Of a stretch of DNA of 64,000 nt, positions 1 through 64,000 are shown in pieces. The position numbers were made by a program, and so were the translations under genes. Numbering within the stretch: position 1 is the stretch's first letter; each line of letters opens with the position of its first letter. The notes beneath the pieces are model-generated. The model was not told the origin of the DNA. It saw only the letters and a program-made list of their open reading frames with translations, and ran no database searches. This stretch comes from Paragordius varius (lineage: Eukaryota > Animalia > Nematomorpha). Location of the stretch: contig OZ176055.1 in assembly GCA_964247055.1 (NCBI GenBank), forward strand, positions 3,224,001 through 3,288,000, read 5' to 3'.

Positions 1-3000
1 AATTGTTCGAATTCAGTGTTTTTCAGGATTTGACTAGATTCATCATTGTTGTTCTGAGGCGTAGTAGTTGAATGGATAGTTTCGACTTTTATTTGTAACG
101 ATTCTATGTGAGACCATTTATGCCTGAAAAATGTGTATTAATGATCATTTAAAATACCAGGAATGCTTAATAAAAGGCACTTTAAGAGTACTAACTAACG
201 TTTTCAAAAAAAAATTATGAAACATATAATCTTAGACTTTAAATAAATTGCAAACATATAAAATAAATTTTAACGTTAATGTGTGTTTATAAATTATTTA
301 AACTTTTTTAATCAAAGATTTTAGTTAAATCTCCCATTTCGATGAGTTAAATAAAGATTCAAATACAATATACAAGTTATTTTTTACAAAGTTTGTGATT
401 TTATTAAACAAGCCTTTATTTTTGCACAGTTCCCTTGTATATGATAATAGTGGCACAGTACTTAGCTTAAAATTAAAGTTTATCATAATCTTTCGAGTAT
501 AAGGCATACTGAGTCAAGTCAAGGTTTTTAATTGTCATGTGCTTGTAAAAAACTCCTTGCGAAAAAGAAGGTTTTTGCAGAACATTCAAAAAGGGTCTAA
601 ATTACCCCAACCTCACCGCAGAGAGATAGCGGTATAACATATAAATTATGTAAGAAAGAATAATTTTAAATCAAAAGTGTTCAACATTCAACGCTCCGAT
701 ATATCAATGCAGCGCGCGAATTTTTAAATGTAAAATTTTTCAAAATCTTAATAAAATTGATTTTAAACAAAATTTCTGAATAAATATTTCCCAAATTTAG
801 CAATAAACTAGCAAATTGTGGAAATAAATAGAAGCGTTACAATTTTTCATGTTTGAAAATCTAATATAGTATATGTGAATGACTATATATTTTACGAATA
901 CTGCCCGCTAAGCCATCTGACTATTTTAATATTTGGAAAAAGAAATGACTAAACTGTGAATATACATTTGTTCTTCGATATCTTCCAATTGTTTAAGGAC
1001 GTTAATTTGTTCATCTTCGATTTCTTTCATTTCATCCGAAATCTAAATATTGTCGTAAAATATTTTTTTATTATAATAAGTTTTGTCTTAATTGATGTAA
1101 CAAACTGAGTGCTACATTTCTAAATATATAAGAAAAATATTAAATTATTGTTTGAAAACAGTAAAAAAAAGTTTAAATCATACATTAAAGAATCAATCAA
1201 AAATATGAACAGATGTCAATTCTCAAATATATTTAATTTAAAAAAACTTATACAAGCGTGTCGTTTAAAATTCATTGAAGGCAAATGTCATTTAAAATTC
1301 ATAGAAAATGTGCTTACCATATTTTCGGTTTTGACAACCATTTTCTGAAAGGTTTGCCATTCATCTTCAAAAACTTCTTGAGGTAATTTGTCACCACGCA
1401 TCTATTATCATGGATTAATATAAGCATATATATATATATATAGATATATATATATAGATATTTACAAATTTCACTTATAAACAACTAAGCTAAATTCTCA
1501 GTATTTATTTCATTAAAAAAAGTTTAAATATGTTTTACGGATTTTTTGATTTAGTTAAAACCAGGGGTGTTAAACACGGGGCCCGCGGGTCACATGAGCC
1601 CAAGAATTTATAATAGCTTGTGTAATAAAATTTAAAAATTATAATTTGCAAAAATCTTACAAGATTTTAATAAAATAATATTTTTAGCCAATTTTTCGAA
1701 ATAAGTGTATTTTGGCAAATTTAGAAAAAATTGTTATATTGTGTTTGTTTTACAGTCATAAGTTTGAAATCTAATAAGTTATTATAAATGCCTATATATA
1801 TTTCGTATTTGGCGCGGAGGGGTTTTAGTCAAAAATACAGCCCCGAAGTCATTTGTGTTGAACACCCCTGGTTTAAACTTTGAGTCCTTATATAATTATG
1901 GCTAAAAAATTATTTGATATTAATTATGCATTTAATACTCTAAATTTGGTAAGTTGTGCTAAACAAAAATATATTCTAAAATTTATTAATAAAAACGAGC
2001 CTTTTCCATTAGCGCAAGTACAGTCATGTATGTTTATAAATGTCAAACATACGTTTTTAATTGATTTTACTTTGTTTGTGATTGTTATGATGTTTGATAT
2101 GTCAACTTTCAACATGCGCATTTTAAAGCCTTAAAATAATAGCCTATTTATTGTAAACAATTAAAAACAAAGTAAAACAATTAAAAAACGTATGTTTGAC
2201 AATTCTAAACATACATGACTGTATATGCAAATTAATTTAACATTGTTACCGTATATGCCAAACACCAAAGTTTTTTTAAAAAGGGAAAACTATTAATTTA
2301 CAAATAGTTGAAGATTAATTCAAATTACATTTTCCAATCTGGAAAAAATATAAAAAGTTTATAAAAAAATGTGCAATATATATTAGTACTGAAATGATGT
2401 TTAAGTTATGGCATATTGAATACACTGTTAATCAAGAGTACATCTCTAAAATAAAAATATTTTTTAAAAATTATGAAAACGATTAGATAATTTTTTAATA
2501 AAAATGTTTGAATTCCAACATATTTAGAATCAGTGATTAAAAATAAATATTTTAAAAACCATTTAAAGCGATATGGCTTTTATTAAAATGTATATACAGT
2601 AACCCTATAATATATTTAAAGATTAACAACACTTCTAAACTAATTTGTTAATGTTGATCATCGTGTATTAATTTTTAAATCCTATGGGGTTACCATTTAA
2701 GTGAATTTTCGTAAGTTTGTAATTATTTTAAATTTTCTAAATAAGCTAAAAAAATTTTTATCAAATAGAGTGATGAGGATTACTTTTTTTCAAAAAATTC
2801 AATGGAGGGGGTCATTATATGGAACTACTTTATTTTAAAATTTTTACTTTGGCATCTATGGTTGGGTCATCGAAAAAGCCTTTGGGAACAAGTTTACCAT
2901 CTTTTGTAACAAGGATGGAGTCGGTTTTTTGTATGTTCTCCTCGACCGGTTCTGATGGTGTTTGGTCATTGGAACCATCAGTTTTATTAGTTGCGATTGG

Positions 3001-3493
3001 TTCCTTCGTATCTTCTGTGTCCATTTGTTTCTCAATACTATTATCTAATTTAAAATAAATCTAAAACAAAATATTACCTTTTGATGGTAAATCTTCTTTT
3101 GTCTTTTTTGATAATGGCGCTGTAATACAAGATATATCAGTTTTTCGTTTTAAAATAGACTTTTTAGGAGCTTCTCCTGGTAAGGAAGGTGGAACGTTTG
3201 CAGTTACAGGAATACTTATTGGCTTTGCTGAATAAAATTTTTCGCGTTTAGCCTGCTTAAGCTGCTCTATAATCTTACTTTAAATGCAAAATATAAACCT
3301 TTGTATGATCTGAGCTAACAATATGAGCGGACCAATTTTCGTTTTTAACTGGTATTTGACATAATTTGCAAGAGAGTTTTCCGAGTTTATCATATTTTGC
3401 TAGGGGTGATTCAATTTTATTGGCAGATATAGAAACATCAGCCCGTTTGGCCATTTTTTGAAGCTCATTCATATTGATCTTCTTGTTAGCCAT
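1..3493 (-). CDS. ZNF830: Zinc finger protein 830-like (CCDC16), 3' end outside window
   Basis: Exons 3493-3299, 3273-3078, 3044-2848, 1401-1318, 1042-966, 123-<1; all GT-AG and phase-consistent. Motifs: KIESPLAKYDKLGKLSCKLC..HIVSSDH (zinc finger), VPKGFFDDPTIDAK, EDEWQTFQK, EDIEEQMHKWSHIESLQ, matching recalled ZNF830 motifs. Confidence 0.88.
1562..1870. mobile_element. hAT-type MITE in ZNF830 intron 3
   Basis: TIRs CAGGGGTGTTAAAC ... GTTGAACACCCCTG; 8-bp flanks GTTAAAAC / GTTTAAAC (TSD with 1 mismatch). Confidence 0.8.
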
Positions 3494-3583
3494 TTCAGGA
3501 CTTTTTAATCAGAACTGTTTAACGCAAAAAAGCACAGCGTGTTATATAGGACCGCATGTGTTATGCTAAATATATATTTTTAA

Positions 3584-4163
3584 CACTTGGATACAACACA
3601 CTCATTTTAGTCCTTCGATTCAAATTGGGGTAGTTGGATACCCCAGGCCTGTTGAAAATCAAATACTTTAAAAAGTATGGAAGGAATCGAAACCATGGCA
3701 AAATTTTGCACTTATATAACATTAATAAACCTAAATATATAAAAAATTTTATTCAAAAATACTTGATATTACACATTTTAAGCTAAAACTGAAAGGTATA
3801 TATTTCGTCAACGTGACATGTGACAAATTGTAAAATTGAAAAATTATACAAACTAAACCGCTTTTTCTATTTCTATCAATGTTAGATGTAATTTATATAA
3901 AAAAATAGCTTTAGTTTTAGCCTTAAATATAAATAAAGACGATATTTTGCAAAAAAATTTTAAAATAAAAATGGCGTCTAAGTAGTTTGAGATAGAGCTT
4001 TTTTTTCAAAACAAAATTTTATTTGGATATTTTGGTATATTTATATAATTTATTAGGATATAAGTATAAATTTAAATTAGGACCGTTTCCTTCAGTAGTT
4101 TTTTAAAAATATTGATTTAAATTAAGTCTGGGGTATTTAGATACCCCAATTTGAATCGAAGTG
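3584..4163 (+). mobile_element. piggyBac-like non-autonomous element (MITE family P), copy A
   Basis: Flanked by TTAA at 3580-3583 and 4164-4167. Ends CACTT...AAGTG. Subterminal inverted repeat TTCGATTCAAATTGGGGTA lies behind a ~25-bp spacer at the left end and is contiguous with the terminus at the right end. Confidence 0.85.
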
Positions 4164-4167
4164 TTAA

Positions 4168-4600
4168 CACTTGGATACAACACACTCATTTTAGTCCTTC
4201 CGTTCAAATTGGGGTAGTTGGATACCCCAGGCCTGTTCAAAATCAAATAGTTTAAAAAGTATGGAAGCAATCGAAACCATGGCAAAATTTTGCACTTATA
4301 TAACATTAATAAACCGAAATATATGAAAAATTTTATTCAAAAATACTTGATATTATTTATTTTGAGCTAAAACTGAAAGGTAAAAATTTAGTCAACGTGT
4401 CATTCAAATTGTAAAAAAAAATAATACAAAATAAACCGCTTTTTCTATTTTTATCAATGTTACATATAATTTATATAAAAAGGCTTTAGTTTTACCCTTA
4501 AAATTAAATGAAGACGATATTTTGCAAAATTTTTGTAAAATAAAAATGGCGTCGAAGTAGTTTAAGGTGGAACTTTTTTTCAAAACAATATTTTATGAAT
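4168..4600 (+). mobile_element. MITE family P, copy B (3'-truncated, shares TTAA with copy A)
   Basis: Starts CACTTGGATACAACACACTC immediately after TTAA 4164-4167; colinear with copy A to about 4600. Confidence 0.8.
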
Positions 4601-4764
4601 TCTTTTAAAAAACAAATTTGATTTAGTCTTGAAGACGAAGGGATCTCTTAATTTTGAGGTGATAGAAATGTTTAGCTCATTAGATTTTATTGAAAAGGTG
4701 ATTTTATAATGTTTTGCTTTTTTATAGCGTTTTCATAATGCATCAAAATAGAATGTACGCTTAA

Positions 4765-5333
4765 CACTTCGATTCAAATTGGGGTACCTAAATACCCCAG
4801 ACTAAATTTAAATTAAATTTTTCAAAAAACTACTAAAGGAAACGGTCCCAATTTAAATTTATGCTTCTGACCTGATAAATATTATATAAATATGCCAAAA
4901 TATCATGATAAAATTTTGTTTTGAAAAAAAAAGTTCCATCTCAAACTACTTCGACGCCATTTTTATTTTACGAAAATTTTGCAAAATATCGTCTTCATTT
5001 GAAGGGTAAAACTAAAGCTTATTTTTTATTAAAATTACATCTAACATTGATAGAAATAGAAAAAGCGGTTTATTTTGTATTATTTTTTTATTTTACAATT
5101 TGACACATGTCACGTTGACTAAATTTTTACCTTTCAGTTTTAGCTCAAAATAAGTAATATCAAGTATTTTTGAATAAAATTTTTTATATATTACGGTTTA
5201 TTAATGTTATATAAGTGCAAAATTTTGCCATGGTTTTGATTGCTTCCATACTTTTTAAAGTATTTGATTTTAAACAGGCCTGGGGTATCCAACTACCCCA
5301 ATTTGAATCGAAGGACTAAAATGAGTGTGTTGT
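4765..5333 (-). mobile_element. MITE family P, copy C (inverted)
   Basis: TTAA 4761-4764 followed by the reverse complement of the copy A right end; colinear to ...AAAATGAGTGTGTTG. Confidence 0.8.
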
Positions 5334-5518
5334 TAAACAAAATTCTTTAAAAAAAATAAATTTTCGAAAAAAAGTATGCATTTTTTAAAGATATATTTAG
5401 TTAATATAATAAAATTTTTATCGCGCAATCTCTGCATTTTTGCGTTTTATTTCAGAAACCTATGGGATTTCGGAGCCTTCATCAAGAATTTTTTTTAAAA
5501 AAAGTTCTGCTTTTTTAA

Positions 5519-6045
5519 CACTTAGATTTAAATTGGGGTATCTAAACCCAGGCTATATCGAGTTAGTATTTTTTAGCTATTATCCTAATAAAAATGAATA
5601 AATAAGCTATAATATCTAAAAATTTCGTTTTGAAAAAATAGTTACATGTCAAACTACTTCAACGCCATTTTTATTTTACAAAATTTTTATAAAATATCGT
5701 CTTCACTTAATTTTAAAGGTAAAATTATAGCTTATTTTTCGTTTATATTGTCTAACATTGATAGAAATAAAAAAGTGGTTTATTTTGCATTAATCATTAA
5801 TTTTGCCATTGCACACATATCACGTTGACTAAATTTTTACCTTTGGGTTTTAGCTTAAATAAGTAATATCAAGTATTTTTGAATAAAGTTTTTTATATAT
5901 TTCGGTTTATTAATGTTATATCAGAGCAAAATTTTGCCATGGTTTCGATTCCTTCCATATTTTTTAAACAATTTAATTTTAATCACGCCTGGGCTATACC
6001 TTAATTTGAATAGGCGGATTAAAATGAGTGTGTTGTATTCAAGTG
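5519..6045 (-). mobile_element. MITE family P, copy D (inverted, more diverged)
   Basis: TTAA 5515-5518 and 6046-6049; ends ...AAAATGAGTGTGTTGTATTCAAGTG. Confidence 0.75.
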
Positions 6046-6460
6046 TTAAAGGTAGTTTATAATAAATTTTAGTGATATTTTTTGGATGAAGCATTTAGAT
6101 TTCTCCAAAAATAATTTTTATTACAAAAAATGTGCTTAAATTTTGCCATTGATATGGAGCACTTATCACAAAAGTGAAAATAACTTTCTTAAAACACTTG
6201 TAAGCTCCAAAACCATCTTGTGATTCCTGATACATTTTTCTATCAGAATGTATTCATTTTACCAAGATATTTTTGGCCCCCAATTTCGTAGACATTGTGT
6301 ATTCCACAATGTCACAAAAAATATTATGATGACATGCTAGAAAATGTATCAGGATTATCATGTTATTTAGGTTTTGGACCTTATGATGTATTAAGAAGTA
6401 ATTTACACATTTGATGTAACTGCTTCACATTAGAATTGGCCAAATTTGGGCATATTTTAA

Positions 6461-6908
6461 CACTTAGATACAACACATTCATTTCCTTCGATCCAAATTG
6501 GGTAACTATTTATCACAGGCTTGTATGAAATCAAATATCTCAAAAATATGAATTTATCAATTTGCACTTATATAATATTCATGTCCCTAATTATAAACAA
6601 CAGATATTACTTATTTTTTAGACAAACCTGAAGGTAAAAACTTTGCCAAAATGACATGTGAAATTAATTTAATAAAAAATAATCCAAAATAAAGCATTTT
6701 TTCTCTTATAATGAATGATATTGGATCGATATTGATAAATTAATTAATTTTAGATTTGGATCAAATATACATATTTTCCAGAAATGTTGCAAAAAATATG
6801 GCAAAAAACTAGTTTAATAGAATTAAAAACTCAATTTTATTAAATTGGAGGATTTTTAGTTAGTTTTTAAGTAATATCATTTCAGTTACCCCAACTTGAA
6901 TCATATTG
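6461..6908 (+). mobile_element. MITE family P, copy E (degenerate)
   Basis: TTAA-CACTTAGATACAACACATTC start and ...TTACCCCAACTTGAATCATATTG end. Confidence 0.65.
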
Positions 6909-7629
6909 TTAGGCACAGTGAAAACGGTAAATTAAAACTTTTAGTATTTATATAAACATTTTTAATGGAAATTCGATGTTGCTGAACTTTTTCATATCAT
7001 AATTTTGACAAAATTATTCGTTTGTCCTCAAACCTAAGCTGTCTTATTTGTTTTTTAAATATATTTTGCTTAAATTTAAGAGTAACGAATCTTTTAATCA
7101 AAAAAAGAGTTTAAAAGAAAATTAATTTTATAATTAAAGAGATATACTCTTTTCACCATTAGCCCCTTGGTTAAAACAAACAAATCGTGTCTTTAAGACA
7201 TTTTCCGGAAAACGTGTCGGCCCCTTAAAATCAACAAAAATTTTTTTTATTTTATTTCGAATTCACAAATAACCTTTGGCCCGTACAGAGCCCTCGTATT
7301 TTTCTGCTACCACCATAAAATATTGTTGCAAATCCCGAAATAATTTTTTAGCACCTAAGTTATCCAGTATAAGGCAAATCTCGCAAGGCTCTAGCCGCTG
7401 GATAGGGCTCCACTTTATGTAAAATGCGCCAATGGCTGTGAAGCTAATTTTTACTCAATTATGAGATTATATCAATTCAATAATAATAGTTTTAACAATT
7501 CTTATATAAAAAGAAAATATAGTATCTTTTTCATTGACCTGCTGGGTAAGGCAATTCTATCTTGTGTCGAAAATCGGTGGCTATAAAAAATATTTTGATG
7601 AAATATATATATATATATATATATATAGA

Positions 7630-8750
7630 TAGATGTATTTTTCTGATAGGAAAGTATATCAGGATTATCATAATGGTTGTGGTATCAAAATGAACTGGTA
7701 CTAATACATACCAATATTTTTTCATCATTAGTTTAAATCACATTAGTTTTGGCCTTTATGGATAATAAAAATTATTCACACTTTTTTGTGGTAAAGCTCC
7801 ATATCAGAAAATGGCGTAACCAAAAAATATCATTAAAATATATAAACTACATATAAAATGTAATACAATATTTTTAAAAAAATTTACATACAAAATGTTG
7901 ACAAAGTCCCATATTTTTTCGCCCTTCTATTGGCTAGTTTTCTTTAAATAAACGCAAAGCTGCCGAGATTAGATAAAATTTTTTAATTTAATTTTGATAT
8001 CAAATAAAGGTATTTTTTAAATATGCATAGTTTAATTTAATTTTTAGCAAAATTTTCTTGAAGCGTATTTCATACTATTTTAAGGCATGTTTCGGAAATG
8101 GCATAAAAACGGTTAAGATATATTTAAAAACATTTTTATCATTCAATGATGCTAAACGTTTTTATCACCTCGACATTTTAATTTAAATGTTCTTGCTAAA
8201 TTTTGGTAAATATCGTAACAATTCAATTTATATAACATAATAAGGGACGAATATTTATCAAAATTTTGAGGTGATAATGTTCAGCATCATTGAATATATA
8301 AAAAAATTTATAATATTTTAAAGACCGTTTATGATATTTTCATCATGCCTCAAATTAATTTGAAGTAAGTTTTATAAAATATTCATTATTTCGGAAAAAA
8401 TTTTGTTGATGCCAACCAAAATTAAGCAATTTAAAAATTTTATCGCGCAATCTCGGCATTTTGGCGTATATCTTAGGGAACAATCAATTTTAGAAGGTCG
8501 AAAAATTGGAAACTGCCCATTCAAAAATTTCAAATTGTATAGAAATATAGTTTTGCCTTTTTATGAAGTTTATAATATATATTTTAGTGATATTCTTTGG
8601 AATAAAACATTTGAATTACACCAAAAAAATTGTTTAATAAAATATGCCCAAATTTTGCCATTTTCTGTTATGGACAAAAGTGCAATAATGTTTTATAATC
8701 ACTCTTATGGCCTAAAACCAAAAACACCATAATAATTCTGATATATTTTG
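7630..8750. repeat. ~1.1-kb (TA)n-flanked inverted-repeat element family; related copies at ~26100-26820 and ~32625-33625, fragments at ~5340-5510 and ~6050-6460
   Basis: End motif TGATAG(G)AAA(A)T(G/A)T(A)TCAGGATTATCAT recurs in both orientations; shared internal block (T)CGCGCAATCTC(T/G/A)GCATTTT at ~5420, ~8445 and ~33330; (TA)n tracts at 7603-7627 and 8757-8803. Boundaries approximate. Confidence 0.6.
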
Positions 8751-8754
8751 CTTA

Positions 8755-8808
<54 letters not shown>

Positions 8809-11146
8809 TAATCACAGCGATGCGTGATATTTACATATATATTTATTTAAAAATTTATATTATCGCAAAATCGCAAATGATCTCTATCTCAAGAAAAAAT
8901 ATATTTGAATTTATTTTTTACAAAAAATATTTAGTTTTCATACAATATTATTTAATATTTTTTTCCACCAGATACATTGACAATAAAAAATTCATTTCAA
9001 CTTTTTGTTTCTGGCTTATTTGGTGCTTTAAAACACCTTCAAATTAGTTTGTGGACAGTTACCCTTAAATAGCCGCCGTTTAATTTATATTTTTTATTTT
9101 AAAGGCAGTGAGTGAGTTAACTCAAATATAATTTTTTTCTTATTACATAGCTATAGAAAATTTTTGGATTCCACAATATAATATTAAAAATTTGAGAAAT
9201 CAAACTAATTCGACGTTTTGGCTTTATTTATAGTTTCCATAAAAACTTAACTGATTTGGATTTCAACACCGTTTATTAAAACAAATTTTAAAACTTGTAA
9301 GAATATTAAATATTTTTTTTACACTATTTTCAAAATGTACTTTATAATATATTTAAATTAAAAAAATGACACATATAATTAAAAACATTATTTTTTCATA
9401 ACGAGCATGGACAATATAAAAAAGGACCACATTTAAAAACTTTAAGTGGAAAAATAAAATGTCGGCAACTAATATCCAATTATCGAAATTTAATTTATTC
9501 AAAGCTGAAAAAAAAATTCAACTTAGGTAAAAACGATAAAACACTAATTTTTAATTTATAAGCAGCAAAAATATTAATATGAGAATATAAGGTTTGAGTT
9601 TATTTTAATAAAGTTATAACCTTGAGATACTCTTGTTACAGAAGTCTCATATTTTATGAAAAAAATGTTTAATTAAATGTTTTTTCACCTCTCTAGAATT
9701 CTTGTAAGGTTGAGCTGGCATTTCAACTTTATAAAAAACTTCATCTACTTTTTAACTATTTAAATTATGATTATTCCATAAATAACTTGCCACTTTAATT
9801 AATTAATTAATTAGTTAAGAATGTTATGGTACACATACTTTAATTTTAATACTAAGATGAATTGTTATTTAATTAGTTGCGTTTTCAAGTGGTATGGAAG
9901 GATAAATCTAAGAATATATATATATTCCAAGATTTATAGTTTTTTTTTCTTGTGTGCCTATTTTTCCCTCGTAAAATTTGTTGGAAACAATTTGTGTCAA
10001 GTTGTGGAGACACTTGAAACACTCGAAAAGAATGACAATTATTCAATTAACAAATTAATTAATTAAAGAATATATATATATATTGCGCAAACTCTACGTG
10101 TTTACCATTGGAAAAAATCCATTTTTGGATATAAGAGCTATTTGTATGAAAAAATACTTAAAATATATTATATTGTTGTTGATAATGCATTAAAAATATT
10201 GAGATATAACTTTGAAATTTTGAATATGGAAGTTCCTAATTCCCAGACAGAGAAAAATACTTTATTTCATTGAGCATATATTGTAAAATTGGTGTTAAAC
10301 GATAATAAATTACAATAAAGATTTAAAAATCCTGTTTAAATATTATATTATTCTTAGATATTTTAAAAAAACTGAGGTCAGTATTAACTAATATTTGGTT
10401 ATGATTTTTAATCGTACACATTCCCATTCGTTTTAACAGAATATAGATCTTGGCATAGTACATATAATAATAATAATAATGTAAACCCATAAATTACAAA
10501 ACAAATTATTTTTAACAGTTAATTAAAATTCAAAAATTAAGTATTAAAGTTATCAAAACCATTTCAAAACCTATAAATTATACAGGTGAATAATTTAAAA
10601 ATTTTTTTGTGTAAAATGTCAACGATTAAAAACCTATAAATTTCATTATTTTGTCGGGTTTTAATAAAAAATTACTAATTTTTCGCTATACAACCAAATT
10701 TTTATTTCCAGAATAATTTAATTTTATCACAAAAACTTGGTGTTTAACCAACGAGGTTAATTTTAATTTCAAAAAAATAAGTTTTCAAAAGTGAAAATTA
10801 GATGTAGAAAATTTAATACTAATATTTTCTTCGCCATAATAATTATATTCATCATCATGTATTTCTTCCAATTTATATTGTATATTTTAGTTAGCTATCA
10901 TTAGAAAGTTTATATATGTATATATATATATATATATATATAAACCATATATGGTGGAAAATCTTGAGAGAAAATTTTTCGAGATTTATCACATAAAAAA
11001 ATTTATAATCAAAACAGCTCTCTTTCCTACGATTGCATTATTCCCCATACTCATATATAACTTTAGTCACAATATTTTTTAACGTGTAAAAACATTAATT
11101 CTTATATTACGTTGGAAATTTTTGAAAAAACCAAAACTTTTATAAA

Positions 11147-14100
11147 ATGATTTCAATTTCCCCAAGAGTATTATTTGTATCCATCTCGGTGTTTATGCTT
11201 ATTATGGGTGGAAACCTTGATAATCTAATTGGTCCAGCCCGTTTCTTATGGTCCGAGGATGGTGTCGGATGGTCGTCTGCAAACTACCATGTGACCAATG
11301 GCGGAGTTTCTGCTGCTTACTGGGGAGGAGGCGATAAAACTAAAAAAGAAATGGCTCGGAGTTTTATCCGACAACTTGAATCGTTCCCTAGGTAACGTAA
11401 CTTATATAATAAGTTTTTCAAATCTAAAATTTATTATTTTTTAAGTTTATATGGTTACAATTTGGGTTTTATAATTATTAAAGTGTTAAAAGCTAGTTTA
11501 ATTTGAAAACCTTTTGGGATTTACAACCTTAAAAATAACATTCTTTGCTTCAATATTTGAGAGTGCATTAGTTATTTTGAAACAATTAATTTGACATATT
11601 CGATGATTTTAAACACTTAAACTTCAGATTTAGTTATGAAAAAATTAATGCAAACAGTTTTATTATTTCAAATAGCGTCGAGATATTTATAAAATCTGAT
11701 AAATTTTAAAATTTAATATTCGCTTACAAACTTAAGTCAATCACATAATCTAATATTGTTAATTTTGTAATAATCATCCACGGTTAATGGTATCTTTTTT
11801 TTCCTTTTTAATAAAGGGTAAAGTTTTAATTAAGCCGAACCCGATAGCTTTAACATTCTGGACCGTCAATGTCGAAATATTTTTTAATTCTAGGGTTTGC
11901 ATCTGGGATGTCCAACACGCTTTTTCGCCGTACTCAAAAGTGCACTATAAAATGTTGCACTATAAAATGTTGTAAAAATAAAAAACCGGATTTGAACAAA
12001 ATTTTACGATTATTAAATTTATTATCCGAAATTGGGTTCTTAAGGAATAAAAAAAATTCAAAAATTATGAAAGCAGCCCCCGAAAAGATCTGTGTTGTAC
12101 ATCCCTGGTTTAAATTAATTTTTTACAGGAGTTTTTGTTTCATTTTTTTTACCCATCGTACATAAGTTAAAGCTAAAAAACTTTATTTTATCCTTGGTTT
12201 TATTCTTCTTACATTAGACCATTTTATTAATTAAACCGTTTTGCCATTACTTGTCAACTTTGATTGTCAATTTAATGAAAAGGCAAAGAAAGAAGTTAAA
12301 TTTTGTCACAATTTTAATTTCGAATTCCCGATGGATTACCAAAAATAGTGTTAAATGTTTATATTTAAAATAAAAAATTCAATAAAATTTTAATGATAAG
12401 TCTTGTTCTTAGACTTTTATGAAATTATTTTCATACAATCTTCTGGCTAGATAAACAAAAAAAATGAGTCAACAATCGGGAAAAGTCTAATATGAAATAT
12501 ATTATTCAAACACACCCAATAATCCATTGTTTGAATTTCTATCTAAAACCATTGTTGAGAATTTCGTTTTCCAAAATATAAATTTAGAGGAATGTATAAT
12601 TAATATGCAAAAAAAGATAGTAAAATAATTTATTGAAAAACGAAAATTAGATATAGGAAGGAAAATGATCGATCAAAATAAGCCATTTCGGTGATGGCTT
12701 TTATAAATTTATTTGTATAGCTAATAATTAACCTAATTTTATTCACACCTAAGGTATCCATTTTTATTTATCAGTCATTAAAAAAATATGATGAAACAGT
12801 ACCACAACTCAGAGTTATTTAACTCCAAAACATGGCTCTTTAAATAGAAACATTCTTGTTTGCGCAGTAAAATATCAAAACCAACACTGATTTGAAGCCC
12901 TGAGAAAATTTAGTAGGAGGAGAGAGTTTGATTTAATACGTGTATTTTAAGTATATTATTCTCATTCAAAAATTTACCTGTGTTCTATAGTTCTATCTAT
13001 ATTTTAATTATCGTAACTATAAGTTTTTCGTCTTTGCCCAGAGTATATGTATAGAAATCAACCATCTTTAAAAGTATTGGATTGTAATATGCAAAAAAAT
13101 TAAAATTACTATACTTAGTTAAAAAAATTTTTCTGACCCTATAAATAAAGCCAAAAAAAGCATATATCGATATATAAAGCATATCAATTCGCAATCTTGT
13201 CTAATTGATCAACATCCAAGGGATTAAAATTAGAGTATTTCAACTTTAAATTTTACCATAATAAGTTTAGGACAGTATTTTTTTCTGATATGTGCAAAGC
13301 TTTTCTATTTATATTGCCCTTGTCAATTCATAAAAAATAAAGTAGGAAGATATTTAGCTTATCCAGTTTTTCATAGTTTACTCTTAAAAGAGTGTCCTTC
13401 TCAAAAAACGAAAACTTTTATAAACTTATTCCTAGCCAGCCATCATACAAAAATATTTTATCAAATTTTTTTCTTAACAAACCAGAAAATGTTAAAAATT
13501 ATTATCTTTTAATCCCATTTGACACAATTAATGTTTCCAACTCTTCCGTAATTTAATCTTCTTTAATGATATAATCAGATATGTGTTAGTGTGTTTTACC
13601 CCTCTAAAAAAACTTTCCGTATCAAAGCACATCTCATAGATTATTTGATCGTACTAAGAAATAAAAATATTTATTTTTAGGTCACACAAAAGTAGTCAAT
13701 TATGTATACTGCCTAAAATTCAATTTTTTTCATCCACATAAGGTGATTCCTAAGTATTTAACCTAAAGCACACTTTGAAATGCTTCATTGCATTTAAGAT
13801 AAATTAAAAAACCATCATCATGATTATTGAAAAAAATATATGTATTAAATAAAAGTTATTAATATTTTTCTGCATTAATTTTCAATAAAAATGCATTTAA
13901 AACACTAACCGATATTACTTATTCTGGATATTATAAACTGGACTTAAATTCATAAATATTGATTAGATTTTTTTTCCAAATATTTACTTTATTATTATTC
14001 CAAATTTATGAGGTTTAAAAAAGTTTTATATAAGATATTAATAAGGGTAAAATGACTTTCAACATTTTTCATTCGTAGAACCAAAATGTATCATTAATAT

Positions 14101-17100
14101 AAATTGTTTTAGACAAATAAATTACTTAAAAATATTCGATATTGTATAAAAACTTATGACTATAATTTATAACACCAAAATATGAGTCATTTAAACTAAA
14201 AAAGGTTTGATTGATTAAGACATTATTCAATCCGCCACGCTGTCCTTTTGCCGAAACAATAATTTGTGAATCGCGACAAAAAAACGCGCGCAAATAATCG
14301 ATTAAGAATGCAAAATAAGATTGACGTATTACATATGTTAGGGCTTTTCTCAGAAGACTATTTTATTATTCAAAATATTAATAAATTGTAACTTGTTGGA
14401 GCTAGTTTTATGCGAAAAAAGATGAAGGGGCGAATATAAGTACCTCGACGATGAAATACCCTTTTAAAAAAGTATTGATTATTGAGTGAGGCTCATATCT
14501 TCGCATAAGGAGTTCGAACCTATGGCACTAAAGGGGTTTGGTAAAAACAGAGTATCATTTAACAATGATTTGACTATACCAGTCTAGTTATTACCGGTTT
14601 AACCAAGAGAAGATGTCAGAGTAAAATACGCAGTCGAAATTGATAAATACCCCATTTTATTATCTAACATTAAAGGATAAACTACACATTGCCAAAAGAT
14701 AGCGCTTTATTTTTATAATTCGAGTAATCATGTTAAAGTTTTCGTCTGAAAAATTACATTTCTGACGCGCCTTGCCATCAGAAGAAAAAGCATGTTAAAA
14801 ATTGTTGTTTGCTGGCAGAAACATATGATCTTGTGAAATCCTGCTTTAATATTTTGAATACGGATATTTTTGCAACAAATTGGGATGATAAATTGCCTAA
14901 TTTTGCATCTCCAAAGCGGAAAGACGACCTTGCCAAGCCGGTTAATAATCATTATCACCAAGGCGAAATCGCTTTGGCAGGAAGATCTTGCTCTGTGTCT
15001 GGTGTGATTAAAGCAATATTGTGTTTTATAAACCTTTGCAACCAGACTGTTAGTGCACAACGCTTCGGCCAACAAAGGAATATAAACCATGCAATAATCG
15101 ATAAACGACCAGATTACGGAAGATATGGCAAGATAATTTCCAAGCAACACAGAATCGGTAAATAATAGTTGATCAATGGGAAATTTTTCGCCCTCATACT
15201 ATCCTGACAAAGTGCCGTCTGATTAAGTACACCCTCGCAGAGCAGCACTTTAATGATTTCGAGGAGTTTGGTAAATAGCGCCTTGCTCTGCCGCAGAAGA
15301 GAATGAATTTTCTGGCATGACATTAGTATATTACCTAAGAGAGAAATATATAGGAGCCGCTGTACTTTTTTTTAAATATTGTTTTCCTTTTAAAATATAT
15401 TTTTTACCGCAAAATCGGTAAAAACTTATAATTAAATCTCGTAATTGGCGCATTGGTAAAATATAAATAGGCACTGATACGGGTCATAAAATTGCCATTA
15501 AAAGCATGAGCTTAAACATTATTTTGTATAAAAAAATTTAAACCTTCAATTAACGATCAATTTTTTTTTGTCCTATATAACAGGGGTGGCCAAAAGGAAC
15601 ACCGCGGTCGATTTCGTTCCCATTCCAAAACCTGCCCGGATGAAAATTTTTAAAAAATAAAAAAATACCTTTGCATGGAATGTTTTTAACAAAATTAATT
15701 TTCTTTAATTTATTTTTGATTTGCAATGTACGATTTTTCTGAATTACATTAAAAAACTAGATTAAGAAGCGATTTTAGACTGATTGTGGATATGTGTAAT
15801 TTTTTCTAGATATATTTGTTGCAAAAATTATCTAAATCTTTCTAAAATGCAGCACGATTAACCATCTTACATCTAAAAAAATGCAGCACGATACTTTTTT
15901 CGATTTGATCAAATATTATGTCTTAAGCTTATGTCCATTATTTAACCTGTCATGCAGTAATCCATAAAATCTGGTATATAAAAATCTTTGCCAAGAGCTA
16001 CAAATCCATTTTTTACTTCAATCATCTAAACTAAGTCTCAAGATGTACAGTTAATTATCCATTGTAAATTTAATAATTTTAATATGTGTACTGTTCTGAA
16101 TCGTCGCAATAAAATTTGGAAAAATTAAGATTCTATATAAAAGACTACTAAAAATTTGTAATATTTATTTTAAAATGACCTGTGCTAGTCAATAGAATAT
16201 ATATTTGTGTTAAAGTGATAAAATCTTTAAATAACTTATAATCATGCCGCGTAAATTTTTTCCCAAAAAAGTAGCCCACGGGAAAAAAAGTTGACGACCC
16301 ATGCTATAAAAAAACGTAAGCTTTAAAAATTAGATTTAAAAATCAGGGGACCAATAATTAAATATAAATAAATAAATATATTAGAATATAAAATTTGAAC
16401 AATATAAGAAAGAGTTTTGAGGGATGGACTGAAGAGCACTTGATGATTTTAATATGATTATGCCGTTTCAAATTGAAATGTTTTTGTTTCCGGCCTCAAT
16501 TTTTTTATTAAATGGGAATATTGTAACTAAATGATATTAATAACTTATATATAATATTTACATATACAGATATGGAAGGAGTCCAAGACGTTTTGTAAGT
16601 TTCTTATAGTTACATCAATTAAAAATTTTCATTGATTTGGATATTTCTTTAAATTTAATTTTGTTGAAAATTATTATTTTAAATTTTTGTTCAAAAAAGC
16701 AACTCAAAAAATTTTATAATAACTCTTTATATAAAACTCAAATATTTTATGTTAGAAACCCTAAAAATTATATTATGTCATAATTTAGCGATAAGTAAGA
16801 CTAATTAAAACAAAAGTTAATTTATACATTAAATTTAATAATGAACAAATAAACTTTATTTTTATCCTTTTGTAACATTTTTTTAATTTAAATATATCTT
16901 GAATTTCATTGCAACACACAACTGCTATTAAATATCTAAAATTACCTAAATTTTTAATTTTAATTTAATTTTGATCAATGTATGCTGTTATATGCCAATA
17001 TTTTCAACAATGTTAAAAATTTGGCGAGAAAAAGATGAGATTTTAACACGATGTTGCAATTTTAAATATATTTTTATAATAAAATTGTTATTTCAATTGG

Positions 17101-17320
17101 CCCAATATCCTAGATATTTTAAAAATATATAAAAGTTGCAAATCACTTTCGGATATAAAACTCACCCATTTTACCAAAATCTTAACTAGCAATCGAAATT
17201 ATAAAAGGGAAATGTATGGGCTTTAGGCATCTAGTATACACATAAGTTTAAATTTATATTATTTTATTTGATTAGTATCGCATATGGATGCCTGCATATG
17301 ACGATAGGGACTATAAGTGA
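11147..17320 (+). CDS. Putative small secreted orphan peptide (104 aa, 3 exons)
   Basis: Exons 11147-11391 (..CCTAG|GTAACG), 16570-16594 (TACAG|..TTTT|GTAAGT) and 17276-17320 (GATTAG|..AAGTGA) join in frame. Product: MISISPRVLFVSISVFMLIMGGNLDNL...FPRYGRSPRRFYRIWMPAYDDRDYK*. Hydrophobic N-terminus; AATAAA near 17445. Exons 2-3 rest on splice signals and frame only. Confidence 0.55.
11903..12107. mobile_element. hAT-type MITE related to the 1562-1870 element
   Basis: CTGGGATGTCCAACAC ... GTGTTGTACATCCCTG; flanks GTTTGCAT / GTTTAAAT; right end resembles that of the 1562-1870 element. Confidence 0.6.
12400..13650 (-). pseudogene. Possible heavily decayed Tc1/IS630-type transposase remnant
   Basis: Broken-frame fragments such as LRKSWKH*LCQMGLK, LILIDHFPSY and HIRLFP occur in the order expected for a DDE transposase; many stops and frameshifts. 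Confidence 0.3.
14740..15350 (+). pseudogene. Decayed mariner (Mos1-like) transposase, catalytic region
   Basis: Across frames: NWDDKLPNFASPKRK ~ TGDEKWIFFVNPKRK; PRRNRFGRKILLCVWCD ~ RPNRFGKKTMLCVWWD; QTVSAQRFGQQ..KRPDY ~ ETVNTARYQQQ..KRPEY; TLAEQHFNDFEE ~ ALAEQRFDSYES; FWHDISILPKR ~ YWRGIHKLPER. Confidence 0.85.
15581..16303. mobile_element. hAT-type non-autonomous element
   Basis: CAGGGGTGGCCAA ... TTGACGACCCATG; 8-bp flanks CTATATAA / CTATAAAA. Confidence 0.65.
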
Positions 17321-17730
17321 TGTGAAACCGTATTCTCAGTCAAATTTATCCCACTCTATGTTATAAATTTTTTAAACATCTTCATTTATGGCTTTTATAT
17401 TCATATTTGTAACTTAAAACATTGGTAACTCTGTTACTATATCAATAAATAAATGATTGATATATAACTGCTATAGTTAGGCGATTTATATTGTTATCAT
17501 AAAAAACAAAATTCTACTTAAAAATTATCTAACAATATGAGCCATACATCTTCATTTATTGCTCTCATGCCAGGTATTTTAAAGTCCTTCTATTAACATT
17601 TATCTGCATTGTGATACATTTTATATATGTGCCAGTTTTGAAAACAGTAATTGTATTAAAATTTAACTTAATTGTAATTTTCAATTATATCTGTCGTTTG
17701 GACATTACAACATAAATATGAAAGATATAT

Positions 17731-20700
17731 TTATATCAATGATTGTCTAGAAGTTACCAATAATTGGTATGGTGGGGGGAATCGAATAATTTCCATGTTA
17801 TCATCTTCAATATCAACTTGATTTGTATCAGAATCGCCGCATTTACTGGCATTCTTGTTAATGCCATTATCTAATTGGGGGCCAGAGTCCCCAAAAGTAA
17901 ACTTATATCGGTAAATCAAGTGAATTAAAATTATAAAAGTAGCTGGTTTTACAATAGGCATTCCAATACACGCTCTAGGTCCTACATAAAAATATTTAAA
18001 TAGACAATTTTCTATAATACAATTTCAACATAAATAATGATATTTAGTTAAAAAAAGTTTGTGGATATCGCAAAAGGTATGTATGTATAAAAAGTATAAA
18101 ACATATAAACAAGAATGCGTAACTTTAACCCTACCCCAATGCTTGTTAATTATACCATTTTTCAGTCAAAAGAAACACTTTTAACCCAACAAATGTTGCG
18201 CTTGCTTGGAATCGCGGTTTCTTGTAAAAATGTTGCGTTTTGATTAAATAAAATGGTGCTTTTGACTGAAAAATGATATATAATGTACATTTTCTAAAAC
18301 TTTTGGCGGTATTAATGTACCCCAAACTTAGTTCTAGTAATAAATATTTTATTAAACTATATTTGTCATTAATATCATAAACTATATCTTTTTGCCATCG
18401 AATCCAAAATGAAAGCGTCGTATCGAAACTTGGAATATAACTTGAAATTTACAGGTAACTCGTTAATCAGGGTTAATAATTTTGCTGTTTAGACTTTGGC
18501 ATTTATATATGTAAATTTAATTTATCTAAATATATGTTAGGACGGATGCACCATATGAAAATATGTTGTTAAAATCATATTTGAGACCTAAAAAATTTAT
18601 AACCAATAGTCGGTTATAATTTCTATAATATATAAAATATTGGGTTTATCTAATAATTTTTGTCCCATTATTATGGAAATTGTAAGCTTTATCCTTTTGA
18701 GGCCCAGTTGATTTGTAGCCAGTGTTTCAGACTTTTAGACTTAAAAAAACATTACAAAATATTTATTGCCCCTAAATCTTTTAATAGTTAGCCTTGTTTC
18801 TGCAACACAGGCCATTAACCTATAGTTTAAAGTTGGTAACTAGTCCGCCAAATTAATACAAATTAGCTACCAATGGAAAAGGGGAAAAAGCTTGATTTGT
18901 CGCAAACATTCATTGTAGAATTTAATTCATCTAAAATTATAAGAAATTATGATTTAAGTATTAATTTGAAATTATATTTTAAAATTAAAAATAAAATATA
19001 TGTAACTATCGGGCAATTATATTGAACCAAAAATATTATTATACATAAAGTGTGTAGATTTTTCGGTTTGCCCTAATTAATAAGATATTTATAATGTCAA
19101 ATAAGAGTTTGTGACAAAAAATATAAAACATTAATATTTTTTTCATAAGAGTTTTGAAGTGAACATTATAATAAACTAATATTAAAATGTTGTCAATAAA
19201 AGTAATCAAAACATATGATTTATTTTCGGTATTCAAGATTACGAAATAAATTTACACCTTTAAAAAGTTATAGCAAGATTTAATAAAAAATTAAATTATA
19301 GGGACAAAACTTAAAAATATAAAGGCGTATAATTGTTTAAAACACCATTAAACATGATTTTTTATCTAGGTCATTGTTTTTATTACACTTTGATTTTTTG
19401 GCTATATTTGAACTTATCAGTAACGTTAAGTTTTTTTAAATAATTCATATTTTATATTTTGGTGCATTAATGATTGTATAAGTGCAAACTTTTGGACTAG
19501 TTTATATTTACTCCATATTTTTTAAGTTATTTGATTAAACAGGTCTAATCTCACCAGAGTCCCCACTTTGAAATTTATTAAATTATCACCCGTGAAATCT
19601 TTTAACGTAATTAACAATCTAAAGCTTAGAAAATATTTATAATTCCATAAATTTACTTTTTAAAAATCGCTTTGGATTAAAGTGGAAAGGGTTTTTCCAA
19701 TATTTAGGGTCATGATGAATGGCATACATGTTTGGTAGAATGTATGATTCAGCAGGAATAGAATATTTATTTAAAAAATTTGGACATTCTTTGTGGTTTT
19801 GGTGAAATAATCCCATTGGCACAACGGATGCTACAGATAAAACAAATATATTAATAATTCCAAAAAATGATATTACAACGGCCAGAAATTTTTTTAGATT
19901 ATACCGAAATGGCTTTTACTAATTAAACTTTATCGAAACTTCATTGAACAATCTAGATCATTTAGCAAATTCAACAAATATTAATTTATAATTATAATAA
20001 TATTATTATTGGGTTAAAATTGCCTCATTTCCCTCTTCTTGATGTTTACCAAGTGCATAATCCTAACCGGCAAAAAGAAGACGTCAGTGAATTGAAATAG
20101 CCGATTATTTTATCACAGACGCCATTTAGTTCATCTGCTATTAAACGACAAATATAAACACGTTTCGTTGGCCAAACACCCCTGTCAAATTTTGTGTACA
20201 ACAGAAGAAAAAGGATTTTAAAAATCATGTTTTATTGTAGAAACATATGATAAACATCCATTTATTAAAGCACGTTAAAATTAGAATTTGTCGTATCAAT
20301 ATGAAAAAGAGTCGGCACTCTAGCACACTACACAACTGCGGAGATGATAAAGTGGAAGAATTATTATATGATGATTCCACTCAAACTAAACGGAAATTTG
20401 CAGGAGCATAGTATCACAAAAAACAATCAATAGAATTTTACGAGCAATGAAAAAGATTCATAATGGTAAATGGGTAACACATTCATTAAACGTCGAATTA
20501 AAAATTGCAGTGGCTTTTGACTTGTTGCTTCAAGGTCAAGTTAAATCGAAGGTAGAAAAAATTGCGGCTTTTATCATGGTAAGCCAGCTCATTAAGATCA
20601 AAGCCAAATACCGCGGCAAGAAATCCATAAACTTTTGGTGGGATCAGAGTAGTATTATTAGTGCCGTAGCTAGGAAGAGGGGGAAGGGGGGCTGATTGAC

Positions 20701-23700
20701 CTTTAAGCTTGATCAAAATTACACTTAAGTGTTATTAATATTAAAATCTAAGCAGTTTAACATCCCTATTTATTATATCTCTCGGCTTTAATGTTTATAA
20801 TACCTAAGGATTACCATTCTTTTTCGGAAAGCCATTTTCCAAAAAATTATACCGGCTACGCATAGAGATGAAGTTCATATACTGCTTTTATGCAACATTT
20901 ATATTTATTAAGTCAAATTCGCGAAGAAACTAATATGATTCATTATTTTTAATTACTGATACATTTGTAAGCAAACCGTCGTTTTCAAAGGAATGGGGGT
21001 GAATGTGCATGTTTTTTTGTTTTCATTAATGACGAGCCACATTTTATCCCTCTCGCGATTTATTCGATTATTTTTTGAATGCAGGAGGCGCCAGGAATGC
21101 AACAATGCTCCGTCCCATAACATAATCGGCGAAAGATACATTATATTGTAAATCAGTTTTTCCGCATGGGTCACACGTTTACACAGCTAATTGATAAATT
21201 TAAAGACGTTGAAAAATGGCTTACAAATTGTGCCACAAAAAGGCAATCAGTTTTGGCATGGAAATCGTATATTAACATTAATTTGAATAGAATAAATAAT
21301 TTAATTCCCTTTAAAATACCATAAAACAGGTAAAAACTTTACACTATAGCTGATAAAAGCAAATTAGCTCATTTATATATGATGTATTTTTAGATAAAAA
21401 CGGTTCTGTAAAGCTAAAACTCCAAAAATAGTATGCAATTTTCCACAATGGTCTAACCAGTTAGTGAATAGATTGGAGCCCTAGTGAACCTAATACAGTA
21501 TCAATAATCATTTTTAATATTCTTTAATAAAAATTAAATTTATTACAAAAACGATAAATGTCATCATAAGGATAAGGCATATGTTCTCTCAACAACAAAG
21601 GTTTTTTTAAGGGTTCTATTCTACAATATGCGGAGCATGATTTATTTGCTACTAGTAAGTTATGGTGACGCTCAAAATAAAGATCAGCTACGTGCCTAAA
21701 ATCAGCTAAAAGCTCAAACTTTTACATAAAAGTTATAAAGAAAAATTAATGCATAGACAACCTCTCCTGTGTATTTCCATGATCACGGCATTCGTGTATG
21801 GAAAATGTTGGTGAATATTGTAAGGCACATACATATCAGATCCTTCCATTTCTTTATTTTCCGTTAAATGAATCATATTATCTTGAATTTCTGCCAAAAT
21901 CCGTTCCTGAACATCCAGATGCCTGGCCATAAAGTAAAAAGCCCATTTAAAAAATGCCGGGGATGTTTGACTCCCACCATACAGCAATTCCGTAATGATT
22001 ACAAACATAGACATACCTTACAACAAGATTTATTTAACATTGATTAAATAATAAAAATGAGTAACATTTTTTTAATCGAGATGGCAGTAATAATATTGTT
22101 ACCAGTGTAATTATCTTCTCGTTTGCCATGTAATAAAAAATGATATATGGATGGGGTTTCTTTACCCGCGAACGTGTCAGGATTTTTGGAATATGGTTTT
22201 GGGGTAAATAATTTGTTTTTATATTCGTATCCGTTATATATTTCACACATGTAGCCCTCTCTTACAAGATCATCAATGACCCCTAAAATATTTTTCGGTG
22301 CCTCAAAAAACGGTAGCTGCTTTGGGTCGTCTATGTTTTCTAAGTTATTATCATTAATTTTTGTGGCAAAATGTTCTTGGAACGTTGTAAACGATACTAC
22401 TTCTGTCAAATTATTACGGTAAAAATATAGTTATAATATTATCTAAACGACAAATATTTTTTAAAATACAACCATGCTTTTTAAGCCTTATTTCACACAT
22501 AAACGCTTTATTTAACGCTTTATTTAAAAAACATATGAAATTAAGTACAATTTAAGTCTCAATTCTTAATCTGCATCCAATATCATAAGTTATTAAATAA
22601 TAAAGTTAAATAAGTATGGTTTTATTCAAAAACATATTCTTTTAGTTTATATATATATAGTAATTAAATATAAACTTTTGATTTTTCTTTCATTTGCATC
22701 ACTAATGGATTGAAGGACAAAATGTGAGACATAGTTTATGGCATGGCTTAATTCATTAAAATAAAAGTGTCTTTTAACAATTGATATATCGCGAATCCAC
22801 GAAGGTAGAAGATTGAGCATCATGGTTTTGTTCCCTATACATATATAATATTTGGGCAAAATTATATTTCAAGATATACACTAAATTAAATCGAAGGTTT
22901 AATCGCTTAAAAATAAATATCAGTTTAAGAAGAAAGCTAACAATTATAAAGCTTCTTTATTAGGACAAATGTTGATGAGCAAAAACGCAACATATCTGAT
23001 CTGGCTTTACATACTAAGATACCGTTCTAAGGTTATTCAGATTTACTATCTACGCCTCACAAATTATTTGAACAATTCGAAATCATCCTTTAACATTTTA
23101 AATTTACCCTCGAACAAATCAAATTCACCCTAAATATAAATTGTGTTTCGGGATGAGATATTTCTTTATGACATAACCCATTATTGTTTCGGTTTATATT
23201 ATATAAAAAGAAGTTTTTTAAAAAATGTAAAAAATATAGGTAATATATAAGGTTCAGATATATATATATATATATATTATTTTAGGGTGCATTTGAGTTG
23301 TTTAAGGGTGAATTTGTTGCGTAAATGGTATATTTAAAAATAAATATCGAAATCGCCAATAAAACTTTAGTATTTTGGTTGATAATGGGTTGAGTTAACC
23401 TTTTTACATGTATTTTTTGTTTAATCTATCAGTTGATAGTTAAAATTAAAACATTAAAGTTATTCCAACTAAAATTAAAAAGAGCTGCTTTGCATACATA
23501 CAACGATTAATATTTAAAATTAATATAATTTAAATAATTTCGTATAATGTGGTATTTTCGCCAAATTTTTAAATATATTTAAAACTTTATACAAGTTTAA
23601 TAAAAAAAGATTGTGTTAACCAAAAAATATATAATGTTCATTGATGATGTTTAATAGCTATACCTAAAAGATCAAAAGTTTTCGTTATGTTATAGATAGT

Positions 23701-26700
23701 TGGGGAAAAGTTACGCTCCTTATAATCCATCCGATTCCCAAATAAAACAAAGTACATTATGTTTATTAAACACTTGTGGATTAATTCATTCAAAACATTG
23801 GCATTAGCGAATAAATCAAATTTATTATTACAAAGTTCCTGATCTATTGCATTGCAAAGATGGTGGACCTAAACCAGAGTTATTACAGAGTAAAAGCATA
23901 TTATTGATTATATATATATATATATATAATTCAATCAAACACTTTTCAAGGAAAAGTCAACATTTACTTCCATTTGGATGAAAAATTTTGCTTTGCTTGA
24001 AAAATGTTTCGTCTGCTTAAAAAATGCATTTGAATTAAATAAGGATGAAAAAATTTTGCGTTTGGTTGAAAAGTGTTGCTTTTGTCTGAAAAAATAGTAT
24101 ATTAATTATTAGTGATTTAACAATTTAAATATGTGTAAGAGGATACTAACCATATAAATATTATGTTCATAATTAATCCAAAAAACGAAAGATATAGTAA
24201 ATTTATTTAAATTTTTTGTTATATAAAGAACCCTGATAGCCAGTAATATTGTTTCTTATTGTATAAGTTTTGAAAAAATTTAAATAAAGATGATTTAAAA
24301 AAGCATTGCAATACTTCAATATTTATGCACTTTATAAACGATGGATCATCAGTTATAGTTTTGAGAGCGGAAACAACAAATTTTTTCTGTGCTTTTCGGA
24401 TCATACCTTCCCCATGAAGTAAACCTAATATTAAATCAATCAATTAATGGCATGATAATCAGTGTCACTTTTAAATATCAATAATATTAATTATACGTAT
24501 TTATTAATAAAATAATTTCTCAAAAAAGCGACATATATATTATCCGTTATTATCTAATATGAGATAGCCGGTTCAATTTGCCATTTTTTACCTTTCTATG
24601 GTTCCTGAAATTATCTGTACAATAATTTTGATACAGTTGCGGTTTAAAATTATTTTGATCAAATATTTATATATTATATTCTATTAATTGACATTCAAAG
24701 ATTGCTCAATTATTTTTATCGTCAAGTATTAGCTCATTGCAAAAAAATGTGTAAAAGATTTTTTTGGATGATATATTTCTATAAGAAATCAATTTATTTT
24801 GAGACAATATTTAAAATGATAGATTGTATTTAAAATTAAAACAATCATTTTTCCGTAATTCCAGTTTAAAAATATATTTAATAAGTTTGTCTTATAAAAT
24901 ATCAATGACTTAAAAATGTTGCACTAAAAATCGCCCTTCTACAAATTAATATTAAATAGGGTAACGTTAGTATATTAAATAAAAAAAATCAGTTCATAGG
25001 AAATTAGAAGGATTTTATTCTTTAGGCTTAAGGTGATGTTAAACATGGGATTCCCCTCAAACATATCTCGGTTCACATTTTTTATATAAATCATAAAATA
25101 TTTAATGAACGAAAAAAGCAATAATAATTATGCGTTAAAATTGATTCAAAAAGGTACAAGATATACGAGTATGGTGTTTATATTGAATATACTTATTAAC
25201 TAATAAAATTAGATGACAAAATGAAATGCTTTTCATAACGGAAAGCTCCTGTGTAACGAATAATGCAATTATATAAAAAAATTATTTAATTTTATGTGCT
25301 GAGGATACAAAATCGAATTTTTCGCCCATAAGGTCGCATAAAAATATACATAACTAAGGTAAACGCTTTTTATCTAGTATATAAACCGCATTTTTTATTA
25401 CTACCTTTATTATACTGAAACACTCTTATATGCATATACATTTGTGCTTTCGTGTTATATTTGCGCATTGAGTCAGCATATAAAACGTTAAAAAGTCTGA
25501 TTTTTACTTTGGGTAATGTGACCAGATAGGATGTTTTTCGCAGTACAGTACTGGGAACTGCGCCTGTACTGCGCCCACACTTTTGTACTGCTTTTTGAAA
25601 ATGAAAAAAATTTAATTTTTAATATATATTTACTAATTATCTTTTATTTATTCAAAAAAATTATTTTAGAATTTAATATTATACCCTCAATAAAAATAAC
25701 CCCATAATTTGTAAAGGAATGGTTCATTTTGCGGTAAAAAACTAAGATTGGCCTATTTTTAATTGGTTAATATTTAATTTTCTGCTTGAATCATACATAA
25801 AACTTAGGAACGCAGACTTCGCGCAGTGGCGAAACTATAAATCTCGGACACCGTAGCTAACGGCTCTTTCACTTAGGGCTTTCGCAAAAAGAGGTGCCTC
25901 AAAATTTAAAATTAACAAAATTAAATTATAATATTTTAATAAATGTTTGATGCTTACGAATTTTTTTTGTTACAATCATCAATATATAGAAAATTGTTAT
26001 CCCCGTAACATATTATATTAAATTTATATAAGGCATATGATTTCGAAATAACCTTTCGTATTAAATTAAGAGTTTTTACGTTTCAACTCATTAGCTGGGA
26101 GGTATGATATTACTCAATTTTTTCCTAAACTTTAATTTTTATTAGATTTCTTATTTTTTATAAACAAATTTGAGATATTTTGTTGAAGCGTACTTCCAAC
26201 GATTTTGAAGCATGATGGAAACGGTATAACGCTTTAAGATATAATAAATCCCTTTTTCTAATTAATTCGATGATGTGGAACATTACTATAGGTTCAGAAT
26301 TTTAATTTAAAGGTTTGTTCTTGCAATTTTGGTGAATTTTTGTAAAAAAAACACAATTTTTATTTAACATAAATTTGAAAATGAACGAATTATTTATCAA
26401 AATGATTGAGAATTAGCATTATCTATAACATCTCAACCGTTTATATCGTTTGCATCATGCTCAAAATAATAACGCTTCATAAAATTTTGCTAAATATCAA
26501 AATTTAGTATATATTAAAAATTATTGCACAATGTCAGAATTTCGCTTTTATTTTATAATAGCAGTCCATTTAAGAGCCTTTGGGACTTTCAGAGCCCACA
26601 TTTAAGAATTTAAATTTTTAAAATAATGCTTTTTATAAGTAGTTTGTGTTATATTTCGATATTTTTGAAATAAAGCATTTAGCTTTAACCAAAAAATATG

Positions 26701-27634
26701 AAATTGCGCATGCAATTTTATACGGAGCACCTACCACAAATGTGTGAAATACTTTCTTTAATAACTCGCAAATGTTAAAACCAAAAGCACCATGATAATC
26801 CTGACATTTTCCTATCACAATATATATATATATATATATATATATTTCATCAGGATATTTTTTGGAAACTGTGTATTCCCGCGCGATGGTGTAAGAACAG
26901 GCAAATGTTTTAATTTTGTACTGCATCTAAGTTCAAAATATCTGGTCACATTAACTTTGGGTAAATACTAATTAGTTATGAAAGTATAGACAACTTTTCT
27001 ATTTATATTTTTAAGAGTATAAATTTTGTGGTACTTGCACGGTTTTCTATCCATGTCAGTTTTAGATAGGCGGCGCAGCCCTCCTTTAATCTTTCTGAAC
27101 TCGTTTGCAAAATTTAAGCGCTTATTCTTTAAAATAAATAAAATAGCTATTTATTCCAATTATGACTATAAGAAAAATTTGTATTAATATACTATGTCCT
27201 TTTGTCCCAAGCCGAAAGGTATATAGGGGTGGCCGGCTAGAAAACATAGGTGCCTGTTTTATAAAAGCTTCTCGGACAGCGTCCCAATCATTCAAAACCA
27301 CCGTGAATTTGGGACCAAGCATGAAGCTTATGATAGAAGGATAACCAACCTTTCGTCCTAAACCATAAAAATCAAAATGCATTTTTGATGATAGCCATAA
27401 TAAGGAACCTAGGAATGGAAAACGTGGTGGCAAATAATTTATTGGCGGTGGCAGGCTAATGATATTACCATTATTATTATTATTATAATTGAATCTTAAT
27501 AATTTTTTGATCGCTTCTGCTGCCGTAATGTAAAAGACGGGATTAGTTTCAGCTTTATCATTAAATAACGAATAAACTGTCCAACATCCTAGTATGATGG
27601 ATATTACGAAAATTATTGAAAATATAATGTACAT
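17731..27634 (-). CDS. Cytochrome P450, CYP2-clan-like, divergent (~643 aa, 9 exons)
   Basis: Exons 27634-27193, 24424-24315, 23868-23664, 22834-22676, 22402-22103, 22016-21762, 19830-19657, 18587-18552, 17981-17731; total 1932 nt, in frame. N-terminal TM, Pro-rich hinge (LPPRFPFLG), VVLNDWDAVREAF..FSSRP, I-helix LLYGGSQTS, K-helix EIHR, PKRF, heme motif FSYGPRACIG split across exons 8/9. Confidence 0.92.
20150..20660 (+). pseudogene. Decayed mariner (Mos1-like) transposase, N-terminal half, in CYP intron 6
   Basis: DDKVEELLYDDSTQTKRKFA ~ EDAELQALLDEDDAQTQKQLA; LRAMKKIHNGKWVTHSL ~ LREMGKIQKVGRWVPHEL; GKKSINFWWDQSSII ~ GKKTMLCVWWDQSGVI. Confidence 0.75.
23040..23329. mobile_element. TA-flanked MITE family T (CCATTTAC ends), copy in CYP intron 3
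   Basis: Right end AAGGGTGAATTTGTTGCGTAAATGG|TA; subterminal ~21-bp repeats of the CCCT(T/C)GAACAA(A/T)TCAAATT type shared with the other copies. Confidence 0.6.
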
Positions 27635-28102
27635 ATCAAAATGTTGGTTTTTCAATAGTTTAATCAAAATAGCTTTTATCTCGCTTATTAAAATAATTGC
27701 ATGATATTGTAAATTAAATTAATTTGCTAAATTTTGAAAGCAATCGTAAAAAATTTGGTAAAAACGTATTCTTTCAAATCAAGGTAAGTAGCCTAACCTC
27801 ATACTATTTATTTCATATACGGCAGAAAAACAAATATCACACTCATAAAATTATGAGAGATACAAGAATCAGTAATTACAAATTTTTATCACGTTTTAAA
27901 ATCTGTTTTTAAAAACTAAAAGAAGGTCTATTTATACATTTTTTTTATAAGCAAAGCAATTCGATAATTTAAGGTTTTTAACATATATATTATTATTTAC
28001 TTTTAAACAACGTTATAACTATACAACTTAAAAATAAAACACTCTTTAAAATTTAAAAACAACCCTTATACCAAAATATCTTGCTATTATTAGGTTTTTA
28101 CC

Positions 28103-28137
<35 letters not shown>

Positions 28138-28913
28138 ACAAAAATACTTGTGTAAAATAAAAATATTTATCGCCATATAAATAAACTATAAGATAAAAAT
28201 TGTATTTTAAACGCTTTAATAATTTAGATACATAATGAAGGGTGATTTAGAGAGCGGTTAGTGTAAAATATAATCAAACATTTTTTCACTTTCTTGAAGA
28301 TATAAAATTTTTTATGATTAATAAGTATTTTTAGTAACTCGCCCATTAGATAAATTGCTTTAACCATTTCAGCTGTAATGTAAAATGCTTATTAAATATT
28401 AAAAATATGAAAGTAGAATACGATTAAAAATATCCATAAGACGTTCAAGTATATGATAGAATCTCTTGAAGTGAAAAAAGGTAAAGACCGTAATCCTATA
28501 AAAATAACTACAAATTAACATATAGTGAATAAAACAACGATAAACCGAACTGACCCAATAATTAACCTAAAAAACAGAGGAATGTCTATTCAAGCTATTT
28601 AGAAATAAGTAATAATAAAGCTAATGTATGTATTAACATAAGTCAGTAGTTCCCAACTTTTTTTGTCTCCATAATCTTACAAAAATGTTTAATTAAAGCG
28701 TTTTTGTTCTGAGAACTTTTAAAAAATAAATACATTAGTTGTTTTTAAATATGATATTAAACATTATATTTTATAGATTTCATGAGGTAATTTTGTACAG
28801 TAAACCTAAAACTTTTAAATAACCTAGTGCTTTGAAAGTTGTTAATACTAAAAAATTTAAAACATTTGATAAAAAGTTAGTTTTTTAAATAATTCCAACT
28901 TGGTTGGTTTTTC

Positions 28914-30770
28914 CTAAGTCGTAAACGACTTTTTGGATATAGTTTTAACTATTTCTTTCCATTTTTTTCTATCTTTAACCGCTATATTGAGCTCTTTCAG
29001 TGTCATTTTGGTCTCTTCTTTTATCATATCCAACCACCTCATCGGTGGTCGGCCTCGTTTCCTTTGCCCTTCTACCTTCCCAAACATTGTATCTTTCTCC
29101 AGAGAATTCGATCGCATGACATGACCAAAATATGTTAACTTTCTTTTTAGAATTATCTCCATGATGTTTGTTTTAGGTTTTATTTCGGTAGTTAGATTTT
29201 CATTCTTAATTTTATCCTTCCAGGTGTATCCTAGCATCCTACGCCAGCAACTCCTTTCAAAAGCCATGAGCCTTTCTTTGTCCTTTTTTCTGAGAGTCCA
29301 ACTCTCACATCCATATGTGGTGACCGGGAGAACGAAACAGTAGAGTAATCTTTTTTTGGTTTCAACTCCTACGCTTTTGTTTTTCCAAATCTTTATTAAT
29401 TTGGTCATCGCTTCTCTACCCAATCCTATTCTCTTTCTGATGTCAGGAGTTGAAGACCCATCCTCTGAAATTATTGCGCCCAAAAACGTTAACTGTTTAA
29501 CTATTTCTATTTCTACTCCTTCTATTATAATTGTAGGCTTTTTTCCTGTACATAATATTTTGGTTTTGTTAGGATTAAGCCTAAGATCATACCTCAAACT
29601 TTCCTTTCGAATCTCTTCAATCAATTCCTTCAAATCATTTGCACTTTCAGCTATAAGAGTGGTATCGTCTGCAAACCTTAAATTATTGATTGTTCTCCCT
29701 CCTATTCTTACTCCAATATTTTTACCATCCAACTTCCTCATTATCATTTCTGTGCACATATTGAACAGATAAGGGGATAAGCAACACCCTTGTCTGACTC
29801 CTTTCAAGATTGGTATTTCGTCTGTGTCCCCCGCTGGTGTTCTAATAATCGCTCTTTGTTTTACATACAGAGAGCTAATCAATCTTATTAAGTGAGACGA
29901 TACCCCTACTAACTTTAATGTTTCCCACAAGGAGTCATAGTTAATTGAATCGAATGCTTGTCTGTAATCAATAAAACACATGTATAATTCTTTCTGGAAC
30001 TCTTTTGATGTTTCCATTATCCTTCTCATGTTTGAGATATGGTCTCTTGTGCTTTTTCCCTTCATAAATCCGGCTTGATTTTCTGGTATTTCTGTCTGTA
30101 TGATACTGTGCATTCTGTTTTGTATTACTTTTAGTAAGACCTTACTAGCGTGGCTAATAAGAGATATGTTCCGATAATTCTCGCATTTGAGTACATCTCC
30201 TTTTTTATATATTGGGAGATATACAGATGATGCCCAATCGTTTGGCCACTCACATGTTTCCCACACCTTTTGACATAACTGGTGTAACTTTTCAACGGGA
30301 ATAGCTTTTATGAACTCTATTGGGATATTGTCTAATCCCATCGCTTTGTTGTTAGGAATTTGTTTTAAGGCTAATTCAACCTCCTCTCTTAATATATCTG
30401 GATCACGTTCTTCTTCTTTTAATTGCAACACCTTTGTTTGAGGAGCCTGATAGAGTTTTTGGGTGTATTCCTTCCATCTTTCTCGTACTTCTGTTTGTTT
30501 GCACAATATGGTGCCATTCTCTTTTTTAATCTTTTGTGATGATATAAAAGGTTTATGAGTCATTTGCTTCAGTTTCTGGAACATTGGTTGCATTAATCCT
30601 TTTTTGTTATTTAATTCCACTTCCAGACATTGTTTATTAAGAAAATCTTCGTAATCCTTCCTTGTTTGTCGTTGAAATTCTTTGTTATATAATTTTACCA
30701 TTTTATTATCACCTCTTGATTTAGCTTTTCTCCTCTTTTCTGCTATCTCTAACTCTTTTCTGATATCCAT
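28914..30770 (-). CDS. RTE LINE reverse transcriptase (C-terminal part of the split ORF)
   Basis: NYRNISLISHASKV, QAGFMKGKST, FIDYRQAFDS, GVRQGCCLSPYLF, LRFADD, RGRPPMRWLD motifs. Confidence 0.95.
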   Translation of the reverse strand: MDIRKELEIAEKRRKAKSRGDNKMVKLYNKEFQRQTRKDYEDFLNKQCLEVELNNKKGLMQPMFQKLKQMTHKPFISSQKIKKENGTILCKQTEVRERWKEYTQKLYQAPQTKVLQLKEEERDPDILREEVELALKQIPNNKAMGLDNIPIEFIKAIPVEKLHQLCQKVWETCEWPNDWASSVYLPIYKKGDVLKCENYRNISLISHASKVLLKVIQNRMHSIIQTEIPENQAGFMKGKSTRDHISNMRRIMETSKEFQKELYMCFIDYRQAFDSINYDSLWETLKLVGVSSHLIRLISSLYVKQRAIIRTPAGDTDEIPILKGVRQGCCLSPYLFNMCTEMIMRKLDGKNIGVRIGGRTINNLRFADDTTLIAESANDLKELIEEIRKESLRYDLRLNPNKTKILCTGKKPTIIIEGVEIEIVKQLTFLGAIISEDGSSTPDIRKRIGLGREAMTKLIKIWKNKSVGVETKKRLLYCFVLPVTTYGCESWTLRKKDKERLMAFERSCWRRMLGYTWKDKIKNENLTTEIKPKTNIMEIILKRKLTYFGHVMRSNSLEKDTMFGKVEGQRKRGRPPMRWLDMIKEETKMTLKELNIAVKDRKKWKEIVKTISKKSFTT

Positions 30771-31714
30771 TTGTTATCTTTCCTCTTTACTCTCTGCACT
30801 TTTTCTTTTGCCACTTCATTAACAACATTTTTTATCGTTCCCCATAATTGTTCTGAGCTACATTCGTTGTCCAAACTTTCTAAGCTATCTTTCGTTTCTG
30901 TTCTAAAACTATTTGGAATGTTCCGAGTGTCATATCTGTATATCTGTTTAACCTTATTTTTAATTATTTTAAGTTTGATTTTGGTTATTAGAAGCTCATG
31001 ATCGCTAGAGCAATCGCTGCTTTTGCTTGTTTTGGTATCGATTATAGAGCTTTTCCATTTTTGAGGACACATTATGTAATCAATTTGATTCTTATATTTA
31101 CCACATGGAGAGGTCCATGTGTATAACCTCCTATTGTGTTGTGGAAACCATGTGTTGGTTATCATCATCTCATTTTCTTGACAAAAATTGATCAGTGCCC
31201 CGGCCTCGTTTCGTTCTCCCAATCCATATGGCCCGACTATTTGATCTACTCTACCTCTACCAACTTTGCTGTTCCAATCCCCTCCTATGATAATCATATC
31301 TCCTTTCTTCGTTTCATCCAAAACTATTTGCAACGTTGCATAAAAGTCCTCTATGTCTTCTTTGGGAGCGTTTGACGTAGGAGCATAGACTACTATGTAT
31401 GTAAATTTAAGTGGCTTGGCATTCAGCCTAATACTCATGATTCTGGGTGTATATGGTGTATAACTAATGAGACTTTTATTTAATTTGTTTTTTATTAATA
31501 CTGCAACGCCTTCAGATTTCTGGTCATCTCTCCCCGATCTTAACAATGTATAATTTTCGTTTTGTACTTTCGCGCTACCTTTTTGCTTGGTTTCCGTTAG
31601 ACCCAGTATATCTATGTTCAATCTTTCCATTTCCTTTTCAATTATCACCTGTTTGGTTGATGTTAAGGAACGTACGTTCCAGCATCCAACTTTGAAAAGT
31701 CTTGTTAAGTTCAT
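30749..31714 (-). CDS. RTE LINE APE endonuclease (N-terminal part of the split ORF)
   Basis: VGCWNVRSL, DILGLTETK, VYAPT, GGDWNSKVG, NQIDYI, SDHELL motifs. Confidence 0.93.
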   Translation of the reverse strand: MNLTRLFKVGCWNVRSLTSTKQVIIEKEMERLNIDILGLTETKQKGSAKVQNENYTLLRSGRDDQKSEGVAVLIKNKLNKSLISYTPYTPRIMSIRLNAKPLKFTYIVVYAPTSNAPKEDIEDFYATLQIVLDETKKGDMIIIGGDWNSKVGRGRVDQIVGPYGLGERNEAGALINFCQENEMMITNTWFPQHNRRLYTWTSPCGKYKNQIDYIMCPQKWKSSIIDTKTSKSSDCSSDHELLITKIKLKIIKNKVKQIYRYDTRNIPNSFRTETKDSLESLDNECSSEQLWGTIKNVVNEVAKEKVQRVKRKDNKWISEKS

Positions 31715-33986
31715 ATAGTAAAACTATTTTTTGGCAGTAATAAACGAGGGTGGTTATTGCCTTCCCTCTCACTTACCCTCTTTACAAAAAAATAAATATC
31801 TAGAATAATTAAAATTAAAGAGTAATCTTTATAAATGTTGTTAATTTGGATAAATTATAAATATTCATATTTTACTCTGTCTGGCAATCATAAAGGAAAA
31901 ATATAAAGAAATTATGGCTAGGCTAGTAAAAATAAAATAATTAGGCACCAAGGAGTAGAGAAAAAAAAGAGAGATCTGTATAACAATGATTTTTGATGAC
32001 TTAAGAATTATGTTACTCTTTAAATTACATACTTAGCATACAAATAAAATAAAAACTCTACAAAACAAAGAAAGAGATTAATAATTACTAAAAGGAAACA
32101 TATTTTTTAAATATATTTATAGTATATAATAAAATAATACTATCCTTGAATATCTTGCCGCTTTCAATCACATGGTTTCATGCATGAGTTATATATAATT
32201 CCAACTTACAGAATCCTATATTACCTTAGCTCCAAATAATGACTAAAATCTATTTGTAGACATGCGCCTAAAAGGCTAAATGCATACTAAATTCGGCTCA
32301 ATATCTTTGAAAAGGTACTCAAATCGTTATGTGATACAACACTTCCATATAACTTAATAGTTTTAACATGAAATCAAACCATTTAAATTTTACTTTATTT
32401 TTTATGTTTAATATTTTGTTAAAAAACAGTTTTTCGCGCATATTTTGGATAAAATTTTTCCCCAATCGTACATATCAATATTATGTTTTTTAGGTCCCTA
32501 AAGGCTATATAATGCATTATCTAAATTAGCCCAGAATCATTGATAATAATTGTTACCATTCTGGTGTGGAATCCCTCAATGTTCACAATATCCTAGAGAA
32601 AGATGTATATATATATATATATATTGATAGGGAAATATATCATTATTATGGTATCTGGGTTTTGGCCCGTATAAGGGATTTAGAAGTTAATTCTACTTTT
32701 GTGATAACGGTTCCATATCATAAAATGGCATTACGTTTTATTAAATATATGTTTCTGGTGTAATCCAAATAGCAAATTATCAAAAATCACTAAAATTTAA
32801 AAACGTAAACAATATTATTTTAATTCAAGTTATAACTTTTATAGGCTTAACTTCAATTTTCAGCTCTCTTAAAATTGGCTGGTTCTATTGAATAAAGTCA
32901 AAATGATGGAATTGGATAATTTTAATATGCCAAATTTTGACATATAAAAATCTCCGAAAAATGGATATTGTGCTTAAAAATTATATAACACATTTTTGTT
33001 GAAGTGTACTTTACTATTTTGAGGCATTATGGAAACGGTGTAAACGCTTAAAATTTCAAAAACACTTTTCTATATAATTCTATAATGAAGTATTCGTTCG
33101 TCTTGACGTTATATATAAATTGTTTTTCCATAACCCGTGATAGAAATGTTCAGCATCGAATTGTATAAAAATGCTTTTTTTATAATATCTTAAAGCGTTT
33201 ATCATTTCCATCATGCTTTGATATAGTATGTAGTTTGCTTTAACAAAATTCTACTATAAATTAAATTTTTAAGCAAAAATCCATTGCATCATATAATGCT
33301 TTTTAAAAGTTAAAAGTACAATAAAAAATTTCGCGCAATCTCAGCATTTTTGCATTTTTATTTTTAAAGAAAAATCCCATTTTTTAAGGGCCAAAGATTT
33401 GGCACTTTCAGGCTATAAAATTAAAATTTTAAAAAGAATTGTTTTGTTTTTTTATCTTATAGTTACGGTGTTTTACAGTGATATTTTTTGGAAAAGTATT
33501 TAGCTATCACAATATAACCTAAAAGAAAATGCGCACAAATTGCTTATGGAGCATCTACCGAAACTTTAAATAACTCTCTTAAATTACTCGTAAGAGCTGA
33601 AACCAAGACCATGATATATTTAATTATCGGAATATACAATCCCGATTTTTAAGTAGAATTAGGGGTGCCAGTTGCTGTAATTTATATATTAGTTTTTAAA
33701 AGGTTTTAAAGATTTTTTTATTTTGAGTCCTGGATAGTATTATTTATTCTAATATTATTTTAATAAATTAGTTTTCAGATGAGCTTACTATTTGTAAAAT
33801 GTAGCAAACAAATTATATAATTTATTTAACATTGGATTGCAAGAGCTTCTATATTTGAAGTAACAGTATAGAGGCTACCTTTAATGTATTAAGAACTTAA
33901 CCATTTTAAGGCTACAGCTCTGGTAAAATTATATATAAAATAGTTTCTGTAGCCAGATTTACCAGTTGTTTTGTGTTACTGCGCAA

Positions 33987-36900
33987 ATGAAAAACCACAT
34001 CGATAATAACATCGAGTCTGAAGTAGACGGGATTAATGTTTACGAATTGTTTAAAAATGATGGTATTACTTACAAGTATTCTCTTTTTATAATTCAGTGA
34101 TTTTATTATTTTACCTGGCTATATATCCCAAGCCAATAATGAAATAGTAAATAAAATTATATAATATAGAAATTAAAAACTAAATTAACCAAAAATATTA
34201 CTTTGGAGACACCATTTATATCATCACCCATGGATACTGTAACAGAATCTTGTATGGCTATAGCCATGGCTGTAAATTTTATTTTTATTTTAGTTATACG
34301 GAGGAATTGGGTTTATTCATAACAATTGCACACCGGAAACTCAGGCCGCTGAAGTCAGAAAAGTTAAGGTAATTACAAATATTTTATTTTAGGTTAAAAG
34401 TCTTAATTTGTTTTGATAAATATATTATTTTTTTATCATTAATTACGAATTACAATATTATAATAAACATTTTAATTTGCTAGCGATTTAAACAAGGATT
34501 TATAAGCAACCCCGTAGTTTTATCTCCTCAAGATCGTGTTTCCACTATTTTTAAAATTAAACAAGAAAAAGGATTTACTGGCATACCCATAACTGTTGAC
34601 GGTATACATATACATATTTATACCTTTATAATCATTAAATATTGTGAAATTTGGATAACATAAAATATTAATTTATTTTGCATTTTATATTCTAAATTAA
34701 TTGTTTTTCAGGTAAACTCGGTTCTAAATTGGTGGGAATTATAACGTCCAGAGATGTTGATTTTATGACAGATGCCGAAAAGGAAACAACCGAACTTGCT
34801 AAGGTTTATAAACAAAATTTTGTGGGAAATTAAAACAATTTTTTAGAGTTTACCATTAATTATATTACATTTTATAGATGATGACTAAATTACCTGAACT
34901 TGTTACGGCTCCAGATAATATTTCATTAACGGAAGCCAATGCCATTTTACAAAAAAGCAAAAAAGGTTTTTTTTACCAAAGATTTTGTTTATACTTTACA
35001 TCTTTGTTTAGTAAATTATAAATAACTAAAATCTATAAGGCAACTCGTTTTTTATTAATTTCCCTTTTTTCTTTTACAAATGGAAATGTTTTTTAATTTT
35101 TTTTGTGTTTGATATAATTTTACAGATGTATAAAAGATACAAATAAAATATATTTTTTCGATTTGGCTTATTTGATTTGCAAAAAGATGCGGACAACTTT
35201 TAACGAAATACATAAAAAACTAGAAATTGGAAAATTGTCTGATATTTATCATGAGCTAATTAATTTAAACTTTATATCAATAAATAAGTTTATTATAAGC
35301 TATGTATAATAATAAGTTTAGAAAATGTCCTTTTGAATTTATCTGTATTTTATAATTTAAAAAATTATTAATTCCTGACATAATATGAATTAATTAATGT
35401 TTAGGTAAACTACCCATCATAGATAATCAAGGTAATCTAGTTTCCTTGATTGCCAGGACAGATCTCATAAAACGAAGGAATTACCCGCTGGCATCTGTTG
35501 ATGATAAAAAGCAATTGCTTGTGGGAGCTGCCATTGGAACGCGCGATGAAGATAAATATCGCCTACGTCTTTTGTTTGAAGCCGGAGTTGATGTTATAGT
35601 TTTGGTAAGGTATAAATTCTAAATTTTGAGGCGTTTTTTGGATTGCAACTAGAAAGCTTTATTGGAATAATTAAATTTTTGCGATGCAAAAAAATATTGC
35701 GTGTCTATTTTTTAGTAGGAATAATGTTTTGATCAGGGAAAGTAGTGTGTTTTTTTAAAAAAGTTGTATCATTGGAATTAGCTTAAGAGCTGTTTTTAGC
35801 ATAGGCAGGGCGGATTAAGATAAACTACGTCTTTTATATAGGAAGCCAGAGTTGATGTAATAGTTTTGAAAGGGACAATGACAAACTTTGGGTTTTTTTG
35901 AACGTTTAATTTTGAAGTGTTTTTTAACTGCAACTAGCAAGTTTTTATCGGAAATAATTTTTTGCTACACAAAAAAATTGGTAATTGCGTGTTAATCCGA
36001 AAATAATTTTTAAGTCTATTTTTTAGTTGGATTGATTATATTATTTAGGTTACATATAAAAGTAAATCAATTTATAAAAGTTTTTTTAGTTATTGTTTTT
36101 TTAATTCCATCATTTAAGGGGATTTTTAAATACGATTTTTGTGTTTTATGATACTCTTCTTTTAGTAAAATTAGCTTATCTTTTGTTTAAAATTTATTTA
36201 TAGTATATTATAAATTAATATTATTCATTAAATTTACATAGTTTACGACGACAGTTTGAATATTATATTGTTGAATAGGATTCATCTCAAGGCAATTCCA
36301 TATACCAAATTCAAATGATCCATTATATAAAACGCAATTTTCCAACCCTACAATTAATTGGTGGAAATGGTTTATATTTCTTTTATAGATTTTAGCAGAT
36401 TTTTTATAATTTTTTAGTTTGACAAAAAATTAAAATGATAACTCTATCATTTTTAAAATTAATATTCAAAATATTTTGTTAAATCGTAAAAATTAAACAA
36501 ATCAATATTTTTTTCCGCTTTTACGATGTATAGTATACCATCATATTTTTTATTGTAATAATTTCTTTTAACGTTTTTTTTATTTAAATGGTATTGATTT
36601 ACACATAATGCCTTATATTAAAATGGATTTAAGACCGAATTTCACAAAATTTAACGATATGTATGGAATGTATAAAAGTTTCTATTCCTTTTTATTAATA
36701 ATCTTTAAACTAGAATGAAAACATTATAAAAAAATATTTATCAAAATTATTTATTTTGTAAAAATTAGATTATATTTTTCGTTTTTTCAAATGAAAAATT
36801 ATAGTTGTCACCAAAAGTCAAGCCAAAAATTTAATAGATGCAGGCGTTGATGGTCTGAGAGTCGGTATGGGTTCAGGTTCAATCTGTACTACACAAGAGG

Positions 36901-39900
36901 GTAAAATCAAATTTTAGTTTAAATATACCATTTTCACTTCAAGAGTGTCTTGCAAAACTTAAGTTAATCTTTGGACATTTTAAGTTGGTCCTTTGACTTT
37001 TTCGTTTTGTTTTTAAGTTTTATCAAACAAATCTATCATTCATCGATATTATCGTTTTTAACCTATTTTCTATATTTAAAATCAATTGTTAATCAATATC
37101 AGCTTTTAATCATTCATAAACCGTATATCTTTATTCATTTCTTAAAATTATTTTCATTATTCATAAGATTTTAACACTTAATTTAAAAATATATAAGTTT
37201 TTGGGTTATTATTAACAATTTAACATTTAAAAGTTAATAATTTTAATAAATTGGGAAAAAATTAGTTTGAAACAAAAAAGTGGTTTTTAAATATATTTAT
37301 TTTTAAATAAATATATATATAATTAATAAAGACAGTTTGGTTAAAAAATAATAAAATAAAAAATAAATGCAAAAATTATGGTTAAATTTAAAAATTGACC
37401 AACTTGAAATACAAATGTTATATATATGCGCATACACCTTTTTTGTGATAATAAAATTCTGAAATTTGAATTTTGTTTGCAGGAATTGTAGTGTGGTGTG
37501 ATATTGATTTTATTTTTGTTTTTTTGACATAGAGAGATACCAAACTATATTATATCATAATTTTTTGTCATATAATATGACAAATTTATATATTTTTGCT
37601 TATAGAATTGTGGGCTCGTTAAAATTATTCATTATATTTGTGGTATTAAATTTTAATATTTTCATTTTTTATTAATTTTTATTTTAATGGGTTTATATTT
37701 TATATTTACCAAACTTTTAACTATTAAATTAAAGCAAAAATTATAATAATTACTATTTGATCTAAATATAGAAAGATTAATATTTTTATAAAAAGTATAA
37801 TCATATTCTATATCCTGATATATCTCATATTTACTCTCTATATATACAATTTGGATATTTAAATGTCTTACTTGTTATTTTTTTATTTTGAAACGCAACA
37901 CCCTTATAAATTATATTTACAAAGTTTAGGTTTATTTAATTGAGAATAAGTATGGTTGTCTTTATAAGCAACGCAAAAAAATACTTGTGTCTTCCAGTTT
38001 TTTACGTTTCTTTATATAATTTTAATTTTACTGTTAATCTATACCATTTACAGCTCAAATTGACCCTAAAATAAATTATGTTTTATCGTATATTAAAAAT
38101 TACATTATATAATTAGAAAGTTTGTTTGATATTAACATAATGCTGAAATAATAATGACTATGCCATAACGATATAATTTCTATAAATGATGAGAAAACAC
38201 CAAATATTTTAGGATAAATTTGAATCGTTCAAGATTTAATTAGGTGTAAGTAATATATACCATTTACAGTTCAAATTCACCCTTAAAAAGGTTAAAATCC
38301 CCTTGAACAAAAATTCACTCTAAAAATAAATTATGTGTTATCGGGCATAACTTATCATTAATATGAAATTTAATGGCATAGTTATTTATTTTTTTAGTAT
38401 TATTTTAATAAACAAAATTTTATTTTTTAATAATATAAAAATATAAGTAATTTTAAATATTAAAAAACTTTTAATTTATTTTAGGGTGAATTTGAATTGT
38501 TCATGGGTGAATTTGTTCGAGGTTGAATTTAAATTGTTTAAGGGTGAAATATATATATATATATATATATAGTAACCGCGGTGGGTAGGGCTCAGGCTTC
38601 AGCCGTTTTCCATGTTAATCAAGTCGCTAGTCATTATGGCGTTCCGGTTATAGCGGATGGCGGACTCAAGAATGTTGGTCATATTGTTAAAGCTTTAGCC
38701 ATTGGAGCCTCTAGCGGTATCAATTTTGTAAATTTGATGAAATAATTTTTTAAATATTTTTTTTCAAAAAAAAAATTTTTCAAGTCAATTATTATTGAAA
38801 TTATTATATATGGAATAATTCAGCAAAAATTATATAAATTTATTATAATATAATATTTCGATTACTACAAGTAATCTTTGTCAAACGTAAAAATAAAATT
38901 AAAATATAAACAAAAATTTAAATTTTAAAGTAAAAATATTTAATGAGATATGAAACTAAAAAAACATGTGTGTATTGTTAATAAGAAAAAAATTTGTAAT
39001 GTTATTAATATTGTTAAGGTCTTTCTTTCTGTTCATTATATTTCCTTCTTTGTTAATATAAAAACTTTCCTTCAATATTCTTTTTGTTCTGTTTTCCTCT
39101 GTATCGACAACTTCGGCATCCCAGTTTATTTTATGGTTACATTTAAAGGCATGATATGTTCCCAAATTCGAACGTTTTTTAGATTGAGAGTACTGTTTCT
39201 TAGTTCATTTACTCGGTATAATTTAATATTTTAATGTTACATATTTCTTTTTAATAATTCATGATTTTATAAAAATATTTTTCCAATTTTTTAGTTATGA
39301 TGGGATCTCTGCTGGCCGGGACCACCGAAGCTCCCGGGGAATATTTTTTTGCTGATAATATGCGCCTTAAAAAGTATCGAGGAATGGGAAGTATAGAAGT
39401 CATTTCAGGAGAATCTAAAAGTGGAGCAAATCGTTATTTAAGGTATATGCTGCATGGGTTTTCTAAAATATTAGAGATCACTTTTACAAAAGATTTTAAT
39501 TTATTGGGGGTTTAATTATATAATTTTCGAATTTTAAATAAAGATCTATAATGATTTTAATTATTATTCCCTGTACATGAAAATTTGGTGACAAAAAATG
39601 CCTTAAAAATATTTAAAATAAATTTTGGCATTATGCCTTTTTGCTTAAAATTTGCGTTTAAACAAAATTTTATATCACGGATTTTAGCAATAAAAAATAT
39701 CTTTCACACAAATTTTTTTGAATATGATTTATATAATTAATAAGAATATTTATTATGAATTTTTTTGAAATTTTTCCACAAAAAAAATTATTTTTATTTT
39801 TAGCGAAAATGATGCAGTGAAAGTGGCACAAGGCGTTAGTGGTGCTATTATGGACAAAGGTTCCGTCCACAAATTTATTCCATACCTCATCCTGGGCACG

Positions 39901-39947
39901 CAACATGGATTACAAAATATAGGAGCTCATAATTTGAATCATTTCAA

Positions 39948-39980
<33 letters not shown>

Positions 39981-40906
39981 TTAGGACAAACTTGAGAGAA
40001 TTACGCATAATAGATTATGAAATTTATTAATTTTTATAAAATACGCATTTCAGCTTAATTTTTAATAAATTTAATAATGACAAACATTTTTTTGCCTTTT
40101 AAAAGTGTTTTAAACATGATTTATTTACAAATGTTACTCATTGTTTTGATTGCAATGTAGGTTATTGACATGTAAATATGAAGCAAATCAATATATTTTA
40201 TAATTGTATTCTTCTAATAATTTATAATGAAAAAATTAAGGTTTTAAAAGGAATTGTTGTTATCTTTAAAATATAATATATGTCCTTATGTTTTACATTT
40301 TGCCTGTAAAATTTTATACTGTAATAGGAAAAGATTGAAATTTTTATAAATGATAATTTTTGAATTGTTTGTTAAATAGAATTTGTAAATCGATTTTTTG
40401 GATACTATTAAAAAAAATTATAGGTTACGAAACGGTAAATACTTTTGTATCTACGCTCCGATTTTTAGTGGAAAAAATTTGTGGTTTTGGTTTGTTTATT
40501 AAATAAAAATGGTTATAAAGCAAAATATTTCTGATACATAGTACATCCATATATTCCATTTTGATATATTTGATTTAAATCTTTTATCTTAAAAGTATTA
40601 TGTACCCCCTTTTTTATAACTGCTTTAAACCTATATTTATTAGTATGTTTACATTTAATTTATGGGTAAATGTAATATGTTCCCTTATTTATGGTAATAA
40701 AATCATACGAGTTAAAACATCGCATAAAGTTCTATGTAAATTGGATTTTTATAATCCTAAAATTTATGAAATTTATTTTTAATGTGTGTTTGTATGCCAG
40801 GGAAATGGTTGAAGAGGAAATTGTAAGATTTGAACGCCGAAGTCCATCTAGTCAAGTTGAGGGTGGTGTCCATGGATTATACTCCTATGAAAAACGTCTT
40901 TTTTAA
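33987..40906 (+). CDS. IMPDH: Inosine-5'-monophosphate dehydrogenase (14 exons)
   Basis: Exons 33987-34075, 34098-34146, 34170-34271, 34294-34368, 34484-34601, 34712-34803, 34878-34965, 35405-35604, 36279-36369, 36805-36900, 38573-38716, 39295-39442, 39804-39947, 40801-40906. Motifs [22 protein letters not shown] region, [19 protein letters not shown] (catalytic Cys), IADGG, YRGMGS, VAQGVSG, C-terminal YEKRLF. Confidence 0.97.
38044..38549. mobile_element. Two adjacent MITE family T copies in IMPDH intron 10
   Basis: TA|CCATTTACAGCTCAAATTGACCC at 38044 and TA|CCATTTACAGTTCAAATTCACCC at 38260; right-end repeats AGGGTGAATTTG abut an (AT)n run. Confidence 0.65.
38990..39215 (-). pseudogene. Penelope-like retroelement 3' fragment (GIY-YIG endonuclease C-terminal half), IMPDH intron 11
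   Basis: [47 protein letters not shown] matches the recalled H..H.I.W....D.E.N..KR...E...I...MN pattern. Confidence 0.7.
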
Positions 40907-41853
40907 CCTGTGTTTTTTTTTGAGGGGGCCAAACAAATTATCGAATACATACATTTACGATTTTGTTGCCATAATAATTATTTTCCCCATGTTTTAAAAC
41001 GCAATACAATTATTATTTTCTTAAGTCAAAAATTGTAAACTTTTGTAATGCATCACAGATTATATACCTGATATCCTTTTGAAATTCTCATTTGTTTTTA
41101 TTTAGTTTGTCATGTGTAATACTGTAAATTTGTGTATATATGTATGTATAACAAATTGTAAATCCGTTTTTTTGATTTTTATTATAAAATCACGCATAAC
41201 TTTTATCTGATAAAAATGTAATCTTTTAGACTCTTTTGTACAAAATTTAAAAGATCAACACGGAATAACTATATGTGCAAATAATAAAGCTTGAATATTA
41301 CTTATAATTTTTATGATTTCTCATTGTTAAATCCATTCCACATTATATATATATTTGAAAGAATCACAATAAAATGACATTTCTGGACCAAAAAAATTGG
41401 ACATTTGTCCATATGCTGCTTTTTAATCAATTTTTAGATTGAACCATTATGGATACTCAATCATGTGCACATAAGTTTTTTTACCATTATTGTATATACC
41501 ACACAAATTAAATTTTCTCCTAATAAATACCTACCTTTGTCATATTAGTAAAAAATTTGAAATATATTTACAGTATAAGTATACATTGGTATTTTTCCAT
41601 TTATTTTGCCACTTATTTTATTCACTTTTTACTATAATTAACCAATAATAATTCCCTTTGCTCTGTATGCTATCTGGCAATATTTAATGAAAAACTAGCG
41701 GTGAATGGTATACTTGTTCTACATACACACATACATATATATGTATTTATTCATTTATTAACAGGCTTAAATTTGTCTTTCAAACAATCTTTCAAATGTT
41801 TGACAATAATATTCTTATTTTGCATTCGGATTTTGGAATCGACCATCATATCA

Positions 41854-43355
41854 TTATCCCTGAGGAGACGACCAACCAGCGGGCTTCTCATAACCTCTTC
41901 CTGTGCCAATCCTACGTGCTAAGTTATAAACTTTAAAATTACTTTCTGTCTGTTCTTGTTGTTTTTGGGCTTTTTCATCTTGACTCTGACCGTGGGAAAA
42001 GTTGAATGGATTTGTTTTCGTACTATTTCGGACTGTTGTGTCATACATAGATGTAGCTGCTAGACGCTTTTTAACATTATTGCTATTTGTTTCATGTTGT
42101 ATTCCAGTAGTGCGTTGTCTTGCCATTTTTTTAGCCCTTGATCCAACGAGTTTTGTGTTATTAACGGTTCTTATAGTATCCAATTTCTTAAACTCCTCAT
42201 TGTAATGTTGATTGATTTTGGCGACTTGTGCTTTGTAAGCGTCTTCATCTGCCTTCATAGATCGTTTAATTTCATTGATTTGGGCCCGTAACTCATCAAT
42301 CTTACTTTTTGTCATATTACGTAATACTTGTCTCATATTCCGTACAACTTTAACCTGTTCTTCACGTTTACGTTTAAGGTAGGCATCTAGGATCTCATCA
42401 GGGACTGGGCCAAATTTCAACGGTTTTGTTGTAACTACTAATTGTTGATTACCATTGTTGTTGCGTGTATTTGATTCATTTTTATGGTTAGGCATATCGT
42501 CATATTCGTTTTGTTCCATGTACGAATCCTGAGAATGTTGATCCATTTGCGGTTGTTCACCATACATTTGCTGCAAAGATTTAGTCGTTTCTAAAACAGT
42601 TTTTGACGATTGAGGAGGAGGAGAAGTTATCAATGCTTTATCATAGGAGGACGGTGTTTGATTATAAGTCAGAAATTCGGATTGTCTTCCATAAGCTGTG
42701 TAGGGCGGATTCGAATTTATGTAATAACTCGGTTTTTGATGATTGTCTTTTATATCTTTATAGGTTATTACACCATTAATCTCTCTCTTTACACGTTTCC
42801 GTATTCGGCTGTATAAATTTGTAAGTATACCGAAAAAAATAAAATATTTACAATGTAAAAAATATATTTAATAGGTGTTTCATTACTTTATAATTTGGGT
42901 TGTGGTATCATTCATATTTTTAATTTTGTTATTTTTATTTTTGGGGTTGTTCGATTCGGTGCCATTGATTAATTTAATGCGGTTTATTTCATATCGAAAA
43001 CTTTTGTAAAACATTCGTAAAGTTCGAACGATTCCTCGTATATACCGTTTCAAGAGGGTATCTAAATTATCCAATTTGCTTTTCCAACTGATTAACACAA
43101 ATAAATAAGTGTGTAAATCAAATATTTTATACTTTAGTAATTGTAGGCTTCCTTCTAGTTCACTGACATTGCCTGGTGTATTTATATCTTTTGATACAAA
43201 AATTGAAAAATTAATTAAGTTGTAATTTATATATTTATATATGGAAAATAGGATATTAAGTTACCTGGGTTTTTCTTTGATTCTGCCGACGAATAGAGAG
43301 GCAAAATAAAAATGGGTAGGATTAAAAATACGGCAATATATCGTACTTTAAACAT
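41854..43355 (-). CDS. Orphan secreted pro-protein A (~433-448 aa)
   Basis: Exons 43355-43265, 43187-43133, 43087-42887, 42808-41854; the 45-nt intron 43088-43132 is in frame and may be coding. Signal peptide MFKVRYIAVFLILPIFILPLYSSA, polybasic RIRKRVKR, Q/N-rich region, predicted coiled coil, basic C-terminus. Confidence 0.75.
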
Positions 43356-44350
43356 GTTTGTCAAAAATTTCACATAATAATTTTCACAAATGGAATTGAA
43401 CTCATGTCAAAACTATTCTTATATATTCCCATATATGCTAAAAGGTAACTGACTAATTTGTTACTTGGCAGGTAAGCACAAGCAAAGGTTCATGACAAAA
43501 GTATGTGACCTCTTTCTGTCTAAAAAAATTTAACGGACTTACTTCTTTTTTTTCTTAAATGTGAACTATTTTATTTCATCAGTCAACAGAGCGAGGCACA
43601 TATAAAATAATGAAAGAAAGGTCAATCATAAATCATTTTATGTGTGAAAATTATGTTTAATAACTGCTTCCTTTAAAGCGTTAAACGAGATTTGATTGAA
43701 ATAAATTTTTACATGATGTTAATTATATTAAGGTAGTAGGAGTAAAAACACATTCTTAAAAACCGATCCCATGCTCATTTGATATTGATATTTGGTTTAC
43801 AGCTTGAATTTAAGCTTTTATAGTTTGGGTTTTTGAGGTTGTAGGAAGTTTAAAAATGTGGGTAAAGGAGTAAAAATTTTAGTTATTTGAAAACTTATAA
43901 AAAGTTTTAACATTCCTATAGTCTAATGAGACTAAATTTAAACTTTATTATAATCAAAGGTCGGTCTTTCGCTATAACCCATTTTTGTAAATTACTCTAA
44001 TAAACTGGAAAAGACCATTTATTTCAATTTTTACAATCATAGGTTTTCTCTCTGCGCGAAAACTAAATGTGCCACTACCCCTTAAACAATAAAAATTTTA
44101 TACTTTTGATTTCAAAATAATTCTGAAAAAAGGGATCACTAAAATGATCCATATATGTGGATTATTTCGAAACATTATTTAATAACTATGATCTCATAGG
44201 ATTTTCTGAATGTTGCATTCATACTAATATATTGTTTATTAGTGTAAACCGCAAATTGACGGCTAACGGAAAAAACCCCTATACTATATTTTTTTATGCG
44301 TAATATATAAAGCCTTTATTGAATCGTATAGCTTCTTAAGTTGGAAATTA

Positions 44351-46026
44351 CAGTCATGTAGACTTTATATTGTTAAAGATTTACTTTTTTTCGTTAATTG
44401 GGTATTAATATTTGGTAAAGAATATAAAAACAAGAGCAATATGGTATTACCATATCATATTCTTTAAAAAAGTAAAAAATGAAGGGAAAGGGCGTCGGAA
44501 ATCTTTGGTAAAAAAATGAAAATACACTAACTACTAACCCTTCACTTAAATTTGATGGATATTTTGTAATGTTAAATTTTGAAAATATTATAGCAATTTA
44601 TTTTATGAAATATTGTTGTTACGTATTTAGATGCGGAATTTTGTGGGTTTTTATCTTTAATAATTTAATAATGGGTATTTTATTTATGATTAATAATTAA
44701 ATTCAATAATTACTATTTTTCAACATGATAAATACCTGTATTAATCGATATTGGTATTATTTTATATAGTTGTTATTAGTAATTAAAATACAGGTTATAT
44801 ATTTGTTGAAATTTAATGGATTGCTTTGTTTTTATGTTATTCATTGTCAATTTTTATGTATTGACATTTTAATCAGGAAAAAATTTCGGTTTTTAAATTT
44901 AGTCAAATTAAATTTTTTTGTTTTTTATTTAACATTGTTAATTGTAATTAATTACTATATATTTGTAAATTTTAAAAAATACAGGTAAAAATGGCGGTTT
45001 TTAACAAATTTCAAATTTAATTTTTTTTGTATCATTGTTATTTGTTATTAATTATCAAATATTTTCGACATTTAAAAAACATGTTAAAATTGCGGTTTTT
45101 TATAAAATTAATAAATTTTTAATGTTTTGTTCAACCTTGCAAATTATTCAAATAATAGTAATTTTTACCTGTATATATCAATGTATCAAAAATATATACA
45201 TAATAAATTAGCGAGGTTGAACAAAACATTAAAAATTTTATTAATTTATTAAAAACCGCAATTTTCACCTGTATTTATTAAAATGACCAAATAAATTAAT
45301 TACAATTAACAATGCAAATCCTAAAATACAAAAACTCAATTTTTATTAAATTTATTAAAAACTGCAATTTTTACCTGTAGTAATTATTAAAATGTCCACA
45401 ATATGTAATTCATTACAATTAACAATCTTAAATTAAAAACAAAAAAAATTAAATTTGACTAAATTTAAAAACCGCAATTACCTGATTAAAATGTCAATGC
45501 ATAAAAATTGACAATGAATAACATAAAAACGAAAACAATCCAAAATCTACTTAAATTTTAACAAATGTATAACCTGTATTTTAATTACTAATATCAACTA
45601 TATAAAATAATACCAATATCGATTAATACAGGTTATCATGTTGAAAAATAGTAATTATTGAATTTAATTATTAATCATAAATAATAAAATACCCATTTAC
45701 TATTTATTAAATTATTAAAGATAAAAACCCACAAAATTCCGCATCTAAATACGTAACAACAATATTTCAAATGTTAACATAAATTGCTATAATATTCTCA
45801 AAATTTAACATTACAAAATATTTATAATTTAAGTGAAGGGTTAGTAGTTAGTGTATTTTCATTTTTTACCAAAGATTTCCGACGCCCTTCCCCTTCATTT
45901 TTTACTTTTTGAAAGAATATGATATGGTAATACCATATTGCTCTTGTTTTTATATTCTTTACCAAATATTAATACCCAATTAACGAAAAAAAGTAAATCT
46001 TTAACAATATAAAGTCTACATGACTG
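44351..46026. mobile_element. Foldback-type palindromic element, TA TSD (Tc1/mariner-like ends)
   Basis: TA|CAGTCATGTAGACTTTATATTG ... CAATATAAAGTCTACATGACTG|TA. Arms ~44351-45140 and ~45213-46026 are near reverse complements, with internal AAAACCGCAATTTT(C/T)ACCTG-type subrepeats. Confidence 0.88.
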
Positions 46027-46049
46027 TATCTCCAAAGCTACGCCATTTT

Positions 46050-46760
46050 TGTATGGCGTGTCAGTTTTAAACCGGTAGACCCCTACCCATAGGCCTATAT
46101 GGAAAAAGCGCTGAGACCATCGTCTCATGGGTTATTCGAAAAAATACCTCAACACTAAATAATCGTTATATGATGGCGTATTAGGGCATAAATGCCAAAT
46201 TAACGGCTAATAAAAAAAAGGCCTCACCTTAATTCCTACATAGTTACGGGTAATATTTCGAACTTCAAATGAGCTCATATTGCATAAGTTTTCTTTAAAA
46301 TAGTTCCAAAACAATGTAATTTCTATATAGTGGCGAGTTTTTGGCGGGTAACTCCCTACCCAGAGGCTGATATAAAAAAAGCGCTTGATTAAAATTTTTG
46401 CCTTATACGGAGAATACCTGGAACCATGATTGATTTCATATGCTCTTATTAGTTTTTGCAAAAATTGCCTCAAAATTAAAAAATCATTCTATGGCGGCGC
46501 ATTTTCAGTGCTGAAGGGCCCAATTAACGGCTAATTTTAAAAAACCGCACGATTTAAATTTTTGCCTCTTTACGGGTAATATTTTAAGCAGCTATTGAAC
46601 TCATATCCCTGATAGGTTTTCTGAAATTTAGCCCCAAAAGCATGCTATTTCGATATGACGGGTCACTTTCTCCTTACTCTGCAGCTATCATCAAAGAAAC
46701 GCTTGGCTAAAATTTTTCCCTTTTAACAGGGAATACCTGGAATCCTTATTGGATTTTTAC
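46050..46760. repeat. Diverged ~320-bp tandem repeat (2-3 units)
   Basis: Recurring blocks AATTAACGGCTAAT (46198, 46521), TTACGGGTAATATTT, AAAATTTTT(G/C)CCTT and GAATACCTGGAA at ~320-bp spacing. Confidence 0.55.
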
Positions 46761-48391
46761 GGTCTCATACCTTGGGCGAAAAATAGATTCAAAAAAATAT
46801 TTTTGTGGACTTTGTTTTTTTAAAAAAATGAAATTTTACGGGGGGAGCGGGTAAAAAGATGGCCTAAATTAAAAAAGCGAGACGACTATGTTCGGCGCGA
46901 TCGAAAATAAGTTAACAAAAATTATATTTAAAATTGAATGGTCCAACACGCTCAAAATTGTCTCAAAGACACGATTTTTGTGGACTTCTGTTTTCAAAAA
47001 AACGCGTTTTTTACACAGGGTGGGCCCGAATTGGGGGCCTAATTTAAAAAAAGGCGAAGCTATTGTCGGAGCATTCATTAATGTTTATATTTTTTCGATG
47101 TTTGGAATTGAATGGGTCTACCGGTTATCCGGAAACAGATCACAAAGCCAGCAATTTCCATTTTTATAAATATATAGATTATCCCTTTATTATGCAAAAA
47201 ATCAGTATTTTCAGTAATTATCCCATTAGGTTATGGTCATAGATGGTCTCGATAAAAAACATTTTCCTTGAAACTAACATTTTGGAATCAAATCTTAATT
47301 TTTTGTATTCTAGATATCATTTTAAAAATCCATTAAAATGACATCCTTTTTAACAAATCCGAGAATGCGCGATTAAATATTGTGCCGACAAAAAAACAAA
47401 TGATTTTTCTAAGGCATTATCGCAAAGGCATTCGACGGTATTTCAACGGTAAATGTATTATATAATACCTACCAAATTGAAGCTCTATTCTACATTTCTT
47501 TAAATAAACGATTGATTTGGAGTTAATTTTTTTTTCAAAATGTTTATAAAAAATATTTTCCGTAAGTTTTTAGACTACATCAATATAAAGTCAATTAATT
47601 TATTCAATGTTATTACACGTAGGCTTGTAAATTAAAGCAACAAGACCTTGACTATGAACGCTACCCAAACTAACCAGTTAAAAAATTCAACATATGTTTA
47701 TCATATGATATAATTAAAAATAAAATTATTAATAATTAAGACTTAAAAATTGTACATTAATTAAATATTTGATATTCATTCTTTATCAACTAACAACATA
47801 TTTGCGCTTAGGGTTATTGACAGGGCCTTAGGAATATTTATATATAAGCATTAATACCGTTGAAACTTTTTGCCGCTTAATTTTCAAGATACGTAAAATT
47901 TGGAAATATTTTACACTGATAATAAAATTTAATCATGGTACGGTTCCCAAGAAATATTTTAATGTTTTTGAGTAATAACGAGCTTTGATATCCCCAATGT
48001 TGTCAAAATAATATAATTTTATATAATATGTATTGAATATTAATTAATGTGCCATTTCAAAATACAAAGGATATAACATATCCATATATTGCATAAGACA
48101 TAAAGTGTAACCTCATTTCGAGCTCATTGAAATTACATTTTTTATAAAATGCGGTCATCTTTCATTTTTTTAATTTAAAACTATAAAAACAAATAAAAAA
48201 ACGTTCTCCAAGTTGTATCAAGTATTAGCCTACTTTTTTTTAAAAAAAAGTTTTACAAAATTTTTAGATATGTAGTATGTTGCAACCAGCATAAATAATT
48301 AAATATACTCGCGTCCAATTTTATTGCCACACATTATTAAATTTTAATTATAGTACGACATAATTATATTTTTTTTTAAATTACAAATAAT

Positions 48392-49924
48392 ATGGGTTTT
48401 AAATTAAAGTCTTCCATAGTTGGCTCACTTATAATATACCTAATATGTGCGATTTCTCACCTATCGATGATCAAAGCTCAAGAAAATTCACCAAGTATCC
48501 TAGAACCTATTAATTCAGCCCAAAGTCATCAAATAACATGTTTAGATGATCAAACCAAGTTGACTTACAGCCTAGGCGATATATGGATAAAATTGGATCT
48601 CTTATGTGAATGTACCAATCAAAATTCCATAGAATGCGATAAGTTTGATTAATTTCTTTTAATTTTTACAAAAACTATTTTGAAATTTTTGCAAAATATA
48701 CATGTGATTTATATGATAACCTTAAAAATCACCCACATAATATACAAATGTTATAAAGTTAGAATATAGGTTTCTCCTAAATTAATTTTTTTTATCAATT
48801 ATAGATACGAACCGGAGTCCCTTAACGCAAGTGACAGTAATGAAAGCAATATTAACAATGGTCCAAAGGTTGAAATAAGTATCGACCAAGACTTGGATAT
48901 TGATGAGGTATCATCAGACCTTACTGAAGACTTGAATGAAACTGATCAAGACTTGGATAATGTTAATGATATCGCCGCAAACCCAGACTCAAGCAATAAT
49001 GAGCCAATCTTGGATAAAAAAGAGTTTTTAAACAGCTCAAATGAAGGTGGTATAAAACAAGATTCATTACCATTGGATGATTTGAATTATGAAGATGCGT
49101 CAGACCAAACGAATGAATTTGATAATGATGATGAAGGGGATGAGGAAAGCAATCAAGACGATGATATTCAAGACTCTGAATATACCGATGATCCTGAAGA
49201 ATTAGACCAATCCGAATACGAGGATAAAAATGAGGATAGAAAGCATAATAACAACCGCATAGCAAACCTTAAAAGGGATATAGAAATGGCAAAAGCAACT
49301 TCGTTTCGACAAATCCATCGTTTAAGCAAATTGGGTTCTAACAATAGACAACAACAACAGCATTATGGTATTAATCCACGTCAACGACGTAAGAAACGCG
49401 CAACTTCAGATTTAGATCCAAACGTAATTGATTCACATATGATATCTGAGCAATCCTCCTCTCCCTCAACAAAATCAAAACGTCAAGTAAAACCGGCTCG
49501 CGGTAAATACAACGCAAATAAACGGCAAAGAGCTCAAGCTAAGGCAAACGCCAAAAAAGAACGCCAAATTAAGACACAGAAGAGACGAAAAGAAAAGTTA
49601 GAAAAAATAAAAGCACTAAAACTGAAGAAAGCCGCAGCGGTAGCGGCCCGTCGTCAAAAACTCAAGTTGAAAAAGACCGAGGATTTAAAGCGTAGAAAAG
49701 CACAAAGTGCAAAACGACGAAAATTGAAGGCAGAAAAAATGCGAAAACTCAAAGCACTCCAAGCTACGAGAAAACTCCGGTTCAAGGAAAAGGGTTCTCG
49801 CATACGAGAATTACAAAAAAAAATTTCCGACATCCAAAGAAGCCGCCCTAAACCAGCATCTGCGGTTAAACCTGCCCGAGCTAAAGCCCCTGTGAGAGCG
49901 CCGCGTAAAGTCCCACCAAAATAA
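48392..49924 (+). CDS. Orphan secreted pro-protein B (456 aa): Cys module, acidic region, furin site, Lys/Arg-rich tail
   Basis: Exons 48392-48642 and 48805-49924 join in frame (AA|A). Signal peptide; TCLDDQTKLTYSLGDIWIKLDLLCECT..IEC (4 Cys, FnI/VWC-like spacing); D/E/N-rich block; RQRRKKR; long basic tail. Confidence 0.85.
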
Positions 49925-50193
49925 TGAGTCAAAAATAGGTCCTGGTTGCTATTGTTTCAAATATATACCATTTTTATGTTTTGATCTTCTAAATAATTTA
50001 TATTTAATCAATGATGCATACATACTTTTTGTGACGGGAATTAATAAATTACTGAAATATATTGGCTGATAAAAAAAGTTTTACCAATTGGAAACGATCT
50101 TCTAAAATAATTTATTTAAACTAAATACATTCCAGTAAACATTACAAATTAAATCCCGCAATGTTTATGTGAAAATTCGTTAGCATAATTAAT

Positions 50194-53100
50194 TTATGCA
50201 CGATATGAGGGTTGAATTAATGTTTCATAGGAATTTTCATCGATATCCAACAAAGTGACTATACTGTACTGAATTTCAGCATACAGTGTCCATGTATTGG
50301 TGAGAATATATTGCAAATTCTTACAATGTTCCATTGTGTATTCATTACGTTCGACTAGATTTATATGTAAAAAACGACAAATTTATAAAATTAGTAAATC
50401 TTTGTGGTAAAAAAAACATTGTTGTATAAAATTTTAAAAAGCACACCTAATATGGAATCGGGTATAATTTTATAGATTGATGGTATTTCTTTCCATAACT
50501 CTCGACATAAGCTTTCCAAGGGCTCAACGGAAGCCGATAACACAAGACAGCGTGTCCGGAATTTATTTAGCTCTTTGTAATATCCATCAATTTTGCTTTG
50601 TAGGGTTATTTGTAAGGTTTTCTACGCGTTACCAAACAAAATATATAATTAGAAATAAAATGGTAATTTTAGAAATGATGTGTGATAATACTATAAATTA
50701 ATTAAAAAATAACCTGATTTATCGGTTGAGCTGCAGCAAGTTGACTCAATAGGTGTTCAAAGCTTTGAATCAATTTTTTGACAAGTTTAATAATGCGATT
50801 TATATCACTGTTAAAAGCAATATGAATAAAAAAATGTTAGTGTACAAACTGAAAAATACTATTTTTAACCGAAATAATGATTTTTAGAATTTCCCTCTCT
50901 CTCTCCGATCGTTCATAAATTACTTAAGATAGCCATTTAGAAATTCAAAATTATTAACATTTTACCTATTACACGTCAAATTAACCCTCAAACAATTCAA
51001 TTTTACCCTGAAATGCATTATGTGTTTTTGAATATTATAACCTATATTTTTTATAATTTAAAAAAATAAAATTTCGTTTAAAATAACATAATTCTGAAAA
51101 CATTATAAAGAATTAATTCATACTAATGTTACATTAGCCCGAAACACGTATCTTATTTTTAAAGTGAATAGATTGTTCAAGCGTGAATTTAAACTGTAAA
51201 TGGTATATTATATTAAATAAAAGCATAAAAAAATATAAACCTTAAGGGTTGCATAGGAGTAAGACCGGTCAAATTTGTGCAATTAAAAGTACTTAGGTTG
51301 GGCAAAATATAAGGCTGATTTACCGTAAATGAATTGCTATTCATTTTATTCGTTAAACTATTGAGAAGAATATTGTTGGAGTTAGTCATTTCACTGGGTG
51401 GATTCGAATAACTAAAGGAATCATAAAATAATTTTTGGGTATTTATTGTCTGTAAAATCGTAGTAGAGAATTTCTCATTATCAGGGGGAGTAGTATTTGC
51501 AAGCCTTGTAGTTTCTTTCATAATGGAAGTTAAAAGAATAGAAGCATTCGGTTTATAAGTCAAATTTGGGTTTGAATTTTGTTGTGAAATTTTCCGCCGT
51601 TTACTTGGTGATATGATGGCGGATCTGTGTAATTAAACATTTTATATTTTAAATATATCTTGGATTTATATATAATTATATTTATATAAAAAAATAAATT
51701 TTTATCAAAATATGATTGAACTAAGCGATGCCACAACAAACTTAAGTTATTTTCAATAGTAATTTTACCTTTGGGTTATAAACAAATGCCTTTGTTAATT
51801 ATAATTACATTTTTAGGGATTAAACAGTATTTATAAATTTTTAAATGCTAGTCTGTCATAAATTTAAGGTTAAATTTTTTAGTTTTTGAGACCTCACCAG
51901 GTTTCAGATTCCAAAAAATGATGATTACCTTGCATATGGGGCAAATATTTTAAAACCCAAAAGTTAATTTATAAATTTACCCGTTTTGAACTTAAAATTA
52001 TGAGATGTAATACAGGCAAAATGAAATATGTGGTTAATAATATCGAATGAACAAATAAGCCTAGTGCGAATTTCTAAAGATAATAAAAATATATTACAAA
52101 CAGAAAAACATAAAATTTAAGGTATTTATAATTCTTTTACATATAATAAAAATCATATTTTTGAACCGTTCTCGAATAATTTATTTATGATTAAAAACTA
52201 ATTTTCAATTCCGCCATAAAAACGATTTAGGTTATATGCTTTTCAAAATTGATACGTTATTTATATTAAGTAAAATAAAATTATGAAAAACTTTGCATTT
52301 TCCTGAGGATGTGTTGATAATTTATCGATATATTCTTCTTTAACGGTCGTTTGATGTTTTAAAGGTAATTCATTCACCAAATCTGGAGTATTTAAAGACT
52401 CCTCATTTGTAGGCAAAAATTTATCGCTGCCATGGACGGTTAGGAAATTCAGGTCACCAATGGTTGATATAAATTCAGTCCCTGAAAGTTTGAAAAAATA
52501 TTTATCAAAAAAAGCACACAATAAAGATAAAAATTATACGGACGGACAAAACGTAAAAATATAACGACAAATATTTTTTTAAGACAACCATACTTTTTCG
52601 ATCCGTAATTTTTCCTATATAAACAATTCAGTAAAGCGTATGATTGATTGTGTTAACAATATACATCTCTATTCCATAGTTTATTAAAAGATAAAATTGT
52701 ATTTAAAAAAAATTTATCCTAATATTTTTACGTTTTGTCCGTATTAATTTATATAGGAAACCATTCATATAGCTCTACAAAAATACATTAATAAAAACTA
52801 TAGATTTGATGTGCTACTTTTTTTATCTAATATTAAAAAAGCAATTCCTTTTAGATCTGCGGTTCGGGTACCAGATAGATAATAGATCCTGTGTTAAATT
52901 CATTTTGAACTACGGTATGCATTTTAATGGCTGCTTATTTCACACTATAGTAGGGCATTATGCCTACACAGGAGTTTATGGAAAAAGAAAGGAAATATTT
53001 TATTGAACATTTTGTGGTTTTTCCATATACTACTATGTTGCAAATTTGCCAACTATAGTGTAAGGTATGCAACCATTAAAATGCATACTAATAGTAATTT

Positions 53101-54705
53101 ATGATTGAGAATGACAAAAAAATCTAATCAAGAAATTGTTTCGAGTTAAAATATAGAAAATGTAAAGAGATAATATACCAATCGGTAAGATGGATATAAA
53201 GAGATTTGATTTCTTTTTATGTTGTTCACCAGAGGTGAAAGTGGTATAAACTAAACCATACCATTCTTCACTACAAGTGTCGTATAAAGAATTATTTTGG
53301 GTAAAATTTTCAGTCCTCTCACCATTCCTGTTCTGATGAGCTGTTTTAAGTTGATCCGATTCAAGAATTTGTATTCTAACAAGGGCACACATTCCTTCTA
53401 GCTTTAAACTTGCGTGTAATAGGACCAAAAAATTTGGGTTTGATTTACCTGTAAAAAGTCAAAACATAATTTTATAGTTTAAATTTTGATAAAATAAAAA
53501 ATAGAGTGGAATACGATACTACCAACAATGTATTTTTTTTAAATAAAAATTTATTATTTTGGGATCATGTAAATTTATATATCTAAGTGGTAAAATAAAA
53601 AGATAGCTTTTTGGTAAATTTTATTCGTTAAACATCTGCATTATAATAGAAATGGTTATTATTTGTGCGTAAATATATAGCAAATATGTCTAATTTTAAA
53701 TTATGATTGGTTTGATTGACCATTGATTTACTCAAAACAAACGCAAAAATAAAGGTCGTTTTTTTATTAATTTTTTGCTTTAAAATTACAAAAAAATGTT
53801 TATATTAAAATAAATATCAGTAAAAATTTATAGCATTTTCTATTTTATTACCAAAATAATGCCAAAATTTTTTCGTAAATTATTTTTTTCTAAAATAAGC
53901 ATACCTTTAGCGTTTGAAACAGTTTCAGTACTAAGAATGACATGTTTAGATAAAGAAGGGAAATTGAGACTTTCTACGTACGGAAAGAATCCATAAATAT
54001 CAAAAATAATTGATTTTATATTCGAAAATTTATTGTGCAGATTGTTATATTGTAAATATTGATAAGGACACATTGGGAATAAATTAACTTTTTCGCTTAT
54101 GGTACCGCATCTTAATAAATATATATAAGTACATATTTAATACTGTATAATAAATGTTAGCTTGTCAAATTTTGGGTTGATTTTAAATTTGTTGTGTTCA
54201 ATTACCATAGATTTGGTAGTTATGTTGGATTCGTCTAAAATTTATATTTGGTTTACCAATAATAACACATTCGCAAAATAAGGGAAATGGAAAATTATAA
54301 AGCATAATGTTTTGCATTTCATCACATCTCTCTTTATCAGTAAATAAAAGTAACTAAAATTCTGTAAAATTTTATAAACCTCAAAATGTGTATCTATTCC
54401 AAAATTTTCAACCGTCAATTGATTTACGTCATTTAATATGTCGCCAATTTTTTTCCGAATTGTTAGTTTTGATTCTTTAAGTTTTTTAATTAATGGATCA
54501 AACTCTGAAAACATAATAAAATCATCATTCATAAACTATAATTATTCGGTTAACATACCAATGATATTTCTTCATATTTATATGTTTCGTGAAAATTTTT
54601 CAAAAAAGTTACAATTTTTTCTTGCGCCTTTGTAGATAAAGAAACGTTATTGATATCTACGCGACCCATAGATAAATTATTATCATAAAATATTTGGGTC
54701 GGCAT
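50194..54705 (-). CDS. INTS14: Integrator complex subunit 14 (VWA9)-like (~656 aa, 11 exons)
   Basis: Exons 54705-54559, 54535-54380, 54353-54257, 54234-54144, 54110-53905, 53448-53179, 52481-52292, 51624-51241, 50807-50714, 50621-50447, 50354-50194; phase-consistent. MPTQIFYDNNLSMGR ~ MPTVVVMDVSLSMTR; LLLFTD; FPFP; PSLSKHVIL ~ PVLSRHLVL; PNFLVLLHASLKLEGM ~ PNFCVLLHGSLKVEGM; EWYGLVY..KKKSNL; YYKELNKFR ~ FYKELNRLR (human motifs recalled from memory). Confidence 0.9.
52916..53087. mobile_element. Small hairpin MITE in INTS14 intron 6
   Basis: TATGCATTTTAATGGCTGC..CACACTATAGT versus ACTATAGTGTAAGGTATGCAACCATTAAAATGCATA (imperfect ~35-bp inverted repeat). Confidence 0.6.
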
Positions 54706-55349
54706 GTGTTTTTAAATTTAACACTTGGATACAACACACTCATTTTAGTCCTTCGATTCAAATTGGGGTAGTTGGATACCCCAGGCCTGTTTAAAATCAA
54801 ATATGTTAAAAATTATGGAAGAAATCGATGGCAAAATTTTGCACTTAAATAACATTAATAAACCGAAATATATAAAATAAATTTTCAAAAATACTTGATA
54901 ATACTTATTTTAAGCTAAAATCGGAAGGTTAAAATTTTGCCAACGTGACATGTGTGAAATAGTAAAATTAAAAAAAACTACAAAATAAACCGCTTTTTTA
55001 TTTCTATCAATGTTAGATGTAATTTAAATAAAAAATTAGCTTTAATATTACCCTTAAAATTAAATGAGGACGATATTTTGCAAAAATTTTATAAAATAAA
55101 AATGGCGTCGAAGCAGTTTGAGATGGAACTTTTTTTTCAAAACGAAATTTTATTAAAATATTTTAGCCTATTTATATAATTTTTATTGGGATAGAAGCAT
55201 AAATTTAAATTAGGACCGTTTCCTTCAGTAGTTTTTTTTAAAATTTAAAATTCAATTTGGTCTGGGGTATTTAGATACCCCAAATTGAATCGAATTGTTA
55301 AATAACAACCAACTGATTTTATCCACGCTTGAAAAACTTCAAAATAAAT
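54706..55349. promoter_or_regulatory. Inferred bidirectional promoter INTS14 / PP2A-A
   Basis: Only 644 bp separate the divergent ATGs (54705 minus, 55350 plus). Contains a YY1-like AAAATGGCG near 55100 and TGGGGTA..TACCCCA palindromes at both element ends. Activity is inferred from gene geometry. Confidence 0.6.
54722..55297 (+). mobile_element. MITE family P, copy F, between the INTS14 and PP2A-A start codons
   Basis: TTAA at 54718-54721 and 55298-55301; colinear with copy A (3584-4163) over its whole length. Confidence 0.88.
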
Positions 55350-58300
55350 ATGCCTGAAGATTCTGAACCAAACTCTAACGTAACAACTCCAAACCCCAAT
55401 GCTAATAACACGATTCCAACTTCACAGCAGCAACAATCTCAGCAACAAACTCGAACTGATGAACTGTATCCAATTGCCGTTTTGATTGATGAGTTAAGGA
55501 ACGAGGATGTTCAAGTAAGCTATTTTTAATTATATTTTATAAAATATAAAAAGTTGTTTTTTCTGGAAATTTTTGCATAATAGATGTATATTTTTAATTT
55601 CCTAATTAAAAAATATATTCCACGCAATTTAGTGTTTCTTTATCGTTCGTAATGCATTTATCTTCTGATATTAATCTATGCCAAGCTGGCATTTCAACCC
55701 TAACATGTCAATTTTTGATATTTTTAACCAATAAATCTAGATCTTTATATCTGAACTAATAATGCACACCCATTTCTTATTATACATTATACAATTGAAA
55801 TGCCACATTTGCTCTTCGATAATAATCCAAAAACCGAAATTATGTCTTTGTTTTGCACAAAATATTTAACTTAACCTTTGAGCACCTTATAAGGAAACCA
55901 TTTTGGTTAACATAAAACCTCATATAATTACTTAAACATAGCTGCTATAGGGTAACTCGCTCAAATATTTATATGGTATAAAACCTCTGTTTCATTCTGT
56001 TTGATTGTTTGTTTTTAGATTGCGACGTAAAGATTTATAGGGCCGGATAGAAGTATTATACTTTAGAGATAAGATAAACACACAAAAAGTTTTGAATCAA
56101 GACCAAGTTTATTAAGCAAAAATTTAAATAATCGTCAATGCGCCTCCTAACCATAACCGGGTCTAATTCACTTGGTTTCGGATAGGAATTGGTGTCTATA
56201 TCACTCACCAAGAAATTTAAAGTTTTAAATTACCCCTTTTTAAGGACATACCGACAAGTATCGCATAACTGTTCATATGCACTTATACATTAAATAGGTT
56301 TATCAAATCAAAAAATCAAGCTCATAAAGAAGCACTTTATTGGCTGCAGTTTTATCACTGGTTTATCTATCCGATGTTATTAAATATTTATTGATAGTGT
56401 TGTTATTTCATTGATTAAATCAAGTTAAAAAGTAAAACAAAATATTTATATTAGACTTAAGGTTAAATGATATAACGGTGCGGACCGAATATTCTGAGTG
56501 TCATTTCTCTGCTATGATTTTGCACCATTTTTCAATGTTTGTGATATTAATTGGGTGTGAGAACGATAAACTAAATTTAATTTTAATTGTCAAATTATAC
56601 AAAGTCGTATGCATAAACCCTGGATTAATACATCTTATGTTGCATTGAAATACTTTTAAGCATATAACTTTTATGTTAAAATATTTCCAGTTTCAAAGGA
56701 GTAAATTTATAATTGGACATGTACGTACATTCAGAGAAAAGTACTTATTTTAATCGCAACAAAATTAATGTATAACCAAATTATATGATACTATTAAAAT
56801 CATCCAGCTTTTAAAATTATTTTCGCATTAATCATTTAGCGTTTAACCAAATTTTTATAGCATAAATTACCCAAACAACCAATTTATCTTATAATCAATC
56901 TATTTTAATATACCATTATAGTGTCGACTAAACAGTATACGGCGTTTGAGTACAATAGCGTTGGCCCTTGGGCCTGAACGAACCCGATCAGAACTTATTC
57001 CCTTCCTTACCGAAGCCATCTATGATGAAGATGAGGTATTACTTGCCTTGGCTGAACAATTGGGCCAATTTACACCCCTGGTTGGGGGTCCGGAATACGT
57101 GCATTGTCTTTTGGTAAATATACCATGTTTTTTTCGGATGGTTGCGAAATTCGTAAAAAAAGGAATTTTTAAATTTTGGTTTTATTAAATTTTTTTGATT
57201 ATTATACAAACGAGATTTACTAATATTAACTAAATGAAAATTGTAGTTTTTATAGTTTATTTAAATAGTGTATAATTTGAGATAACATAATATAATAATG
57301 ATATATTAGTTTATATATTGTTGGTATATACATGTTTTTTTGGTTTGTTAAAAATGGCTTTTAGACAATTTTTAGTTTATTTGCGATTTTTCTACCAACA
57401 AGATTTATTGGTGTTATATAATTGGGTAGTTTAATAATGAAATTTTTTAAATCAGGGTGTTCAACACTCTTTTTTCGGTACGCAAAATAGCTCTTAAAAA
57501 TGTTTAAAAAAATGGATTTTAATTGAAAATTTGCGATTATTTAGAATATCAATATTTTAAAATTGGGCACAAAATAGATAAAAATTAGGGCAGGTGCGTG
57601 GATTTTTGCGTTGGACACTCCTGTATTAGCTTATGTGGTATGAATAGTATTATAAACTGAGTGTATAACATATATATATATATGTTATGGTTTTGAGTTT
57701 TGCCTATATATGAATTTTTTAAATTTGATATATTGTTTGGTAAATATGGCCGTTTTTATATTCTATTGAAACTTCCATAATGATTTGGTTGAAAAAAATT
57801 GTATTTGAGATTTTATCGATATTAGCTGTAACTGAAAATTTATAATAAAATTACTCTAATTTTGGCCATATGCATCAAAACTAAAAATGCAAATTCCCAT
57901 AAAAAGTTCTAAAAACCGGTAAAACTTTCTCTCATATTTTCTTAAAAAATACCTAAACTTTTTTATAAAAGAAATTCCAAAAACGTAAAATAATTCACAT
58001 TTTTTAGTAATGAAATTCCAAAAACGTAAAATAATTCACTCTTTTTTATGTGTAGCCACCGCTTGAAGGCTTAGCCACCGTAGAGGAGACCGTAGTTAGA
58101 GATAAAGCGGTTGAATCGTTAAAAATGTTAGCGGACTTGCACAATACCCAAGCACTTGAAAGCCATTTCGTCCCACTCGTCAAACGATTATCGGTTGGGG
58201 AATGGTTTACTTCACGTACGTCGGGGTGTGGTTTATATGCATGTGCATATTCTCGTGTCTCATCAACCACCAAGGAAGACTTGAGACAGTATGTACTATG

Positions 58301-61300
58301 TCACTCTTCTAAAAATTGAAAAATTTAAAGTTTTTTTGCTGTTTTTAAAGAGAGAACATTTTTTGAATTTCACACACACTTATTTGATGAGGGAAGGAAA
58401 TTTAATATATTTGACTTTTTTATGTTTATTATCTGAAAGAGGTCATATTATTTGAAATTTATGCTGTATCAATGGCTGTTTTTGGGTAGTATTTTGATAT
58501 AATTGACGATTTTTTTAGTTATAAATGAATAATGTTTTTTGGTTACTAATAAATTTGATAAATATTTTTTTGGTTGAGAAAGGGTGAGCGCGAATAGTTA
58601 ATATGAATCACATTGAAACTTTATAATTAAAAGAATGACTTAGAGGTTTTTATAGATTGATGATTTACTTTATTTTTATTTACGCAGGAAAGATAAGCAA
58701 AGTTTTAATTAACTTACATATGGGTAACACTTCACTATCCCTATTGATAATAGTTTGATATAGATTTTTTTTACTGGTTGAAAAAACAATTTATAATTAT
58801 CCATACATAGAGCTATATTATTATTATTAAAAAAGCCCTAGTTGATTAAATGACTTTCTCCGCTTAGTTTATAATGTTGTAAAAAATGCTATGGACACAA
58901 AAAAACCCATTGTAAATAATTATTTTCTTTACATTGGTGTTTCATTAATCGCAATTTTGATTTGAAAAGGAAAGTTTTTCTTATGTACAATTTATGTTAT
59001 AATTGTGATTTTAATGTTTTTAAGCGTTTTTTTGCTTTTTCGATTACAATCTCATGATATGTTTTAAAACGATAGAAGTTTCAAAGCTTTGACCACGGAT
59101 GACACGCCTATGGTAAGGCGAGCAGCTGCAAGCAAACTCGCTGAATTCGCCAAAGTTATTGAACCTGAATACGTTGTTTCGGACATCATACCTCTTTTAG
59201 TAGCCTTGGCCCAGGATGAACAGGTGTGCAAATGCACAAATGCTTTTTTTATCTTTTCATAAAAATTTTGACACTTAAAAAATGTTTTTTCACTTTTTTT
59301 ACATAAGAAAGGGGTAAGTAAGGATTAGTATTGTTTCTAGGAGTTGTGAAAGCTTTAATATTAACTAATCTGTTTGCCCGGATTGACAGTGAATGATTTA
59401 AAAATTGCGTTTTGGGGTTTTACACACCATATATAGAGAGTGAAATAGCGCATACTTACTGTATCATTACCCCTTCGCTTAAATACTTTTTTTAACTCTC
59501 TCTGACTTTGATTTTAGAAAAATCGCTATCTTTATGATTATCAAAAAAACTTATTCATTATACATAGTATCTCAAACATTTTTGTTTCAGCTATTTTTTT
59601 TAATATTTTTACTCCCAATATATGATGTAATTGTTGTAACTTTGTGCATTTTTTATATTACTATTCCCCGATATATAGTTAAATGATTAACCTCGATAAA
59701 TTATTAATTATAGTGTAGGTTTTTTTCTAATGCTTTTTACAAAGCTGTATTACGCCTAATCAACATGTATATGTTTATAAATTCGGTTTTTACCTTCATT
59801 ATGTAGGAATAATAACTAACTTTAAAGACGTTTGTTTTCTACCTATATGAAAATATCTTACAGTAAAAATTGAATATTATATATTTATATACAGACAAAA
59901 TAACGGCAAATTTTTTTTCAAAAACACAATCATACTTTTTAAACCTTAGTTTCCCTATATAAATTAATTACGATTGTCAAATATATTATTAATTGTGTTG
60001 ATATTAAACATCTCTTTTTTATACTTTGCAATTTTAAACAATCAGTTATATTAAAAAATCAAGTTTAACGGTTTTTTTGAATAAAAATAAACTTCAATTT
60101 TTCTTGTAAAATTTTGCCGTAAACTGTTTTGCATCCCTATATATCAAAGTTTATTATTAATTGAAACAACTCTCCTTTTTTTAGCTTAGATAATTAGACC
60201 ACTAATTATTTTTTCTTTTATACTATTTTACCCATAAAACCTAAAATATTTTTAAAAATCTAAATTTTTTCAAATCCTTTTATAAATAAGTAAATTCACT
60301 TATCAGGATTCAGTACGGTTATTAACTGTGGAACCGAGCTTAGTTGTCGCTGGTTTACTCAATCCGAGTGATAGAGAAAAATATGTTGTACCAATCCTCA
60401 AACAGGCTTGTGATGATAAATCTTGGAGGTTTACAAAACACATTTCAAATATAAATTTGCTAAAATTTATTGTCAAAGAGTATTTTTTTCGTCTCATAGA
60501 TTAAGTAAAAAAAAACTTTTTAATTTGCCGATGATAATATTACATAATTATGGATTAAATTGCTTTAATAACGTCGAAGTTTTTTGCCAAAATGTGTTAA
60601 AATTTATTGAATCTTATTACATTTACAGTTTAAATTGACCCTTGAACAATTCAAATTTACCCTTGAACAAATCAAAATCACCCTTGAACAATTCAAATTC
60701 ATCCTTAAATAAATTATTTGTTTTTTAAAAATAAAAATTACCTATATTTTTTTTTACTTAAAAAAAATAATATAATTCTGTAAATTTATAAACTATGTTA
60801 TAAGAATATATTTTATATTAATAATGAGTTATATTTACCCGAAATCACTTAATTTATTTTTTCAAGGGTGAATTTGAATTGTAAATGTTATATTTACCTA
60901 TGTTTTTTTATCTATAGAGTACGTTGTGTGGCCGCAGATAAAATTACCGAAATACTGAAAGCTTTACAAAGTTCCCAGGGAAAAGGTTAATTCCATAATT
61001 GACTTAAATTCAAAAAAAATATTTTACAATGTATTAATTTTTATTTTTTATGGAAAATACTCATTTTAAAACACAAAGAATTTCTTTTGACCCCTATTAT
61101 TTTTATTTAACTTTATCAACGGATTTTTAAATGTTAAATCCGGTTGTTAAAGTTTAAAAGCTAAACATATTTTTTTTTAATTTTTTTGGGTAAATTACTC
61201 CTTTACTTTTTACCCAGGATGAAAGTGTTTTTTAATTTAATCGAAACTAGCTTTCCGTACATTTCCAGGAAATTTTAATATTATCCATCTGTACATCAAT

Positions 61301-63510
61301 GACGGTCACTAATTAAGTTTAAAGCCACATTTAAAATGGTGGAATTCGGATTTGGAATATATATATATATATTATATAATATATACATATATATACCATT
61401 TACAATTCAAATTCACCCTAAAAATAAATAATGTGTTTTCGGGATAATATTAATCATCATATACATAAAATATATTTTTACGACATAGTTTATTGTTATT
61501 TCAGAATTATATCAATTTTAAACAGAATTTCTTAGTAAAAATATTATTTTATAAAGGTAATTTTTGATCTTAAACAACACATCATTTATTTTAGGGTGAA
61601 ATTGAATTGTTTAAGGGTGAATTGGACTGTAAATGGTATATATATATGTCCTGCCCATTATAACGTGTAATATCGCGTTAACATAGTCTAACCCGTTTAT
61701 ATGCCATATTAATTACAATAATAATAACATAATAATTTTATAGTTAGTTCTGTTCCGCCTTTACCGACAAGTACGGCTGAAACAAATTTGTTGTCGTCTA
61801 AGGTGACAAAAGACGCGACAATGTCAGTTTCACCATCTGTCCCCACGGCTACAACTCCTCTCTTAGATAACAATAATAATGGAAACGCGACACCAACTAA
61901 TGAATCTATAGGTATGTTAACATTTTTTTGAATGCCAGAAAATAGAGTTTTTTATAGATATATGATGTAAAAATTAAATTATGGATGGATTAAGATTAAG
62001 TTGTTTTTACGATTAAGGATTTATAAGGCAAGTTTTTGCATAAAAGTGGTTGTTTTTAATCAAATTAATGGTTAATATTATGCTATGAATATGTTTTTGT
62101 AATGTTTTTTATTTTTCAGTGGTTCATGGTTGTTTCTTTGAATATATTATGAGAAACAGATGCTATTAAATTGTGTATATAAAATAACTAAATTTTTATA
62201 AGCGGTTTTTTTGAAATTTATTATAATCAATTAAAGATTAATATTTTTATAGCTAAAACTATAATTTTTTTAAGTCAGTTTTATTTGTAAAAGCTTACCG
62301 TTTTGGGTTGCTTAAATATAGATGCAAAATGGTAACACACTTAAATTCTTGTTAAAAACTGTAACTTTTACGGGCTGTATAAAAAAATCATGGATAAATA
62401 TTGGATTTCGACTATAATATATTTTCCCCTTACTTATAAATCTTAATGTTTTAATTCTTATTGTACTATGTATGTACAGAGCGCAAATTTATGATCTATT
62501 TTTATTGTAAAAAGCAACCAATTATATATAGTTATTTCAATTTTATCGAAACAACATCATTTTAATTATATACCTCAAATTAATAATTTAACTTAATTAT
62601 TCCTAATCTTTAATCTAAACATTAATAATTATTTTTGGTCTTTAAAACTATTGATAATTTTGAAAAGGTGGTATCGTATCACCAACACCTCCAAGTAGCC
62701 CTGGGGCAGTTATAACTCCACTTTTTATTTCGCTACTTAAGGATGGAGAAACTGAAGTTCGCGCTGCTGCTACAAATCAAATTAAAGGTATTATTGATTT
62801 TTTAATTTCTTAAAATAAGATTTTTATAGGGCTAATGGAATATGTATATTTTTACTTATTTATTCACTTTTATAAACTGTATACTTTGAAGAAAAATATT
62901 TTATTGGATGGAGTGTATAAATGGATATTGTTTTTTAAATACTTTAAACTTGTTAAATAAATTTGAAATGGATTAATTCTTTTCGCAAAACTATTAATAT
63001 TTCATATAAAAACATTTTGCAAAACACCAAATAATTTTTTGCCTTATTTGTTGGATCTCAAAAAAAACTGAATAAATATATAATTAGGTTAAACATTTCA
63101 TATAATCTTTAAAATGGTATTAATACTTATAATTTGACATCAAAATTTCATTGCTAAATTTTGGTGATATATATATATAATCAGTAGAATATAAGTAAAA
63201 TGATTTATAGCCATATTTTATATGTAATAATATTTTTCACAAGTTTTAAGATTGATACCCAAAAAACCGTCTCAATACATATCCGTTTATAAAAAAAGTG
63301 AAATGAAAAAGTTATAAAGTGTGTGTGTCTGTTTATATTTTACATCTTTTTAGATTTCTGTCAAAATTTGGATGTTCCTGACAAGGAAAATTTTTTAGTT
63401 GATAACATTATCCCATGTATTCAAGAGCTTGTGAATGATCCTCACACTGCAGTTAAATCGGCCCTCGCTTCAGTCGTTATGGGTTTAGCCCCTATTTTAG
63501 GGAAAGAAAA
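55350..63510 (+). CDS. PPP2R1A: Protein phosphatase 2A scaffold (A/PR65) subunit, 3' end outside window
   Basis: Exons 55350-55514, 56922-57113, 58056-58288, 59076-59223, 60307-60428, 60918-60985, 61744-61911, 62668-62787, 63354-63510. Motifs [97 protein letters not shown]. The A-alpha versus A-beta distinction is not resolvable in an invertebrate. Confidence 0.96.
57453..57623. mobile_element. Short hAT-like MITE in PP2A-A intron 2
   Basis: CAGGGTGTTCAACAC ... GTTGGACACTCCTG; no clear TSD. Confidence 0.45.
60620..60888. mobile_element. MITE family T copy with three to four ~21-bp subterminal repeats, PP2A-A intron 5
   Basis: CCCTTGAACAATTCAAATT(T/C)A-type unit repeated at ~60639-60705; right end AAGGGTGAATTTGAATTGTAAATG. 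Confidence 0.65.
61396..61636. mobile_element. MITE family T, cleanest copy, PP2A-A intron 6
   Basis: (TA)n|CCATTTACAATTCAAATTCACCCT ... AGGGTGAATTGGACTGTAAATGG|(TA)n. Confidence 0.75.
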
Positions 63511-64000
63511 GTTTGATTTGATATGATTTATTTTTGTCGTTTAAAAATATTTCGAATGAAATATTAATAATATTTTTATCTAATGCTTACAGATATAAAA
63601 CCTTAAATTATTTTTTTATTTTTATATTACAAGTGTAAAATATTTACTTGATAATGTTTTTTTTGTAAAAAAATAAATATTTTTTTTTTTTTCATAGATT
63701 AATAAAATATATTTTAGCTTGTTAAAAAATGGTTTATTAAAAGTACGCCATGTTTATAAATCCTTTATATATATATATATATATTATATAGCCATAGGGT
63801 GTTGTTTTGAGGTTTTGCATTGAAATATTCCTAACGACGAGGGTGTTTTATTAAAAGTATATTACAAAAAACATATAAACTTCCCAAAAAGTTAATCTTT
63901 TTGCATCCACTCATTTTTGGATTAATTACATTTTAATATATGCAAATATAAATAAATTAGGCTTAAATGATATTAACGCTATTTTAATAAATATTTAAAA

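Follow-up and report, generated by a model that had tools for sequence, protein, structure and literature searches.

Are the very short GT-AG segments that interrupt three genes of the horsehair worm Paragordius varius spliceosomal introns, and, if so, how would they be processed in transcripts that also carry kilobase introns? Nine such segments had been described in a genomic stretch of 64,000 nt (the whole stretch analysed, hereafter the window), distributed over IMPDH, INTS14, and a ZNF830-like gene (Table 1). We consider it very probable that all nine are genuine U2-type GT-AG introns, now reduced to 22-33 nt, at old positions, and that a single spliceosome serves both these and the long introns.

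Short segments and the genes that contain them

All nine segments lie where the preliminary description had placed them and have the lengths it gave, and each begins with GT and ends with AG on the coding strand. Seven are 22-26 nt long (<30 nt), and two measure 33 nt. At the local base composition, GT...AG ends would be expected for roughly 0.24% of random segments (a rough estimate), so a chance origin of all nine pairs is very unlikely. Two further claims made previously also hold: removal of the segments restores the motifs TYN/DFIILPG, MAIAMA/LYGGIG, and THFE/LLLFTD...FPFP (slashes mark junctions) in the spliced frames, and retention of any single segment leads to a premature stop 2-45 codons past the donor, which lies within the segment in six cases and results from a frameshift in three. 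The stops in both 33-nt segments, whose length is a multiple of three, are in frame. The long introns reported for the same genes were likewise recovered, with lengths of 0.1-1.7 kb (74-1672 nt in IMPDH, 456 nt for intron 5 of INTS14, and approximately 1.4 kb for the third intron of the ZNF830-like gene).

In each gene the micro-introns come first, two to four in number, and lie 5' of the introns of 74-1672 nt, which are in part filled by high-copy repeats. They account for 9 of the approximately 20 introns measured in the window, and the median of this window-level count is about 100 nt. Short introns therefore do not dominate by window count (the median is not <30 nt), unlike the ultra-short class of other animals. 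The PP2A-A gene of the window has no micro-intron. A LINE reverse transcriptase was also observed, with best matches to RTE/BovB-like elements of squamates, cattle, and rotifers.

Table 1. Gene models and short introns of the window (positions refer to the window)
Feature	Position	Strand	Length (nt)	Phase	Details
ZNF830-like exons 1-3	2848..3493	-			3493-3299, 3273-3078, 3044-2848
ZNF830-like later exons	near 1401-1291, 1042-929	-
ZNF830 micro-intron 1	3274..3298	-	25	0
ZNF830 intron 2	3045..3077	-	33	1	in-frame stop on retention
IMPDH gene	33987..40906	+			14 exons, 513 aa, uninterrupted spliced frame; introns (nt), all GT-AG: 22, 23, 22, 115, 110, 74, 439, 674, 435, 1672, 578, 361, 853
IMPDH micro-intron 1	34076..34097	+	22	2	inside Asn codon before DFIILPGY
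IMPDH micro-intron 2	34147..34169	+	23	0
IMPDH micro-intron 3	34272..34293	+	22	0	after MAIAMA
INTS14 exons 1-6	53179..54705	-			54705-54559, 54535-54380, 54353-54257, 54234-54144, 54110-53905, 53448-53179
INTS14 micro-intron 1	54536..54558	-	23	0
INTS14 micro-intron 2	54354..54379	-	26	0	before LLLFTD
INTS14 micro-intron 3	54235..54256	-	22	1
INTS14 intron 4	54111..54143	-	33	2	before CGTISE; in-frame stop on retention

After splicing, IMPDH matches Escherichia coli GuaB (blastp, E = 6e-86) in an alignment that is gapless over aa 24-143 and spans all three micro-intron junctions. Exon 3 matches residues 52-83 of human IMPDH2 and exon 4 residues 84-108, and the two exons abut at residues 83/84 with no gap; exons 1 and 2 searched singly against PDB and Pfam gave no match. 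The INTS14 gene extends to approximately position 50200, and its modelled part, exons 1-6, has an open frame of 322 aa that aligns with INTS14 of Gordionus (blastp, E = 5e-26; alignment identity 27.5%), the only strong relative here being that of another horsehair worm. Exons 5 and 6 are matched in the correct order by the Pfam family IntS14_b-barrel. As exons 1-4 have no match when searched singly against Pfam and PDB, the N-terminal junctions rest on the Gordionus alignment with its 27.5% identity.

Exons 1-3 of the ZNF830-like gene form an open frame of 196 aa after splicing, with zinc-finger-like features in exon 1. Pfam PF23406 is matched in the correct order, with positions 1-14 at the end of exon 3 and positions 42-75 at 929-1042, each part-match being below the curated cut-off when taken singly; exons 1-2 searched singly against Pfam and PDB gave no match. 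Other in-frame acceptors would extend micro-intron 1 to 34 or 37 nt, and we prefer the 25-nt form, which would give a gapless match to human ZNF830. This probable match and the weak Pfam match are the basis for the ZNF830 junctions, for which the homology is weaker than for IMPDH and INTS14.

In a blind scan for short segments whose removal joins open frames, control dinucleotide pairs yielded at least as many candidates as GT-AG. Because controls join frames as often as GT-AG does, the joining of open frames is not diagnostic by itself in AT-rich DNA, and the case for introns is instead built on homology, on intron positions shared with other species, and on polymorphism. Sets of short GT-AG segments that join frames were also ambiguous in a neighbouring gene of Gordionus. 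A 22-nt candidate in a P450 gene (22017-22038) was taken as a chance occurrence, as the joined frame does not look coding.

Intron positions and splice signals

The comparison of intron positions covered the four introns of INTS14 and the three of IMPDH and placed all of those compared (7/9) at the codon and phase of ordinary introns elsewhere. INTS14 micro-introns 1 and 2 and intron 4 share alignment column and phase with Gordionus introns of 49, 455, and 1827 nt, respectively. Micro-intron 3 and a 5780-nt Gordionus intron are both in phase 1 and both eight residues past FPFP; MAFFT sets them two columns apart, in a region with many gaps. All four matched junctions are the same in the GenBank and the RefSeq model of Gordionus INTS14; the gene of a mite, included as an outgroup, is intronless. 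IMPDH is absent within 10 kb of INTS14 in Gordionus. The three IMPDH micro-introns of the window correspond in position and phase to introns in three eukaryotic contigs of other origin (L005, L006, and L007), where they measure 59-173 nt: the first site has a phase-2 intron in L005 and L007, the second an intron in L006 and L007 (59 nt in L007), and the third an intron in L005 (173 nt), L006 (59 nt), and L007. Nine genomic ORF fragments run through a GT donor at this third site. Shrunken ancestral U2-type introns are the most likely identity of the micro-introns.

The splice signals are minimal. Micro-introns begin with GTA (6/9) or GTT (3/9) and never have G at +5, and the same applies to the long introns; in both classes the 5' end reads GTA or GTT and then A or T, and the 3' end is YAG preceded by a T-run. 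An A occupies position -7 in eight of the nine micro-introns, a count from nine sequences only in DNA that is 37% A, and T is present in six or seven of them at each of positions -5 to -3, again in a small sample against an AT-rich background. The GC content is 15.7% in micro-introns (9-26% individually) versus 38.4% in IMPDH exons. Nothing points to a second splicing system, because short and long introns have the same weak motifs. The window contains no snRNA gene and nothing else that concerns the splicing machinery. We infer that both classes are handled by one spliceosome that pairs the ends of an intron directly (intron definition). It would recognise a 5' end reduced to GTA or GTT plus A or T, a probable branch-point A some 7 nt before the 3' end, and a run of three to four T followed by AG. 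An unspliced transcript would meet an early stop, so that splicing errors would give no working protein.

It is unlikely, though the geometry lends the idea some weight, that, as the preliminary description suggested, a specialised or modified spliceosome removes the micro-introns while another handles the long introns. In a 22-nt intron the likely branch A would lie only about 12-14 nt past the 5' splice site, closer than is usually considered necessary for simultaneous binding of U1 and U2, and the micro-introns form a tight length class of 22-33 nt, with no intron between 34 and 73 nt among the approximately 20 measured. Against two such regimes stand the identical 5' and 3' motifs of micro- and long introns, and a minimal-intron peak with a long tail is common among animals with a single spliceosome. 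Furthermore, myxozoans with 22-27-nt introns keep U2 snRNA and U2AF, and a canonical mechanism has been favoured for them (PMC13644364).

Variation between individuals

DNA contigs of three samples from two studies (X4 record 17, X5 records 25-26, and X3 record 9) are collinear with the window over positions 33961-34370 and differ by SNPs only, with no change in length. One SNP (34084 T>A, in another individual) lies inside IMPDH micro-intron 1 and one (34156 A>G) inside micro-intron 2. A 22-23-nt deletion variant corresponding to an excised form of the IMPDH segments is not listed in the DNA contigs of the three samples. Exonic differences between individuals (n = 26) comprise 23 synonymous and 3 non-synonymous changes in the spliced frame, the synonymous ones including those of exons 1, 3, and 4, which shows that the spliced frame is constrained at the level of codons. 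All four sequencing runs compared with the locus are DNA, those containing 23-30% of its words coming from other individuals, and none of the sampled words occurs in the listed RNA-type runs of the species.

These data bear on whether the genes are decaying pseudogenes in which chance insertions merely resemble introns, a reading to which we assign very little probability. Short GT-AG segments do readily join open frames by chance in this genome, but the ratio of 23 synonymous to 3 non-synonymous differences, the full-length gapless IMPDH alignment, the GT-AG ends on every segment, and the location of 7/9 segments exactly at intron positions of other species all argue against decay. Removal or bypass without the spliceosome, be it cytoplasmic splicing of the IRE1/XBP1 type, somatic DNA elimination like that of ciliate IESs, or translational bypass, is likewise highly improbable. 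The size of 22-26 nt does resemble the 23-26-nt intron of the XBP1/HAC1 type; however, the segments are nearly pure A/T with GT-AG ends (GC 9-26%) and sit at ordinary spliceosomal intron positions of other species. Inspected by eye, they seem to leave no room for the twin stem-loops of IRE1 splicing, with a C- and G-bearing loop motif at both cut sites, and DNA elimination is at odds with the presence of the segments, with no excised form, in the DNA contigs of all three samples. That the segments are assembly or sequencing indels in uninterrupted genes, an initial concern raised by the very AT-rich, low-complexity sequence but one in favour of which nothing was found, is practically excluded by the GT-AG ends of 9/9 segments and, for IMPDH, contradicted by the contigs of three samples, which show SNPs and keep the segment lengths.

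Very short introns in other lineages

Introns of 22-26 nt are indeed far below the usual animal minimum, as previously stated, but the lineages then named as typical carriers (ciliates, dicyemids, and chlorarachniophyte nucleomorphs) form an incomplete list to which myxobolid myxozoans should be added (PMC13644364). Among 51 animal genomes, introns <30 nt were found only in myxobolid myxozoans and Dicyema, and they were associated with a parasitic life, small bodies, and reduced genomes (PMC13644364). Similar to the introns described here, those of the myxobolids Henneguya salminicola, Thelohanellus kitauei, and Myxobolus rasmusseni are GT-AG introns of approximately 22-27 nt at conserved positions flanked by conserved exons, with signals close to GTa...AG and weakly conserved A residues shortly before AG, and they cluster together in the AT-rich DNA of a parasitic animal (PMC13644364). 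In contrast, the median myxobolid intron is 22-27 nt long, and short introns prevail in a compact cnidarian genome that evolves fast (PMC13644364), whereas the micro-introns of the horsehair worm are a minority in a repeat-rich genome and occur in the 5' parts of genes only.

The dicyemid Dicyema japonicum (Lu et al. 2019 and Zverkov et al. 2019, cited in PMC13644364) also resembles the present case in having animal introns <30 nt with minimal motifs at conserved positions. Ciliates, likewise cited in PMC13644364, have introns of similar size (approximately 25 nt in Paramecium and 15-16 nt in Stentor). Ciliates differ from the horsehair worm in being unicellular and in having almost exclusively tiny introns, with no coexisting kilobase class. 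Dicyemid introns, too, are nearly all short, in contrast to the kilobase introns found here in the same genes and in another lineage. In Paramecium, every retained intron reportedly gives a premature stop (Jaillon et al. 2008), and the same pattern is seen here.

Ordinary invertebrates share with this locus a sharp short class and a broad long tail of introns and, probably, the use of one spliceosome with intron definition. The strongly bimodal splicing system proposed in the preliminary description is not supported as stated, since a sharp peak of minimal introns with a long tail is usual for many invertebrates; only the position of the peak at approximately 23 nt is unusual. The minimal-intron peak is at approximately 47 nt in Caenorhabditis elegans and 60 nt in Drosophila, whereas the peak of 22-26 nt observed here is roughly half as long as the usual lower bound. 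The Gordionus introns at shared positions measure at least 49 nt.

We tentatively propose, as a possibility that falls short of being probable, that the horsehair-worm lineage, which belongs to the ecdysozoans, evolved the splicing of 22-26-nt introns independently. Dicyemids and myxobolids would then be joined by a third origin among animals, in a parasite whose body is large and whose genome is rich in repeats and not compact; the branch A would lie a short, constant distance ahead of AG. If true, this third case would uncouple the shrinkage of introns from the compaction of genomes, because tiny introns occur here in the same genes as kilobase introns filled by repeats, and tiny and long introns on one transcript would provide a within-gene contrast for studying the splicing problem posed by a spacing of about 12-14 nt. 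Aligners and gene predictors with a minimum intron length near or above 22-33 nt would frameshift such genes. As gene finders that do not expect micro-introns may truncate or miss genes, part of the gene loss in Nematomorpha (approximately 70% BUSCO completeness) could, with the same reservation, be an annotation artefact, and the low BUSCO scores and "rampant gene loss" of hairworms would need to be re-checked with micro-intron-aware annotation.

Gene models and evidence for introns

The IMPDH, INTS14 and ZNF830-like genes (see table) were modeled manually from reading frames. All nine GT-AG segments of 22–33 nt that the preliminary description proposed as introns lie in these genes at the coordinates and lengths it reported, each with GT...AG ends on the coding strand (9/9). 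Retaining any single one of the nine leads to a stop 2–45 codons past the donor, and both 33-nt segments contain in-frame stops. In a blind scan for short segments that join reading frames, control end dinucleotides gave as many candidates as GT-AG, so open-frame joining alone proves nothing in the DNA of the window, which has a GC content of 26.8% and in which no tRNA or Rfam matches were found. Beyond open frames, the case for introns rests on homology, presence in DNA, constraint, and shared positions.

Features of the window (window-based coordinates)
Feature	Position	Strand	Description
IMPDH	33987-40906	+	14 exons, 513 aa; 13 GT-AG introns (in order 22, 23, 22, 115, 110, 74, 439, 674, 435, 1672, 578, 361, 853 nt)
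IMPDH micro-introns	34076-34097, 34147-34169, 34272-34293	+	
INTS14	start 54705	-	introns 1–5: 23, 26, 22, 33, 456 nt
INTS14 micro-introns	54536-54558, 54354-54379, 54235-54256, 54111-54143	-	
ZNF830-like gene	start 3493	-	introns 25 and 33 nt, then ~1.4 kb
ZNF830 micro-introns	3274-3298, 3045-3077	-	
PP2A-A scaffold subunit (PR65/A)	55352-64000	+	head-to-head with INTS14
Cytochrome P450	17734-27718	-	~10 kb
Non-LTR retrotransposon	28917-31723	-	two long open frames: endonuclease (324 aa), reverse transcriptase (619 aa)
~250-nt repeat	38044-38579, 23068-23318, 50977-51195, 60635-60875, 61409-61623		
~585-nt element	3579-4163, 4164-4596, 4765-5333, 5581-6050, 54717-55297		at least five copies, 81–90% identity

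At the protein level, spliced IMPDH matches Escherichia coli GuaB (E=6e-86) without gaps over aa 24–143, spanning all three micro-intron junctions. The match of exon 3 to human IMPDH2 covers residues 52–83 and that of exon 4 residues 84–108, showing that these exons abut exactly. Exons 5 and 6 of INTS14 match the IntS14 beta-barrel profile in the correct order, and the ZNF830-like gene matches positions 1–14 and 42–75 of PF23406 in order, with each match weak alone and the sum of the two scores above the curated cut-off.

The sequencing contigs recovered for the IMPDH locus were all DNA. Contigs of sample S3 (runs X4 and X5) and of run X3 cover 33961-34370 and carry the segments with SNPs and unaltered length, and none with a 22–23-nt omission is listed for this interval. 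Thus, the IMPDH segments are no artefact of assembly indels, and nothing points to their excision from DNA. Among the exonic differences between individuals, 23/26 are synonymous in the spliced frame, including those located in exons 1, 3, and 4, where micro-intron removal sets the frame; this proportion argues against a pseudogene. Two more SNPs fall within IMPDH micro-introns 1 and 2. Run X3 stems from another study and is labeled as a different organism, with the locus (33900-39899) present at ~5x depth and 95–99% identity; it may represent a host or a mixed sample with worm.

Intron positions shared with other genomes

Genomic ORF fragments of other eukaryotes read through donors and acceptors at all three IMPDH micro-intron points. 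Among the IMPDH-carrying contigs of other eukaryotes, L005 and L007 have a phase-2 intron that splits the Asn codon ahead of DFxxLPGY. A phase-0 intron precedes the LTK block in L006 and in L007, where it measures 59 nt, and another phase-0 intron follows MAIAMA in L005 (173 nt), L006 (59 nt), and L007. The last of these contigs (L007:1054-1301, Logan SRR23525770), with only 16% GC, carries introns at all three of these IMPDH sites, including the one of 59 nt.

INTS14 exon 6, used as the query of an exhaustive profile search, retrieved three proteins in total, of which the sole full-length INTS14 belongs to the horsehair worm Gordionus sp. m RMFG-2023. Its longest product, mapped onto the corresponding locus (L001), has introns of 49, 455, 5780, 1827, 259, and 771 nt in phases 0, 0, 1, 2, 1, and 1, with junctions identical in the GenBank and RefSeq models. 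Introns 1, 2, and 4 of the window gene agree with Gordionus in alignment column and phase, intron 3 lies in phase 1 eight residues past FPFP in both, and all six comparable positions are shared. All the micro-introns compared, the four of INTS14 and the three of IMPDH (seven of the nine), thus occupy old intron positions.

The Gordionus genome has a GC content of 26.93% (10.1101/2023.06.26.546503), which the window matches. Together with the sole strong INTS14 relative and the six shared intron positions, this points to a hairworm affinity, as assessed with one gene, INTS14. The two INTS14 proteins share 27.5% identity and the Gordionus protein is nearer to a mite protein than to that of the window, so that the window lineage, though hairworm-like, is fast-evolving or distant. 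The INTS14 neighbors are a 108-aa gene and an acetyltransferase in Gordionus (L001 and L004; OX940787.2) vs. PP2A-A, an acidic ORF, and IMPDH in the window; local gene order is thus not conserved between the two.

Splice signals, placement, and repeats

Micro-introns and long introns share their signals. At the 5' end these are GTA or GTT and then A/T, with G lacking at +5; at the 3' end, YAG is preceded by a run of T, except that two micro-introns end in AAG. At 15.7%, GC content is lowest in micro-introns, compared with 19.7% for long introns and 38.4% for IMPDH exons. In eight of the nine micro-introns, position -7 is an A and the positions after it are T-rich, a pattern resembling the weakly conserved A residues before AG in myxobolids and Dicyema (PMC13644364). 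This A might be a branch point, a reading that is only suggestive because of the small sample.

In all three genes the micro-introns come first (3/13 introns in IMPDH, four of at least six in INTS14, and two of at least four in ZNF830), an arrangement with an estimated probability of less than 1 in 25,000 by chance (simple counting). The PP2A-A gene, which encodes an N/Q-rich N-terminal extension, has long introns only, the first of ~1.4 kb; hence, not every gene contains micro-introns.

In IMPDH, depth bins ten- to thousand-fold above baseline take up about 64% of intron 10 and almost the whole of intron 11. DNA-run depth at 36900-37299 and 37900-39299 reaches 10^3 to 7x10^5 over a baseline of ~300, indicating that the longest IMPDH introns consist mostly of high-copy repeats. 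Long introns of IMPDH, INTS14, and PP2A-A share a ~250-nt repeat, which is also present inside the P450 gene span. Copies of the ~585-nt element, called a “piggyBac-like MITE” in the preliminary description, lie directly upstream of the ZNF830 and INTS14 start codons, one at each. The best relatives of the non-LTR retrotransposon are RTE/BovB-like elements (at most ~52% identity) named for squamates, cattle, a rotifer, and others. Pfam p450 matches fall on four exon pieces of the P450 gene in the correct order; a peptide NIITAI near 22040 has a similar counterpart, VIITEL, in the coding piece after it, a possible exon-edge duplication.

Probable ancestral introns at minimal size

Most likely, judging from sequence comparison, the nine segments are ancestral U2-type introns shrunk to minimal size. 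We infer that a single spliceosome, whose minimum intron size would be very low, handles micro-introns and long introns alike; deletion would push introns down to that size floor, and some would be enlarged again by inserted repeats. The earlier interpretation is partly supported. The introns look real, and long introns do occur beside them in the same genes; the putative separate or modified splicing system is not needed to explain the data.

No paper on tiny hairworm introns turned up in literature searches, whose coverage did not extend to the principal hairworm genome paper in Current Biology; the word “intron” does not occur in the Gordionus genome paper. Introns this short are already known in animals, as a survey from 2026 that covered 51 animal genomes reported introns <30 nt in myxobolid myxozoans and Dicyema only (PMC13644364). 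Unlike these known cases, the short introns of the window are a 5'-clustered minority in genes that also contain kilobase introns.

Follow-up and report, generated by a model that had tools for sequence, protein, structure and literature searches.

A TTAA-flanked MITE fills the spacer between the start codons of the divergent genes INTS14 and PP2A-A in Paragordius varius

A MITE flanked by TTAA fills almost all of the space that separates the start codons of INTS14 and PP2A-A, two divergent housekeeping genes, and the reading that we favor, on balance, is that an old, fixed and probably immobile TTAA element inserted into a compact 64-bp promoter that was shared by the two genes. We describe the anatomy of this locus, the membership of the element in a repeat family, the abundance and age of the copies, and a second copy that lies close to a promoter, as found in the window (the whole stretch of DNA that was analysed, 64 kb) and in sequencing contigs, and we infer the positions of the transcription start sites (TSSs).

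Results

Anatomy of the INTS14/PP2A-A spacer

Direct reading places the INTS14 start codon on the minus strand (CAT at 54703-54705, ATG at 54705) and that of PP2A-A on the plus strand (ATG at 55350), with 644 bp between them; by this distance, which was taken between ATGs and not between TSSs, the genes form a head-to-head pair (divergent, <1 kb apart). The body of the MITE (54722..55297, plus strand; 25% G+C) accounts for 576 bp of the 644 bp and is bounded by TTAA target-site duplications on the left (54718..54721; the flanks of other copies diverge at 54717/54718) and on the right (55298..55301). Outside these duplications, a 12-bp flank (54706-54717) adjoins the start codon of INTS14 and 48 bp separate the right TTAA from the PP2A-A ATG, such that the spacer without the MITE and one TTAA amounts to 64 bp between both ATGs. 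Together with its flank, the right TTAA reads TTAAATAA (55298-55305), a TATA-like sequence 52 bp before the PP2A-A ATG. The first-pass annotation had described an element of 576 bp in 644 bp, with flanks of 12 and 48 bp and 64 bp left over, that fills the spacer between the two start codons; every coordinate agreed on direct reading, and the description is borne out.

Exon 1 of INTS14 (54559..54705, minus strand; 49 codons, MPTQIFYDNNLSM...) is followed, directly after codon 49, by a micro-intron of 23 nt (54536-54558, minus strand; GTATGTTAACCGAATAATTATAG, GTATGT..TATAG), and at least one further tiny intron seemingly lies near 54353. On the other side, exon 1 of PP2A-A (PR65; 55350..55514, plus strand) comprises 55 codons and precedes intron 1 (55515-56921, plus strand; GTAAGC..TTATAG). 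The identity of INTS14 is supported by an exon match to the Pfam family IntS14_b-barrel (5.8e-11) and by the alignment of exon 1 with the first exon of Gordionus INTS14 (MPTQI...), and that of PP2A-A by a match of a downstream exon to PR65 scaffold subunit structures in the PDB (E=7e-31), with entry 7cun among the structures matched. The products of this divergent pair belong to a single machinery, INTS14 as subunit 14 of Integrator and the PP2A scaffold as a component that joins Integrator in INTAC.

The element is a TTAA-specific, piggyBac-like MITE

The element has the properties of a MITE: a length of 576 bp, no open reading frame longer than 47 codons, inverted-repeat arms of 61 nt (54752-54812 and 55234-55294), a TTAA duplication and many copies. 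Each arm contains a subterminal palindrome of the form TGGGGTA(N6)TACCCCA, namely TGGGGTAGTTGGATACCCCA at 54764..54783 in the left arm and TGGGGTATTTAGATACCCCA at 55263..55282 in the right arm. At the left end, the terminal CACTT is separated by a 28-nt spacer from the subterminal block CGATTCAAATTGGGGTA, and at the right end both blocks adjoin with no spacer. The termini of the target copy are CACTT...AATTG; alignment of the copies gave AAGTG as the right end of the family consensus, so the right terminus of the target copy carries a point mutation (AAGTG to AATTG).

The inverted repeats of piggyBac elements usually start with CCC/CCY...GGG. Of the features of this superfamily, we found the TTAA duplication at both ends and the combination of terminal and subterminal repeats with asymmetric spacers; the CCC/CCY...GGG termini were absent, and the family has CACTT...AAGTG. 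Since the termini are not CCC, we file the element as piggyBac-like, by target site and end architecture, and not as a proven member of the superfamily. With piggyBac-derived MITEs such as human MER85 and MER75 it shares the strict TTAA duplication, a non-coding body of ~0.6 kb, a high copy number, and terminal and subterminal inverted repeats that are unequally spaced at the two ends; it differs from them in its termini (CACTT...AAGTG here, CCC...GGG there). The earlier assignment to a TTAA-specific MITE of piggyBac style holds, given the asymmetric ends and the presence of TTAA at every intact end. Isolated ends outside the family matches, TTAACACTT at 37171 and AAGTGTTAA at 11486, may belong to other elements that were moved by the same transposase.

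An abundant and old repeat family

A profile search revealed six further copies or fragments in the 64-kb window, seven including the target, and TTAA adjoins every intact family end in the window; the element is a genuine repeat family and not a chance inverted repeat. Copy A (3584-4163, plus strand; profile match 3581-4166) lies between TTAAs at 3580-83 and 4164-67, and copy B (4168-4597, plus strand; profile match 4165-4597) follows it head to tail and shares the TTAA at 4164-67. Copy C (4765-5333, minus strand; profile match 4762-5333) has a TTAA at 4761-64, copy D (5519-6045, minus strand; profile match 5516-6048) has TTAAs at 5515-18 and 6046-49, and copy E (6461-6859, plus strand; profile match 6458-6859) has one at 6457-60. 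These five copies are thus packed into 3.3 kb (3580-6859), two of them in tandem, two inverted and several truncated. The remaining match, an old family fragment at 19412-19572, lies within an apparent P450 intron. Just upstream of the first exon of a P450 gene (27125-27718), two long minus-strand open frames of 324 and 619 codons (28917-31723) read like an endonuclease and a reverse transcriptase, as in an apparently intact non-LTR retrotransposon.

Contigs of the same species from two DNA runs were aligned to a 3,501-letter stretch (53600-57100). About 40,700 contigs matched, with a summed depth of 1.1-5.7 million on the MITE vs ~700 in the flanks, that is, 10^3-10^4 times the flank depth, and a pile-up of this size indicates thousands of family members. 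Against the other copies in the window, the target copy shows 85-90% identity, and the sites listed from the DNA contigs include at least 22 at which it departs from most of the family. Judged by its sequence, it is an old resident: the divergence of 10-15%, the differing sites (at least 22) and the mutated right terminus make it likely that this copy no longer excises, and the terminus AATTG is what probably stops excision.

Relatives, sequencing runs and the search for an empty site

An exhaustive protein search with an INTS14 exon returned a single relative, the INTS14 of Gordionus sp. m RMFG-2023, a horsehair worm. PP2A-A was not present within 10 kb upstream of Gordionus INTS14 (locus L001), indicating that the adjacency of the two genes is not common to Gordionus, and the MITE family was not detectable in 35 kb of that locus. 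No other nematomorph was found in a protein search with Gordionus INTS14, and a search with PP2A-A exon 1 returned only unrelated short proteins.

A single search of sequencing runs detected the locus only in the DNA-like runs X1, X2 and X3, and in no RNA run. The small, presumably RNA runs that carry the same species label (X4-X8) lacked the locus; they contain a PP2A-A exon fragment that is only ~88% identical to the window, which suggests that they come from another species, cryptic or mislabelled, and we took them as such. Cryptic or mislabelled species have been argued for Chordodes (bioRxiv 10.64898/2026.02.03.703548).

The joint expected of an empty site (54721 to 55302) was not present among the contig matches listed for the DNA runs. 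One contig of 346 nt (run X3, from organism B) matches the window over 54555-54721, beyond which it continues for 179 nt that are unlike anything in 53600-57100. We ruled it out as an empty site, as the bin depth shows no continuation into the right flank; it may reflect a rearrangement, a different insertion at this TTAA or a chimeric assembly.

Start-site predictions for INTS14

Toward INTS14, the MITE ends 12 bp from the ATG (16 bp with the TTAA), and since only this much remains, INTS14 transcripts must, by this geometry, begin in the left end of the MITE or cross it. An upstream ATG (uATG) lies within the MITE 38 nt before the INTS14 ATG (54741..54743, minus strand), and three more minus-strand uATGs lie deeper in the element, making four in all; there is no AG between -20 and the start codon. 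As the uATG at -38 is out of frame, productive INTS14 mRNAs must, on this reasoning, either start in the last ~37 nt or arise upstream and have the MITE spliced out. The uATGs, the one at -38 and the three beyond it, argue against a simple read-through 5' UTR and would push the INTS14 TSS into the terminus of the MITE. Initiation in or at the left terminus appears to us somewhat more likely than not. In a narrow sense, judged by position, the sequence preceding any nearby INTS14 TSS belongs to the element, so that the MITE does serve as promoter DNA.

A start at an old site in the right flank, across the MITE and with or without splicing, is a lesser but appreciable possibility. The candidate for this ancestral INTS14 TSS, at the level of a motif, is an initiator-like TCAGTT in the unique right flank that points toward INTS14 (55311..55316, minus strand). 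When the empty site is reconstructed, TCAGTT lies 29 nt before the INTS14 ATG, leaving a 29-nt 5' UTR, and a weak TATTTAT at about -36 overlaps the start codon of PP2A-A; TCAKTY is expected ~0.2 times by chance, and TATA- and Inr-like matches in these AT-rich 64 bp are individually not significant. By this reconstruction, the MITE would have landed at about +14 of the old INTS14 leader.

A core promoter outside the element at PP2A-A and at a zinc-finger gene

On the PP2A-A side, TTAAATAA at -52 is made of the duplicated TTAA and its flank; it lies outside the MITE body and existed before the insertion too. We think that PP2A-A probably retains its own core promoter in this right flank. An intron in the PP2A-A 5' UTR that ends in the flank was also considered and is excluded, since there is no AG in the 76 nt before the ATG.

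The same geometry is seen at a second gene in the window. A C2H2 zinc-finger gene starts on the minus strand at ATG 3493, and the left TTAA of copy A lies 86 bp upstream of it. Within the unique flank of this gene (3513..3548, minus strand), TATATAA (3548-3542) is located at -55 and CAGTT (3517-3513) at -24; the ~32 nt between them match the canonical distance from TATA to initiator. The flank has the look of a core promoter that stands on its own, apart from the MITE, and, going by these motifs, a promoter and a 5' UTR can fit in ~55 bp in the genome studied; so the MITE family would here adjoin promoters without supplying them. The first-pass annotation had reasoned that 64 bp are too little for two 5' UTRs plus a promoter, and that premise is weak, as the flank of the zinc-finger gene packs such motifs into ~55 bp outside the MITE. 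Pfam and PDB searches gave no support for the identity of the zinc-finger gene; the only match, at the level of a lead, was to U1/JAZ-type C2H2 clusters, and the gene may be ZNF830-like.

Motifs in the element and its placement near start codons

Two kinds of motif within the element had been put forward as promoter candidates. The 'YY1-like' motif AAAATGGCG (55099..55107, plus strand) occurs eight times in the window, five of them in family copies, which are all the copies that retain that part, and three in other, unrelated repeats; it is not promoter-specific. The occurrences outside the family are at 7808, 44988 and 46041, and the latter two fall within, or directly next to, a large element with arms that are 99% complementary (44349-44515 and 45862-46028). 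The TGGGGTA..TACCCCA palindromes turned out to be the subterminal inverted repeats of the transposon, found family-wide. A bacterial-type promoter scan, which is irrelevant here, gave matches below chance.

The window has three independent family loci, and at two of them the element is found less than 100 bp upstream of an ATG, its left end toward the gene. When the target, which was chosen for its proximity, is set aside, one of two loci falls in ~1% of the sequence (p about 0.02). This proximity to ATGs is suggestive, and it is equally predicted by an insertion preference.

Discussion

According to the reading we favor, the MITE inserted in the AT-rich centre TTTAAATTTAAATAA of a 64-bp bidirectional promoter, the insertion was tolerated, and the element then decayed in place. 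Its position would reflect a landing preference for open, active promoter DNA together with what selection tolerates, and not a built-in promoter function. Because the TTAA was duplicated on insertion, the PP2A-A side would have kept TTAAATAA and 44 further bp of the original upstream DNA, and PP2A-A would still probably start in the right flank, its 5' UTR being ~20-25 nt long. Only 12 bp were kept on the side of INTS14, and for that reason INTS14 would now initiate in the outermost few tens of bases at the left end of the MITE or, by an alternative route, at the old right-flank site, with the MITE carried in the 5' UTR or spliced out. TE insertions at essential housekeeping genes are usually selected against.

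TE-derived promoters and TE insertions in 5' UTRs are well documented in plants and animals. The present case resembles them in that element DNA directly precedes the transcribed 5' end of a host gene or forms part of it, and differs in that it involves essential housekeeping genes and is known from sequence alone. A landing bias of this kind has been measured: piggyBac favors highly expressed genes and DNase-hypersensitive sites (PMC5333637). Such a preference would explain why a TTAA element came to lie in the open promoter of constitutive genes; the measurements, however, were made in mouse cells with the insect piggyBac (PMC5333637), and the transposase here would be that of a nematomorph. 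A parallel in arrangement is the mimp element of Fusarium oxysporum, which is always found in the promoters of SIX effector genes, including the head-to-head pair SIX3-SIX5, and the deletion of which left expression unchanged (PMC8101498). In both cases a MITE lies consistently upstream of genes, including one shared bidirectional region; mimp, however, is a fungal element of Tc1/mariner type (impala) at effector genes, whereas the genes here are housekeeping genes, and its dispensability was demonstrated by deletion, whereas our MITE is read from the DNA (PMC8101498).

The first-pass annotation had instead proposed a domesticated, portable bidirectional promoter cassette, with both TSSs and core promoters inside the MITE and with motifs borne by the family, and we regard this as unlikely. 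The extent of the element (576 of 644 bp, with only 12 bp left at INTS14) fits such a cassette, as do the two of three window loci whose left end faces a gene at <100 bp from its ATG; but this enrichment comes down to one independent locus (p about 0.02) and an insertion preference predicts the same. The final 226 nt of the MITE together with the flank contain no plus-strand ATG ahead of the PP2A-A start, which also fits a cassette, but this lack of ATGs belongs to the family consensus and not to the target copy. The candidate motifs are common to other repeats, the other promoter-proximal copy has its canonical TATA/Inr pair in the gene's own flank, and the family numbers thousands of copies, five of which are piled on each other in the window; mimp shows, moreover, that association with promoters need not mean function (PMC8101498). 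The further step, that both genes re-set their start sites inside the MITE and that the family carries a divergent-initiation sequence, as a mobile promoter module spreading in a horsehair-worm genome in which gene pairs already have spacers close to zero, is in our estimate improbable.

A different explanation concerns INTS14 alone and holds that the gene starts at the ancestral TCAGTT (55316-55311), with the MITE being part of the 5' UTR and removed as a new intron. For this hypothetical intron we picked by inspection a donor in the right palindrome (G|GTATCT at 55278) and an acceptor in the left terminus (CCAAG| at 54724); removal of the 555 nt between them would eliminate each of the four minus-strand uATGs, and the 54-nt leader that remained would be clean, and the Inr-like motif lies at a plausible 29 nt from the INTS14 ATG in the reconstructed empty site. 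The splice signals argue otherwise, as the available acceptors are AAG or GAG with poor pyrimidine tracts and the donor has no G at +5, while without splicing the leader would be 609 nt long, with the inverted repeats pairing to close it (-112.8 kcal/mol, z -1.9); we consider this explanation doubtful. It is very improbable that the insertion is unfixed, or a peculiarity of the assembly or haplotype, with the empty 64-bp site being the functional allele. The match of the X3 contig stops at 54721, precisely where the left TTAA ends, as such an allele would, but by bin depth it lacks the right flank and is hence not an empty site; besides, the copy is 10-15% diverged with a mutated terminus, as for an old resident, and both genes are intact.

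That MITEs insert in promoters or 5' UTRs is well known, and what is special here is the closeness to the ATG of an essential gene, and the phylum. If the MITE carries the start sites, this would be a clean replacement of a promoter by a transposon at two essential genes in the barely studied Nematomorpha, and, if true, it would fit the 5'-end architecture of this genome, with its near-zero spacers and introns of 22-35 nt beside shared promoters. What the locus chiefly documents at present is that a TTAA MITE family of thousands of copies targets promoter-proximal DNA or is retained there, and that an essential gene can tolerate a 580-bp insertion 12 bp from its start codon for a long time.
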